Virus record (IMG/VR): IMGVR_UViG_3300009702_000009
Span: 1 to 36,794 of that record
Length of the DNA: 36,794 nucleotides
DNA from: a virus
Direction: 5' to 3' (one strand)
Part shown: piece after piece, positions 1 through 36,794 of the stretch
Layout of the letters: each line of letters starts with the position of its first letter
How positions within the stretch are numbered: the first letter of the stretch is position 1
Notes under the pieces: model-generated
Databases searched by the model: none
Told to the model about the DNA's origin: nothing
Seen by the model: only the letters and a program-made list of their open reading frames with translations
Translations under genes and position numbers: made by a program

Positions 1-123
1 GATGCTAATAAAAAATATACTAAAATTATTGTTGAAGGTGCTAATATTGACCAACAGAATGAAGAAACTTTTATTGGAAGTCAATCTCAAGTAACTTTAG
101 CTAAACCCCCTAAAAATATTAAA
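1..123. repeat. Terminal overlap, copy A (identical to 36672-36794)
   Basis: The same 123 nt (gatgctaataaaaaatatac...cctaaaaatattaaa) occur at both window ends. The repeat lies inside an open reading frame, so it is an assembly wrap-around of a circular or permuted genome rather than a physical end. Confidence 0.9.
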
Positions 124-837
124 GTGACAAATAGTAGTGGCACAGTATTAACTCAAACTACCAGTTCAATTTCAGGGGATTATACTGTTGATATTCAAGC
201 TATGACAATAGATTTTAGTCCTAATCAAACAGACCCTAAAGTTGAATATACATACCAATCTCAAGTGAGAGTAGAGATAGGTACAGGAAAAACATTGAAA
301 TTACAAAAATCTTATTTAGAGGATAAAGATGAAGCATTAAATTTGGCACTTTCAGCATTACAATTATATCAAGACGGAATCCAAACATCTAAATGGTTAA
401 AGAATGATGGAACAGATTTTGAAGATTATATTGTTGGGGAGACAATAATAGTTACTGATAATACTAATAATGTGTCAGGGGATTATGAAATCACTAGAGT
501 GGATTATGAATATCCAAATAGATTATATTTAACTGTTGGAGAAGATGAAGAGGGGATATTTGATTGGCAAAAAGAAGCTCAACAAAGGATACAAGAATTA
601 GAACAAAAAGAACAGGCGAGTGATTTTGTAACAAATTTTATTTATACTGTAGACAATTTAAATATTGCATTATCTACCGATATTATCACTTATCAAAAGA
701 AAGCTATCGATAATGGTTTTGTTTTAGATAGTAGTGTTTTAGATGGGACTGACATTTTAGATGGTTCTGATGACCAATCTTGGATTCCAATTGAAGGAAG
801 TAAATTTCCTATGAGTTTCCCTTGGGGGTTTAGTTAA
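1..837 (+). CDS. Tail tip protein, C-terminal part (same gene as 36111..36794)
   Basis: The frame is open from base 1. The GTG at 124 used by the ORF track is internal. Stop at 835-837. Confidence 0.6.
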   Translation, partial: DANKKYTKIIVEGANIDQQNEETFIGSQSQVTLAKPPKNIKVTNSSGTVLTQTTSSISGDYTVDIQAMTIDFSPNQTDPKVEYTYQSQVRVEIGTGKTLKLQKSYLEDKDEALNLALSALQLYQDGIQTSKWLKNDGTDFEDYIVGETIIVTDNTNNVSGDYEITRVDYEYPNRLYLTVGEDEEGIFDWQKEAQQRIQELEQKEQASDFVTNFIYTVDNLNIALSTDIITYQKKAIDNGFVLDSSVLDGTDILDGSDDQSWIPIEGSKFPMSFPWGFS

Positions 838-1209
838 ATGGTAGTTAATTTAACTAATATAACTCAAATTAAAACTGCAGTTTTAGATTCAATGGATATT
901 TATGATTATATTGCAGTAGGTACAGGAACTGCAACACCTTTAATTACAGATACAGCATTAGGAACTGAAGTTGATAGAAATATTACTACAAGTAACATAA
1001 AAAATGTTGCATTAGGAACTTATTTGTTTGCAACTACGTTCACTGTTTCAGAGGCTAATGGTAACACATTATCAGAGTATGGTGTATTTGATTTAGCATC
1101 AGGAGGAGAGATGTGGAGTAGGAATTTAATTACTCCTAATATTGTAAAAACCACTGATATTGAAGTTGTGGCATATACTCAAACAAATATAAAGGTAACT
1201 AACACATGA
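838..1209 (+). CDS. Small virion (tail-tip/fibre module) protein, paralog 1
   Basis: ATG abuts the upstream stop. Shares AVGTGT, DT.L.TE and EYGVFD...GG blocks with the 1250..1615 product. Confidence 0.6.
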   Translation: MVVNLTNITQIKTAVLDSMDIYDYIAVGTGTATPLITDTALGTEVDRNITTSNIKNVALGTYLFATTFTVSEANGNTLSEYGVFDLASGGEMWSRNLITPNIVKTTDIEVVAYTQTNIKVTNT

Positions 1210-1220
1210 ATGTGATAACA

Positions 1221-1230
1221 TTTATAAATA
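1221..1230 (+). promoter_or_regulatory. TATA-box-like 10-mer TTTATAAATA
   Basis: Exact 10-mer, 19 nt upstream of the ATG at 1250. Confidence 0.6.
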
Positions 1231-1249
1231 ATAAAGTTGAGGAAAAACT

Positions 1250-1615
1250 ATGACAATAGTTCAGACAGGAGTAGATGCTGTAAAACAAATAGTCTTAGAC
1301 CATTTTGATACATTCAATTATGGTGCTATAGGTACAGGGAGCACAACTGCATTAAGTAGTGATACTATTTTAGAGACTGAAACATTTAGAGAATTGGTTT
1401 ATAGTACAAACAAATTATTATCTGAAGGTGTATATATATTTACAATATATTTAACAACAATTGAGGGGAATGTATTAATCAAAGAGATAGGTATTTTTGA
1501 TGCTAACACAGGAGGAAATATTGCTTTAAGAAATAATATTGGAACTGATTATACTAAATTAAGTTCAGAAGAAATTAGAATACAAGTTGCAATAAATGTG
1601 GAGGTAACAGTATAA
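1250..1615 (+). CDS. Small virion (tail-tip/fibre module) protein, paralog 2
   Basis: 121 aa, colinear similarity to the 838..1209 product (AIGTGS, DT.LETE, EIGIFD...GG). Confidence 0.6.
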   Translation: MTIVQTGVDAVKQIVLDHFDTFNYGAIGTGSTTALSSDTILETETFRELVYSTNKLLSEGVYIFTIYLTTIEGNVLIKEIGIFDANTGGNIALRNNIGTDYTKLSSEEIRIQVAINVEVTV

Positions 1616-2604
1616 TGACCATAAGAAATACAAAATTAGGAGGTAGTGATTGGACTAGTGAGCAATTGGCGAGTTTAGATTTAAATGATACTATTGATGC
1701 AGTAATTGATTCACCTTCTATTGGAGAATCTCAAAACGCATATCAATCTTTACAAGCGAATGATATATTTGAGAATAAAGATAATTTATGTGCAGATGAA
1801 TTTGTTACTTCAACAGGGACTAATGCCACAGTAAATACTACGAGTAGTACAGGATATTTTTATTCTACAACACCAAGTTATACACTTAATTTTACAGATG
1901 AAGCATCAGGGGATACAACACATAACCCTAGTAGTTTTACTAATCCTGGTAATGCTTTTGATAATAATGATTCAACTTCTGCAACAAAAAATCATGTCTC
2001 TACTGTAGTAAGTGATGCATTAGGTAAAACTTTTGCTTCTGCAAGATATATCTCTTATGTTAAAATTATTAGTTCTCAATCTGATAATGGTAGTACAGGG
2101 AGAGATATATATTTACAAACTTATGATGGTGCAACTTGGACAACTGTTGCCACACTTGCACACCAAGTTAGTTCGTTAAGTATATCTTATTCTGGTACTT
2201 ATTATTTAAATACAACAACACAAGGTATAAGAATATTAAATACTACCACATTTACAAGTGGGTCTACTCATGTAACTTCAGTAACAACACTAGAATATGG
2301 AGATTATAATTCATCTGATACTGTTATAGCAGATAGTGGTACATTAACTTTAGATGGAACTGAAACGGGTATTGGTGTATATTGTGATTCTACGTTCCCT
2401 ACAAATACTTCCATGACAGTTACAGCAGGGGATGGAACTTTATCTACTTCTGCTCAGAGTATTAATTCTTCTAATAAAAGTTCAGGTGTGTTTGATATCA
2501 CGAGTTTAGGTACAGGAACATTGAATTTAACCTTCACTTTAAGTACAATAGATACAAGTGTTACTCCAACATTTAGAGGATATGGGGTGAAATTAATACG
2601 ATAA
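1615..2604 (+). CDS. Ser/Thr-rich fibre or receptor-binding protein with a discoidin (F5/8 type C)-like segment
   Basis: ATG overlaps the upstream stop. NAFDNNDSTSA...ALGKTF..ARYISYVKII...IYLQTYDGATWTTVA resembles the galactose-binding-like domain pattern. Composition is rich in S/T/N/G. Confidence 0.5.
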   Translation: MTIRNTKLGGSDWTSEQLASLDLNDTIDAVIDSPSIGESQNAYQSLQANDIFENKDNLCADEFVTSTGTNATVNTTSSTGYFYSTTPSYTLNFTDEASGDTTHNPSSFTNPGNAFDNNDSTSATKNHVSTVVSDALGKTFASARYISYVKIISSQSDNGSTGRDIYLQTYDGATWTTVATLAHQVSSLSISYSGTYYLNTTTQGIRILNTTTFTSGSTHVTSVTTLEYGDYNSSDTVIADSGTLTLDGTETGIGVYCDSTFPTNTSMTVTAGDGTLSTSAQSINSSNKSSGVFDITSLGTGTLNLTFTLSTIDTSVTPTFRGYGVKLIR

Positions 2605-2605
2605 A

Positions 2606-2830
2606 ATGGCAACTAATGATATATTTATGAAAATAACTAAGGGGATATTCAAAGGAAATAGAGGGAAGGAGTTACAACTTTTAAGAAAAAAGATTGAAGT
2701 ATTGGAATTTGTCGGTGTACCTAATACAAATCAACAAGTATGGATTGATGCGGTAAATGCCGAGTATGATTTATATTTTAATCAAGTAAAAACTGAATTG
2801 AATGAGGAAACCCTGGAGGATATTGTATAA
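2606..2830 (+). CDS. Hypothetical protein (tail module)
   Basis: 74-aa ORF, tightly packed with its neighbours. Confidence 0.5.
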   Translation: MATNDIFMKITKGIFKGNRGKELQLLRKKIEVLEFVGVPNTNQQVWIDAVNAEYDLYFNQVKTELNEETLEDIV

Positions 2831-3240
2831 TGGTGTGGGATGATGTAAAAGCAACCTTTGGGACCATGACAGCTACTGAATATAATAATATGGTTACATT
2901 CATTAAAAGTGTAATCAGTTCAAGTGGAAATATAGGACTCGGAACACCAACAAACTTAACAATAGCAACAGGAGTTATAACAAAAACCGGTAGTTATCAT
3001 ACAGTAGATACTGAAGCGAGTGCATCAACAGATGATTTGGATACAATTAATGGGGGTTCAATAGGAGATATTTTATTTTTAACTGCGACAGATAGTACAA
3101 GAACTGTTGTTGTTAAAGATAATATTGGTAATTTACAATTAAGTGGGGATTTTAGTTTAGATAATATTGAGGACACAATACAATTACTTTATAATGGTAC
3201 TAATTGGTTAGAAATTAGTAGAAGTAATAATGGGGTATAA
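2830..3240 (+). CDS. Hypothetical structural protein (tail module)
   Basis: 136-aa ORF whose start overlaps the upstream stop (TAATG). Confidence 0.5.
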   Translation: MVWDDVKATFGTMTATEYNNMVTFIKSVISSSGNIGLGTPTNLTIATGVITKTGSYHTVDTEASASTDDLDTINGGSIGDILFLTATDSTRTVVVKDNIGNLQLSGDFSLDNIEDTIQLLYNGTNWLEISRSNNGV

Positions 3241-3243
3241 AAA

Positions 3244-3582
3244 ATGAAATTAAAATTTGATAAACGTAACAATTATATAGGGAGTTCAGAGAAACAGAAA
3301 AAATATACATATTGGATATATAAATATTATCGAGATATAAATTTTACTGCATTTAAACATGATTGGCATTATATATTAATGATGGGGGAGAGAAATCAAG
3401 GGGTAAGATTTATGATGAAAGTCATGTATGATTTAATTTTTTTAGTATTAGGATGCATACGTTGTCTAAAAAACTATAGAATTGATGGAGCTATTATAGT
3501 AATTATTTTATATTTAATTTTATTATTTAGTACTCCTTGGTATTTATGGGTTAAACGTAAAACCAACTATAATTTAAGTTAA
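3244..3582 (+). CDS. Membrane protein (two C-terminal hydrophobic helices)
   Basis: LIFLVLGCIRCL and AIIVIILYLILLFSTPWYLW hydrophobic stretches. Confidence 0.45.
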   Translation: MKLKFDKRNNYIGSSEKQKKYTYWIYKYYRDINFTAFKHDWHYILMMGERNQGVRFMMKVMYDLIFLVLGCIRCLKNYRIDGAIIVIILYLILLFSTPWYLWVKRKTNYNLS

Positions 3583-3753
3583 ATGGGAAAAAAACATATT
3601 AAGAGGATACACGAATTAGATAAGAAATTAGATAAGATAATAAAAAGCAATAATATACATTTATGGTTAAAAATAGCTATAATTTTATATTTGATTGCAT
3701 TATCAGGTGAAGTTGACCCTGTGCATTTACTTGAAATTCTATTGAGTGGTTAA
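3583..3753 (+). CDS. Small membrane protein, 56 aa (holin-like size and topology)
   Basis: Hand-translated: MGKKHIKRIHELDKKLDKIIKSNNIHLWLKIAIILYLIALSGEVDPVHLLEILLSG. ATG immediately follows the upstream TAA. One transmembrane helix. Confidence 0.4.
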   Translation: MGKKHIKRIHELDKKLDKIIKSNNIHLWLKIAIILYLIALSGEVDPVHLLEILLSG

Positions 3754-4329
3754 AACACTTTATTATATACTATAACTTTTAGAGATTAATTGTCGTTTTC
3801 AATTGACGACAAGAGCTTTTAGCTCTTCTTTACTACAATCATTTCTTCACACACTCAAGATATGATATCCTTTAGAAGGAGTCTTTATCCAATTCCTCCT
3901 TCTCTTTCACAACCTTTCTAGAATGTAAACATTTATATATAAGTTAATTAAAGAATATAGTATGCTTTACAAATTGATGTAAAGTTGAGGTCAGGGAGAC
4001 CTCACCAAAGAAGTATCTATAGATATATATTTCTATATTTTGATACTTATAAACTTATCGGTAAAAACTCCATATTAAAAGGTATGAGTAAAGTATTACT
4101 TAAATAGGTATGAGTAATACTCATACTCCTAAAAAAACTAAATGCAGTTACTAAAACCTATGATTTGCTTATATAATTAAGCAAAGAAGTTGTTAGTGGT
4201 AGTAATAACGTAAGTCGTCTAGAATATAGTATGATATATATTACATACAAAATAAAAAAAGGAGTATGTATGTACACACATATTACTTGAAGAAGTATTA
4301 CTCATACTTTAGTAATACTTTAATAAAAA
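3754..4329. promoter_or_regulatory. Large non-coding control region (candidate switch or origin)
   Basis: 576 nt with no credible ORF. Hairpins: ttgtcgt/acgacaa (about 3790-3812), gagct/agctc (3813-3825), gaggtc/gacctc (3987-4003), ttgctta/taagcaa (4164-4183). Repeated GTATGAGTAATACT / AGTATTACTCATAC motifs at 4082-4100, 4108-4126 and 4294-4319. Confidence 0.6.
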
Positions 4330-4616
4330 ATGGGAAATAGAAAAGCGATTTACTTGCAAGATAGGATGTTGAAATATTAGATAAATTAGTTCAACAAGCG
4401 AAAATAGATTATAGGGGCAAACAAAAAATAACTACTTCAACAGTTATCCAGAGTTTGATTAGAAAAGCAGGTCGAGACATTAAAGAAGTTTTATTAGAAG
4501 AATTGGTGTTTCATACTGAGAAAGCTAGAGTTGTAGAAGAAAAGATAAAGTTATTAAATAGGAAAAATATTGAAGAAGGTAACTTAATAACTGAACTCAA
4601 AGGGGTGTTTACTTAA
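4330..4616 (+). pseudogene. Ribbon-helix-helix (CopG/Arc-like) regulator gene interrupted by a frame change
   Basis: ATG 4330 gives MGNRKAIYLQDRMLKY, then TAG at 4378. The -1 frame continues from 4377 as LDKLVQQAKIDYRGKQKITTSTVIQSLIRKAGRD... to TAA 4614-4616, which overlaps the next ATG (TAATG). Joined, the product has a strand-helix-helix layout. Confidence 0.45.
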
Positions 4617-4840
4617 TGCATTTAGGACAAAAACAAAGGGCGATATTAGAAGATATGCAAGAGAAAGGATTTACTACTCAAGACATTATATCCAAAACAT
4701 ATAATATTAAAAAATATGAAGAACAGATGGACAAAGTTGAAGAATTTGTTGCTTTAGGTTGGATTAAAAGACATTCAAGAACTAACAAATTATTAATAGG
4801 AGATAAATTTCCTTATGAGGAATTAGATGAGTGGAACTAA
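4616..4840 (+). CDS. Small DNA-binding protein (winged-helix-like)
   Basis: KQRAILEDMQEKGFTTQDIISKTY looks like a helix-turn-helix segment. Start is coupled to the upstream frame. Confidence 0.4.
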   Translation: MHLGQKQRAILEDMQEKGFTTQDIISKTYNIKKYEEQMDKVEEFVALGWIKRHSRTNKLLIGDKFPYEELDEWN

Positions 4841-4851
4841 CATTGATTTGG

Positions 4852-5070
4852 ATGTGCAACAAATGTGAGACTTATTCTAATAGGATTATTAGATTTAGGA
4901 ATGATGAGAAGGTAACAGGTAGAAAGATTGCAGATAAGAAGCGTAAAGCCCGATATACATGTCACAAATGTAATATCACATATACTTTTAAGAAACTCAA
5001 GAAAATTCCTCAAGTAAAATATGTTGAAGAAGGAAAAGTAGTTGGAACATTAAATAGATATCAGCGTTGA
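4852..5070 (+). CDS. Zinc-ribbon protein
   Basis: CNKC...CHKC pairs. ATG 4852 preferred over the overlapping GTG 4831 used by the ORF track. Confidence 0.5.
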   Translation: MCNKCETYSNRIIRFRNDEKVTGRKIADKKRKARYTCHKCNITYTFKKLKKIPQVKYVEEGKVVGTLNRYQR

Positions 5071-5084
5071 TTTCACTACAAAAT

Positions 5085-5142
5085 AATACAAAGGTTTATA
5101 TATGTAAGTATTTACATTATATTTGGTGAAAGACCACGTATG
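5085..5142 (+). promoter_or_regulatory. Promoter/operator/leader cassette, copy 1
   Basis: aatacaaaggTTTATATAtgtaagtatttacattata..GGTGAaagaccacgtATG. TATA 5095-5102, palindrome ATGTAA-gtat-TTACAT 5102-5117, GGTGA 5125-5129, ATG 5140. Confidence 0.65.
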
Positions 5143-5283
5143 GAAGCAATAAGATATATCAACACATTAAATAAGAATAAAGAAGAGTTAGTTAAGGCTC
5201 ACAAAGCTAATCGAGTTAACATTAAAAAGCGATTAGAGGAGATTAAATATCATATAATTAATAATAAGAGGTTATTAGAATAA
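5140..5283 (+). CDS. Small protein, 47 aa
   Basis: Hand-translated MEAIRYINTLNKNKEELVKAHKANRVNIKKRLEEIKYHIINNKRLLE. Its stop overlaps the next ATG (TAATG). Confidence 0.45.
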   Translation: MEAIRYINTLNKNKEELVKAHKANRVNIKKRLEEIKYHIINNKRLLE

Positions 5284-5711
5284 TGGTAGAGAAAACACAA
5301 TTAAAATATTTAAGAAAAGAAGGATATGATTTCGTATTTGAAGAAATTGAATCAGGTGAAGAAGTAACATTAAAGATTTGGAAAGATAAACCATTCAAAA
5401 ACAATATTGCATTTGGAGAAATAGGATATGGTGTACTTAATAGTAATTGGTTAAATGAATGGCAGAAACTCAAAGATGCAGATAAAAAATTGGATGAGGT
5501 AACTAGTTCATCAACACCTAAAGTTATTAGTCCTTATGATGATAAACAGAATAAGATTTTAGCACAGAGCACATTAAAGGAAGCAGTAAATATTGCCATT
5601 GCAAATAACGCCCCAGATGTTACATTAAAAGACATAATGCAGATACATAAAGAGTTATATGATTATATGTCTAATGAGGGATATAAAAATGAAACTAACA
5701 CTAAGAAGTAA
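5283..5711 (+). CDS. Hypothetical early protein
   Basis: 142-aa ORF with no recognisable motif. Confidence 0.5.
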   Translation: MVEKTQLKYLRKEGYDFVFEEIESGEEVTLKIWKDKPFKNNIAFGEIGYGVLNSNWLNEWQKLKDADKKLDEVTSSSTPKVISPYDDKQNKILAQSTLKEAVNIAIANNAPDVTLKDIMQIHKELYDYMSNEGYKNETNTKK

Positions 5712-5832
5712 GAAAGCATTTCAGGTTAAGACCCAAAACATAAATAAATTTATGGATGTGATTGAAACTTGTATGTTGATGTTAAAAGATGAAGGGATTG
5801 AAGTGGAAACTATTTTGAGGTTAGAGAAATGA
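5689..5832 (+). CDS. Small protein, 47 aa
   Basis: Hand-translated MKLTLRSKKAFQVKTQNINKFMDVIETCMLMLKDEGIEVETILRLEK. Overlaps the upstream gene end by 23 nt. Confidence 0.35.
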   Translation: MKLTLRSKKAFQVKTQNINKFMDVIETCMLMLKDEGIEVETILRLEK

Positions 5833-5975
5833 TAAGTAAAGAGTATTGGGAGAAATTCAATCAAACTAAACCTGATGACGAATTAAAAGCTGTCATCAAG
5901 TTAGAGAGCACGTATTCAGCTAAATTGAATGAAATAAAAAAAACTAGAGAGGTACTCGAAAATCGAGAAAATTAA
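5829..5975 (+). CDS. Small protein, 48 aa
   Basis: ATGA overlap with the upstream ORF. MISKEYWEKFNQTKPDDELKAVIKLESTYSAKLNEIKKTREVLENREN. Confidence 0.35.
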   Translation: MISKEYWEKFNQTKPDDELKAVIKLESTYSAKLNEIKKTREVLENREN

Positions 5976-6038
5976 AAGTAAAGATTGGTATAAGGAATCA
6001 TCAACTATGGTTGAACAGGGTTTTGTATTAGTAGATGG

Positions 6039-6338
6039 ATGGTGGGTAAAAGAATGATTTTTTCAGATGCTACAATTGAGAAAGCTATGAACATGAGGTT
6101 CGAGAAGAAAGCAGAAAATATATATTATACTAACCCTACAACAGATAAAGACAATTATAAACATAAAATTATATATAATAAAGGCGAGACACCTATTTGT
6201 GATTGTACTTGGTATAGAGTGAGTATGAATAGACCCAATAAACTCTTATGTTCACACGCATTAGGTATATTATATAAAGAAGATAGAGTAACATTTTGGT
6301 CTATATTAACAAAAAATAGGGAGCATGATGTAGAATGA
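6039..6338 (+). CDS. SWIM-type zinc-finger protein
   Basis: CDCTWYRVSMNRPNKLLCSHALG fits the CxCx(n)CxH SWIM signature. Confidence 0.6.
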   Translation: MVGKRMIFSDATIEKAMNMRFEKKAENIYYTNPTTDKDNYKHKIIYNKGETPICDCTWYRVSMNRPNKLLCSHALGILYKEDRVTFWSILTKNREHDVE

Positions 6339-6463
6339 GTAAATTGTATGGTAATGACACTTATAATATTAGATGTGAAAAGTGTCATAAAATGTTGGTG
6401 AAATTCCCTGGAGGTCAAAAATGTGAGACACCAGGATGTGAAACATATTTGGAGTGGTTGTAA
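6335..6463 (+). CDS. Zinc-ribbon protein, 42 aa
   Basis: Hand-translated MSKLYGNDTYNIRCEKCHKMLVKFPGGQKCETPGCETYLEWL. ATGA and TAATG overlaps with both neighbours. Confidence 0.45.
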   Translation: MSKLYGNDTYNIRCEKCHKMLVKFPGGQKCETPGCETYLEWL

Positions 6464-6678
6464 TGACAAGAAACATAAAAGGAGTAATTAATGTAGATAA
6501 TGTTAAAATTGAACAAATGAAATCATTATTTAAAGAGGGATTTGAAAAAGTCCCAAATAAAGAGGAATTAGAGGCTTTGCATATATTGGTAGATAGATTT
6601 TCAAAAGATGCAAAGAATTGGGAGAAGGTTAAAACTTCTTTAACTGCAAAACAATTATTAAGGGTGTTAGAAGGATAA
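6463..6678 (+). CDS. Hypothetical early protein
   Basis: ORF track starts at GTG 6454. ATG 6463, coupled to the upstream stop, is preferred. Confidence 0.45.
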   Translation: MTRNIKGVINVDNVKIEQMKSLFKEGFEKVPNKEELEALHILVDRFSKDAKNWEKVKTSLTAKQLLRVLEG

Positions 6679-6914
6679 TGTTTTGGAAAAAGAATAAAAC
6701 TTTACATAATACAGATATGTTAAAAACCATTAAAACCCAATTAGAAATTCACACTATAAAAGTTGAACAATTGATTAAAGCAAGAAATATGTTACAAGAA
6801 TACAGAAAAGATATACAGAGCAATATTAATGATTTAGTTGGTGTGTTAGAAGATACAGATTTAAGTATTAAAGAGTTAAATGAGAGGATAGTGAAAAAGT
6901 GTTCAAACAAATAA
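6678..6914 (+). CDS. Hypothetical coiled-coil protein
   Basis: 78-aa ORF; ATG overlaps the upstream stop. Confidence 0.45.
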   Translation: MFWKKNKTLHNTDMLKTIKTQLEIHTIKVEQLIKARNMLQEYRKDIQSNINDLVGVLEDTDLSIKELNERIVKKCSNK

Positions 6915-6936
6915 AAATAATGGGGGTGATAATAAG

Positions 6937-7131
6937 ATGAAAAATTTATTAAAAAAAGAGCATATGAGTACAAACCAAGTATTAGAATTAGCTAAAAAGA
7001 AAGGGAATAAATATAAAGGAAAATTACATCATTTCACTTGTTCTAAAGAGTTAGAGAGATTAGCTGCTGCAGATGAGATAGTTAAACTTAAACTAGGGAA
7101 GATAACTTATTGGAGGAGAAAAGATGACTAA
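6937..7131 (+). CDS. Small DNA-binding-like protein
   Basis: GGGGGTGAT Shine-Dalgarno-like element upstream. Basic 64-aa protein. Confidence 0.4.
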   Translation: MKNLLKKEHMSTNQVLELAKKKGNKYKGKLHHFTCSKELERLAAADEIVKLKLGKITYWRRKDD

Positions 7132-7309
7132 TTTATCTCAATCTGAAATTAATTTAAGTATATTAAATAAACTTGAAGCGTTACTTAAATCTCAAAAGAT
7201 GTTAAATGAACGTATAAATCAGTATGAGAAATATTTAGTTGAGTTGAGTGATGATTATGTTATATTAACAAATAAAGTGGGTGAATTAGAAAGATTCCAA
7301 AATGCTTAG
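7124..7309 (+). CDS. Hypothetical coiled-coil protein
   Basis: 61-aa ORF, GGAGGAG upstream. Confidence 0.45.
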   Translation: MTNLSQSEINLSILNKLEALLKSQKMLNERINQYEKYLVELSDDYVILTNKVGELERFQNA

Positions 7310-7440
7310 AATGTGGTAAAGAGTTTGTTTTAAAGGAAGCTCATATAAGATATAGGATAGAGAATTATTGTGATATTTTTTGTCATGCACGTTATGAAGC
7401 TAAGATATATGCTAGAATGCGTAATGAGAAAAGTTTATAA
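7285..7440 (+). CDS. Zinc-finger ORF (CxxC...CxxxC, TRASH/FCS-like) lacking a canonical start
   Basis: The frame open from 7285 reads ..KCLECGKEFVLKEAHIRYRIENYCDIFCHARYEAKIYARMRNEKSL. It contains no ATG/GTG/TTG and is the -1 frame of 7124..7309. Confidence 0.35.
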   Translation: MRKIPKCLECGKEFVLKEAHIRYRIENYCDIFCHARYEAKIYARMRNEKSL

Positions 7441-7443
7441 ATA
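7434..7443 (+). promoter_or_regulatory. TATA-box-like 10-mer TTTATAAATA
   Basis: Exact 10-mer, 22 nt upstream of ATG 7466. Confidence 0.55.
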
Positions 7444-7465
7444 ATAAACATAAGAAAAAGTTATC

Positions 7466-7804
7466 ATGGCAAAACTAGAAAGAAGAGATGATGGAATATA
7501 TACACATTTTGAGAGCCAGTGGGAAAAAAATCCTGAACCAAGAAAACTCTCGGATGAAGCTGTAGCAAATGCTAAAGTTAAATATGAACAATGTATGACA
7601 GAAGCAGATAGATTACAGACAGAGTTAGATAATTTAGAAGTTCAAAGAACAGACCTTGAACAGAAACTCGTTGAAGTTAATACTGAATTAATAGATTTTA
7701 ATGGTGTCTTTGATGTTGAGGAAGAAGAATTAGAAATTCCTGCAGCTGAAGGAGAAGTTCTTGAAGGTTCAAATGAGGAAGTACCTTCTGATGTTAATCA
7801 ATAA
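7466..7804 (+). CDS. Acidic coiled-coil protein
   Basis: 112-aa ORF with an E/D-rich C-terminus. Confidence 0.5.
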   Translation: MAKLERRDDGIYTHFESQWEKNPEPRKLSDEAVANAKVKYEQCMTEADRLQTELDNLEVQRTDLEQKLVEVNTELIDFNGVFDVEEEELEIPAAEGEVLEGSNEEVPSDVNQ

Positions 7805-7809
7805 GAACT

Positions 7810-7819
7810 TTTATAAATA
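7810..7819 (+). promoter_or_regulatory. TATA-box-like 10-mer TTTATAAATA with no ORF downstream
   Basis: Exact 10-mer, about 20 nt upstream of hairpin 7840-7886. Confidence 0.45.
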
Positions 7820-7839
7820 CCTTTAATCATATAAGAGTA

Positions 7840-7947
7840 GCTAAGGGATAATTCTTATCTATCATACGTGGCAGAATATCCTTAGCCAAATACTTTTTTA
7901 AAGGGGACTTTTCTTTAATCATATGTCCCCTTAATTAACTACTTTTT
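7840..7947 (+). ncRNA. Candidate small RNA, or a tandem terminator pair
   Basis: Hairpin gctaagggata/tatccttagc (7840-7886) followed by T6 (7894-7899). Hairpin aaggggac/gtcccctt (7901-7932) followed by T5 (7943-7947). No ORF. Confidence 0.3.
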
Positions 7948-7954
7948 AATAATA

Positions 7955-8007
7955 GAAACGTTTATATATGTAAGTATTTACATTATAATTGGTGAAAGCC
8001 ACGTATG
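7955..8007 (+). promoter_or_regulatory. Promoter/operator/leader cassette, copy 2
   Basis: TATA 7961-7968, palindrome 7968-7983, GGTGA 7991-7995, ATG 8005. Differs from copy 1 by a few bases and a 1-nt deletion. Confidence 0.65.
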
Positions 8008-8124
8008 GAACGAAAATATTTAGTAAAGATTAATAGAGTTATAGTATATCTAATATTAGTGCTGTATGTCTTGGACAAAGAAAATCTGCACACAATTATT
8101 TATGGAGATATACAAAATGAGTGA
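8005..8124 (+). CDS. Possible 39-aa hydrophobic peptide
   Basis: Starts at the cassette ATG: MERKYLVKINRVIVYLILVLYVLDKENLHTIIYGDIQNE. Overlaps the next ORF. Confidence 0.25.
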   Translation: MERKYLVKINRVIVYLILVLYVLDKENLHTIIYGDIQNE

Positions 8125-8497
8125 GCCTGTTATACTTAAAAATAAGAAAGTGGGAGAGATTAAATGGGATAAAGAAAAGAAGTTCGGTGTTTATTACACT
8201 GATAGAAACCCTGAGCTTCACTATATGCGACTTTATTGTGGGTATGGTATATCTCAGTCAGTTTTAGATTATTTATTCAAGAGAGGTGTCTCAGACATTG
8301 TTATTAGAGCTAAAGGTGAAATTTATAATTATAGATTGAGTGAGTTCACTAATTCTGACTTATGTTATAATTTTGAAGGGAAAGATTTCCAGAGGTTTGT
8401 AAGTTTACCGGGTAAAGCATCAGAAGGAAAAGTATATAATAGTGTAAGTGCTAGTAGAGTTAATACACAAAAGGAGATGACAGATTATTTCAAATAA
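8066..8497 (+). CDS. Hypothetical early protein
   Basis: 143-aa ORF; an alternative start is ATG 8117 (MSEPVILK...). Confidence 0.5.
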   Translation: MSWTKKICTQLFMEIYKMSEPVILKNKKVGEIKWDKEKKFGVYYTDRNPELHYMRLYCGYGISQSVLDYLFKRGVSDIVIRAKGEIYNYRLSEFTNSDLCYNFEGKDFQRFVSLPGKASEGKVYNSVSASRVNTQKEMTDYFK

Positions 8498-8737
8498 ATG
8501 AATGAATGGATATTAGAGACAGAGGAAAACATTTTACAGATATATAATAAAGAATTGCATTACAATATAGTAATATCAAAAATAGTATGTTGGAAAGTAT
8601 CTAATAAGACAATCAAATTAAGATTATTAGGTGCTGAGACAATAGAGTTATCTTGTAAAGAATTTGAACAATTATATAAGTTAAGTTTAAAAATAAAGAA
8701 CTCAATAATTAATTATGTCAAAAACAATTCACTTTAA
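8498..8737 (+). CDS. Hypothetical early protein
   Basis: 79-aa ORF; ATG abuts the upstream stop. Confidence 0.45.
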   Translation: MNEWILETEENILQIYNKELHYNIVISKIVCWKVSNKTIKLRLLGAETIELSCKEFEQLYKLSLKIKNSIINYVKNNSL

Positions 8738-8864
8738 ATGTCTTATATGTGATTGGGAATTAAAGGAAGAGATTAATAGAGATTATGAATATCAAGAACT
8801 AAAAATGAGAATGTATGAACATGTAGATGAAAATGAGAATCATAGAGTTAAAAGAATTAAGTAA
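8715..8864 (+). CDS. Small CxxC protein, 49 aa
   Basis: Hand-translated MSKTIHFKCLICDWELKEEINRDYEYQELKMRMYEHVDENENHRVKRIK. Confidence 0.3.
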   Translation: MSKTIHFKCLICDWELKEEINRDYEYQELKMRMYEHVDENENHRVKRIK

Positions 8865-8866
8865 GA

Positions 8867-8876
8867 TTTATAAATA
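8867..8876 (+). promoter_or_regulatory. TATA-box-like 10-mer TTTATAAATA with no ORF downstream
   Basis: Exact 10-mer, 18 nt upstream of the outer stem of the 8895-9023 structure. Confidence 0.45.
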
Positions 8877-8894
8877 AACAAAATCCTAAATTAT

Positions 8895-9023
8895 TACTAA
8901 CAGTCCGAAAGGCACATAATTATCCAATCATAAGGAACAATGAAACATGGTATGGTGTTCGAGTAGGTGTTTCAAATGCTTTAGAGGTGCACTCTCTGTA
9001 TAAGCATTTTAAAACTGTTAGTA
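8895..9023 (+). ncRNA. Candidate structured RNA (about 130 nt)
   Basis: 10-bp outer stem tactaacagt/actgttagta (8895-8904 / 9014-9023). 8-bp inner stem aaatgctt/aagcattt (8974-8981 / 9002-9009) enclosing agag/ctct. Longest ORF is 8 codons. Visibly more G+C than its flanks. Confidence 0.35.
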
Positions 9024-9058
9024 TTTAAATTTGTCTTGGGGTAGCCCATTCCAAAACA

Positions 9059-9068
9059 TTTATAAATA
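9059..9068 (+). promoter_or_regulatory. TATA-box-like 10-mer TTTATAAATA
   Basis: Exact 10-mer, 19 nt upstream of ATG 9088. Confidence 0.6.
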
Positions 9069-9087
9069 ACAAATTCTAATAAAAGAT

Positions 9088-9372
9088 ATGACGTGGTTCA
9101 GAAAACTCACAAAAGTAGAAAAACGTAAACAAAGGGAAGACATTAAAGAACAACTATTAATATATGGAGTGCTTATAGTTATAATTTTAGTGGTGTTAGG
9201 TTTTTTTCAGTTTAGTTCACAAACTGTAGTGTCTAACGAAAATGAATCTTTTAATGATAGTTATATTAAAGAAGCATTAAATTATACTGAACCTTATCAA
9301 ACAGATATTCCTGATGATTTTGTAGTGCCTAACACAACAGAAATCATAAATACAACTAATATTTCTAATTAA
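9088..9372 (+). CDS. Membrane-anchored protein
   Basis: Basic N-terminus followed by LLIYGVLIVIILVVLGFFQF. Confidence 0.5.
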   Translation: MTWFRKLTKVEKRKQREDIKEQLLIYGVLIVIILVVLGFFQFSSQTVVSNENESFNDSYIKEALNYTEPYQTDIPDDFVVPNTTEIINTTNISN

Positions 9373-9424
9373 AAGTATTTATTATCGATAAGTATATAAA
9401 TTCTAAAAACCATTAAATTTATAA

Positions 9425-9631
9425 ATGAAACCTAGTGAAGTGCTCAAAAAGATTGCAATGAGGATAGCATCAGAACAGAATCTTGATTATTATAGTTTAA
9501 CTCCTAATCAAAAGAATGTGATTTATATTAGTGCTTTTATGGAATATATGGATAATTTACATGAAGAACAATCACCAGATAAAATTTATGAAAGATATCA
9601 AGACCAAGTAGACACAATAGATTTAAAATAA
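9425..9631 (+). CDS. Hypothetical early protein
   Basis: 68-aa ORF; tatataaatt lies 22 nt upstream. Confidence 0.45.
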   Translation: MKPSEVLKKIAMRIASEQNLDYYSLTPNQKNVIYISAFMEYMDNLHEEQSPDKIYERYQDQVDTIDLK

Positions 9632-9634
9632 AGA

Positions 9635-9784
9635 ATGGCAAAGTTTGTATATATAGGCAATAAGAGATACGCTTTTAAGAGAAAAGTGAATAATATAGAG
9701 AAAAAACAATTAGAAGAACACCCTCAAAAGACAAGTTTTTATTTTCAAAGAGCAGGAAGTAAATATAATTGGTATATGTTGTAA
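9635..9784 (+). CDS. Small basic protein, 49 aa
   Basis: Hand-translated MAKFVYIGNKRYAFKRKVNNIEKKQLEEHPQKTSFYFQRAGSKYNWYML. Confidence 0.35.
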   Translation: MAKFVYIGNKRYAFKRKVNNIEKKQLEEHPQKTSFYFQRAGSKYNWYML

Positions 9785-9793
9785 CTTTTAAGT

Positions 9794-9851
9794 AATACAA
9801 AGGTTTATATATGTAAGTATTTACATTATAATTGGTGAAAGACCACGTATG
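9794..9851 (+). promoter_or_regulatory. Promoter/operator/leader cassette, copy 3
   Basis: TATA 9804-9811, palindrome 9811-9826, GGTGA 9834-9838, conserved ..ccacgtATG ending at 9851. Confidence 0.65.
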
Positions 9852-9855
9852 AAAA

Positions 9856-9987
9856 ATGAATATAGAAAATTTATCAATAAGGGAATTAGAAGTTGTAAGG
9901 CTAATTCAATTACATAAAAAAGGTGTATTGAATTTAGAAGAATGTCTAAAAAAATTACAAGAAGCATTTAAAGGAGGGCCAGAATAA
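9856..9987 (+). CDS. Small protein, 43 aa
   Basis: MNIENLSIRELEVVRLIQLHKKGVLNLEECLKKLQEAFKGGPE. Preferred over the 22-codon ORF that starts at the cassette ATG 9849. Confidence 0.35.
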   Translation: MNIENLSIRELEVVRLIQLHKKGVLNLEECLKKLQEAFKGGPE

Positions 9988-9988
9988 A

Positions 9989-10162
9989 ATGAAAATATAT
10001 AAAAAAATACCTGAATATGCAAAATGTCAAATTTGTAAAACAAATGAGAATAAACTTTGTACTCTTATAGCTATTGATGGTACAAGTGAAAATAGAAATG
10101 AAGAAGCAAGTAAAAGTTGGGAAGAAATTTTAAAAGAAGAATTAAATGAGGTATTAAATTAA
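9989..10162 (+). CDS. Small CxxC protein, 57 aa
   Basis: MKIYKKIPEYAKCQICKTNENKLCTLIAIDG...; tightly packed with its neighbours. Confidence 0.35.
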   Translation: MKIYKKIPEYAKCQICKTNENKLCTLIAIDGTSENRNEEASKSWEEILKEELNEVLN

Positions 10163-10163
10163 A

Positions 10164-10367
10164 ATGAGTAAAGAAGAATTAAAAGATGAAGAATTAAGAT
10201 TTGAAGCAAACGAAGTAGCAAACGAGCATTTGTATCAAGAATTTAAAGGGATGTTACTTAGGGATGAAATCGTAGAACTTTTAAAAAGAGATTATCCTGA
10301 TATTTATGATGAGATTGAGCAGACTTTATTTGAACAATATAAAAGAGATTTTGGAGGATTTGACTGA
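10164..10367 (+). CDS. Acidic small protein
   Basis: 67-aa ORF. Confidence 0.45.
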   Translation: MSKEELKDEELRFEANEVANEHLYQEFKGMLLRDEIVELLKRDYPDIYDEIEQTLFEQYKRDFGGFD

Positions 10368-10537
10368 TGAAAATAGAATATAAAGAAACTTTCAAAGAGT
10401 ATGATGAAGCAATATTAGCAATTGAAGAATATATGAAAAGGTATCATCCAGCAGGATATAGTACTAAAGTGACCTGTTTATCTTTAGGGTATGATGGATG
10501 GACATTAAAGATGTCAAGATGGAGTAGTTGTGATTAG
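10367..10537 (+). CDS. Small protein, 56 aa
   Basis: ATG overlaps the upstream TGA. MKIEYKETFKEYDEAILAIEEYMKRYHPAGYSTKVTCLSLGYDGWTLKMSRWSSCD. Confidence 0.35.
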   Translation: MKIEYKETFKEYDEAILAIEEYMKRYHPAGYSTKVTCLSLGYDGWTLKMSRWSSCD

Positions 10538-10538
10538 A

Positions 10539-10991
10539 ATGAAAAAAGAAGAAATAATGCAAAAACTTAAAGAAGAAGAAAATAAAAGGGACTTTTCCAA
10601 ATCTGGAAGAGATGGAATTTTAGAGATTGGTAGGAAAGTATATGAATATAAAGGTGTTAAATATGAAATAGCAATAGCAATATTACAATATTACACTCTT
10701 AATCCTATCAATCTAAAAAGGAATATTGGTTGGAGAGAAGAAGGATTATATGCAGTAGTAGAATATCCTGAAGAAACAAAAGAATTAGTAAATGCCATAG
10801 AACAATTAAATCCCTATAGGGAATTTCTATATCATGACACATTACATACACACAATGATAAACAAACAATAGAGGAACAAGTAATAGAGTGTCATGATAT
10901 AGCTAAATGTGATATTGATAGCATACCAGACATAATTAAAGAATATGAACAAAAGATAGTAAAACTTAAAGAGGTAATGAATTATGGTTGA
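10539..10991 (+). CDS. Hypothetical early protein
   Basis: ORF track starts at GTG 10530; ATG 10539 is preferred. Confidence 0.5.
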   Translation: MKKEEIMQKLKEEENKRDFSKSGRDGILEIGRKVYEYKGVKYEIAIAILQYYTLNPINLKRNIGWREEGLYAVVEYPEETKELVNAIEQLNPYREFLYHDTLHTHNDKQTIEEQVIECHDIAKCDIDSIPDIIKEYEQKIVKLKEVMNYG

Positions 10992-11212
10992 AGTATTTCC
11001 ATTACAATATCCTAATGGTTGGAAAAGAACCAAATGTTAAGGATTTAAAAAATATAAGATGTTTAACACCAAAAGAATGTTTTAGATTAATGGGGTTTTT
11101 CAATGATGAAATAAATATCCAAGGAATACCTAAAACAAATGCTTATTTTTCAGCAGGAAACGGGTGGGATATTAATCTAGTGTCAAAGATATTTAAAAAA
11201 TGGATAAAATAA
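10988..11212 (+). pseudogene. C-terminal remnant (motifs IX-X) of a cytosine-C5 DNA methyltransferase
   Basis: IRCLTPKECFRLMGFF...AYFSAGNGWDINLVSKIF aligns with the R.LTP.E..RLQGFP ... GN.V pattern of Dcm-type enzymes. The frame is open only from 10970, and no FxGxG, PCQ or ENV motifs occur anywhere in the window. Confidence 0.55.
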
Positions 11213-11227
11213 TAATTAATCCATAAA

Positions 11228-11237
11228 TTTATAAACA
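11228..11237 (+). promoter_or_regulatory. TATA-box-like 10-mer TTTATAAACA
   Basis: One mismatch to the consensus 10-mer; upstream of the HNH gene. Confidence 0.4.
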
Positions 11238-11282
11238 GTGATTATAATCTTTAAGTATTATAACCGAACATTAACTGCACAA

Positions 11283-11873
11283 ATGGTAAAATATAAGGAT
11301 AAAAATAAATTAATACCCTCAAATAAGCTCTCAGAGTATGCTAAAATAAGAGATTATAGCCAGTTATATATGATTAATCCTAAAGGGGAAGTAATAAGCT
11401 TAAAATCGCTTAGAAAACTTAAACAGACAAAAAACCATTATGGATATTTAGTTGTTAATTTATCTAAAAAAGGAAAAGTAAAACAATTTAAAGTACATAG
11501 ATTGATAGCTGAAACATTTATTTCTAATCCTTTAAATAAAAGAACTATTAATCATATTAATGGTATTAAAACTGATAATAGATTAGAAAACTTAGAGTGG
11601 AGTACTTATTCAGAGAATTTAAAACATAAATTCAGGGTATTAGGGTATATTAATAATCGACCTAATAAAGATAAATTTGGTAAGTTACACCACAATAGTA
11701 AGAAAGTAAATCAGTATGATAAGAATATGAATTTAATTAAAACTTGGGGTAGTTTGATGGATATACAGAGAGAGTTAAAAATAAATAATAGTTCTATAAG
11801 CAATGTATGTTTATTGAAACCTAATTATAGAACTGCTGGTGGGTTTATATGGAGGTATATAAATGGGAAATAA
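11283..11873 (+). CDS. HNH homing endonuclease (NUMOD4/HNH_3-like with C-terminal DNA-binding repeat)
   Basis: HYGYLVVNLSKKGKVKQFKVHRLIAETF...INHINGIKTDNRLENLEWSTYSENLKH, plus C-terminal ..LIKTWGSLMDIQRELKINNSSISNV..GGFIWRY. ATG 11283 preferred over GTG 11238. Confidence 0.7.
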   Translation: MVKYKDKNKLIPSNKLSEYAKIRDYSQLYMINPKGEVISLKSLRKLKQTKNHYGYLVVNLSKKGKVKQFKVHRLIAETFISNPLNKRTINHINGIKTDNRLENLEWSTYSENLKHKFRVLGYINNRPNKDKFGKLHHNSKKVNQYDKNMNLIKTWGSLMDIQRELKINNSSISNVCLLKPNYRTAGGFIWRYINGK

Positions 11874-12141
11874 TGTTAGAAAGGACATAAAACTTATTTC
11901 AACAGACAAATTAAAGGATTATGAGAAAAACAATAAAGTTCATACTGAGGAGCAAATATCCCTACTAGTACAAATAATCGACAAATTCGGCTTTACACAG
12001 CCTTTGTTAATTGACAAAAATAATGTAATTATAGCTGGACATGGGAGAAAAATAGCTGCAGACAAATTAGGGATGAATAAATTACCTTGTATTGTGATAG
12101 ATGATTTAACAGAGCACGAGATTAAAGGTGAATTACGATGA
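11863..12141 (+). CDS. ParB/sulfiredoxin-like domain protein (92 aa, domain only)
   Basis: DKLKDYEKNNKVHTEEQISLLVQIIDKFGFTQPLLID..NVIIAGHGRKIAADKLG fits the ParB N-terminal domain, including the GHxR motif. Confidence 0.6.
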   Translation: MGNNVRKDIKLISTDKLKDYEKNNKVHTEEQISLLVQIIDKFGFTQPLLIDKNNVIIAGHGRKIAADKLGMNKLPCIVIDDLTEHEIKGELR

Positions 12142-12380
12142 TGAAGACTAGAGGTGTTATAATGGAAGTTCCTAAGTCAATTCAAAATAAAGGGTATAAA
12201 CACTATATAGATTTTATGTGGGAGAATAGACGAGAATTTATTGAGGAATTTGATTTAGAAGATTATATTTTAGTAATCTGTGAAAAAGTAAAAGAAGTCT
12301 ATAATTTTGATGACTGGGTTGTTAAAGGTTATATGAGGACGAAGAAATTAATAAATGGTAAAAGGGAAAAAATCAATTAA
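12138..12380 (+). CDS. Hypothetical protein
   Basis: GGTGA element 5 nt upstream of the ATG; 80 aa. Confidence 0.45.
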   Translation: MMKTRGVIMEVPKSIQNKGYKHYIDFMWENRREFIEEFDLEDYILVICEKVKEVYNFDDWVVKGYMRTKKLINGKREKIN

Positions 12381-12888
12381 AACTAAGTCTAAGGTCAAGG
12401 CAAAGACTAAGATTGCAACAGTAAGGAGAGGTGGACCATTAAAGAAAGTCATTAAAGAGAGTATAATGAAAGAATTATCTCAGATAGTTCAACAAGGGAA
12501 CATCTTAGGTGTAACACATCAACAATTAGCAGATAAATTCAGTTCAGAACATCAAGTAAATATCAGAAGGCAATTAATTAGCAATATGTTAGATGACGTA
12601 TATAAAAGCATTCCAGCTGAAGATATAGATAGCACAAGAGTTAAAATACAAGTAATGTTTGATAGATTATTTAGGGAAGTTCAAAAGATGATGCAGACAG
12701 CATCTAATCAAAGGGAACGTAAAGAGGCAATAGATTTATTATTAAGGTGTATGGATAGATTTACTGCATTTCTTGAAGCATTTGGTATTAAAGAGAGGGT
12801 AGCAGATAAAGTTGAAGTAAGAAGTCTTAATGTGAATTTAGATATGGTAGCAACATCTAAAGAGATATTAGCGAGTTTGAAGAAATGA
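12355..12888 (+). CDS. Basic HTH-containing protein (regulator or small-terminase candidate)
   Basis: K-rich N-terminus, GVTHQQLADKFSSEHQVNIRRQ HTH-like segment, helical C-terminus. Confidence 0.35.
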   Translation: MVKGKKSIKTKSKVKAKTKIATVRRGGPLKKVIKESIMKELSQIVQQGNILGVTHQQLADKFSSEHQVNIRRQLISNMLDDVYKSIPAEDIDSTRVKIQVMFDRLFREVQKMMQTASNQRERKEAIDLLLRCMDRFTAFLEAFGIKERVADKVEVRSLNVNLDMVATSKEILASLKK

Positions 12889-13205
12889 AATTAAACATAA
12901 ATACCATTTATAAATTATTAGAACCAGGAGATATTGAAGAGGCTAGAGAGTATTCTTATTGGGTTTGTATAGGTTTTAGAGATAATGCTTATATATTACA
13001 TAGTTTTGAGCAATGGGCATATCATAATGGATTAGGGGACCAATTAGATAGTATAGAAGACTTTGATGAAGAGTTTAATGATAATGAAGAACTTGATTTA
13101 AAACATTTTAAGAAATTTAATAGTCTAGAGGCGTTATATTATGTTGATAAGACAATAGATTATAGTAAACCTAAATCCCTTCGAAAGAAATTTTCTATAG
13201 TTTGA
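12885..13205 (+). CDS. Hypothetical acidic protein
   Basis: 106-aa ORF; ATGA overlap with the upstream gene. Confidence 0.45.
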   Translation: MKLNINTIYKLLEPGDIEEAREYSYWVCIGFRDNAYILHSFEQWAYHNGLGDQLDSIEDFDEEFNDNEELDLKHFKKFNSLEALYYVDKTIDYSKPKSLRKKFSIV

Positions 13206-13210
13206 TATCA

Positions 13211-13224
13211 TTTTCTCGAGAAAA
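13211..13224. promoter_or_regulatory. Perfect 14-bp palindrome TTTTCTCGAGAAAA
   Basis: Lies between the stop at 13205 and the TATA element at 13237. Candidate operator or terminator. Confidence 0.4.
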
Positions 13225-13236
13225 GCAATCAAAAAG

Positions 13237-13246
13237 TTTATAAATG
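13237..13246 (+). promoter_or_regulatory. TATA-box-like 10-mer TTTATAAATG
   Basis: 19 nt upstream of ATG 13266. Confidence 0.55.
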
Positions 13247-13265
13247 ATATCATTTGAGAGTATAT

Positions 13266-13397
13266 ATGGCGTATAAAACTATTTCTTTACGATTAACCAA
13301 AACCGATGTTAAACGATTAGATGACTTAAAGAGTATGTTAAATCAAAAAACTTACTCTAAAGTAGTTCAGAAATTAATACACCACACAAAAATATAG
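13266..13397 (+). CDS. Ribbon-helix-helix (CopG-like) protein, 43 aa
   Basis: Hand-translated MAYKTISLRLTKTDVKRLDDLKSMLNQKTYSKVVQKLIHHTKI, with strand-helix-helix pattern. Confidence 0.55.
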   Translation: MAYKTISLRLTKTDVKRLDDLKSMLNQKTYSKVVQKLIHHTKI

Positions 13398-13400
13398 AAA

Positions 13401-13631
13401 ATGGAATGGAAAACAGCAGCAATAATTAGTATAGTGATAAATATATTATTTGTAATATTATTTATTTTGGCTCTTAATATGGGTAACACCATGATAGAGA
13501 ACGAGAACACTTGTGCATTAAATGTATGTTCAGATTTAAATGAAGTTAGTTATTGGTATGATGAATATACAGATGTATGTACTTGTTATGATTTAAACCA
13601 AATTGAAACAAAATCACAATATTTAGGATAA
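13401..13631 (+). CDS. Membrane-anchored Cys-rich protein
   Basis: N-terminal helix AAIISIVINILFVILFILAL followed by several Cys residues. Confidence 0.45.
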   Translation: MEWKTAAIISIVINILFVILFILALNMGNTMIENENTCALNVCSDLNEVSYWYDEYTDVCTCYDLNQIETKSQYLG

Positions 13632-13632
13632 A

Positions 13633-14055
13633 ATGAAGGTAGTTAAGACGGAGACTAAAGGAAAAAATTATATCATAACATTACATGTTGATGATAGGAA
13701 ATTGGACCCTATTAAAGGTATTGAACCTAGTGTGGAATTATTGAATAATTTCATATTTAATAGTAAGAAAGAAGCATTAGAGTTTTATAGTGCGATTATT
13801 GACCAGAATAATATGGCTATTGCTGATAATGAAACAAGATTGGCACAAATGCCTAGAGATTCATTAGAGAAAGTGAATGAATTTGCTGAAGCTATTAATA
13901 GACATAAAGCGTTAAGTAATAAGAAAGCTGATAAAATAAGTGACTTAATCAAAGCACATGACAATATGCGTTCATTTGAGAAAAATATAGTTGAGATAAC
14001 TAAAAAGAATAAAGAAGTTAGTGATATTATTAAAGCAATCAAAAAAAATAAATGA
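13633..14055 (+). CDS. Coiled-coil protein, possible small terminase subunit (position only)
   Basis: Stop overlaps the terminase ATG (ATGA). No diagnostic motif. Confidence 0.3.
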   Translation: MKVVKTETKGKNYIITLHVDDRKLDPIKGIEPSVELLNNFIFNSKKEALEFYSAIIDQNNMAIADNETRLAQMPRDSLEKVNEFAEAINRHKALSNKKADKISDLIKAHDNMRSFEKNIVEITKKNKEVSDIIKAIKKNK

Positions 14056-16541
14056 AATCAAAAATACCTATTGTGGATTTGAAAACTATAGCAATAGCAA
14101 TGAATAAATATAAAGATGAAGAAGAAAAATTCAAAGCCACATTAAGGTATTGGTTTTCATTTAAAGAGAATATTGCAACATTTAGTCAATTTTTATTTCC
14201 TGAGCATATTCAAGGAGAAGTACAAGATTTTCATAAAGAGTTTTATAAAACTTTCTTTAGAGCAGGTAATGATGCATTAGGAGCTCCAAGAGGACATGCA
14301 AAGCAGTTAGCTGACAGCACACCTATATTAACTCCAAAAGGGTGGACTACACATGGAGAGTTAAAAGTTGGTGATTATGTATATAGTCCAAGTGGTAAGG
14401 CTATCAAAGTTGTAGGTAAAAATAAAAAAACTAATTCTGATTTTGTTGTAACAACAAGAGATGGAGAACAAATAAGATGTCATGGTTATCACGAATGGAC
14501 AGTATTTGATAGAAATAAAAAGAAATTTGTAACTCTTGAAACTATTGATATGATTGATAAAGAATCTCAAAGAAGTAGATTCCAATTGCCTTTAAGAAAT
14601 CCTATTCAAGGAACTCATAAATCTTTAGATTTGGACCCTTATTTTTTAGGGATGTGGTTAGGGGATGGTTCTTCCACTAAACCTTGTATCACTCATTCAC
14701 CTTTAGATATGGATAGTGTTAATTCAATTCCTTATAATGTGTCTACAGTTTGTACTCATAATACTACAGGAGTATTAACGACTTATTTTTCAAATCAAAA
14801 TATTATTGAAACAATTCGTAAAATGGATTTATATAAAAATAAGCATATACCTAAAGAGTATTTAGAAAGTTCTTTAAATCAAAGATTGCAATTAATGGCA
14901 GGATTAATTGATTCAGATGGACATATTGATAAAAAAAGAGGGAGAATTAGGTTTGTTAATATTAATTATAATTTAATAAAAAATGTTGAAGAGTTAGCAT
15001 TATCATTAGGTTCACGACCATATATTACTCAACAAGACCCTAAATTAAATCCTTCTACAAAAGGTAAACAAATAGTTTATACTATAGCTTTTGACCCTAT
15101 TATTGATATTCCTACACGTTTAAAAAGGAAAAAGATTAGAAGATTTCCAAATAGACAAAGGTTAGGTATAACTTCAGTTGAGTATAAACCTAACGGGGAA
15201 AAAGGTAACTGTATTCAGGTTGATAGTGAAGATGGTCTATATTTGGCAGGAAGAAGACTAATACCTACACATAATAGTACAACAATAGGGATTATATTTA
15301 TATCATTTAATATTGTAAATAAGTTAGAGAGATATATTGTTTATATTTCACAGAATCATACTAAAACCGTTCAATTCATTGAACCATTAAGGTTTGAGTT
15401 CAAGAATAATAATCGGTTGAGGTGGTTATATGGTAATCTAGCTCCAACAGGTGCTAAAGATGATGATGGAAGAGATAGGGAAGATTGTGTTGATATTGAT
15501 GGAGTAAGGATTGAAGCTGTATCATTTGAGAAGAATCTTAGGGGTTTCAAGTTTGGGAATATGAGACCCACATTAATTGTTGGAGATGATATTGATTCTG
15601 ATGAAAGAGTAGTCAATCCAATATTAAGAGACAAAGATAGACATAAATTGTTTAGAGTAATTATACCTAGTTTAGATATTAATGGCAGAATAAAGATGGT
15701 AGGAACAATTATACATCATGATTGTTTACTAAATAATAGAATTAAAGCTTGGAACGGAAAAGTCTTTCGTGCTATTAATGATGGTATATCTTTATGGCCA
15801 GAAAGATTTACTCGAGAGAAATTATCTGAAATAAAGAAAGATATAGGTTCAGCAGCATTTGAATCAGAATATATGAATAACCCAATTGACAATTCTAGTG
15901 CACTAATTAAAAGAGAATGGGTTGAACAATGTTTAGAACCAGAGATAAGCGTAAGTGATTGTGATTTTGATGAAGTGTATTTAGGGGTGGATTTTGCATT
16001 TTCTGATAGAGTTTCAGCTGACCAGAGTGCATTTGGGGATATAGGTGTAAAGTATCATGATAATGGTCAAATAGATAAATTAATATTATTGAATGCAGAA
16101 TGGGCTAAAGGATTAAGTTTAAATCAACATTGGGAAAAGATTGAAAGAAAGTATTTAGCTAATAGGCATGACTTAGTTGTATTAGAAGAGAATAGTATTA
16201 AAGGTAGTGTAGAAGATATTAAACAACTCAATATTCCTTTTAAATTCTTTTGGATGGGTGCAAGAGACCCAAAGAATAATGAGAAATCTAGTTCATTTAC
16301 TAGTAAGACTATAGGCAAGATTAATGCGATTAATCGATTAGCTGTAAGTTTTGAATATAAGAGATGGTTAATCCCATATAAAACTCAAAGAGAACAAGAT
16401 ATAGCAAATAAATTAATAGCAGAACTAACTAGTTGGGGATTAGTTGATGGAAAATTAGAGGAGTTTGGAGTTCATCCTGATATGCCTGTTGCATTGATAA
16501 TGGTAAATGAAGCATTAAGAGGTAATACAGGAGTGGCTTAG
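14052..16541 (+). CDS. terL: Terminase large subunit precursor (505-aa extein plus 324-aa intein)
   Basis: Splicing would give the Walker A GAPRGHAK|STT. Walker B-like LIVGDDIDSDE. Nuclease-domain LGVDFAFSD. Confidence 0.85.
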   Translation: MKSKIPIVDLKTIAIAMNKYKDEEEKFKATLRYWFSFKENIATFSQFLFPEHIQGEVQDFHKEFYKTFFRAGNDALGAPRGHAKQLADSTPILTPKGWTTHGELKVGDYVYSPSGKAIKVVGKNKKTNSDFVVTTRDGEQIRCHGYHEWTVFDRNKKKFVTLETIDMIDKESQRSRFQLPLRNPIQGTHKSLDLDPYFLGMWLGDGSSTKPCITHSPLDMDSVNSIPYNVSTVCTHNTTGVLTTYFSNQNIIETIRKMDLYKNKHIPKEYLESSLNQRLQLMAGLIDSDGHIDKKRGRIRFVNINYNLIKNVEELALSLGSRPYITQQDPKLNPSTKGKQIVYTIAFDPIIDIPTRLKRKKIRRFPNRQRLGITSVEYKPNGEKGNCIQVDSEDGLYLAGRRLIPTHNSTTIGIIFISFNIVNKLERYIVYISQNHTKTVQFIEPLRFEFKNNNRLRWLYGNLAPTGAKDDDGRDREDCVDIDGVRIEAVSFEKNLRGFKFGNMRPTLIVGDDIDSDERVVNPILRDKDRHKLFRVIIPSLDINGRIKMVGTIIHHDCLLNNRIKAWNGKVFRAINDGISLWPERFTREKLSEIKKDIGSAAFESEYMNNPIDNSSALIKREWVEQCLEPEISVSDCDFDEVYLGVDFAFSDRVSADQSAFGDIGVKYHDNGQIDKLILLNAEWAKGLSLNQHWEKIERKYLANRHDLVVLEENSIKGSVEDIKQLNIPFKFFWMGARDPKNNEKSSSFTSKTIGKINAINRLAVSFEYKRWLIPYKTQREQDIANKLIAELTSWGLVDGKLEEFGVHPDMPVALIMVNEALRGNTGVA
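14304..15275 (+). mobile_element. Intein with LAGLIDADG homing endonuclease, class-3-like
   Basis: Block A QLADSTPILT. Block B ..HGYHEW (Trp codon 14496-14498). LAGLIDADG motifs LGMWLGDGSS and MAGLIDSDGHI. Block F GNCIQVD (Cys codon 15210-15212). Block G IPTHN|S (Thr codon 15267-15269, Asn 15273-15275). Confidence 0.8.
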
Positions 16542-16542
16542 A

Positions 16543-16821
16543 ATGGTAAAGAAGAAAGAAGAACCGACAAAGATTATATTACTTGAGAGTCATAAAATCT
16601 TTTTGAGTTTAAAGTTTTTATTACAAGAGAAAGAAGAATGTTTAACACCATATGGAAAAGGGTTGTTACAGGGATTACTTGACCCTGATTGTGAACATAA
16701 AATGGCTGTAGTGCCTAGAGTTGAACATGAAAGAATAGTTGATTCATTAAAAAAACCTATAAGAAAAAAGAGAGTTATTAAACCCAAGACGAAAAAAGCT
16801 TGGTGGCAACTTAAACACTAA
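16543..16821 (+). CDS. Hypothetical basic protein
   Basis: 92-aa ORF between terminase and portal. Confidence 0.45.
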   Translation: MVKKKEEPTKIILLESHKIFLSLKFLLQEKEECLTPYGKGLLQGLLDPDCEHKMAVVPRVEHERIVDSLKKPIRKKRVIKPKTKKAWWQLKH

Positions 16822-16823
16822 TA

Positions 16824-16833
16824 TTTATAAATA
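16824..16833 (+). promoter_or_regulatory. TATA-box-like 10-mer TTTATAAATA
   Basis: Exact 10-mer, 26 nt upstream of ATG 16860. Confidence 0.5.
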
Positions 16834-16859
16834 AGTAAATTGACAAATAACTATATTTA

Positions 16860-18797
16860 ATGAAGATGGGTAATTATGAGATTGTTTATGAACCAGAATA
16901 CAAAGCCGAGAATATTAACAAACAAGTTGAAGATAATGTTGCTGAACATCAAGAGTCAATGAGTAATAGTCCTCAATATAAGGTTATTATCCCTCAATAT
17001 ATGTATAAACCTGCATGGGGATTCCCTAGATATCAACCTTTAGGATTATTAAGACAATTAGGAAAAAACGTATATGCGTCAAGCATTTTCAAAACAATTA
17101 AAGATGTTATTATTGATACACCTAGAAAAGTTGTTGCTAAAGAAGGTATTGATGTTGATGAAGAACTTCAAAAGAAAATAGATGAATATCAGTTGTTTTT
17201 TGAAAGACCTAATCCTGAAGAAACATTTAGTTCATTTATTAGAAAAGTATTAGATGATATATTCAAATATGATTCAGGAGTAATTAATAAAGTATTTAAC
17301 CTTGCAGGGGAATTGATACAACTTAGAGCAGCACCAGGTGATACATTCAAAAAGAATCCAAACAAACGTGGATATTTGGATGAAAGAGATGATATAATTT
17401 TAGATAAAACACCTAGTAACGCATTAATTGAAGCGAATAAGAATCCAAGGAATATGGAAAATGGGTTTGCTAATACGGCAGCATTTCAATTTTATACAAA
17501 TTTTATTGATAAAGCTGCATATTTTCAGTTTGTTAATAGTGTAGCATCACAAATACCTATTCCTTATGGAAAAAGAGAATTATGTTGGCTTACAAGTAAC
17601 CCTTCAACAGATAATGTTTATACTAATGGTGCTCCATTAGAAGATGCAATAGATTTAATTCTTAGTTTAATTTATGGTTTAAAATTCAATTTAGATTTCT
17701 ATATGAATGGAAATACTCCTGAAGGGATTGTTAATGCTGTTGGTGCAACAAAGAAAGATTTAGCAAAGATTAAGGACCAATTAAATTTAAGTATTAACAC
17801 TCCAAGAGACCAATTTGGATTAAAGAGACGTATAGGATATAGAATGCCTATTGTTAATATGGATAATTTAGATTTTGTTAAATTGAATATGACAAGTAAA
17901 GAGATGGAAATACTTGAACAGCAGAAATGGTTTACTAAGATTCTTTGGATGAGATTTGGAGTTAATGCTGATGAAATGGGTTTTACCGAAAATAGTAATA
18001 GGGCAACATCAGGGCAACAAACTAAGAACAGTATAAGAAAAAGTATTAAACCTATTTATGTTATGATAGAAGAATGTTTCACATATGATATTTTATCTGA
18101 ATTTGAAGATGGAGATAAATTAAGGTTTGAATTTGATTTTTATGACCCTATAGACCAAAAAGAGATTAGGGATTTACAACAACAAGAGATATCTATGGGT
18201 ATTAATAGTGCTCGAAATATTATGAATGAAGAAGGAATTAATGCTGATGAGATAGAGAGTCAGAATCAAGATGCACAAGAGTTTGATTTCAATTTAAATA
18301 ATCCTGATGTACCTGAAGAGAATAATCCTTTTCCTAATGAGATGGATAAAGCAGATAAAAAAGAGAAAGAGAAACCTGAGACTAAATCCTTTACTACAAC
18401 AACAGGAGGTACAGGAACAACAGATAATGTAATGAACCCAATATATACTGATAGAAAAACAATTATTAAAAAGAATGGGAAATGGGTAGAAGATAAAGAG
18501 ACACGTCATGAAACTAAAGCAGAGGACACACCTGATGTTCCATTGGAAACCCCCTTAGAAAAAGTTATGGGAATGTTTATTAAAAAGATTGATGCCAAGA
18601 ATAAAGAGATTATAGAGGATTCAGAAGATTATGAAAATGAAATAGATGATGTGGAATTAAAACACAAATATATTAAACGAACAGGTAACATGGGGAATTA
18701 TAAATATTTTTATAGAGACAATAAGACGGGTAAAATCTTTCAAGGGTCTGCACCTAAAAAAGAAAGATATATGAAGAAATGGACGAATATGAATTAG
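16860..18797 (+). CDS. Portal protein with a long C-terminal extension
   Basis: 645 aa, immediately after the terminase region. Assigned by size and position. The C-terminal about 170 aa are acidic or low-complexity and carry the capsid-like segment. Confidence 0.65.
   Translation: MKMGNYEIVYEPEYKAENINKQVEDNVAEHQESMSNSPQYKVIIPQYMYKPAWGFPRYQPLGLLRQLGKNVYASSIFKTIKDVIIDTPRKVVAKEGIDVDEELQKKIDEYQLFFERPNPEETFSSFIRKVLDDIFKYDSGVINKVFNLAGELIQLRAAPGDTFKKNPNKRGYLDERDDIILDKTPSNALIEANKNPRNMENGFANTAAFQFYTNFIDKAAYFQFVNSVASQIPIPYGKRELCWLTSNPSTDNVYTNGAPLEDAIDLILSLIYGLKFNLDFYMNGNTPEGIVNAVGATKKDLAKIKDQLNLSINTPRDQFGLKRRIGYRMPIVNMDNLDFVKLNMTSKEMEILEQQKWFTKILWMRFGVNADEMGFTENSNRATSGQQTKNSIRKSIKPIYVMIEECFTYDILSEFEDGDKLRFEFDFYDPIDQKEIRDLQQQEISMGINSARNIMNEEGINADEIESQNQDAQEFDFNLNNPDVPEENNPFPNEMDKADKKEKEKPETKSFTTTTGGTGTTDNVMNPIYTDRKTIIKKNGKWVEDKETRHETKAEDTPDVPLETPLEKVMGMFIKKIDAKNKEIIEDSEDYENEIDDVELKHKYIKRTGNMGNYKYFYRDNKTGKIFQGSAPKKERYMKKWTNMN
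18378..18439 (+). repeat. 62-nt repeat, copy in the portal gene
   Basis: 60/62 identical to 28624-28685. Encodes ETKSFTTTTGGTGTTDNVMNP. Confidence 0.9.
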
Positions 18798-18828
18798 GTG
18801 GCATATTAAGAGTATTAAAATTATTCAA

Positions 18829-18981
18829 ATGGATAAAGCATACAAAGAAGAAATAAGTCAAGCAATTCAAGAGGGGAAGTATAGATTTAAATTATTACCT
18901 TTTACTAAAAGGCATTCTTGTGAGATTATTCTCCCTAAAGCATGGGAAGGTAAAAAAGTTATGATTGTAGTATTTGATTAA
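18829..18981 (+). CDS. Small protein, 50 aa (AbrB/SpoVT-like?)
   Basis: MDKAYKEEISQAIQEGKYRFKLLPFTKRHSCEIILPKAWEGKKVMIVVFD. The ..IILPK.W.GK.V.. segment is reminiscent of the swapped-hairpin fold. Confidence 0.3.
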   Translation: MDKAYKEEISQAIQEGKYRFKLLPFTKRHSCEIILPKAWEGKKVMIVVFD

Positions 18982-18982
18982 A

Positions 18983-18992
18983 TTTATAAATA
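18983..18992 (+). promoter_or_regulatory. TATA-box-like 10-mer TTTATAAATA
   Basis: Exact 10-mer, 19 nt upstream of ATG 19012. Confidence 0.55.
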
Positions 18993-19011
18993 TCACAATT
19001 ATAAAAATAAT

Positions 19012-19149
19012 ATGATAAAATATTATTTAGAATATTTTTGGGCAAAATTAACATATAATAAACAAATAGCACATGATAAAGGTTTACATTCTAAACAATT
19101 ATCTAAACAGATATATTTAAAACAAATCAAGGAAAAATACAATGATTAA
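19012..19149 (+). CDS. Small protein, 45 aa
   Basis: MIKYYLEYFWAKLTYNKQIAHDKGLHSKQLSKQIYLKQIKEKYND. Overlaps the MuF-like gene start by 8 nt. Confidence 0.3.
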   Translation: MIKYYLEYFWAKLTYNKQIAHDKGLHSKQLSKQIYLKQIKEKYND

Positions 19150-19771
19150 TCCCAATGATGATTACTATAGAGAAATATTAAAAGAGTTTACTCCATTATT
19201 CAAAGATGCAATTGAAATAGAAATACAATTAGGAAATAATATAGCAATTGAAGATGCAAAGAATAAAGGAAAAAAGACAAGAGATAGTGGATTAAAAGTC
19301 TCTAAGACTGATATTAATAATTTCATGAAGAAGTTAGAACTGAATATCAAAGATGCAAATAGAGATATATCGAAACGAATATCTAATGCTATTTTAGAAA
19401 ACACTAGTCAAAGAGGGAGTTTAGATGATTTAACTAAAAAAATTAAACAGATATTTGAAGAAGATACTTCTGAACATTTTAATTATAAAAATAGATATAG
19501 GACTATAGCAAGGACAGAGTCAACAACAATACTTAACACATCAGCAAGAAATAAAGCTAAATCTTTAGGTGCTAAAAAGAAATATATGGTTGGTGTTAAT
19601 GATAAAAGACAAGGAGAGGATAGTAAAGTTGCATTAGCAAAATATGGGTCAGAGGAACAAGCAATAGATATAGATAAACCATTTGAATATACTGTTAATG
19701 GTAAAGAGTATAGTTATTTACTCCCCCCAAACCGACCTTCAGATAGAGAAATCGTTCTTTATGTCTGGTAA
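19142..19771 (+). CDS. Head morphogenesis protein (Mu F / SPP1 gp7-like)
   Basis: YRTIARTESTTILNTSARNKA matches the conserved ..aRTE... core of the MuF domain. Follows the portal gene. Confidence 0.6.
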   Translation: MINPNDDYYREILKEFTPLFKDAIEIEIQLGNNIAIEDAKNKGKKTRDSGLKVSKTDINNFMKKLELNIKDANRDISKRISNAILENTSQRGSLDDLTKKIKQIFEEDTSEHFNYKNRYRTIARTESTTILNTSARNKAKSLGAKKKYMVGVNDKRQGEDSKVALAKYGSEEQAIDIDKPFEYTVNGKEYSYLLPPNRPSDREIVLYVW

Positions 19772-19812
19772 AAGACCGAAAACTATATAAGTTTGTTTAT
19801 TTTGAAATTTAT

Positions 19813-20325
19813 ATGGTAGAAACATTAACAAAAGAATATTTGAGTAAATTATATTACAAACAAAACAAAAGTTATAGAGATTTAGCTAAAATTACAGGTT
19901 TAAGTACTACAACAATTAGGAAGCGTTTTAAAGATTGGGGATTCAAATCTAGAAGTTTAAAAGAATCTTGTAAATTAAGATGTGAATTAAAACCTCAAAC
20001 TAATCCTGGAAGAAAAAATATGCCTAAAAATCCTAATTATGGAAAAGCTAATCATGCTTATAAAAAAGGGTATTGGATTAATGTTCACGGATACAAGAAG
20101 ATTTCAGTTGATGGAGAGGAAAGAATAGAACATAGATATATTTGGGAGCAGTTTCATCAAAAACCTATTCCTCCTAGACATCAAATACATCATATTAATG
20201 GGGATAAGTTAGATAATAGAATAGAGAATTTACAATGCATGACTAATTCGGAGCATCAAAAGTTACATAATCAACCAAGAGAAGAAACGACTGGAAGATT
20301 TATAAATAAGGAAGATGAGGAATAA
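19813..20325 (+). CDS. HNH endonuclease with N-terminal HTH
   Basis: SYRDLAKITGLSTTTIRKRF (HTH) and HQIHHINGDKLDNRIENLQCMTNSEHQKLH (HNH). Confidence 0.7.
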   Translation: MVETLTKEYLSKLYYKQNKSYRDLAKITGLSTTTIRKRFKDWGFKSRSLKESCKLRCELKPQTNPGRKNMPKNPNYGKANHAYKKGYWINVHGYKKISVDGEERIEHRYIWEQFHQKPIPPRHQIHHINGDKLDNRIENLQCMTNSEHQKLHNQPREETTGRFINKEDEE

Positions 20326-20327
20326 AT

Positions 20328-20720
20328 ATGTTATTCAGATTGAAGAAAGATAATATTATTTTAGATAAACCTTTTGGATGGAATATTGAGGGCAAAATAG
20401 TTAAGTTTAATATAAAGTGTAAGAACATTCCAAAAAGTGTTAAAATAACAATCTTAACAGCCGAGAATGAGGTATTATTCAATGAAACAATTGTTAAAAC
20501 TAATACAAACATATATCCTATCAATATAATTAAGAATGAGGGTGTTGTTGAGGCAGGGGAAGAATTTTTAATAGATGAAGAACTTCATAGAGATTATTAT
20601 TATGTATTTGGACTTGTAGGTGTTAATATTAAAGGATTACAAGAAGGAGAACGAATAGATAATATAAGTATATTCTATGAATCTGAACAAGGAGCTAAAT
20701 CTACACCAGGTTTCACATAA
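20328..20720 (+). CDS. Hypothetical protein
   Basis: 130-aa ORF. Confidence 0.45.
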   Translation: MLFRLKKDNIILDKPFGWNIEGKIVKFNIKCKNIPKSVKITILTAENEVLFNETIVKTNTNIYPINIIKNEGVVEAGEEFLIDEELHRDYYYVFGLVGVNIKGLQEGERIDNISIFYESEQGAKSTPGFT

Positions 20721-20722
20721 TA

Positions 20723-20732
20723 TTTATAAATA
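20723..20732 (+). promoter_or_regulatory. TATA-box-like 10-mer TTTATAAATA
   Basis: Exact 10-mer, 19 nt upstream of ATG 20752. Confidence 0.6.
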
Positions 20733-20751
20733 ACAAACATAAAAAAAAGTT

Positions 20752-21051
20752 ATGGTTCAATTAATTGGAACACTATCAGCACCTGGAACTATTGTGGTTC
20801 CTAAAGTACAACGTTATGAACATCATAAAATATATCTTAAAGTATCTAATTATACAACAACAATTACTGTTGTTGTTGAAGATGTAAGTTTAGGAGAAGC
20901 ATATCCTGTGGATTTACATTCTTCAGGAACATATACTATAACTGCAAATGGGACTTATGCCTATCAATATGAGAACGCTAGATGTGATGATTTAAGAATT
21001 AATTTATCAGGTGGTTCTGCGACTGTCGAGGTCTTTTATAATGGTTGGTGA
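20752..21051 (+). CDS. Small beta-rich protein
   Basis: 99-aa ORF. Confidence 0.45.
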   Translation: MVQLIGTLSAPGTIVVPKVQRYEHHKIYLKVSNYTTTITVVVEDVSLGEAYPVDLHSSGTYTITANGTYAYQYENARCDDLRINLSGGSATVEVFYNGW

Positions 21052-21055
21052 GTAA

Positions 21056-21316
21056 ATGGTAGGTAAATTAGAATATTTAAATAATACTCAAAATGCAATT
21101 ACTTTAAGTGCATCTAATTATGCTATAATATTAGATGATACAACTACAGCTAATGTAACTTATGTTGGAAAAGCTGTTATTGGTTCTGCTACAAGTACTG
21201 CTAGTTGGCAAATACAAAAATTAGATGAAACATCAGGTTTAGTAATTAATTGGGCAGATGGAGATGCAAATTTTGATAATGTATGGGATAATCGGGCGAG
21301 TTTGAGTTACAGTTAA
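21056..21316 (+). CDS. Small conserved-looking protein (..YVGKA..GSATS.ASWQI.K......I.WADGD.NFDNVWDNRASLSY)
   Basis: 86-aa ORF. The motif is recalled from uncharacterised phage proteins; function unknown. Confidence 0.45.
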   Translation: MVGKLEYLNNTQNAITLSASNYAIILDDTTTANVTYVGKAVIGSATSTASWQIQKLDETSGLVINWADGDANFDNVWDNRASLSYS

Positions 21317-21352
21317 AATGGAATTACTAAATATAATGGAAGGTGAATTATA

Positions 21353-24300
21353 ATGACTAATCACACAATAAGCTCTAATACTGATATAAATACTTTCAAT
21401 AACACTGTTACATGGGTTAATGGAGATACAATAACTATCAATACTGATATTACATTTACTATTGATGAACCAAATATCAGTAGTAGAATAAATAAATATC
21501 TTTATACGCACACAGTAAGTGGGATATTACTTCTTGATGGAACAAGTATAAGAGAAATGGATTATGATGGAGGGACTCTTTCTGCAGTTCCAACATTAGG
21601 GGATACTATAACAGGAGGGACTAGCGGTGCAACAGGGACTGTTGTTTTTTTAAATTCTACAGCTTCAACTGTTTCAGGAAATATGCTTATTAAAGGAATT
21701 TCAGGTCAATTTGAAGATAATGAGACTTTAACATTTACAACTCCAACAGGTTCTGCATTAGCTAATGGTAATGGGGTTTCTGGAACTGTTACAACAGCTG
21801 ATGCTACAGGAACAACATTAACAGATAGTACTGCAACATTTATTACACGTGGAGTGAAAGAAGGAGAGTACATTTTAAATACTACAGATGGAAGTATAGG
21901 AAAAATAACTAATGTTGATAGTGAAACTCAATTAACTTGTGAAGTATTAACAGGTGGAACAGGTAATGATTTTGGTTTATCTGATGCTTATAAAATAAGT
22001 GCCGATAGGAGAGGTTGGATTCAATATGCATCTAAAGATGACACTTCAGGAAATACTATTGTTGGAGTAGGAACTCTTAAAGTCACAGGGGAATGGTATT
22101 CATTAGGAAGAAGTACAGGATTAGCATCACAAACATTTACACATTATACTTCTGATTATGTACCTTTTGTAGAAATAGAAACAAGTGCAGGAAGTGGTGT
22201 TTATGAAGTTTGGTTAAATGCTTCTCGTTCAGGATTAACAACAGTTGGAATTGGGGATACAGGAAGGTTTTTTGTTTCTATTACAGGGAGTTCAACTCTT
22301 ACTTTTGGAGATGGTGTAAATGGTGAAATTCCTCCCACTAATGCAAATGTAAGAGTACCAAATGTTCACTGGAGTCAAGCAGATACAACTTCTTGGCCAG
22401 CAATAAAAATGCATGCAACATATTATTATCGTGTTTCTGTAGCTATTCAAAATTTAGATTTGGATACATTTAGTGGAGGTAGTTTGTATATGAATACTCA
22501 AACATCTACTGCAGTATCTCAAAAACTTTATAATTGTAAAATTTTTAACTCTGGATTTTCTCAAAGAGTTCTGATAAATGACCCAATACAAAGTACAAAT
22601 ATAGATGGGTGTTATGTTGGTAGTCCTGACCCTGCTGCTACAAATAATAATATATCATCAGTTTTTGGTGGATTTAGTAGAGGTACAATGACTTCAATAA
22701 ACAAATTTTATTCTTCAGGATATTATTCATCTGCACAAGTGCCTATTTCTAATTGTAATAACGCAACATTAACAAATATTAAATTTTTTAAACAAACTAG
22801 AGGAGGTACTGGTTATTATGGATTTGTATTTTCTAGTAATAGAAATACCAAAATAATAGGATTAACGTTAGTGGGAGCATTAGTAAGTTTAACAAGTTGT
22901 CCTGGTTGTTCATTTGAGAATATAAAATTCTCATGTGAGCCTACTGGGATAAAGAAAACTTCATCTGGTGCGTATGGAATACTGTTTGATGGAGGTAGTT
23001 TTGAGAATTTCATATTGAAAGGGTATGAATATACAAACCCTGGTGCTCCATCTTATCTTGGAGATATTAATATTTCATCAGGTTTTGGAACTGGATTAGT
23101 TATAAGAGATATTGGTTCTTATTCAACACCGATAGATTTAGATACTCATGCTCCGTTTATTGTAAGATTATCAGGAAATTTTCAGGACCCTCTTGTTGCA
23201 AGAGTATATGTTAAAAATAATAGAGTTACTTCTCCTTATGTACCAATTGCTTTTTACACTTATGGTGCTGCTAGGAGTCCTCAAACATATAATTGTGCAA
23301 CTTATCATGATACTTTAGCAAATGTAGGATTTCAACGTGTATATTCAAAAACTACACCAAGAGGAATAAGAACAAACTTTTTGAATTATGGCGCAGGAAA
23401 TTATGATTTAGACAATTATAGTTTACCTGATGATACCATATTTTATGATGGTTTTAAATCAGATACAACAGGTGTGGTGTCTTTTACTCAAGGTTCTGTA
23501 TTAGAACTTACAGCATATAAAACTTTTACAGGGAGTGTAATTTTTACAGGGGGCAGTTCTGGAGACCAGTTTAGTTCATCAGGAGCAACAATAACATGGG
23601 AATGTCCTAGTATAGTATATGGTCATACGGGATTAACAGGTTATACTGTTGGTGGTTCTATAAATTCATATTCAACGAAGGATTATCAAATAGACACAGG
23701 TTCAGGATGGAGTAGTTGGAAAACATTAAATACAACTAATCTTACTTCTGAGACTATTTCGTCTTCTACAGGATTTAAATTGAAAGTCAGATTGACTTCA
23801 ACTACTTCAAGTACAAAATCATTAAATTATGTAGAGATTCAAACTACAACTACTTTAGCTGACCAAAGGGATAATACTGTTGATATTGATACTTTTGATT
23901 TAACATTAACAGGGGTTTTAAGTGGTTCTAATTATAGAATTGAAAAAAATATTGATGGAACACTTTTAGCATCAGGAACTGCAACAGCAGACCAAGTAGT
24001 TAAAGTTAATACTACAACTGGAGCAGTAATGGATATTCTTATTGGTAAAGACCAATATAAAAGATTTGTTACAAGTGCTATAGCTGCTTCACTAGGTGTT
24101 GAATCATTTATATCTCAAATTTCTGATACTTTTAGAACTGTGAGTGATATTGTAGCAAATGCTTATACAGGAATAGCAATAAATGGTACAGCTAAGACTG
24201 TGACTATAACAACAGCTCATACTCATCAAGAATTATATGATTATTGTAAGGCCTGGGCTATTCAGACAAATAATTTACAATATGATGTTCCTCTTACAAC

Positions 24301-27244
24301 TGTTGATGGAGTAACTTTTAATCAAACTTCAGGGTGGAGTATCATTATTAGTGGTAGTGGAAAATTAACTAGTATTACTACTGATGTTGATGGGACAATA
24401 ACTGTTAGTAGTGGTGGATTTTATGAAGGTGTGTCAGGTGTTAAATGGGAGAATACAGGAAGTGTTTATTATGCATCTCATTTTTGGACTAATATTAAAG
24501 ATAATTCTTCCAATCTTGATTTACAAAATTGTATTATTGCTTATGTTGAAACAGATACTGATAGTGACCAAACTTATAACACCTCATTAGTTAAAGGAGG
24601 ATTATTAAGTGATGTTAATGGAAATGTTGAAGGGTATGTTGTTTATAAAGTAGATACTACCACTTATTCAGGGCATAAAGAAATAGTTGGAGAATACAAT
24701 TATGTATGGAGTAGTATTCCTAAAAGTTTTAATGGAGGACAAGTAGGAACACCTTCATCTTATAATGGTGTAAGGCTAAATGTTGATTCTCATATTTCTA
24801 AAACTAAAGCTAACGCATTATTAGTTTCAGGAATTACAACCAATCATACAACATCAACTTTAGATGCTTCAAGTAATGTGTATCAAGACGTTTATGATAA
24901 CCTTAAAGCTAGACAAACACGAGTAGCAGATATAGAAACTGGAAAAGCAGGATATATGAGTTTTTATAGTGTTGGTTTGATTTTATCGTATGATGGAACT
25001 TTTTATTCTCTTATTGATACTTGGATTATTCAGAATATTGGAGGCACAGGAACATTAAAGAATGGAACGGCAGAATTAGGAACGGCAGGAACCATAAGTT
25101 TTGATTTTCAAGATGTTGATTTAGATTATACTGTTATAGGCACTTTTGACCATAGAGGGAGAGTTATGGGTGGAACTATAACTTTCGATAACACTAGTGG
25201 AGGGAATGTTACTGCTCAAATTGATGCAGGAGTTGTTTACGTTAATAATGGCCCTAACATTACTGTTGAACAAGGAACTATAAGCACAGGAATTAATTTC
25301 ACTGGATTAATTAGTGGGAGTCAAGTTTATGTTTTTGCTACAGGGACTCAAACTGTTAAAACTTTTATTGAGAGTAGTGGAACTTCTTATTTATGGAGTG
25401 AAACATGGGTATCTGACCAAACTGTAGATTATACTATTATCAATGAAGGATATTTACCTGTAAGAGTTACTGGAGTAGTTGCTAGTACATCTATTCAAAC
25501 AATACCAATAAATCAAATTGTTGATAGGGCTTATCAGAGTAGTTCAGGTCTTACATTTGGAACAACTGCAACAGTAAATACTACTACTAAAATATTTGGA
25601 TTAACTGTGACTTCAACAGTTCAAAATTGGTATAGTTTCATGATGGAAAGTTGGAGAAGTGAAAGTACACTTAAGAATGTTCAATTCCCTCTTAGTGCTA
25701 ATGGCCCAAATAGTTTCACATTAAAAGAATATGAATGGGATGCTACTAGTAGTATTAATAATCTTACAAGTGATGGAATGAGATATACTGATGCTAGTGA
25801 TGTATTAACTGCGAGTTGGTGTGGAATTTTATCTATTGGAGATGTTACAGGATTACAAATTAAATATCAACAACAAGATGGACTTAATACTACTAATGCT
25901 CTAACAACAGGACCAATAAACCAATTAATACAGATTTATGGAGATGCTACTCACGGTAATTTTGATTATACAGGGCATATGGTATTAAAGATTCAAGAGG
26001 ATGGTTATGACCAAGCTGATAGTGATTTAGTTAATATTTTTGGAACTTTAGAAGACCAATTTTATGTTACAGGTTTATTACCTTTAAGCAATGGATTGAC
26101 AACAGGAGACCCTAGTGTTACAGGAGTTACAATAACTGACCACGGTGCATCTCCTGTAACCTGGAATGGAAAATCTTTTTCAATAACTATAACTGATAGT
26201 GCAACAGCTCACACAGGTACTGAGATTATGCGTTGGATAAGATATAATCTTAGTTTAGGAGGAACATTTCAGGGTAAAGATGCGTTTAATTGGCATGATT
26301 TAGTGCAAATAGATGGTTCAAAATTCAAAACAGTTAGAGGCGAGATTTATGGGGACATAGGAGCAACAATAAAAGGAGTTAGAGTTGTACAAAATGATGG
26401 AACAACAGCACATCTTGATTTTAGTAAATTTGAAGCAGATGATGGAACATTTTATGTGCCTCCTGTAATTTTACCTGCTACAATTTCTAGTTTAGTTGCA
26501 GGAAGTAGGGTTCAAGTATATAATGTTACAACTTCTACTGAGGTATTCAATGATATAGTTGCAGGAACAACTTATTCTGTTAATTATACAGAAGGAGTAG
26601 ATTATACTGCAGGAGATACTGTAAGGATAAGAGTTGCTTATGTAAGTGGAACAACTGCAAAAGAAGGATGGAATACTAATGTGATTGCAACTTCAAGTGG
26701 TTGGAGTACAGTTGCTGCACAAGTAGATGATGATGTATATAATACTAATGCTGTTGATGGTTCATTAATTACAAAATTTACAGCAGATTATATTAGTGAT
26801 GAAATAGATTTATCTGCTGATTCTAATTTCACATCACAAGAGGCTTATGCATTTTATATGTATAGTGTATTTACTGCACCAGGTATAGAACAATTTTATG
26901 GCGGTGTAGAGGCAATTGATACAGGTAACTATAAAATTCTTACATCAGTATTGAATTTATATTTTGATAATACTACAACTGCATCCCATAGACAAACAGA
27001 TTCTGCAAGAATATTTAGAGATGATGGAACATATCCTGTTAAAGACCCTACAACAAGTGCATTTGGAATTGATGTGAATTGGATGACACCTGTAAATGTT
27101 GTTGAAGTTAATACAGGTTCAGCAGTTAATAAGACAACAGTTAAAGATGCATTAACTGAACAAGGATATACAACAACAAGAGCACCTAAGATAGATGATA
27201 TTGATAAAGCATTAACAACAAGCAAATTTATAGCACTAAAATAA
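21353..27244 (+). CDS. Giant (1963 aa) virion-associated beta-helix / adhesin-like protein
   Basis: AGGTGA upstream of the ATG. T/S/G/N-rich. The segment about 22745-23040 (NCNNATLTNIKFF...NTKIIGLTLVG...CSFENIKFS...GILFDGGSFENFILKG) looks like parallel beta-helix repeats. Confidence 0.6.
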   Translation: MTNHTISSNTDINTFNNTVTWVNGDTITINTDITFTIDEPNISSRINKYLYTHTVSGILLLDGTSIREMDYDGGTLSAVPTLGDTITGGTSGATGTVVFLNSTASTVSGNMLIKGISGQFEDNETLTFTTPTGSALANGNGVSGTVTTADATGTTLTDSTATFITRGVKEGEYILNTTDGSIGKITNVDSETQLTCEVLTGGTGNDFGLSDAYKISADRRGWIQYASKDDTSGNTIVGVGTLKVTGEWYSLGRSTGLASQTFTHYTSDYVPFVEIETSAGSGVYEVWLNASRSGLTTVGIGDTGRFFVSITGSSTLTFGDGVNGEIPPTNANVRVPNVHWSQADTTSWPAIKMHATYYYRVSVAIQNLDLDTFSGGSLYMNTQTSTAVSQKLYNCKIFNSGFSQRVLINDPIQSTNIDGCYVGSPDPAATNNNISSVFGGFSRGTMTSINKFYSSGYYSSAQVPISNCNNATLTNIKFFKQTRGGTGYYGFVFSSNRNTKIIGLTLVGALVSLTSCPGCSFENIKFSCEPTGIKKTSSGAYGILFDGGSFENFILKGYEYTNPGAPSYLGDINISSGFGTGLVIRDIGSYSTPIDLDTHAPFIVRLSGNFQDPLVARVYVKNNRVTSPYVPIAFYTYGAARSPQTYNCATYHDTLANVGFQRVYSKTTPRGIRTNFLNYGAGNYDLDNYSLPDDTIFYDGFKSDTTGVVSFTQGSVLELTAYKTFTGSVIFTGGSSGDQFSSSGATITWECPSIVYGHTGLTGYTVGGSINSYSTKDYQIDTGSGWSSWKTLNTTNLTSETISSSTGFKLKVRLTSTTSSTKSLNYVEIQTTTTLADQRDNTVDIDTFDLTLTGVLSGSNYRIEKNIDGTLLASGTATADQVVKVNTTTGAVMDILIGKDQYKRFVTSAIAASLGVESFISQISDTFRTVSDIVANAYTGIAINGTAKTVTITTAHTHQELYDYCKAWAIQTNNLQYDVPLTTVDGVTFNQTSGWSIIISGSGKLTSITTDVDGTITVSSGGFYEGVSGVKWENTGSVYYASHFWTNIKDNSSNLDLQNCIIAYVETDTDSDQTYNTSLVKGGLLSDVNGNVEGYVVYKVDTTTYSGHKEIVGEYNYVWSSIPKSFNGGQVGTPSSYNGVRLNVDSHISKTKANALLVSGITTNHTTSTLDASSNVYQDVYDNLKARQTRVADIETGKAGYMSFYSVGLILSYDGTFYSLIDTWIIQNIGGTGTLKNGTAELGTAGTISFDFQDVDLDYTVIGTFDHRGRVMGGTITFDNTSGGNVTAQIDAGVVYVNNGPNITVEQGTISTGINFTGLISGSQVYVFATGTQTVKTFIESSGTSYLWSETWVSDQTVDYTIINEGYLPVRVTGVVASTSIQTIPINQIVDRAYQSSSGLTFGTTATVNTTTKIFGLTVTSTVQNWYSFMMESWRSESTLKNVQFPLSANGPNSFTLKEYEWDATSSINNLTSDGMRYTDASDVLTASWCGILSIGDVTGLQIKYQQQDGLNTTNALTTGPINQLIQIYGDATHGNFDYTGHMVLKIQEDGYDQADSDLVNIFGTLEDQFYVTGLLPLSNGLTTGDPSVTGVTITDHGASPVTWNGKSFSITITDSATAHTGTEIMRWIRYNLSLGGTFQGKDAFNWHDLVQIDGSKFKTVRGEIYGDIGATIKGVRVVQNDGTTAHLDFSKFEADDGTFYVPPVILPATISSLVAGSRVQVYNVTTSTEVFNDIVAGTTYSVNYTEGVDYTAGDTVRIRVAYVSGTTAKEGWNTNVIATSSGWSTVAAQVDDDVYNTNAVDGSLITKFTADYISDEIDLSADSNFTSQEAYAFYMYSVFTAPGIEQFYGGVEAIDTGNYKILTSVLNLYFDNTTTASHRQTDSARIFRDDGTYPVKDPTTSAFGIDVNWMTPVNVVEVNTGSAVNKTTVKDALTEQGYTTTRAPKIDDIDKALTTSKFIALK

Positions 27245-27247
27245 AAT

Positions 27248-27391
27248 TTATTTAATTGGATTTCTTATTATATATTCTTCTACTGCCCTTATAACTAATG
27301 GGGAAAGTTTTCTTCCTGTTTTCTCACAATAATAATTAAATTTATCAAAGTTTTCTTCACCAAAATATATATTTGCTTTAGTTTTAGCCAT
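27248..27391 (-). CDS. Ribbon-helix-helix (CopG/Arc-like) protein, 47 aa; the only minus-strand gene
   Basis: Hand-translated base by base: MAKTKANIYFGEENFDKFNYYCEKTGRKLSPLVIRAVEEYIIRNPIK. Convergent with the giant gene and divergent from the head operon. Confidence 0.6.
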   Translation of the reverse strand: MAKTKANIYFGEENFDKFNYYCEKTGRKLSPLVIRAVEEYIIRNPIK

Positions 27392-27441
27392 TAATATATA
27401 CTCTTTTATGTATCTTTATAAGTTTTTATGTTCACTACTTG

Positions 27442-27451
27442 CTTATAAATG
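27442..27451 (+). promoter_or_regulatory. TATA-box-like 10-mer CTTATAAATG
   Basis: 21 nt upstream of ATG 27473. Confidence 0.5.
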
Positions 27452-27472
27452 AGAAAAACTTAAAAATAGGTA

Positions 27473-28399
27473 ATGGGTCCGACAGATACTAAATTTCATT
27501 TGATAGAAGTCAAATCTGAATCAGGTAGAAATTATTTTATTGAAGGATTTGTTTCAACGACTGACCCAGATTTGTATAATGATATTGTTACAGAAGAAGC
27601 ACAAAAATCTATATTACATCAATTATTAAATCGTAATATTACTATGGATGAAGACCATGATGTTTGGAGAGATTCAAATACAGGGGAATCATTTGATAGG
27701 CCTCAAAACAAAATACCTGCTGCTAAAGTCGAAAAGGCAGAACTACGTGATGTAGGAGACGGAAGTACAGGAACTTTTGTTAGAGTTAAACTAAATAAGA
27801 ATTATCCTAGATTTAAAGCCTTATTAGGTTCAATTAAAGAAGGATTTGTTCACAGTTTTTCAATTGCATATAATGTATTGAAAGATTCTCCAAAACGAAT
27901 TGGAGAAGAAACTTTTAGAGTAATTGATGATTTAAATATATTCAATGTAGGAATCACAGGTGTCCCAGTAAACAATAATGCAAAATTTCAATTGGCTTTA
28001 AAGTCATTAAATATAAAAATGTCAGAAGAAAATAACATTGAAGAAATGCAAACTAAAATAGATTCTCTTGAAAAAGAGAATACTGAGTTTAAATCTCTAA
28101 TTGATGCAAAAGATGCAGAACTTAAATCTCTTAATGAGAAAGTGGAAGCATCTGAAACATCAGTTAAAGAAAAGAACGCAGAATTTAAATCTGTTAGTGA
28201 AGCAAAAGAAAAAGAATTAACTGAGCTTAAATCTAAGTTTGATAAAGTGGAAGCTTTAGAAAAACAAGTTGCTGAGTTAAAGAGCTTTCAAGAGAAAGTA
28301 GAGAAAACTCCTATTAATGGAGCAGAACTTAAATCTCAGGTTCCTTCACAAATCGTAGCAAGTGAAGTAAATTTCAAATCGCTACTACCCACTAATTAA
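27473..28399 (+). CDS. Prohead protease (HK97/S78-like) fused to a coiled-coil scaffold-like domain
   Basis: N-terminal YFIEGFVSTTDPDLYNDIV...MDEDHD...HSFSIAY resembles caudoviral prohead proteases. The C-terminal about 130 aa are E/K-rich with eight [LF]KS repeats. Confidence 0.6.
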   Translation: MGPTDTKFHLIEVKSESGRNYFIEGFVSTTDPDLYNDIVTEEAQKSILHQLLNRNITMDEDHDVWRDSNTGESFDRPQNKIPAAKVEKAELRDVGDGSTGTFVRVKLNKNYPRFKALLGSIKEGFVHSFSIAYNVLKDSPKRIGEETFRVIDDLNIFNVGITGVPVNNNAKFQLALKSLNIKMSEENNIEEMQTKIDSLEKENTEFKSLIDAKDAELKSLNEKVEASETSVKEKNAEFKSVSEAKEKELTELKSKFDKVEALEKQVAELKSFQEKVEKTPINGAELKSQVPSQIVASEVNFKSLLPTN

Positions 28400-28401
28400 A
28401 A

Positions 28402-29580
28402 ATGGAAGATGTAAATTTCGGAAGAGGAGCACCAAACGCATCAGTATATACTAAATCCTTTGGAAACATGAAAGATGGAAGTATTTATTATGACCCTATG
28501 AATACACAGTTTGGACAAGTAGAATCAAGCCCTGAACTTAAATCTAAGTTTGAGGATATCAGAAAAGGTATGGCAAATCATTTAATTGATGTAGTTCCAG
28601 AACTTAAATCAAGATATAATGTAGAGACTAAATCCTTTACTGCAACAACAGGAGGTACAGGAACAACAGATAATGTAATGAATCCTATTTTCTTAGATAG
28701 AGACATTGTTGATACATCAAGAAAACAAACTCCTATGAGAAGTATTCTTCGTAGAGTATCCAATCAAGGAATTAAAGCAGTTTATAATGTAATTACAGGA
28801 AAACAAACTGCATCATTTCAAGGTGAATTAGAGCCACAAGTAGTTAGTGACTTTACACCTGAGAGAAGTTCAAAAGATGTTAAAATCATTAGAGTAGCAG
28901 GATACACATCAGGATTAGCTCAAGCTAGTGTACCTTCCTTTAATCTACAAGATATTCAAGGAACAAATTCAGAATTTGGACAATTCTCAGGAAGTGTTGG
29001 AAGTACTGCTATGGACCAAAACGTTTTAACAGCTACTAGAGCAATACAAGAGTTTGAAGAGAATAAAATCTTTAATGGAAACTCAGGAACAGATTCTAAA
29101 GAATTTGATGGTATTGTAGCTTTACAAGGTTCAACTAATTGTACTGCATTAGGTGGAACAGCAATTACTCTAGATAACTTAGATGATGCATATTTTGATG
29201 CATATCAAGCAGGAGGTCAACCTAATATCGCAGTATGTGATGTTGTAACTTACAAAAAAGTTAAACAACTATTACAAAATAAAGGTGGATTCTTAGAATA
29301 CAAAGATTTAGGAGTATATGGATTTAAAGCTCTTATGATTAAGACAGGAGATACAGATATCCCTTTAATTCCGAGTAGATTCTTATCCACAACAGCAGCA
29401 GCACAATCTCTTTACATGTTAGATTTATCTGTATGGGAAATGAGAGTGTTGTTAGATTTAACTTTCGAGACACTTGCAAAAGTTGATGATGGAAATAAGT
29501 TCATGCTTAAAATGTATGAAGTGCTTGTAGATAAATCTAATGCAGCCTTCAATGCATGTATTACAGGAGGAACAAACTAA
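28402..29580 (+). CDS. Major capsid protein (HK97-fold, by position and size)
   Basis: 392 aa, directly after the protease-scaffold gene. N-terminal about 77 aa carry the repeated ELKS/ETKS motifs. Confidence 0.65.
   Translation: MEDVNFGRGAPNASVYTKSFGNMKDGSIYYDPMNTQFGQVESSPELKSKFEDIRKGMANHLIDVVPELKSRYNVETKSFTATTGGTGTTDNVMNPIFLDRDIVDTSRKQTPMRSILRRVSNQGIKAVYNVITGKQTASFQGELEPQVVSDFTPERSSKDVKIIRVAGYTSGLAQASVPSFNLQDIQGTNSEFGQFSGSVGSTAMDQNVLTATRAIQEFEENKIFNGNSGTDSKEFDGIVALQGSTNCTALGGTAITLDNLDDAYFDAYQAGGQPNIAVCDVVTYKKVKQLLQNKGGFLEYKDLGVYGFKALMIKTGDTDIPLIPSRFLSTTAAAQSLYMLDLSVWEMRVLLDLTFETLAKVDDGNKFMLKMYEVLVDKSNAAFNACITGGTN
28624..28685 (+). repeat. 62-nt repeat, copy in the capsid gene
   Basis: 60/62 identical to 18378-18439. 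Encodes ETKSFTATTGGTGTTDNVMNP. Confidence 0.9.
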
Positions 29581-29581
29581 A

Positions 29582-29869
29582 ATGGCAGACGTAACTAGCA
29601 CATCCACATTTAAAGAACAGAGCCCAAGACTTGAAAATAAAGTTATTGAGGTTACAACATTAGCTACAGCAGTAACAGCTGATACTTTCACAATCACATT
29701 AAGTGATTATGGAATTGATGCAACTGCAGATGTAGGTATCTTAGGATTTGATATTGAAAATCAAGTTCAAGAACAACCAACTTGGACTACTCCATCATCA
29801 GGAGTGGTTACAGTAACAGTTGGTGGAACAGCAAATACTGCACAAAGGAGATATATTATCTTTGGATAA
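29582..29869 (+). CDS. Small beta-rich head protein (decoration candidate)
   Basis: ATG 29582 (MADVTST..) lies just after the capsid stop. Preferred over the overlapping 29540 start in the ORF track. Confidence 0.45.
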   Translation: MADVTSTSTFKEQSPRLENKVIEVTTLATAVTADTFTITLSDYGIDATADVGILGFDIENQVQEQPTWTTPSSGVVTVTVGGTANTAQRRYIIFG

Positions 29870-29897
29870 TTATCTTTCTTTTGGGAGAAACTAATAA

Positions 29898-30161
29898 ATG
29901 ACTAATGTAAATTTAAATGAAGACGCATTATTACCTCAAGCAGGAACAGACTCTAAAGGTAGGAAACTTTCATTTGTAAATTCAGCAACTAAAGCAGCAC
30001 AAAATGATACAATAACTCTAAATGGGGCAAATAGTATTGATTGGGCTATTTTAACTATTGATGCAACAGGTGCCGCAGAAACATATACTCCATCAGGTAA
30101 TGTGATTACTTTAACTAGTACAACAACAGGTGCTGTATCAGGAGTAATTCTTTATAGGTGA
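29898..30161 (+). CDS. Small beta-rich head protein (decoration candidate)
   Basis: 87-aa ORF, T/A/G-rich like the preceding product. Confidence 0.4.
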   Translation: MTNVNLNEDALLPQAGTDSKGRKLSFVNSATKAAQNDTITLNGANSIDWAILTIDATGAAETYTPSGNVITLTSTTTGAVSGVILYR

Positions 30162-30166
30162 TACAA

Positions 30167-30436
30167 ATGGCTGAAGAGAAAAGAGAATTTAATTTAGATG
30201 AACCTGAATCTTTAGAGGAAGTCCTTGAAGAAGAACCTGTTCAAGAAGAATTAAATGTAGAAGAAGAGGTTGTTGAAGAACCTGAAGTTGTTGAGGAACC
30301 TGTTTCTGAACCTGAAGTAGAAGAACAACCCGAAGTAAAAGAAGAGAAAGAAGCCCCACAATCCAAACAAGGGAAAATGGTAAAAGTTGGAGAAGACAAA
30401 TATGGAAATCCAACATTTAAATGGCAAGAAGATTAA
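30167..30436 (+). CDS. Highly acidic E/P/V-repeat protein
   Basis: GGTGA 5 nt upstream of ATG 30167. EEPVQEELNVEEEVVEEPEVVEEPVSEPEVEEQPEV. Confidence 0.5.
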   Translation: MAEEKREFNLDEPESLEEVLEEEPVQEELNVEEEVVEEPEVVEEPVSEPEVEEQPEVKEEKEAPQSKQGKMVKVGEDKYGNPTFKWQED

Positions 30437-30463
30437 TTTTATTACTATTATTTTTTAGTAATA

Positions 30464-30473
30464 TTTATAAATA
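30464..30473 (+). promoter_or_regulatory. TATA-box-like 10-mer TTTATAAATA
   Basis: Exact 10-mer, 20 nt upstream of ATG 30494. Confidence 0.6.
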
Positions 30474-30493
30474 AGTAATATCATAATTTTAGT

Positions 30494-31330
30494 ATGAGTC
30501 TCGTAACCCCTAGTGATATTAGAGCCCAAACTGGTGCACCTGTTTCTTTGATTAGTGATGCAGATATACAATCAATTATAGATGAAACAGAATTAAAACT
30601 CGAGAGTGTATGGGGGATTAAATTCACACCTACTACAACTATTGAGATTAAAACTGCTGATTGGAAAGATAAGATAATAGTAGATGAATATTTCCCTTTA
30701 ACAGTATATGAATTAAGAAATGGGAGTACAGTAATGGATTTAGATAATTTATATGTTCATTCTGATACAGGGATTATAGAGATATATGGAGACACTATAG
30801 GGGGACAATACTCTAGTAGATTCTCAGGTTGGGATATTGATGTTAAATTAAAATATTTATATGGTGCTGTTGAAAAAGATACAACAGTTCAAACAACAAC
30901 AGGAGGAGCAATCTTAGCAGGAACAGCTGTAAGTGTAACTGTAACTGACACAACAGGATTTATAGCAGGGGATTATATTTTTATTGAAGATTTAAATAGA
31001 AAAAGAGAAGTTGGTTTAATTACTACAATTGATGATGGAACCACAATGACCATAACTAGTTTAGTTTATCCTTATGAATCAGGAGCTCTAATCACGAAAT
31101 CAAAGGCTAATGAAATATTTAGACAATTATCATTATATGAGAGTTCTCTTGCTGTTGCAATCAACGCTATAGGTTCTACTTATACAATTGCAACAGGATA
31201 TACTTATCCTGAATATTCAGTGCAGAAGGGAGTTCCATACACCCATTGGTTAAATGCATTTGATAGAAATATTAAAGCACGAGACGGTGTTAAAATTAGA
31301 GTAAAGGCACTTTTAGGTAGTATGGTGTAA
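30494..31330 (+). CDS. Head-tail connector (gp6-like N-terminus) with C-terminal extension
   Basis: The N-terminus SLVTPSDIRAQTGAPVSLISDADIQSIIDETELKLESVWG resembles gp6-type adaptor proteins. Position follows the capsid genes. Confidence 0.45.
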   Translation: MSLVTPSDIRAQTGAPVSLISDADIQSIIDETELKLESVWGIKFTPTTTIEIKTADWKDKIIVDEYFPLTVYELRNGSTVMDLDNLYVHSDTGIIEIYGDTIGGQYSSRFSGWDIDVKLKYLYGAVEKDTTVQTTTGGAILAGTAVSVTVTDTTGFIAGDYIFIEDLNRKREVGLITTIDDGTTMTITSLVYPYESGALITKSKANEIFRQLSLYESSLAVAINAIGSTYTIATGYTYPEYSVQKGVPYTHWLNAFDRNIKARDGVKIRVKALLGSMV

Positions 31331-31334
31331 ATAA

Positions 31335-31700
31335 ATGGCAACGATAATTAGTAGTGATGATTTCACTGCAAACGCTTTAGCAGACAATAGTGTTGATGTT
31401 ACAAGAATCCCTATAACTAAAACTTTAACTGGAAATGGGGATGAAATATTAACTGAAGGGACATCTGAAGTAATTTCAGTTATATTACATAAGAGAAAAC
31501 CCATTCTTTTATCAAATGAACAAGGATTAGAGATATTATCTGATGCTTATATCATGACAGGACCCTCTCAGGCTTTAAATAGAGATGATAAAATAACATT
31601 CGGTACTGAGAATTATAGGGTAATTAATAAACCTATTGTGAGGGGTCCTAGTGGAGACACTGTTTTTTATAAATACGCCGATATGGTATTTTTAAGCTAA
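31335..31700 (+). CDS. Head closure / neck protein (position)
   Basis: 121-aa ORF in the connector block. Confidence 0.4.
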   Translation: MATIISSDDFTANALADNSVDVTRIPITKTLTGNGDEILTEGTSEVISVILHKRKPILLSNEQGLEILSDAYIMTGPSQALNRDDKITFGTENYRVINKPIVRGPSGDTVFYKYADMVFLS

Positions 31701-32128
31701 TGGTATTCGATAAAACAACATTTATGAATGTAGTCACACAATTACTTACTAACGAATTTGTAAAAGAAGCTCCAAAAAAGACAAGTCATTTGGCTAGAAG
31801 TTTTCAATCCACAGTACGAATTGAAGGGTATAAAATAAAGTACACTTTACCTAAATATGCAGGAGCAGTTATGAATGGGTCAGCACCTCATGATATTATG
31901 GTTCGAGATAAAAAGATTTTAGCTGTTCCAATTAGAGAATGGGAAGGGAAATCCCCAAACGCATATGGGTCAGGTAAATTTCCAATGTTATCTAAAGATG
32001 GACAATTTGTTATGTTAGGTAAAAAAGTTAGACACCCAGGAAATAAACCTAATCCATTCATGAAAGATGTCTTACATAGAAAATTAAAAGATATAATCGA
32101 CCAAGCAATAGAGATAGCGAGTAGATAG
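31700..32128 (+). CDS. HK97 gp10-like neck/tail completion protein
   Basis: EAPKKTSHLARSF resembles the aP.dTG.Lr.Si motif of the gp10 family. Confidence 0.5.
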   Translation: MVFDKTTFMNVVTQLLTNEFVKEAPKKTSHLARSFQSTVRIEGYKIKYTLPKYAGAVMNGSAPHDIMVRDKKILAVPIREWEGKSPNAYGSGKFPMLSKDGQFVMLGKKVRHPGNKPNPFMKDVLHRKLKDIIDQAIEIASR

Positions 32129-32133
32129 TAAAC

Positions 32134-32143
32134 TTTATAAATA
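32134..32143 (+). promoter_or_regulatory. TATA-box-like 10-mer TTTATAAATA
   Basis: Exact 10-mer upstream of the tail operon (GTG 32195). Confidence 0.5.
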
Positions 32144-32194
32144 TCGTTATTGAAATTTAGTTAGTTAAAGGCAAGTGCCGATGACTAATGCTAA

Positions 32195-32869
32195 GTGGCA
32201 GACATAGATTATAAACAAATAAAAGAAGAATTACTTAATCGTATAAGGAATGCAGATGTTTTAACTATCTCAGAGAGAGGAGTTACTACTACTACAGATT
32301 CATTTAATGGTGATAATATACAAACCCAATTTACATTAACAAATTCAGGAATAAAAAACATTCGTGAAGTTAGAGTAGATACGAACATTCAAACACCATT
32401 AGTTGATTACACATATACTTTAACAGAAACTGATGAAAATAATAAAGTAATCACATTTACAACACCACCTGGAGTTGGGATATTAAATGTTGAAATAGAT
32501 TATGATTATAGTTCATCAGGAGATAAAATATATGATGATTTTCCTTTAGCTGAGATTAGTATTGATTCATACCCTAGAATAGGGTTTGAGATAATTTCAG
32601 ATAATACAACATTAGAAAGTTTTAATCGACAATTATATCAAACAGAGTTATTGATTTCATTTCAAGCATTTGGGGTGGGAAGAAATGCTACTGAAGATAT
32701 ATTATCAAATTTAAGGCAACATTTAATGGACAATAGAAACAATTTAGTAAGGCTTACTTATATTGAACCAAGAGGAAGAAGTAGGATTCTTTCTGTTGAA
32801 AGTACCAATGGAAAAATATTCAAAAGAACTACAGATTTTGCAGCACCTTTTGAATTTGAGGAGGGATAA
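32195..32869 (+). CDS. Tail terminator/completion-like protein
   Basis: GTG start (MAD...). 224 aa. Lies immediately before the tail tube gene. Confidence 0.45.
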   Translation: MADIDYKQIKEELLNRIRNADVLTISERGVTTTTDSFNGDNIQTQFTLTNSGIKNIREVRVDTNIQTPLVDYTYTLTETDENNKVITFTTPPGVGILNVEIDYDYSSSGDKIYDDFPLAEISIDSYPRIGFEIISDNTTLESFNRQLYQTELLISFQAFGVGRNATEDILSNLRQHLMDNRNNLVRLTYIEPRGRSRILSVESTNGKIFKRTTDFAAPFEFEEG

Positions 32870-32872
32870 AAA

Positions 32873-33790
32873 ATCGTAACATTCAGTAACATAAACAATA
32901 AATATTTAGCAGCAAAAGAAAGTACTTATGGAGTAACTCCTGTAACTTTCACAGAGGTTGACTTAGGTCATATACAGACTTTAAGTATTAAAGAAGAAGA
33001 AAATTCTGAAAAACTTAGAGGGATTAATAGTGGGCATGTTGCCGCATTATTTGAGGACGGATTATATTGGGCAAATGTATCAATAACTACATTATGTACT
33101 AAAGCATCATTACCTGCCCTTTTAGAATTGTGTTTTGGTGGGAGAACAGATGCAATAGATTATACTATCACCTCTAGTAATACTACTATTATAAGTTATT
33201 CAATTAAAGTAAGTTTAACTGACCCTACAACAGGTGATGTTGCTTTAATTAATGGATTTACTGTTAAGGATTTTGAAATTAATGTTGCTAAAGGTGAAAC
33301 TGTTAGTGTCACCATGAATGGTATTGCAAGAGAAGTGACAAAATCCACTGAAAGTATTTCTCCAACAAAAAACACTGATGCTATATTTAAAGATTTAGAT
33401 ACAAGCATTACTGTTGCAGGTAATTCTCATGTATTAAACACATTTACAATTTCAGGTAATTGGAATGTGACAGATGATGAAGGAAGAGGGATTGAAAGTG
33501 TATCTGCAGGAGATAGAAGATTAATTGCAAGAGTGATTAAACATGGGTTTGATGTATCAGGTAGTTATGAAGCTGAGGTGAGTGATAATTCAGAATTTGG
33601 ATATACAGAATCAAGAACTGATGAAGCCATAGTAGTCACTATAACTAGGGGTACAGATAATACACATGTATTTACTATGAGCAATACTAGAAGTTTTGGA
33701 AGAGATTTAGAATTAACTAATGAAAATTCTAAAAGGATTATCAGTTATGATTATGAAACATTAGATTGTGGAGTTACTGGAGACTTATAA
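32873..33790 (+). CDS. Major tail (tube) protein; 5' end uncertain (no canonical start before TTG 33128)
   Basis: The frame is open from 32870 and reads sensibly (..KYLAAKESTYGVTPVTFTEVDLGHIQTLSIKEEE..). GGAGG at 32860-32864 lies 8 nt before ATC 32873. Position is before the chaperone pair. Confidence 0.5.
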   Translation: MVTFSNINNKYLAAKESTYGVTPVTFTEVDLGHIQTLSIKEEENSEKLRGINSGHVAALFEDGLYWANVSITTLCTKASLPALLELCFGGRTDAIDYTITSSNTTIISYSIKVSLTDPTTGDVALINGFTVKDFEINVAKGETVSVTMNGIAREVTKSTESISPTKNTDAIFKDLDTSITVAGNSHVLNTFTISGNWNVTDDEGRGIESVSAGDRRLIARVIKHGFDVSGSYEAEVSDNSEFGYTESRTDEAIVVTITRGTDNTHVFTMSNTRSFGRDLELTNENSKRIISYDYETLDCGVTGDL

Positions 33791-33791
33791 A

Positions 33792-34013
33792 ATGGGAGTC
33801 TTTTTTCAATGGGTATTCCTTTTATTTTTTGCAGGGGTATCTTTTGAATATGGAATTGATTTTGTTGGTTGGTTTATTGTAATAGGATTTGTATTACAGA
33901 TTCTTATTTGGATGCATCCAAATGACAATTTAGAACAAGAAACATTAGATAAATTCTTCATATGGTTACAAAAAAAATTTAAGAAAAATGGTAAAAGAGA
34001 AAATAACGTATAA
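33792..34013 (+). CDS. Small two-helix membrane protein (holin-like), 73 aa
   Basis: MGVFFQWVFLLFFAGVSF...FVGWFIVIGFVLQILIW, then a basic tail KKFKKNGKRENNV. ATG 33792 preferred over GTG 33768. Confidence 0.4.
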   Translation: MGVFFQWVFLLFFAGVSFEYGIDFVGWFIVIGFVLQILIWMHPNDNLEQETLDKFFIWLQKKFKKNGKRENNV

Positions 34014-34296
34014 TGATGGTAGTGAAGTAGAGCTAGAATTAGGAAGTCTAGGATATAGAAGAGCAAGTCAAATAGCTGAAGAGTTTTATTCAATGGATAA
34101 AATGACACAACATGTTAATGGGGATGAGAGCATGAGTGGAGTATTTAAAGTTGCAGCAGCAAGAAGAGCAGCATTAGAATCATTTAAAGACTTAGATTTA
34201 GATAAATTAAGAGGAGAAGATGCTGTAAGGCTTTATGCCAAATATTGTGAAAAAGATATTATGGCAGCAATAGGTAAAAGTCCAGACCCAAATTAG
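33988..34296 (+). CDS. Tail assembly chaperone (G-like)
   Basis: 102-aa ORF between the tube and tape measure genes. Slippery CCCAAAT at 34287-34293, two codons before the stop. Confidence 0.6.
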   Translation: MVKEKITYNDGSEVELELGSLGYRRASQIAEEFYSMDKMTQHVNGDESMSGVFKVAAARRAALESFKDLDLDKLRGEDAVRLYAKYCEKDIMAAIGKSPDPN

Positions 34297-34535
34297 AAAG
34301 GGAGTTTAGAAAATTAATCAAAACTCCCAAAGCAGTCACAAAAATAAGTCCTCAAGCAAAGAGAATAATAACTTTAAGTAATATGGCACTATTAGGAATT
34401 AATATCAATATAGATGATTTGTCAGCAACAGATGTACATAATTTAGAATATTTTGGTATGAGGAGAAGAAATAAAGAGGAAGAATCAAGATTCAAAGCAT
34501 TAGCAAATCTATTTAAAGCAGCATTTAGTAAATAA
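34287..34535 (+). CDS. -1 frameshift extension of the chaperone (GT-like product, about 182 aa in total)
   Basis: The -1 frame is open from 34278 to TAA 34533-34535 (..LEREFRKLIKTPKAV...FKALANLFKAAFSK). It has no independent start codon near its 5' end. Confidence 0.55.
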   Translation, partial: PKLEREFRKLIKTPKAVTKISPQAKRIITLSNMALLGININIDDLSATDVHNLEYFGMRRRNKEEESRFKALANLFKAAFSK

Positions 34536-34549
34536 GGTAAAAATAAAAA

Positions 34550-35653
34550 ATGGCAGATTTTGAAGCAGAAATAAATTTAAAGACACGAAGCAGTAAAGGT
34601 TCATCAAATAGTACTAAAAAAAGTGCAGGAGGGAGTGCGTTTGGTGGTGCTTTTGTTGGCAGCATATTAGGCAATATATTGAGTTCAGTAAAACAACTAT
34701 TTCAACCTATTAAAGCTATGGCAACTTTATTAGTTGCAGCATTATTTCCAATTTTAAAACCATTTTTAATTTTATTTATCAAAGTAGGGATTATGTTATA
34801 TAAATTTTTAAATAAAATTTTAGGAGGTGATAGAGGTCCTGCTGCCTCTTTATCTGGAACTGCAGGATTAAAACAAGAAGATATAGATAAAATTAAAGAA
34901 ACAGGTAAAAAATTAGGATTATCTAATGAAGAGGTAGATAAAAACATTGCTGAAGCTAATACTATAGAAAAAAAGAAAAATAAAGTTCTTGCAACAACAG
35001 GGATGATTCTTGGTGGTTTAGCAGGAATTGGTGCTGTACTTTTAGCAGGATTCTTAGGATTTACTGTAGGACTTCCTACATTACTTATAGGGGCATTTTT
35101 AGGTGCAGTTTTAGGTTTGATTGCTATTGTGTTTGGAAGGGATACTGCTGATTATCTTCTCGGATTTTTAACTGAGGCTTTTAATTATATTAAAGAAGCA
35201 TTTAGTAAGTTTCCAAGAAATATTAAAGCCGCATGGAAAGCTTTTATAGGTTTATTGTCTGACACATGGGATAAAGTTATCAAAACTTTATCTGAAGCTT
35301 TTTCAGGGATTGGAGATATAGCTTCTTCAGTTTGGGGATGGATTAAAGGATTATTTAAAGGAACAATAGATGTTGCAGGACAAGTTTGGAGTTTTATTAA
35401 AAGTTTATTTAGTGGAGGTTCTGGGGGTGGACACCATTCAAGTGTTAATGATGCAATAATTACTCCTAATGGTGATATAATTAGAACTAATCCTAGTGAT
35501 TATTTAATTGCAACAAAAAATCCTGATGCGATTGGAGGTGGAGGTTTATCTAATGTTAATGTAACTATAACAGGTGGATTAATCACAGAAGAAGTTGCAA
35601 GAGATATTGGAAAAATTCTTCAAAGAGAATTGAATTTAGGGGGTAGGTTTTAA
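34550..35653 (+). CDS. Tape measure protein (short, 367 aa)
   Basis: Follows the chaperone pair. Central hydrophobic, Gly-rich helices. C-terminal ..NDAIITPNGDIIRTNPSDYLIATKNP.. Confidence 0.6.
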   Translation: MADFEAEINLKTRSSKGSSNSTKKSAGGSAFGGAFVGSILGNILSSVKQLFQPIKAMATLLVAALFPILKPFLILFIKVGIMLYKFLNKILGGDRGPAASLSGTAGLKQEDIDKIKETGKKLGLSNEEVDKNIAEANTIEKKKNKVLATTGMILGGLAGIGAVLLAGFLGFTVGLPTLLIGAFLGAVLGLIAIVFGRDTADYLLGFLTEAFNYIKEAFSKFPRNIKAAWKAFIGLLSDTWDKVIKTLSEAFSGIGDIASSVWGWIKGLFKGTIDVAGQVWSFIKSLFSGGSGGGHHSSVNDAIITPNGDIIRTNPSDYLIATKNPDAIGGGGLSNVNVTITGGLITEEVARDIGKILQRELNLGGRF

Positions 35654-36111
35654 TGGCTTATAGTATTACTATTACTAATAGTAATGGAAAGAAATATAGA
35701 TTTTATGATGCAGAGGTTACAACTGCTTCATTTGCTTATGGAACAAAGATGTTTAAACAATCTCTACCTGACGATAATGGGGAGAATGCGATAGTTATTA
35801 ATTTAGGTAAAGATAAAAGCATTAGTGCTGCATTCAAATTAGTTGATACCACAAACACAGCTGAAGATGCTGCAATGGGTACACATACTAGTACAATATA
35901 TACTATTGCCCAAAAATTAACTTATATTATTGATACTATTATCACACCAGGTATTGAAGACACATATACTATTGATTTACAAACCCACACAGGAAGTATT
36001 ACAGGCAAAATAGGGATTATTGAGGATTGGAATTTTGATTTTTCAAATCAAAACCCTAATATCTTGATGGGTTCATTAAGATTTAGTATTGGTGGTGGAT
36101 TAACACAATAA
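35653..36111 (+). CDS. Distal tail protein candidate (position only)
   Basis: ATG overlaps the tape measure stop (TAATG); 152 aa. Confidence 0.35.
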   Translation: MAYSITITNSNGKKYRFYDAEVTTASFAYGTKMFKQSLPDDNGENAIVINLGKDKSISAAFKLVDTTNTAEDAAMGTHTSTIYTIAQKLTYIIDTIITPGIEDTYTIDLQTHTGSITGKIGIIEDWNFDFSNQNPNILMGSLRFSIGGGLTQ

Positions 36112-36794
36112 TGGTTACTCATAAATTTAAATTTGGAACAGTAGAAACAGGGTATTTATTAGTTGCATCAGCAAGATATTCTGAAACTACAACTACAGTA
36201 AGCAAAATGAATTTTGTTTTACAATCTAGTTTAACTACATTTTTATTAGGGGATATTGTAGAATTTTATGATTCAACAACAACACTTAAATTCAAAGGGG
36301 AAATCACTAGAGCTGAAGTAGCTTCTTCTGTTTGGACAATTGAAGTAAAAGATTTAGGAAATATATTAACAAATACTAGATTCACTACAGTTTATAGAAA
36401 TAAGAGCCCTGAATTTATTATTGAAGATATTATTACAAATTACACAACTTTAACATATAGTAGCACAATTTCTACAGGTGAAATATTACCAAAACAGACT
36501 TTTAGAGATGATATATTACTTGACGGAATTACTAAAATGATGGAAACTTTTAATGGTACATTTAGTGTTTCAAAAACAGGAATATTCACATTAATTCAAA
36601 AACAAAATTCAATTAATACAAATCAGATTAATTCAACAAATGGTGATATTTTACAAGGAAAATGGAAGAATGATGCTAATAAAAAATATACTAAAATTAT
36701 TGTTGAAGGTGCTAATATTGACCAACAGAATGAAGAAACTTTTATTGGAAGTCAATCTCAAGTAACTTTAGCTAAACCCCCTAAAAATATTAAA
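36111..36794 (+). CDS. Tail tip protein (Tal-like by position), N-terminal part; continues across the wrap into 1..837
   Basis: ATG at 36111 overlaps the TAA of the upstream gene (TAATG). The frame is open to the window end and matches the frame of 1..837 once the 123-nt overlap is collapsed (465 aa combined). It follows the tape measure and a Dit-like gene. Confidence 0.6.
   Translation, partial: MVTHKFKFGTVETGYLLVASARYSETTTTVSKMNFVLQSSLTTFLLGDIVEFYDSTTTLKFKGEITRAEVASSVWTIEVKDLGNILTNTRFTTVYRNKSPEFIIEDIITNYTTLTYSSTISTGEILPKQTFRDDILLDGITKMMETFNGTFSVSKTGIFTLIQKQNSINTNQINSTNGDILQGKWKNDANKKYTKIIVEGANIDQQNEETFIGSQSQVTLAKPPKNIK
36672..36794. repeat. Terminal overlap, copy B (identical to 1-123)
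   Basis: Direct comparison with bases 1-123. Unit genome length is 36,671 bp. Confidence 0.9.

Follow-up and report, generated by a model that had tools for sequence, protein, structure and literature searches.

The genome and its recurrent motif

The window analysed here is a complete viral genome, IMG/VR virus record IMGVR_UViG_3300009702_000009, of 36,794 nt with a 123-nt terminal repeat (36672..36794 identical to 1-123) and a unit length of 36,671 bp. The + strand carries every gene and intergenic DNA amounts to 9.6%. The gene for the large terminase subunit (14052..16541), with a LAGLIDADG intein inserted at 14304-15275, marks the genome as that of a tailed virus. The portal protein is encoded at 16860..18797 and a prohead protease (27473-28399) and an SU10-like major capsid protein (28402-29580) at 27473..29580. 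Searches against Pfam and PHROGs revealed no sigma factor, RNA polymerase or endolysin/peptidoglycan hydrolase in any ORF of the complete genome; no DNA-binding regulator was identified in it, and a 1963-aa orphan protein is T/G/S-rich and carries no polymerase motif.

A 10-mer, TTTATAAATA, occurs in 12 exact copies on the + (coding) strand, where about 0.8 are expected per strand, and dinucleotide-preserving shuffles produced 1.55 +/- 1.17 matches, both strands summed, with a maximum of 6. The three matches on the - strand (16822, 20721 and 30462) result only from the palindromic overlap TATTTATAAATA. Ten of the 12 exact copies are intergenic (P = 3.5e-9). One-mismatch forms are not clearly enriched (48 vs 32.6 expected) and the enrichment sits in the exact form; when variants are included, the putative promoters of this class total about 16 copies. 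The ten coordinates listed for the 10-mer in the initial annotation were all correct, two exact copies at 20299 and 31666 having been missed. The near-copies that it listed at 11228 (TTTATAAACA), 13237 (TTTATAAATG) and 27442 (CTTATAAATG) were also confirmed, and a further one, TTTAAAAATA, was found at 8686.

Spacing and flanking signals

At five of the 12 exact copies an ATG begins exactly 29 nt after the first position of the motif, and the chance of at least five such cases is P = 6e-6. These copies, all on the + strand like those that follow, are located at 1221..1230 (ATG 1250), 9059..9068 (ATG 9088, without a Shine-Dalgarno (SD) sequence), 18983..18992 (ATG 19012), 20299..20308, within the 3' end of an HNH gene (ATG 20328), and 20723..20732 (ATG 20752). 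The same spacing is seen for two variants, one at 8686..8695 (ATG 8715), embedded in the 3' end of the gene before it, and one at 13237..13246 (ATG 13266). Four exact copies precede an ATG by 30-36 nt, namely 30464..30473, with a T6 run before the motif (ATG 30494 at +30), 7434..7443 (ATG 7466 at +32), 31666..31675, within the 3' end of a gene (ATG 31700 at +34), and the putative portal promoter at 16824..16833 (ATG 16860 at +36). The variant before the prohead protease gene, at 27442..27451, has ATG 27473 at +31.

Where the ATG lies elsewhere or is absent, five of the six exact copies carry TA at +28/+29 (P = 1e-4), and this initiator-like T(-1)/A(+1) dinucleotide thus keeps a fixed distance from the motif even when no ATG occurs there. 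It is present at 7434, with a predicted leader of 3 nt, at 16824, with a predicted leader of 7 nt, and at 32134..32143, where the next ORF begins at GTG 32195 and a leader is predicted; it also follows the variant at 11228..11237, located 5' of an HNH endonuclease gene (ATG 11283). The copy at 31666 has no TA at +28/+29 and is the weakest promoter candidate. Two copies are orphans. The one at 7810..7819 has no downstream ORF, and from its predicted start, A7839, the sequence runs into two hairpins, with a T-run after each (7839-7947; z = -4.0); that at 8867..8876 is predicted to start at A8896, with some 160 nt of non-coding DNA beyond it. Over the window as a whole, hairpin terminators showed no excess over expectation.

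Upstream of the motif, A occurs in 11/14 and 12/14 sites at distances of 4 and 3 nt, respectively, against a background of 0.39, and this conserved AA falls at positions -33/-32, where a BRE would be. All TATA-proximal genes start with ATG, and T directly precedes it in 8/10 of them as against 8/58 of the other genes in the window (P = 6e-5). For the relatives described below the corresponding values are 68% and 17% (P = 3e-18). SD-type elements in the window show a trend only, with 2/10 TATA-proximal genes and 26/58 others, carrying GGAG/GAGG/GGTG/GTGA (P = 0.18), while across the relatives the proportions are 25% and 44% (P = 0.003). The initial annotation had described the spacers as lacking ribosome-binding sites. 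This holds for eight of the ten TATA-proximal genes and fails for ATG 1250, which, like ATG 20328, has a GAGG 7 nt upstream and hence a dual signal. The GGAGG/GGTGA elements that it attributed to internal operon genes were indeed found there.

The TTTATATA cassettes reported earlier at 5095, 7961 and 9804 are real and belong to a repeat of about 78 nt present in three copies on the + strand. The first (5068..5145) carries TTTATATATG, the palindrome TGTAAGTATTTACA and GGTGA, followed by ATG 5140; the second (7934..8011) has its TATA at 7961 and ATG 8005, and the third (9777..9854) its TATA at 9804 and ATG 9849. They may constitute a second promoter class, in which the TTTATATATG-TGTAAGTATTTACA-...GGTGA arrangement would generate a leader of about 15 nt.

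Conservation in relatives and the probable host

Relatives were gathered with the portal protein as query, and dozens of these metagenomic virus contigs have the same motif, with the 29-nt spacing, in front of orthologues. For the orthologous portal, protease, 99-aa and 278-aa genes the promoter is kept upstream although the spacer sequence has diverged. Distances from TTTATA[AT] to ATG peak at 29 nt in the relatives, with 19 cases as against 0-4 for each distance from 7 to 28. Among 26 exact 10-mers on their coding strands, eight have ATG at +29/+30 and 11 a non-ATG TA at +29, while on the opposite strand no exact 10-mer has either. The position of the portal promoter is conserved, at 29-45 nt from the ATG, as is that of the protease promoter, and the promoters orthologous to the copies at 20723 and 30464 show spacings of 29-30 nt (contigs L001, L009 and L010) and 29 nt (L087, L088 and L010), respectively. 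TATA-like variants are tolerated at the conserved position and spacing, including TTTAAATA, TTTATAAACA and TTTAAAAAG. When the window was scanned with a weight matrix trained only on the relatives, 25 matches fell on its + strand and 10 on its - strand. Positive controls on the known archaeal viruses SIRV2 and phiCh1 were not clean.

Among named genomes, the nearest relative is a contig binned in a Candidatus Woesearchaeota MAG, whose portal is 58% identical, and another Woesearchaeota MAG contains a relative at 35%. For two of the four MAG matches ("Akkermansia" and Methanosarcinales) the G+C content is at odds with the organism named, so the binning of such contigs is unreliable. In the database comparison of terminase and portal proposed earlier, the nearest cultured relatives are bacterial phages for the terminase (23-33% identity) and mostly bacterial phages for the portal (about 22%), together with two Halorubrum viruses. 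The close relative L087 carries a gene for a class II (bacterial/eukaryotic-type) CCA-adding enzyme.

An archaeal host is most likely because the placement of the TATA box puts the predicted transcription start at the start codon, which is an archaeal and not a bacterial habit. The AT-rich archaeal host proposed in the initial annotation thus gains support and would most likely be a DPANN archaeon (Woesearchaeota), a link made through MAG binning. Its description of the group as sparsely sampled was apt, although metagenomic work has already brought the group to light (PMC11705971, PMC11310336). Metagenomic tailed viruses and proviruses of DPANN/Woesearchaeales resemble the virus in size (about 36-41 kb), in their low G+C content, in their link to DPANN MAGs and, mostly, in lacking integrases (PMC11705971, PMC11310336, PMC12647753); such viruses are also attributed to Wu et al. 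2024 in a citation in PMC13465236. Promoter analysis is absent from PMC11705971 and PMC13465236, in the text of which the word "promoter" occurs 0 times.

Probable archaeal promoters and alternative readings

The reported distance between promoter box and start is about 26 nt in archaeal leaderless genes and about 10 nt in bacterial ones (GeneMarkS-2, PMC6028130), and the 10-mer beginning 29 nt before the ATG corresponds to this published archaeal geometry. The archaeal TATA box and BRE lie 23 bp and 33 bp, respectively, from the transcription start (PMC4247193), and Methanocaldococcus jannaschii promoters show TWTATATA, a conserved BRE position at -34 and an Inr (PMC2699501). The viral promoters resemble those of M. 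jannaschii and Thermococcus kodakarensis (PMC2699501, PMC4247193) in carrying a TTTATAWA-type A/T-rich 8-10-mer some 23 bp before the start, A-rich BRE positions near -33/-34, a proximal region rich in A/T and an initiator of the pyrimidine/purine type; some likewise lie in the 3'-terminal part of the gene before them, and orphans precede non-coding transcripts, predicted ones in the virus. They differ in that the box is about 1 nt nearer to the predicted start (-29 to -22).

Part of the motif is the exact octamer of phage T4 late promoters, TATAAATA, which in T4, too, is placed before virion genes. Were the virus to infect an AT-rich bacterium, the octamer could serve as a -10-like element for a phage gp55-like sigma factor, with a start 6-7 nt downstream and a leader of about 13 nt, and the predominance of bacterial phages among the nearest cultured relatives would fit. 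T4 late promoters are served by the gp55/gp33/gp45 system, for which phage-encoded gp55 is required; the search of all ORFs of the virus turned up no protein resembling gp55, gp33 or a sigma factor. Moreover, distances from octamer to ATG in the T4 late region vary between 22 and 36 nt and the leaders nearly always contain GGAG/GAGG/AGGA, whereas the viral spacing is fixed at 27 nt from the octamer and eight of ten spacers lack an SD although internal genes have strong ones. A -10 element would also leave the conserved T/A 19-20 nt downstream of the motif (+28/+29) unexplained and give the upstream AA no role, and we regard T4-type regulation as very unlikely. It is improbable, too, that the host is an AT-rich bacterium tolerant of SD-less leaders, such as a Bacteroidota-like organism or a member of the Patescibacteria/CPR, and that its sigma factor reads the 10-mer as an atypical -10, -35 or UP element. 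CPR bacteria and DPANN archaea overlap in habitat and G+C content, mis-binning of viral contigs does occur, and the A-rich leaders are Bacteroidota-like. Nevertheless, the motif has no accompanying -35/-10 pair, sigma-70-like sites are not enriched (107 vs 120 expected; 92 vs 101), A at the would-be -11 is found in just 3/14 sites, and the motif does not include the Bacteroidota-type TTTG/TAnnTTTG elements. SD sequences are largely missing from Bacteroidota-type genomes, which conflicts with the SD-type elements of 26 of the 58 other genes, the complete genome has no detectable peptidoglycan hydrolase, and the box is not at the bacterial leaderless distance (PMC6028130).

The uniformity of the motif could alternatively mean that it is mainly the target of a regulator encoded by the virus, or a structural feature of the DNA where genes meet, rather than a core promoter. 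Cellular archaeal TATA boxes vary at several positions (PMC2699501), unlike the 12 viral copies identical over 10 nt, and the motif is partly palindromic, with TATTTATAAATA at three sites. On the other hand, a core promoter is what the strict coding-strand orientation, the fixed distance to T/A or ATG and the upstream AA point to, the TATA-like variants in the relatives fit TBP binding and not a sequence-specific regulator, and no candidate regulator was identified; the proposal is highly improbable.

Every element of the archaeal TATA/leaderless reading that can be tested in sequence was found, from the 29-nt geometry, the BRE-like AA and the initiator-like T/A to conservation in relatives, and the interpretation in the initial annotation is supported, with start sites that are predicted. 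Lacking its own RNA polymerase or sigma factor, the virus would be transcribed by the archaeal host RNA polymerase. Host TBP would bind TTTATAAATA as TATA box, while the AA 3-4 nt upstream would provide the BRE core for TFB, which would also set the direction of transcription, and the polymerase would start at the T/A dinucleotide found 28/29 nt beyond the motif's first T. At about 10 promoters the start A would coincide with the A of the ATG or fall within 1-3 nt of it, and we propose that the mRNAs are consequently leaderless and translated without an SD. Downstream operon genes would be translated via their GGAGG/GGTGA sites, and the GAGG retained at promoters 1221 and 20299 may allow translation from read-through polycistronic mRNA as well. 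The copies at 7810 and 8867 may drive small RNAs.

Such an organisation is familiar from archaeal operons, where the box lies about 26 nt from the ATG of a leaderless first gene and SD-led genes follow downstream (PMC4983044; "group D" of GeneMarkS-2, PMC6028130), and where some genes have both leaderless and leadered routes. Leaderless fractions reach 72% in Haloferax volcanii and 69% in S. solfataricus (PMC4983044). The virus differs from these systems in deriving from an uncultured AT-rich lineage and in its leaderless share, estimated from sequence, of about 10 of about 19 predicted promoters. Very probably, then, canonical archaeal BRE/TATA/Inr promoters with predicted start sites would direct the synthesis of leaderless mRNAs in this DPANN-associated tailed virus.

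A positioned, probable promoter motif and its flanking signals

The TATA-like 10-mer TTTATAAATA, which the initial annotation had proposed as an archaeal-type promoter element, occurs in 12 exact copies on the window's + strand, compared with a chance level of 1.55 +/- 1.17 matches estimated from shuffles with both strands pooled. Three matches on the - strand are palindromic overlaps. Every copy lies in gene orientation and 10 of the 12 are intergenic, with intergenic sequence constituting 9.6% of the genome (P = 3.5e-9). The ten exact copies listed earlier were all correctly placed and only those at 20299 and 31666 had been overlooked; the near-copies reported at 13237, 27442 and 11228 are also real. 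As a class, one-mismatch copies of the motif show no clear enrichment in the window.

Measured from the motif's first T, the next ATG follows at 29 nt for five of the 12 copies, and the probability of at least five ATGs falling exactly at +29 by chance is 6e-6. For the copies at 30464, 7434, 31666 and 16824 the distances are 30, 32, 34 and 36 nt, respectively, and a downstream ORF is absent at the other three. Near-copies at 13237 and 8686 (TTTAAAAATA) are likewise followed by an ATG at +29, and that at 27442 by one at +31.

Alignment of 14 sites, anchored on the motif, revealed conserved flanking positions. A is present 4 nt upstream of the motif in 11 sites and 3 nt upstream in 12 (background 0.39), while T occurs at +28 in 11 sites and A at +29 in 12, with the dinucleotide TA at +28/+29 in 11, yielding the overall layout AA, 2 nt, TTTATAAATA, 18 nt and then T/A. 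Of the six exact copies where the ATG lies elsewhere or is absent, five retain the TA (P = 1e-4), so it does not arise merely from the start codon. Among the ten genes whose ATG closely trails a motif copy or variant, here termed TATA-proximal, T directly precedes the ATG in eight, compared with 8 of the 58 other genes (P = 6e-5).

This arrangement has the main properties of an archaeal core promoter. Archaeal TATA boxes are A/T-rich and lie about 23–30 bp upstream of the transcription start, and the 10-mer begins 29 nt before the T/A or ATG where transcription is predicted to start. The A-rich positions directly upstream of it correspond to a purine/A-rich BRE, which provides orientation, and the T/A corresponds to an initiator with a pyrimidine at -1 and a purine at +1 whose distance from the TATA box is constant, as it also is in related viruses. 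The layout matches those published for archaea: Methanocaldococcus jannaschii promoters carry a TWTATATA box and a BRE with a conserved position at -34, as well as proximal and Inr elements (PMC2699501), the median distances from the transcription start in Thermococcus kodakarensis are 23 bp for the TATA box and 33 bp for the BRE (PMC4247193), and the GeneMarkS-2 study puts the distance between promoter box and start codon at about 26 nt for the leaderless genes of archaea and at about 10 nt for those of bacteria (PMC6028130). We consider it probable, judging from the sequence, that the motif copies are archaeal promoters. Moreover, five of six intergenic T-runs are located 8–55 nt upstream of a predicted promoter, which would fit oligo-T termination followed by re-initiation.

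Leaderless mRNAs are those with a 5' end 0–5 nt upstream of the start codon, extending up to 8 nt in some definitions. The observed spacing predicts leaders of 0 nt for six genes (those behind five exact copies and near-copy 13237), 1–3 nt for three genes and 7 nt for the portal gene, and all ten TATA-proximal genes start with ATG. Shine-Dalgarno (SD) sequences are absent from 8 of these 10 genes versus 32 of the 58 other genes of the window (P = 0.18). The earlier statement that no ribosome-binding site intervenes does not hold for ATG 1250, where the spacer contains GAGG, and GAGG also occurs in the spacer before ATG 20328. Genes further along the operons carry GGAGG/GGTGA sites. In the proposed mechanism, host TBP and TFB would bind the motif, RNA polymerase would initiate at the T/A and about ten promoters would generate mRNAs with leaders of 0–3 nt, with the downstream operon genes being translated via their GGAGG/GGTGA sites.

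Related viruses and alternative readings of the motif

Homologues of the portal protein are exclusively metagenomic and are encoded by at least 259 IMG/VR contigs. The best match in a collection of species-representative genomes is to a 23-kb contig from a Candidatus Woesearchaeota MAG (58% identity), and three further MAGs, one of Woesearchaeota, one of Methanosarcinales and one of 'Akkermansia', contain relatives at about 35% identity, the contigs of the last two (29–33% G+C) being almost certainly mis-binned. When L006, a contig from a Woesearchaeota MAG, was considered as a provirus, viral-type genes alone were found in the 20 kb examined, and no evidence of integration.

Distance and sequence statistics were compiled over the relatives, leaving out the window. 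The distance from TTTATA[AT] to the ATG peaks at 29 (19 cases), with seven cases at 30 and six at 31, while each distance from 7 to 28 is represented by 0–4 cases. Of the 26 coding-strand occurrences of the exact 10-mer, eight have an ATG at +29/+30 and 11 a non-ATG TA at +29; on the opposite strand neither was found. T precedes the ATG at 68% of TATA-proximal starts versus 17% of the others (P = 3e-18), and SD-like tetramers are present at 25% versus 44% (P = 0.003). In contigs L001, L006–L010 and L087–L090, promoters precede orthologous genes for the portal, the protease and the 99-aa and 278-aa proteins, and the 19-nt spacer has fully diverged among the relatives, with the distance still 29–30 nt in many. 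A weight matrix trained exclusively on the sites of the relatives yielded 25 matches on the + strand of the window versus 10 on the - strand.

The window's 10-mer contains the T4 late octamer TATAAATA and could, on this basis, be read as a T4-type late promoter recognised by a gp55-type phage sigma factor. Late transcription in T4 starts 6–7 nt after the octamer and generates an SD-containing leader of variable length, and in the T4 late region, analysed as a control, octamer and ATG are separated by 22–36 nt with GGAG/GAGG in the leaders, whereas in the window the distance is fixed at 27 nt, mostly without an SD. Moreover, no ORF of the window matched a gp55-type sigma factor, with its gp33 and clamp, in Pfam or PHROGs, and we consider this reading unlikely. 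Sigma-70 promoters combine a -35 TTGACA with a -10 TATAAT, carrying conserved A(-11) and T(-7), at a separation of 16–18 nt. A host promoter of this kind, or of Bacteroidota type, is not supported: sigma-70-type sites and hairpin-plus-T terminators are no commoner in the window than in shuffles, the spacer of the 14 aligned sites hides no -10 hexamer, and position -11 from the predicted start is A in only three of the 14 and is not conserved. Nor would a purely regulatory binding site account for the TATA-like variation that the relatives show at the conserved positions. The archaeal viruses SIRV2 and phiCh1 did not provide clean controls and were not used; in SIRV2 the TATA-to-ATG distance peaks at 43 nt, and it is therefore leadered, while phiCh1 shows weak and scattered A/T boxes.

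The gene neighbourhoods of L087–L090 encode Prim-Pol/D5 primase-helicase, ParB, methylase, Mom and PAPS reductase, and none of these genes is diagnostic of host domain. L087 (56% portal identity) encodes tRNA-Gln, tRNA-Arg and a class II, bacterial/eukaryotic-type, CCA-adding enzyme (501–1535 and 3625–3776), and this sits slightly uneasily with an archaeal host. L001, the closest MAG-borne relative, carries GTP cyclohydrolase I, QueD-like and radical-SAM QueE-like genes (1–1823), absent from the window, which suggest that its DNA may undergo 7-deazaguanine modification.

Genome organisation, cassettes and predicted orphan promoters

The window spans 36,794 bases at about 30% G+C and all genes lie on the + strand. 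Positions 1–123 are identical to 36672–36794, and this exact 123-nt terminal repeat (family D3) points to a complete genome whose unit length is 36,671 bp. The assembly junction (36111–837) is crossed by a gene of 465 aa, and the ORF start 'GTG 124' is therefore an artefact of the linear window. Pfam and PHROG matches to an HK97-fold capsid protein, portal, large terminase and prohead protease identify a head-tailed virus (Caudoviricetes). The capsid protein is of SU10-like major capsid type, and a Mu-F-like head protein, two HNH endonucleases and tail-tube, tape-measure-like and tail-fibre-like proteins are also encoded. No ORF of the window matched a sigma factor, RNA polymerase, endolysin or integrase in Pfam or PHROGs, and tRNA and Rfam scans of the window yielded no matches.

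The large terminase is split by a 324-aa LAGLIDADG intein (14304–15275) inserted in the P-loop (GAPRGHAK|S), which is lacking from the terminases of L001, L087 and L088. Its first residue is Gln (QLADSTPILT...), rather than Cys or Ser, and Trp (HEW), Cys (NCIQV) and Thr (THN) occupy the places of the class 3 'WCT' inteins. The two HNH homing-type endonucleases (11238–11873 and 19813–20325) are related, with a 73-nt stretch of 73% identity, and together with the intein endonuclease they bring to three the homing-type nucleases of this small genome. The C-terminal portion of the portal (18378–18455) and the N-terminal portion of the major capsid protein (28624–28701) have in common, in frame, a 78-nt stretch of 88% identity that encodes ETKSFT(T/A)TTGGTGTTDNVMNP...; the portal copy also matches capsid N-termini of L007 and L087, and the segment may be recognised by a protease or scaffold.

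A 1963-aa ORF (21353–27244), located after the portal and head-morphogenesis genes and before the prohead protease gene, is rich in T (14%), G (10%) and S (10%) and showed no Pfam, PHROG or PDB sequence match. A virion RNA polymerase was ruled out on these grounds, the composition being fibre-like, and on the lack of a polymerase motif. L087 carries a smaller LamG-domain protein in its place, and in L088 and L002 proteins with LamG or CARDB domains are encoded at other places in the locus. The 700 nt without an ORF at 3754–4454 contain several hairpins and palindromes such as GTATGAGTAATACTCATAC and GAGGTCAGGGAGACCTC and constitute a candidate replication origin or control region. Tail genes within 32128–33130 have poor candidate starts (GTG 32195, TTG 33128), and the tail-tube gene follows a gap of 258 nt; these starts may be mis-called or recoding may occur.

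The three TTTATATA sites noted in the initial annotation are real and form part of a 78-nt cassette (family D2) present in three copies, at 5068–5145, 7934–8011 and 9777–9854, which share 69–88% identity and are fused to three different small ORFs. Each consists of a TTTATATATG box, the palindrome TGTAAGTATTTACA, GGTGA, directly after the predicted transcription start, and ATG. The cassette looks like a duplicated module carrying a regulated, possibly early, promoter. Two of the motif copies that lack an ORF are predicted to start transcripts at A7839 and A8896. The former (7839–7947) would contain a pair of hairpins, both with a T-run behind them (z = -4.0), and the latter, within 8896–9045, would extend over about 130 nt closed by a 9-bp stem from the predicted +1 (z = -0.96). 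Neither candidate small RNA has an Rfam match or conservation detectable in IMG/VR, where a pattern search for that following the 7810 promoter gave one chance match inside an unrelated ORF.

Host domain and implications

Host assignment is hard for uncultivated viruses, and protein similarity fails here: matches of the portal and terminase to cultured viruses are remote (22–33% identity) and mostly to bacterial phages, and are therefore uninformative on the host, while the major capsid protein showed no matches in a phage collection. Promoter grammar provides an independent call of host domain, archaeon or bacterium, from sequence, and it agrees with the MAG association to Woesearchaeota. We put the chances that the host belongs to the Woesearchaeota at roughly even, a link that derives only from MAG binning. 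We know of no mapped transcription starts for the phylum of these Woesearchaeota-like DPANN archaea. A more tentative proposal, which we hold at slightly less than even confidence, is that the motif, the 29-nt spacing and the T/A initiator represent their native core-promoter grammar, that the virus belongs to a large non-integrating lineage of DPANN tailed viruses, comprising the at least 259 IMG/VR contigs and assignable to domain by promoter grammar alone, and that some orphan promoters generate small RNAs.

It is well established that archaea have BRE/TATA promoters and leaderless mRNAs and that archaeal viruses use them, and our knowledge of archaeal transcription itself is unchanged by these results. 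Metagenomes have already yielded tailed viruses and proviruses with links to DPANN archaea, Woesearchaeales among them (PMC11705971, PMC11310336, PMC12647753; Wu et al. 2024, cited in PMC13465236). If the host link is true, the virus would provide a first working consensus, AAnnTTTATAAATA, 18 nt and T/A, for leaderless translation and the initiation of transcription in a DPANN lineage that is not yet cultivable, and one of its viruses would have a predicted transcription map that is nearly complete.

Follow-up and report, generated by a model that had tools for sequence, protein, structure and literature searches.

We conclude, with a probability of about 0.88, that positions 14304-15275 of the window (the whole 36,794-nucleotide stretch of viral DNA analyzed here) encode a bipartite, mobile class 3 intein, which is inserted in the large terminase subunit (TerL) between the Lys and the Ser of the Walker A motif and is predicted to use class 3 splicing chemistry. 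The open reading frame at 14052-16541, on the plus strand like the parts of the gene described below, specifies an 829-amino acid TerL precursor, and the insert is an in-frame segment of 972 bp, or 324 amino acids, running from QLADSTPILT to LIPTHN. It is preceded by GAPRGHAK and followed by STTIG, splitting the Walker A lysine (Lys84) from the next serine. The N-extein (TerL amino acids 1-84; 14052-14303) ends in PRGHAK, with Pro79 at 14286 and Lys84 at 14301-14303. The intein itself (Gln1 to Asn324), as judged by phmmer, Pfam, AF2, and Foldseek, combines a Hint splicing domain and, nested within it, a LAGLIDADG endonuclease, and the C-extein (15276-16541, including the stop codon) starts with Ser+1 (AGT, 15276-15278), the Walker A serine, which is followed by Thr.

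The boundaries of the insert are defined by an intein-less allele of the terminase, P0036 (506 amino acids, 79% identical), in which GAPRGHAK runs directly into STTIG in both the protein and the DNA; the empty site in the L003 DNA reads …GGACACGCTAAG immediately followed by TCTACAACAATAGGT…. The site carries no insert in 115 of the 120 best TerL homologues and is occupied in only five. The first-pass annotation had placed the insert at 14304-15275, and this proved right to the base, since the intein-less allele has exactly the junction it predicted; the codons it assigned to Gln1 (CAG, 14304-14306), Trp65 (TGG, 14496-14498), Cys303 (TGT, 15210-15212), and Thr322 (ACA, 15267-15269) were likewise exact. 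Alignment did not move the junctions elsewhere, and the intein-less alleles bear out the expectation that removal of the insert restores the P-loop. The description of the restored loop as canonical needs a minor adjustment: the sequence obtained is PRGHAKS, the Walker A variant of this TerL family, in which Ala replaces the second Gly of the classical motif. This variant is conserved across the intein-less homologues, among which Ala78, Pro79, Arg80, and Lys84 are invariant. A class 1 intein with shifted boundaries was rejected because the junction has no Cys, Ser, or Thr in its vicinity and its position is set by the empty allele, and a free-standing endonuclease gene or a non-splicing domain insertion was rejected on the strength of the Hint fold and the exact junctions. 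Composition did not set the insert apart from its host gene (GC content of 29.8% in the intein vs 31.0% in the extein), and a foreign origin judged on this basis was rejected.

On the evidence of sequence comparison and a modeled fold, the host protein is the TerL of a tailed virus. This identification rests on PHROGs, fold search, and synteny, because a Pfam scan of the spliced extein found no terminase domain (the scans of precursor, insert, and extein gave LAGLIDADG domains only) and PDB sequences gave no match to a profile built from the intein-less TerL family. The spliced protein matched PHROG 38 (terminase large subunit) at 7e-54, and a portal gene lies directly downstream of TerL (16860-18797). 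When the AF2 model of P0036, of moderate confidence (pLDDT 70), was searched with Foldseek, the top 30 matches were all terminases, among them 8dgc_E (4.5e-15) and T4 gp17 (3.2e-13). These results fit a TerL that has an N-terminal ASCE ATPase containing Walker A and a C-terminal RNase H-like nuclease and whose gene neighbors that of the portal. In tblastn searches against cultured phages, TerL was at most 28% identical to any protein found, and these matches came from phages of unrelated hosts. Assemblies of two independent samples each yielded the same protein, in genomes of ~32-37 kb that otherwise look complete. The annotation of this gene can be corrected: the terminase would have 505 amino acids once spliced, and automatic pipelines call the precursor just a LAGLIDADG endonuclease.

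The splicing domain was detected only by comparison with solved structures and by fold search. The best sequence matches among solved structures, obtained with phmmer, were the class 3 DnaB inteins 6BS8 (E 1.5e-12) and 6RIX (E 1.8e-9), together with 6RIY, and the alignments to 6BS8 and 6RIX span both the N- and the C-terminal splicing segments. Block A (QLADSTPILTPKG; 14304-14342), which has the non-nucleophilic Gln at position 1, aligns with 6BS8 residues 2-14. Block B (amino acids 54-67, ending in IRCHGYHEWTV; 14463-14504) contains Cys59 (B:6), His60 (B:7), His63 (B:10), and Trp65 (B:12), and its HEW corresponds to HQW in 6BS8, with His63 opposite His65 and Trp65 opposite Trp67. Block F (amino acids 300-315, KGNCIQVDSEDGLYLA; 15201-15248) contains Cys303 (F:4), the predicted initiating nucleophile, within NCIQVD, which aligns with RCVEVD in 6BS8, and block G (amino acids 318-324, RLIPTHN; 15255-15275) provides Thr322 (G:5), His323 (G:6), and Asn324 (G:7), IPTHN being aligned with VPTHN. 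Trp65, Cys303, and Thr322 therefore align residue for residue with Trp67, Cys118, and Thr137 of 6BS8, the published triad of that intein, in which C118A abolishes splicing (PMC6195587). Identity to characterized class 3 inteins in the splicing blocks is ~30-40%.

The AF2 model of the 324-amino acid insert was of high quality (pLDDT 94, pTM 0.91), and a Foldseek search with it returned PI-SceI over its full length (E 7e-19, query TM 0.73), 6BS8 over the splicing domain (target TM 0.82-0.86), and also gp41-1 and the hedgehog domain 1AT0. By phmmer, AF2, and Foldseek the insert has a Hint fold and the splicing blocks A, B, F, and G, and its aligned sequence has the class 3 features, namely the Trp/Cys/Thr (WCT) triplet, a non-nucleophilic position 1, Ser+1, His B:10, and a C-terminal His-Asn. 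Both the Hint blocks and the WCT signature of class 3 had been proposed in the first-pass annotation, and both are supported by the alignments to 6BS8 and 6RIX and by the structural homology. The comparison with intein profiles that it suggested gave a divided outcome: the alignments to 6BS8 and 6RIX matched, but the Hint and intein models of Pfam (scanned with precursor and insert) and NCBIfam gave no match to the splicing domain, the NCBIfam search returning only sub-threshold matches via intein-containing models and a weak match to a T7-type terminase. We consider the assignment to class 3 by homology well supported.

An exhaustive search recovered 17,743 representative relatives of the intein, including 1,501 representative clusters at E ≤ 1e-30, and the majority of the nearest relatives are located in terminases. 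The WCT triplet is carried by 139 of the 143 nearest representative relatives. With intein N-termini set by local anchoring, position 1 of these 139, as measured here, is Leu in 54, Gln in 37, Ala in 18, Glu in 12, Lys in 8, and Pro in 4, and is Cys, Ser, or Thr in only two; the residue preceding the intein is Lys in 127. Lack of a Cys, Ser, or Thr nucleophile at position 1 is usual, though not obligatory, in class 3 inteins. Among the 143 relatives, the +1 residue is Ser in 125 and Thr in 15, His B:10 is present in 141, Trp B:12 in 142, and Cys F:4 in 141, and the Thr, His, and Asn of block G are found in 141, 140, and 141, respectively. The more distant class 1 relatives, which start with Cys1, have neither Trp B:12 nor Cys F:4. 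The relatives thus show the covariation by which class 3 is defined (PMC2807308). Given the 6BS8 and 6RIX matches, the 17,743 relatives, and the exact junction in an empty allele that is 79% identical, the intein is no chance resemblance.

These numbers also bear on how rare the intein is. The combination with Gln1 had been called unusual at first pass, but Gln is the second commonest residue at position 1 among the WCT relatives, and published work has already placed LAGLIDADG-bearing class 3 inteins in the P-loops of phage terminases (PMC2807308, PMC5050341, bioRxiv 10.1101/2025.01.02.630785). Nor does the description of a compact test case fit, as the intein has 324 amino acids with a nested endonuclease and class 3 mini-inteins of ~139 amino acids have already been crystallized (6BS8). 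The intein belongs to a large, already described kind; a class 3 intein at the classic terminase Walker A Lys/Ser site is a situation documented since 2010 and matters little alone. What the search does bring out is the very large size of the class 3 clade in metagenomes and the dominance of Leu and Gln at its position 1, where the inteins studied have Ala or Pro. Our literature search located no explicit published list of class 3 position-1 residues.

The endonuclease domain, of the LAGLIDADG (DOD) type, occupies about amino acids 101-284 (14604-15155) and was matched above cut-offs by both Pfam LAGLIDADG_3 (8.7e-10) and Hom_end (2.1e-7). The two LAGLIDADG motifs claimed at first pass were both found: motif 1 (LGMWLGDG from amino acid 115; 14640-14669) contains Asp121, and motif 2 (LMAGLIDSDG from amino acid 197; 14892-14921) contains Asp205. 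These two acidic residues are accompanied by the conserved block D lysine, Lys180 (14841-14843), which is invariant among relatives, and Gly122, Asp203, and Gly206 are conserved in at least 90%. Intein residues 180-271 align with residues 301-396 of PI-SceI, placing Lys180 opposite PI-SceI residue 301. Further, the distribution of the intein among TerL alleles is patchy, and intein and extein identities are incongruent: P0035 and P0155 share 67% identity in the intein vs 50% in the extein, and P0035 and P0042 share 37% in the intein vs 67% in the extein. Occupied alleles persist in TerL lineages that are only 50% identical. As in the extein (pN/pS 0.25), purifying selection acts on both domains of the intein, where pN/pS is 0.24 in Hint-N, 0.17 in Hint-C, and 0.30 in the endonuclease; the values are approximate because they come from a single DNA comparison in which synonymous sites are saturated. 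Homing studies could draw on natural material here, in the form of paired occupied and empty alleles and of two intein lineages that share a single site.

From homology we infer both the splicing chemistry and the endonuclease activity. Translation would give the 829-amino acid precursor with a broken ATP-binding loop. Because position 1 is Gln, no (thio)ester could form at the intein N terminus. Instead, Cys303 would attack the peptide bond between Lys84 and Gln1, helped by His63 and Trp65, as expected from the homologous inteins DnaBi1 of M. smegmatis and DnaB of mycobacteriophage Bethlehem. The N-extein would be placed on a block F thioester branch and then transferred to the hydroxyl of Ser+1, cyclization of Asn324, aided by His323, would free the intein, and an O-to-N acyl shift would yield the 505-amino acid terminase with an intact PRGHAKST loop. 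The endonuclease, with Asp121, Asp205, and Lys180, is predicted to cut the P-loop coding sequence of intein-less alleles during co-infection, and repair of the cut allele would copy the intein in.

A non-nucleophilic position 1 would also suit a class 2-like route, in which Ser+1 attacks the N-terminal junction directly and Cys303 has a structural or activating part with no thioester branch. The class 2 KlbA inteins have such a position 1, and modeling of the Bethlehem intein puts the +1 residue at a distance from the scissile bond hardly greater than that of Cys F:4 (PMC2807308). However, the known class 2 inteins are all KlbA orthologues with Cys+1 and Ser G:6 and without WCT (PMC4031507), whereas the intein here has Ser+1, His G:6, and the full triad, and Cys F:4 is absolutely required in the nearest characterized relatives (PMC2807308, PMC6195587), which makes this route highly improbable. 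The same missing nucleophile, the silence of the curated Pfam and NCBIfam Hint models, and the metagenomic source, with its unproven viability, could be taken to mean that the insertion is decaying or dead for splicing and that the terminase allele, possibly the genome, is defective. We rate this the least likely of the alternatives, since all residues known to be essential in class 3 inteins are present, both domains are under purifying selection similar to that on the extein, the same protein came from two independent samples with complete-looking genomes, and homologous occupied alleles persist across divergent TerL lineages. The class 3 intein is probably functional.

Besides being a selfish element, the intein could act as a conditional switch, with reversible oxidation of Cys303, perhaps together with Cys59 (B:6), delaying terminase maturation and so the timing of packaging. 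The M. smegmatis DnaBi1 intein offers a precedent, being reversibly inhibited by a disulfide between the catalytic Cys118 and a second intein cysteine (PMC6195587), and Cys B:6 occurs in 83 of the 143 relatives, so that by analogy this clade-conserved cysteine might serve as a redox gate on terminase maturation. Against this, the argument is purely by analogy, Cys59 and M. smegmatis Cys48 occupy different positions, and 60 of the 143 relatives have no Cys B:6; we give such a switch a very slim chance.

The class 3 intein described here is most readily compared with those of M. smegmatis DnaBi1 (6BS8) and M. chimaera DnaB-1 (6RIX/6RIY), with which its splicing-domain fold agrees (target TM 0.72-0.86) and with which it has in common the WCT triad, His B:10, the C-terminal THN, Ser+1, and a site in an ATPase P-loop. 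These are, however, mini-inteins of 139-145 amino acids without an endonuclease, hosted by a bacterial replicative helicase, and their first residue is Ala, while block B reads DxxH in them and HxxH in the TerL intein. Because its His B:7 differs from the residue in studied inteins (Asp in the M. smegmatis intein, Ser in the Bethlehem intein), active-site details may differ from those examples. The mycobacteriophage Bethlehem DnaB intein, the class 3 prototype, is of similar size (341 amino acids) and likewise phage-borne, with a non-nucleophilic position 1, the WCT triad, and Ser/Thr at +1; likened here by description, it differs in residing in DnaB rather than TerL, in starting with Pro, and in having Ser B:7. 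The mechanism proposed for the TerL intein was demonstrated in the Bethlehem intein, and the block F branched intermediate and the requirement for Cys F:4 were established for the Bethlehem DnaB and Dra Snf2 inteins (PMC2807308). The class 3 LAGLIDADG inteins of actinobacteriophage TerL proteins (Kelley 2016, PMC5050341; Gosselin 2025, bioRxiv 10.1101/2025.01.02.630785) reside in the same type of host protein and resemble the intein here in bipartite architecture and in a sporadic, horizontally moving distribution. They and the "classic" Lys/Thr P-loop site TerL1-a share with the intein here a type of insertion point that follows the invariant Walker A Lys and precedes the next residue, Ser/Thr, the likeness to TerL1-a being one of site; class 3 was assigned to sites TerL1-c, -d, and -e (Kelley 2016, PMC5050341). 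Those inteins are found in high-GC actinophages with Terminase_1 or Terminase_6-like TerL, whereas the intein here is in an uncultured virus of 30% GC whose TerL is so distant from those of cultured phages. PI-SceI (the yeast VMA1 intein, 1VDE/1EF0), whose structure matched best over the full length, likewise joins a Hint domain to a LAGLIDADG endonuclease in a bipartite architecture but is a eukaryotic class 1 intein with Cys1 and Cys+1, an extra DNA-recognition region, and ~15-17% identity.

The host of the virus, taken to be apparently archaeal at first pass, is relevant to the taxonomic range of these inteins. Relatives of TerL occur in MAG bins of Heimdallarchaeaceae, Woesearchaeota, and Bacillota. 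A TATA-like motif, TTTATAAATA, is enriched upstream of genes and placed as for leaderless transcripts, which is only suggestive of an archaeal host; scans of the viral genome for sigma-70 promoters and intrinsic terminators showed no enrichment, and Pfam scans of the viral proteins found no host-diagnostic domains. On account of the relatives' MAG bins and the TATA box-like TTTATAAATA motif, the virus could infect an archaeon (e.g. DPANN or Asgard), with a Gln/Leu-1, CHxxHxW class 3 clade circulating among archaeal tailed viruses, a reading that we regard as doubtful. If it were true, class 3, regarded as phage and bacterial in origin, would extend into the archaeal virosphere, and its inteins would span a wider range of taxa. 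A scan of the GTDB representative genomes gave a single match, a Bacillota MAG contig.

The + strand ORF at 14052-16541 comprises 829 codons and contains an insert (14304-15275) that translates into 324 residues, QLADSTPILT ... LIPTHN, with GAPRGHAK before it and STTIG after it. When the codons were checked against the sequence, every coordinate in the first-pass annotation was exact: on the + strand, Gln1 (CAG) lies at 14304-14306, Trp65 (TGG) at 14496-14498, Cys303 (TGT) at 15210-15212 and Thr322 (ACA) at 15267-15269, followed by His323, Asn324 and then Ser+1 (AGT, 15276-15278). The G+C content of the insert (29.8%) and that of the remainder of the terminase gene (31.0%) are alike. A search of a 5.8-billion-protein collection with the spliced sequence gave, among the matches listed, the window's own terminase (P0035) and 119 further homologues; 115 of these 120 best TerL proteins are ~500-550 aa long and 5 are ~823-839 aa long. 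The closest intein-less allele among the matches listed, P0036, is 79% identical and reads without a gap ...GNDALGAPRGHAKSTTIGIVFISW..., and its DNA can be aligned with that of the window through the Lys|Ser junction with every codon in register. We conclude from the gapless protein and the DNA alignment that the 972 bp were inserted cleanly and in frame between Lys and Ser of Walker A. The claim that removal of the insert restores the P-loop is thus upheld, and the restored loop, PRGHAKS, is the Walker A variant of the TerL family itself, with A78, P79, R80 and K84 invariant in the intein-less homologues.

The 505 aa that remain after splicing have a match in PHROG 38 (terminase large subunit) at 7e-54; the terminase protein was recognized neither by Pfam nor by a PDB sequence profile search. 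Its identity is corroborated by the portal gene directly downstream (16860-18797) and by the AlphaFold model of P0036 (moderate confidence, pLDDT 70), for which all 30 of the 30 best PDB matches are large terminases, including those of PhiV-1 (4.5e-15), T4 (gp17), Sf6 (gp2) and HK97.

The insert alone matches parts of other terminase PHROGs, e.g. phrog_36964 at 4e-38, which evidently contain inteins. Pfam matched only its endonuclease part (LAGLIDADG_3, 8.7e-10; Hom_end, 2.1e-7), where the two LAGLIDADG motifs begin at intein residues 115 and 197. In a sequence search of all PDB entries, the top matches were the class 3 DnaB mini-inteins 6BS8 of M. smegmatis (1.5e-12) and 6RIX and 6RIY of M. 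chimaera, and the yeast intein PI-SceI matched the central region. In the alignments with the class 3 DnaB inteins, HEW corresponds to HQW, NCIQVD to RCVEVD and IPTHN to VPTHN, so that Trp65, Cys303 and Thr322 align exactly with Trp67, Cys118 and Thr137, the triad of 6BS8, in which C118A abolishes splicing (PMC6195587). The AlphaFold model of the insert, built with 25 homologues, is confident (pLDDT 94, pTM 0.91). Foldseek placed the whole model on PI-SceI (E 7e-19, query TM 0.73), its splicing domain on 6BS8 (target TM 0.82-0.86) and its central domain on I-DmoI. The endonuclease keeps the motif-terminal Asp121 and Asp205 as well as the family-invariant Lys180, which aligns with PI-SceI residue 301. 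Homology therefore supports the structural and mechanistic interpretation of the insert, which has every class 3 hallmark that could be tested, in line with the class originally proposed.

When 1.84 billion representative proteins were searched exhaustively with phmmer, 17,743 intein relatives had E <= 1e-3, of which 1,501 had E <= 1e-30, and the diagnostic positions were mapped on the 143 best complete representative relatives. The WCT triad (Trp B:12, Cys F:4, Thr G:5) is complete in 139 of the 143, His B:10 is present in 141, His G:6 in 140 and Asn G:7 in 141; residue +1 is Ser in 125, Thr in 15 and Cys in 2. Among the 139 WCT relatives, residue -1 is Lys in 127, and position 1 is Leu (54), Gln (37), Ala (18), Glu (12), Lys (8), Pro (4) or one of a few others, with Cys, Ser or Thr in only 2. 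Gln, behind Leu only, is thus the second commonest first residue of the clade and no oddity, and the view of Gln1 as unusual is not supported. More distant relatives with Cys1 lack both Trp B:12 and Cys F:4, a pattern that reproduces the covariation by which class 3 was first defined (PMC2807308). Further, Terminase_6C was found in 32 and Terminase_6N in 26 of the 52 nearest relatives scanned, indicating that the terminase P-loop is the usual home of this clade.

Class 3 inteins in TerL have been described, with a "classic" insertion into the P-loop of mycobacteriophage TerL that separates the invariant Lys from the nucleophilic Thr (Kelley et al. 2016, PMC5050341), and a preprint reports 287 class 3 inteins in actinophages, nearly all in TerL and Cas4 and most with canonical LAGLIDADG endonucleases (Gosselin et al. 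2025, bioRxiv 10.1101/2025.01.02.630785). The window's intein adds a member to this known kind, and the "unusual combination" suggested by the first-pass annotation is not borne out, since Gln1 occurs often and the setting in a terminase is well known.

We note some variation among the relatives. A subgroup of P0002, P0008, P0013 and P0164 has MPPRH-KLADST... at the junction, with one residue fewer than the usual form, MPPRHGK-xLADST. These relatives have either lost the Walker A Gly and have no equivalent of intein position 1, or they start the intein with Lys, in which case GK would be absent from the spliced loop. Several intein-matching stretches occur in one polypeptide in P0277 (1,896 aa; six) and in P0259, P0280 and P0284 (four each), which, judged by these matches, are multi-intein host proteins. 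P0017 and P0019 (448 aa each), both WCT relatives that begin with Ala, carry a Cys+1 (THN followed by CV); Cys+1 is rare in class 3, where only the Bvi IcmO intein is named (PMC5222942). Their C-exteins start CVTGDT and CVSGDT, resembling block A of a further intein.

The Lys|Ser site is occupied in only 5 of the 120 best TerL homologues, by two intein lineages: the window's lineage (P0038 and P0155, both Gln1, and P0129, Leu1) and a second one (P0042, Ala1, and P0147, Leu1) that is 33-38% identical to the first (37% to the window's own intein), has CNxxHxW as block B and resides in terminases 54-67% identical to that of the window. Because the P0042 and P0147 inteins lie at exactly the window's P-loop site, one target is common to two class 3 lineages. 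Extein and intein identities are discordant, being 50 and 67% for P0035/P0155, 67 and 37% for P0035/P0042 and 69 and 33% for P0129/P0147, respectively, which is the pattern that would be expected of a homing element moving between alleles and re-invading the same site.

By homology, the split in its Walker A loop would leave the precursor inactive. We infer that Cys303 (F:4), assisted by His63 and Trp65, would attack the Lys84-Gln1 amide to form a block F thioester branch, that the N-extein would then pass to Ser+1, and that cyclization of Asn324 would release the intein before an O-to-N shift forms the peptide bond and restores the PRGHAKST loop; the published class 3 pathway follows the same route (PMC2807308, PMC4031507, PMC5222942). 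A class 2-like route, in which Ser+1 would attack directly, is less well supported than this class 3 route, given the aligned WCT triad. A dead insertion is likewise less well supported. In one comparison of the window gene with that of P0038 (L007), in which synonymous divergence was saturated, pN/pS was 0.24 for Hint-N, 0.30 for the endonuclease, 0.17 for Hint-C and 0.25 for the exteins; non-synonymous divergence was low against synonymous divergence in every part, and splicing and endonuclease functions thus both appear to be maintained. Further, independent assemblies of two samples yielded the identical precursor. An added role as a redox switch, by analogy with M. smegmatis DnaBi1 and its Cys48-Cys118 disulfide (PMC6195587), also has less support than class 3 splicing as such. 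Block B of the clade reads C-H-x-x-H-x-W, with Cys B:6 in 83 and His B:7 in 104 of the 143 relatives; in the window, this conserved Cys59-His60 pair (14478-14483, +) lies just upstream of the catalytic His B:10. Position B:7 is His in the window's intein, whereas the M. smegmatis intein has DxxH and characterized class 3 inteins have Asp or Ser. By analogy with DnaBi1 Cys48, the pair could supply Cys F:4 with a redox partner.

The window is a tailed-virus genome encoding a portal, a prohead protease, an SU10-type capsid protein, a tail tube and a tape-measure-like protein, with no close cultured phage (best identity, 28%). Its terminase relatives are binned with Heimdallarchaeaceae, Woesearchaeota and Bacillota MAGs, and among the GTDB representative genomes a single one matches, a Bacillota MAG. 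Promoter and terminator scans of the window revealed no enrichment of sigma-70-type promoters or intrinsic terminators. There are 15 copies of the motif TTTATAAATA where 1.55 would be expected, a count reached in 0 of 100 shuffles, with + strand copies at 1221-1230, 7434-7443, 7810-7819, 8867-8876, 9059-9068, 16824-16833, 18983-18992, 20299-20308, 20723-20732, 30464-30473, 31666-31675 and 32134-32143. For copies with a mapped start codon, the motif precedes the + strand start by 29-36 nt, in most cases with no Shine-Dalgarno sequence in between. It looks like a promoter element of the virus and may be a TATA box of the archaeal type serving leaderless mRNAs, but an AT-rich bacterial -10 element would fit too. 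On these findings, the host may be archaeal, as suggested in the first-pass annotation, or bacterial.

A 1,963-aa ORF (21353-27244, +), with the head-morphogenesis genes on one side and the prohead protease on the other, occupies 16% of the genome and has zero matches in Pfam or PHROG. Beside the LAGLIDADG enzyme of the intein, the window contains two free-standing HNH endonuclease genes on the + strand, one (19813-20325; HTH and HNH_3, 2e-16) within the head-morphogenesis module and the other at 11238-11873 (NUMOD4 and HNH_3). The latter has as neighbours a short ORF that matches DNA_methylase weakly and a ParB_N ORF (11863-12141), and the region around it may be a disrupted methylase region.

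Follow-up and report, generated by a model that had tools for sequence, protein, structure and literature searches.

The portal gene of the virus analysed here carries, in frame, a near-identical copy of a short segment of its own capsid gene, 18378–18439 and 28624–28685 being identical at 60 of 62 nt. The window, as we call the whole stretch of DNA, comprises 36,794 nt (positions 1 to 36,794 of IMG/VR record IMGVR_UViG_3300009702_000009) and its source is a probable archaeal tailed virus of a lineage in which most relatives fall into bins with uncultivated DPANN archaea; the head-gene features described below lie on the plus strand. Our preferred account, to which we give an even chance, is that of an old capsid-to-portal copy which has been kept by selection and refreshed by gene conversion, and which lies in a disordered portal tail probably cut by the viral protease, where it would act as a docking element shared by portal and capsid subunit.

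The identity between both segments, first reported in the initial annotation, was reproduced exactly and did not appear in shuffled sequence: a search of the window allowing up to three mismatches returned these two sites only, and none were found in 100 dinucleotide-preserving shuffles. The 62-nt core encodes residues E507–P527 of the portal and E75–P95 of the capsid protein, and weaker similarity extends the full repeat to 18455 and 28701, respectively (69 of 78 nt identical over 18378–18455 and 28624–28701), while the sequences 5' of the two copies are unrelated. In translation, the portal segment reads ETKSFTTTTGGTGTTDNVMNPIYTDR and the capsid segment ETKSFTATTGGTGTTDNVMNPIFLDR. The portal copy starts 139 residues from the C-terminus, in agreement with the earlier estimate of about 140. 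The paralogue pair at 838 and 1250, cited by the annotation as heavily diverged, is 36% identical in protein.

Three head genes are involved. The portal gene (16860–18797, 645 aa) matched Pfam PF04860 Phage_portal (82.9 bits, cut-off 39.1, residues 100–449) and the PHROG portal families (1.5e-36). In the AlphaFold2 model, residues 462–479 form the last crown helix, placing the end of the portal fold at about residue 479, and the C-terminal extension (residues 482–645) begins with a region of pLDDT below 50 over 482–532. The second gene (27473–28399) encodes a predicted S78 prohead protease fused to a coiled-coil, scaffold-like C-terminal region; it matched Pfam Peptidase_S78 (30.8 bits, cut-off 21) as well as the PHROG head maturation protease, and stops 2 nt upstream of the capsid gene start. 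The capsid ORF (28402–29580) contains a predicted delta (scaffolding) domain, residues 1–77 (28402–28632), marked by E-x-K-S sites and a modelled helix at 44–71 that is followed by a disordered stretch at 72–95, and then the predicted mature major capsid protein of HK97 fold, S78–N392 (28633–29580). The latter assignment is supported by Pfam SU10_MCP (56 bits, cut-off 24.1, residues 88–375) and by Foldseek hits to SPO1, SU10 and HK97 capsid chains (E 4e-15 to 2.5e-12). Searches of cultured-phage databases gave no match to the capsid protein and only distant ones to the portal (about 22% identity). A metagenome scan with the capsid profile yielded a duplicate of the relative L001, one short contig and nothing else, a genome scan using the single capsid protein gave no match, and a PDB sequence search with the capsid profiles produced no significant match. 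The solved SU10 capsid protein was considered as a guide to the role of the N-arm and discarded, as only its C-terminal part aligns and its N-terminus, lacking the motif, is uninformative in this respect.

Two other, independent assemblies of the window virus, L042 (Logan SRR6056608) and L043 (ENA ERZ27249683), are 99.98% identical to the window. L042 contains both copies, each between unique flanks, and L043 confirms the portal copy only; the duplication is therefore not an assembly chimera, a possibility that the initial annotation had raised. A trinucleotide at 18410–18412 differs between the assemblies, being TAC in the window and AGA in L042 and L043. The TAC allele corresponds to the capsid copy and encodes G-G-T-G, and the AGA allele encodes the portal-type G-G-E-G, with which portal and capsid copies are identical at 57 of 62 nt. 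The TAC allele, seen in the JGI assembly (the window) only, might have arisen as a quirk of assembly, although de Bruijn assemblers run at k >25 are not expected to build such a portal-capsid-portal mosaic.

The degree of identity had been attributed to recent gene conversion or to selection, and our comparisons indicate that both apply: the converted tract and the donor-matching trinucleotide coexist with a conserved island in relatives. Over 78 nt, identity of the window portal copy is 88% with its own capsid gene and 59–64% with other portal copies, and the copy includes capsid-type residues; the proportion of synonymous differences (pS) is 0.14 for the window's own portal/capsid pair versus 0.61 among portal copies. 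Since the window capsid copy is close to its counterparts in other capsid genes (73–82% in nucleotides), we take it as the donor and the portal copy as the gene-conversion tract. The tract thus combines high identity, unrelated flanks, an own paralogue closer than orthologues elsewhere and a recipient polymorphism that matches the donor, namely TAC at 18410–18412. Own-genome portal/capsid pairs were also more alike than cross pairs, the observed value being reached in 5 of 720 permutations, in a comparison based on three firm pairs plus three guessed from the same sample, with relatedness as a confounder. This viral genome offers a clean natural case of short-tract gene conversion in which the two genes involved are not paralogues.

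The portal copy of the capsid N-terminal motif, S510–P527 (18387–18440), SFTTTTGGTGTTDNVMNP, is also present in six related portals (52–71% identical), where S-[FM]-[TG]-x-x-[IT]-G-G-x-G-T-x-D-x-V-M-N-P immediately follows a conserved E-x-K-S. Four other related portals (P0005, P0006, P0010 and the L028 portal) retain the site and lack the motif. The motif has thus been lost in at least four relatives, so it is either dispensable or compensated for. Mean pairwise identity among portals is 75% in the motif, 20% and 13% in its flanks and 65% in the portal core. Portal copies share a signature of their own (G-G-E-G, D-[SKH]-V), and the values of pS/pN, 0.61/0.22 for portal copies, are similar to those of capsid copies (0.47/0.20); as synonymous sites are near saturation, this indicates purifying selection on the portal motif. 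In every genome examined the motif was confined to capsid and portal proteins. Among 25 loci with a capsid gene, a second copy of the own N-arm was present only in the window, L001 and L020, and no independent acquisitions were detected in other clades. We also considered whether an old N-arm mimic is already to be seen in the family-wide minimal portal tail, E-x-K-[SA]-x-x-N-P-L-x-E-I-x-x-Y-I-D, and rejected the idea on the basis of hhalign against the capsid N-arm profile (probability 0.9%, E 0.059).

The position of the copies relative to E-x-K-S tetrapeptides is informative as to their nature. Of the 12 such tetrapeptides in the window proteome, the protease-scaffold protein accounts for 7, the capsid delta domain for 3 and the portal tail for 1, and the distribution is similar in L001, L020 and L023. 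The delta-domain sites begin at positions 45, 67 and 75 of the capsid protein; the third ends at K77, a lysine nearly invariant among 72 capsid homologues. In HK97, cleavage takes place between K103 and S104, in a flexible region adjoining the N-arm (PMC10275583). The concentration of E-x-K-S in the protease-scaffold and delta domain, the near-invariance of K77 and the HK97 parallel make the duplicated segment very probably the start of the mature capsid protein, as initially proposed; the capsid copy would then comprise E75-T-K-S78 and the beginning of the predicted mature N-arm. In the portal, E507-T-K-S510 (18378–18389) is the sole E-x-K-S, with a putative cut at K509/S510, and alignment of 44 portal homologues (27–71% identity) showed that K509 is nearly invariant and that the E-x-K-[SAG] position is conserved. 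In the portal model as in the capsid model, site and motif fall where pLDDT is below 50, and the portal would accordingly present a protease motif in an accessible region, like processed portals. From the sole portal E-x-K-S, its location in a predicted disordered linker and the conserved lysine, we infer with good support that the portal tail is processed by the capsid's own protease, in line with the first of the two alternatives offered by the annotation. At the other E-x-K-S sites, in scaffold and delta domain, the motif is absent; cleavage as such does not therefore require it.

These data lead us to propose the following sequence of events. Approximately 60–80 nt of the capsid gene would have been copied into the portal gene, extending from the predicted maturation site E-T-K/S to the 18th residue of the mature capsid protein. 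It would have entered the portal gene at a conserved E-x-K-[SA] that the portal already had, in the disordered tail that follows the portal fold. The copy is old and common to portals down to 52% identity; purifying selection maintains it, with a portal-type signature of its own, and the capsid gene occasionally overwrites it again by short-tract gene conversion. The window carries the latest of these events, which accounts for the 60 of 62 identity including synonymous sites. Most likely, the S78 prohead protease acts on the portal tail, cutting between K509 and S510, and the motif probably equips the tail, beside its own cut, with the short docking element that capsid subunits display too. 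The docking partner is likely to be the protease-scaffold fusion protein. The portal would thereby enter the procapsid and undergo processing as a capsid subunit does, exposing the same new N-terminus, and the location of the copy directly after the predicted cut site suggests that portal and capsid are probably handled alike in head assembly.

The second alternative of the annotation, a capsid N-arm mimic inserted in the shell lattice, is not exclusive of processing. There is a modest chance that the tail, or the 136-residue fragment released from it, is a true N-arm mimic which either nucleates assembly on the portal or fills the sites of the missing pentamer. The narrower version of this idea we regard as unlikely: the portal-borne peptide or the released fragment, whose new N-terminus would match that of the capsid protein, would fill N-arm sites on the five vertex hexamers, those that normally take the N-arms of the pentamer missing around the portal vertex, thereby anchoring or sealing it. 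The motif corresponds to the start of the capsid N-arm, one of the most conserved parts of the capsid family (72 homologues show little or no variation at G84, G85, G87 and P95), purifying selection acts on it, a long disordered linker could bridge the 12-fold to 5-fold mismatch, and cleavage at K/S would yield an authentic capsid-like free N-terminus. However, the predicted cut lies between portal core and mimic and would leave no covalent tether of the mimic to the portal, only the first 18 residues were copied and not the following I-[FY]-L-D-R-D-I-V-D-T-S-R-K of the N-arm, portal copies prefer E where capsid copies carry T, S or A, and four relatives dispense with the motif altogether. If the mimic were true, it would constitute a sequence-encoded answer to the symmetry mismatch, kept matched to the capsid by recurrent gene conversion.

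It seems rather unlikely that the copy has no function, being a neutral by-product of ectopic recombination at E-x-K-S...N-P microhomology whose apparent conservation reflects repeated re-copying. Conversion is demonstrably active, the similarity is bounded by residues of ancestral portal tails (E-x-K-[SA] and N-P-L), the motif is limited to one subclade with several losses, and nearby homing endonuclease genes could provoke repair. Constant re-copying would nevertheless be difficult to reconcile with the portal-specific signature, which includes the lack of [FY]-L-D-R, or with near-saturated synonymous divergence at conserved amino acids, which together point to vertical descent under purifying selection. 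The contrast in conservation between the motif and its flanks also argues against neutrality, as does the E codon that L042 and L043 have kept inside a tract converted in all other respects.

An improbable further reading is that the copy is a timing device only, with no separate docking or structural role: by reproducing the maturation-site context, the portal tail would be cut with the same kinetics as the capsid at its final cleavage, and would come off as the capsid matures. This shares its site evidence with our preferred account, and it would fit the fact that the motif follows the last, maturation-defining capsid site and the single portal site and not the scaffold sites; an 18-residue prime-side determinant is, on the other hand, long for a protease of this kind, to judge from herpesvirus assemblin-like enzymes. 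Finally, we find it barely credible that the duplication is an artefact of assembly or that selection acts directly on the nucleic acid (DNA or RNA), for instance on a regulatory or recombination site, since in spite of the restriction of the TAC allele to the JGI assembly both copies with their unique flanks recur in L042 and the portal copy in L043, the relatives L001 and L020 also hold both copies, the nucleotides have diverged in relatives while the peptide is retained, and no sigma-70-type promoter or terminator signal around the portal copy rose above background.

Regarding our preferred account of a selected, protease-adjacent docking element, trimming of portals by the prohead protease is familiar from lambda gpB, P2 gpQ and Mu gpH. 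The portal gp81 of SPN3US is likewise cut by the prohead protease, and the phiKZ-like phages provide a further case (PMC10052503). Like these portals, that of the window carries the head-substrate motif of its own protease, on a terminal extension that would be removed at maturation; it differs in that the cut is predicted and lies on the C-terminal side of the portal fold, and in that its 18 post-cut residues are homologous to those that follow the capsid maturation cut, a feature of which we found no description for SPN3US, phiKZ-like phages, lambda, P2 or Mu. The capsid protein recalls HK97 gp5 in its predicted helical N-terminal scaffolding domain, the protease gene directly upstream and the same fold, as well as in a K/S cut, here predicted, in an unstructured stretch after which the mature protein begins with the N-arm (PMC10275583). 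It departs from HK97 in its Pfam family (SU10_MCP) and in a protease that continues into a long coiled-coil scaffold containing numerous sites. To our knowledge, the HK97 portal carries no N-arm copy.

In P22, a hook of the scaffolding protein binds both the coat protein N-arm and the portal (PMC12005531). By analogy, one assembly factor touching capsid N-arm and portal might build the portal vertex in our virus as well, with a scaffold element that may dock the N-arm motif. Portal surface and coat N-arm are unrelated in sequence in P22, which has no protease, whereas the window portal contains a literal copy of the N-arm start. In staphylococcal phage 80alpha, capsid and scaffold proteins have an N-terminal Prp cleavage motif in common with ribosomal protein L27. 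There, as here, different substrates of one protease conserve the sequence around the cut, but the shared motif of 80alpha is on the removed side and is read by a host protease, while that of the window virus is retained, on the prime side of a predicted viral protease site. Encapsulin cargo-loading peptides and the C-terminal tail of the HK97 protease are targeting peptides for HK97-fold shells. These also are short linear motifs on disordered tails that direct proteins to the shell interior; in contrast to them, the window motif derives from the shell protein itself and its binding is only putative.

How the portal is placed at a single vertex, and how it is coupled to shell maturation, are still being worked out in model phages. 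In the window virus, the genome itself links portal and capsid subunit, through a selected 18-residue peptide beside a common predicted protease site whose two copies gene conversion keeps matched. We know of no assembly biology for viruses of this DPANN-associated lineage, and the portal-capsid link provides a small, testable hypothesis.

The rest of the portal tail has features of its own. A disordered linker rich in K, E and D (residues 482–506, 18303–18377, pLDDT below 50) lies between the portal core and the predicted site, its equivalent in relatives being only 20% identical. Downstream of the motif, the remaining tail (18441–18794) comprises a small hairpin (IIKKNGKW), a long amphipathic helix at 565–599 in the AlphaFold2 model and a KHKYIKRTG..Y.YFY motif; the C-terminal helix is conserved family-wide in the tail alignment. 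KHKYIKR was also observed in protease ORFs of distant relatives, and KHKYIKRTG..Y.YFY is a second shared motif that moves between portal tails and protease genes in this group of viruses.

The initial annotation had described a portal segment nearly identical to a stretch of the capsid gene, and the 60/62 nucleotide identity between window positions 18378–18439 and 28624–28685 was reproduced here, with the copies lying in frame in the portal ORF (16860–18797; 645 residues) and the capsid ORF (28402–29580; 392 residues), respectively. A repeat search allowing up to 3 mismatches returned just these two sites in the window and none in 100 dinucleotide-preserving shuffles. Weaker likeness extends to 18455/28701 (69/78 identical), and the upstream flanks are unrelated. 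The paralogue pair 838/1250, previously taken as a yardstick of divergence, is indeed strongly diverged, with just 36% protein identity.

Two further assemblies of this virus, L042 (Logan SRR6056608) and L043 (ENA ERZ27249683), are collinear with the window and differ from it at 4 positions each, over 19,960 bases for L042 and 12,489 for L043. Both copies, in their separate flanks, are present in L042, and L043 spans the portal copy alone, which dismisses the concern about chimerism: the duplication is no assembly chimera. In each, three of the four differences form a contiguous triplet (18410–18412) within the portal copy, where the window reads GGA GGT ACA GGA (G-G-T-G), an exact match to its capsid gene, and both L042 and L043 read GGA GGA GAA GGA (G-G-E-G), an allele with which portal/capsid identity over the repeat core is 57/62. 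With discriminating sites 14 and 24 nt apart, a de Bruijn assembler with k >25 would not produce a portal-capsid-portal mosaic, and the window TAC allele is therefore probably real. The sole difference outside the portal copy is A/C at 12465.

The tetrapeptide E-x-K-S occurs 12 times in the window proteome (~9,500 residues), against an expectation of at most about 0.3 per protein. Seven sites lie in the protein encoded at 27473–28399, an S78 prohead protease whose C-terminal half is a fused coiled-coil region resembling a scaffold, three within residues 1–78 of the capsid protein (HK97 fold, SU10_MCP family), one at portal residues 507–510 and one elsewhere; the related loci L001, L020 and L023 show a comparable concentration, along with occasional sites in further proteins. 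The most C-terminal of the capsid sites ends at K77, nearly invariant among 72 homologues, and the Pfam capsid model begins ten residues beyond this lysine. In the AlphaFold2 capsid model a scaffold-like helix (44–71) is followed by a low-confidence stretch (72–95), which parallels the situation of K103/S104 in HK97, located in an unstructured region adjoining the flexible N-arm (PMC10275583). Taken together, these features indicate that the mature capsid protein very probably begins at S78, in line with the earlier proposal that the capsid segment forms the start of the mature N-arm.

The portal protein (PF04860) would be processed in a similar way. Its AlphaFold2 fold ends at about residue 479, and pLDDT is <50 throughout residues 482–532, which comprise a linker, E-T-K-S and the copied motif. 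An alignment of 44 portals (27–71% identity) reveals a common plan of core, K/E/D-rich linker, E-x-K-[SAG], optional modules (MuF, SH3-like, His-rich and others) and a conserved amphipathic C-terminal helix, with K509 nearly invariant. This conserved plan suggests that the protease acting on the capsid also takes the portal as a substrate. The suggestion that both proteins are processed by one enzyme is thus favoured by the conserved portal site and K509, and we consider the predicted cut between K509 and S510 likely. Throughout the family, insertions cluster in the tail between E-x-K-[SA] and the C-terminal helix (homologous portals P0006, P0008, P0010, P0014, P0020, P0042 and others), the inserts including MuF, zeta-toxin/AAA, SH3-like, His-rich HxH and PFGGYSNFxDCV modules. 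The tail would seem to receive modules that are subsequently set free, and the inserts suggest cargo proteins delivered as portal fusions and liberated by the protease. A second tail motif, ELKHKYIKRTGNMGNYKYFY (18645–18752; portal residues 596–631), which is preceded by E-[LIM]-K-H, has a near-identical counterpart in the tails of distantly related portals and also occurs within protease ORFs of L007–L009 (loci L007, L008, L009, L016). The sharing of KHKYIKRTG..Y.YFY between portal tails and protease genes of this virus group suggests a habit of exchanging short peptide modules among head-assembly proteins.

The duplication recurs in some relatives: six portals with 52–71% identity (P0002/L001, P0003, P0004, P0007/L020, P0008 and P0009) carry S-[FM]-[TG]-x-x-[IT]-G-G-[EV]-G-T-x-D-[SKH]-V-M-N-P directly after E-x-K-S, and four others (P0005, P0006, P0010 and the L028 portal) retain the site and lack the motif, which was never found in more distant portals. 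No genome examined has it in proteins other than the capsid protein and the portal. In a neighbour-joining tree its carriers fall into two subclades and portals without it are scattered among them, a pattern most simply explained by one gain and at least three losses. For the close clade, just seven portal and about a dozen capsid copies entered the comparison. Among the six portal copies outside the window, mean pairwise identity is 75% over site and motif, 65% in the portal core and no more than 20% and 13% in the two flanking 30-residue stretches; pS and pN are 0.61 (near saturation) and 0.22 for five portal copies, and 0.47 and 0.20 for capsid copies. These values bear out the selection invoked in the initial annotation and mark the motif as a short linear element maintained by selection within the disordered tail.

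Recent gene conversion, the other process proposed, also found support. Compared over 78 nt, the window portal copy matches its own capsid copy at 88% of positions, other capsid copies at 68–76% and other portal copies at 59–64%, and it bears the capsid-type residues G-G-T-G, D-N-V and I-Y-T-D-R. As the window capsid copy resembles other capsid copies, copying ran from capsid to portal. Own-pair pS is 0.14 in the window, 0.66 in L001 and 0.24 in L020. The TAC/AGA difference, a cluster of three changes reproducing the capsid donor exactly, bears the mark of a very short stretch of conversion. The portal-type E codon persisting within the otherwise capsid-like tract of L042 and L043 suggests that the portal copy has an optimum of its own. 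Across six portal/capsid pairs (three on one contig, three inferred from shared samples, so that only three motif-bearing pairs are firm), own-genome identity exceeds cross-genome identity, the observed value being reached by 5/720 permutations, or 5/120 without the window; since relatedness confounds this comparison, it is a weak sign of co-variation. The likeness begins and ends at residues already present in ancestral portal tails, E-x-K-[SA] and N-P-L, and these residues could have supplied the microhomology used in the first copying event. HNH_3 homing-endonuclease genes lie at 11238–11873 and 19813–20325, the second 1.4 kb downstream of the portal copy, and double-strand breaks by such enzymes could promote portal/capsid conversion.

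Regarding function, we favour, with less certainty than the cut, a docking role: the motif would be bound by a partner, most plausibly the protease-scaffold fusion, that recognizes the start of the capsid N-arm as well, so that the portal would be recruited and processed in the manner of a capsid subunit. P22 offers a functional precedent, its scaffold hook binding both the acidic coat N-arm and the portal (PMC12005531). It is possible that the portal instead displays an N-arm mimic inserted into the capsid lattice at the unique vertex, an idea weakened because the predicted cut severs the mimic from the portal core, the copy covers only the first 18 residues and the motif was lost several times. 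A purely neutral origin is unlikely given its conservation pattern.

Portal trimming by the prohead protease is established for lambda gpB, P2 gpQ and Mu gpH, and cleavage motifs common to several substrates of one protease are already known. Trimming has likewise been established for the SPN3US gp81 portal (PMC10052503). What sets the present case apart is that the residues following the predicted portal cut reproduce the mature capsid N-terminus, in a copy both conserved and subject to conversion, an arrangement we did not find described elsewhere; in view of these precedents it represents a variant and not a new type of system.

The ends of the window (1–123 and 36672–36794) are identical over 123 bp, which makes it a complete genome of about 36.67 kb (G+C 30%), either circular or terminally redundant; L043 derives from a 36,813-bp contig with a different start point in the genome. 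No close relatives were found among cultured phages. Among 12 binned portal relatives, seven belong to MAGs of Candidatus Woesearchaeota or Nanoarchaeota, which agrees with an archaeal-TATA-box-like element, (A/T)TTTATAAATAA, recurring ~25–30 nt upstream of the start codons of many genes (1217–1252, 7430–7465, 8857–8892, 9055–9090, 16820–16855, 20295–20330, 20719–20754 and 30454–30489). Both observations point to a DPANN archaeon as the probable host. The large terminase (14052–16541) contains a LAGLIDADG/Hom_end intein-like insert, and its form of 823–829 residues is also present in relatives. A MuF-like gene follows the portal gene, and between this module and the protease lies a 1,963-residue ORF (21353–27244) with no Pfam match, whose counterpart is missing from L001, where portal and capsid genes are just 2.2 kb apart. 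In L020, an acidic 105-residue protein with four E-x-K-S sites is encoded downstream of the capsid gene (17111–17428) and may be an additional scaffold-like or internal protein. Finally, a 78-nt intergenic repeat with palindromic core TATATATGTAAGTATTTACATTATA is present in three copies (5068–5145, 7934–8011 and 9777–9854) that are 69–88% identical.
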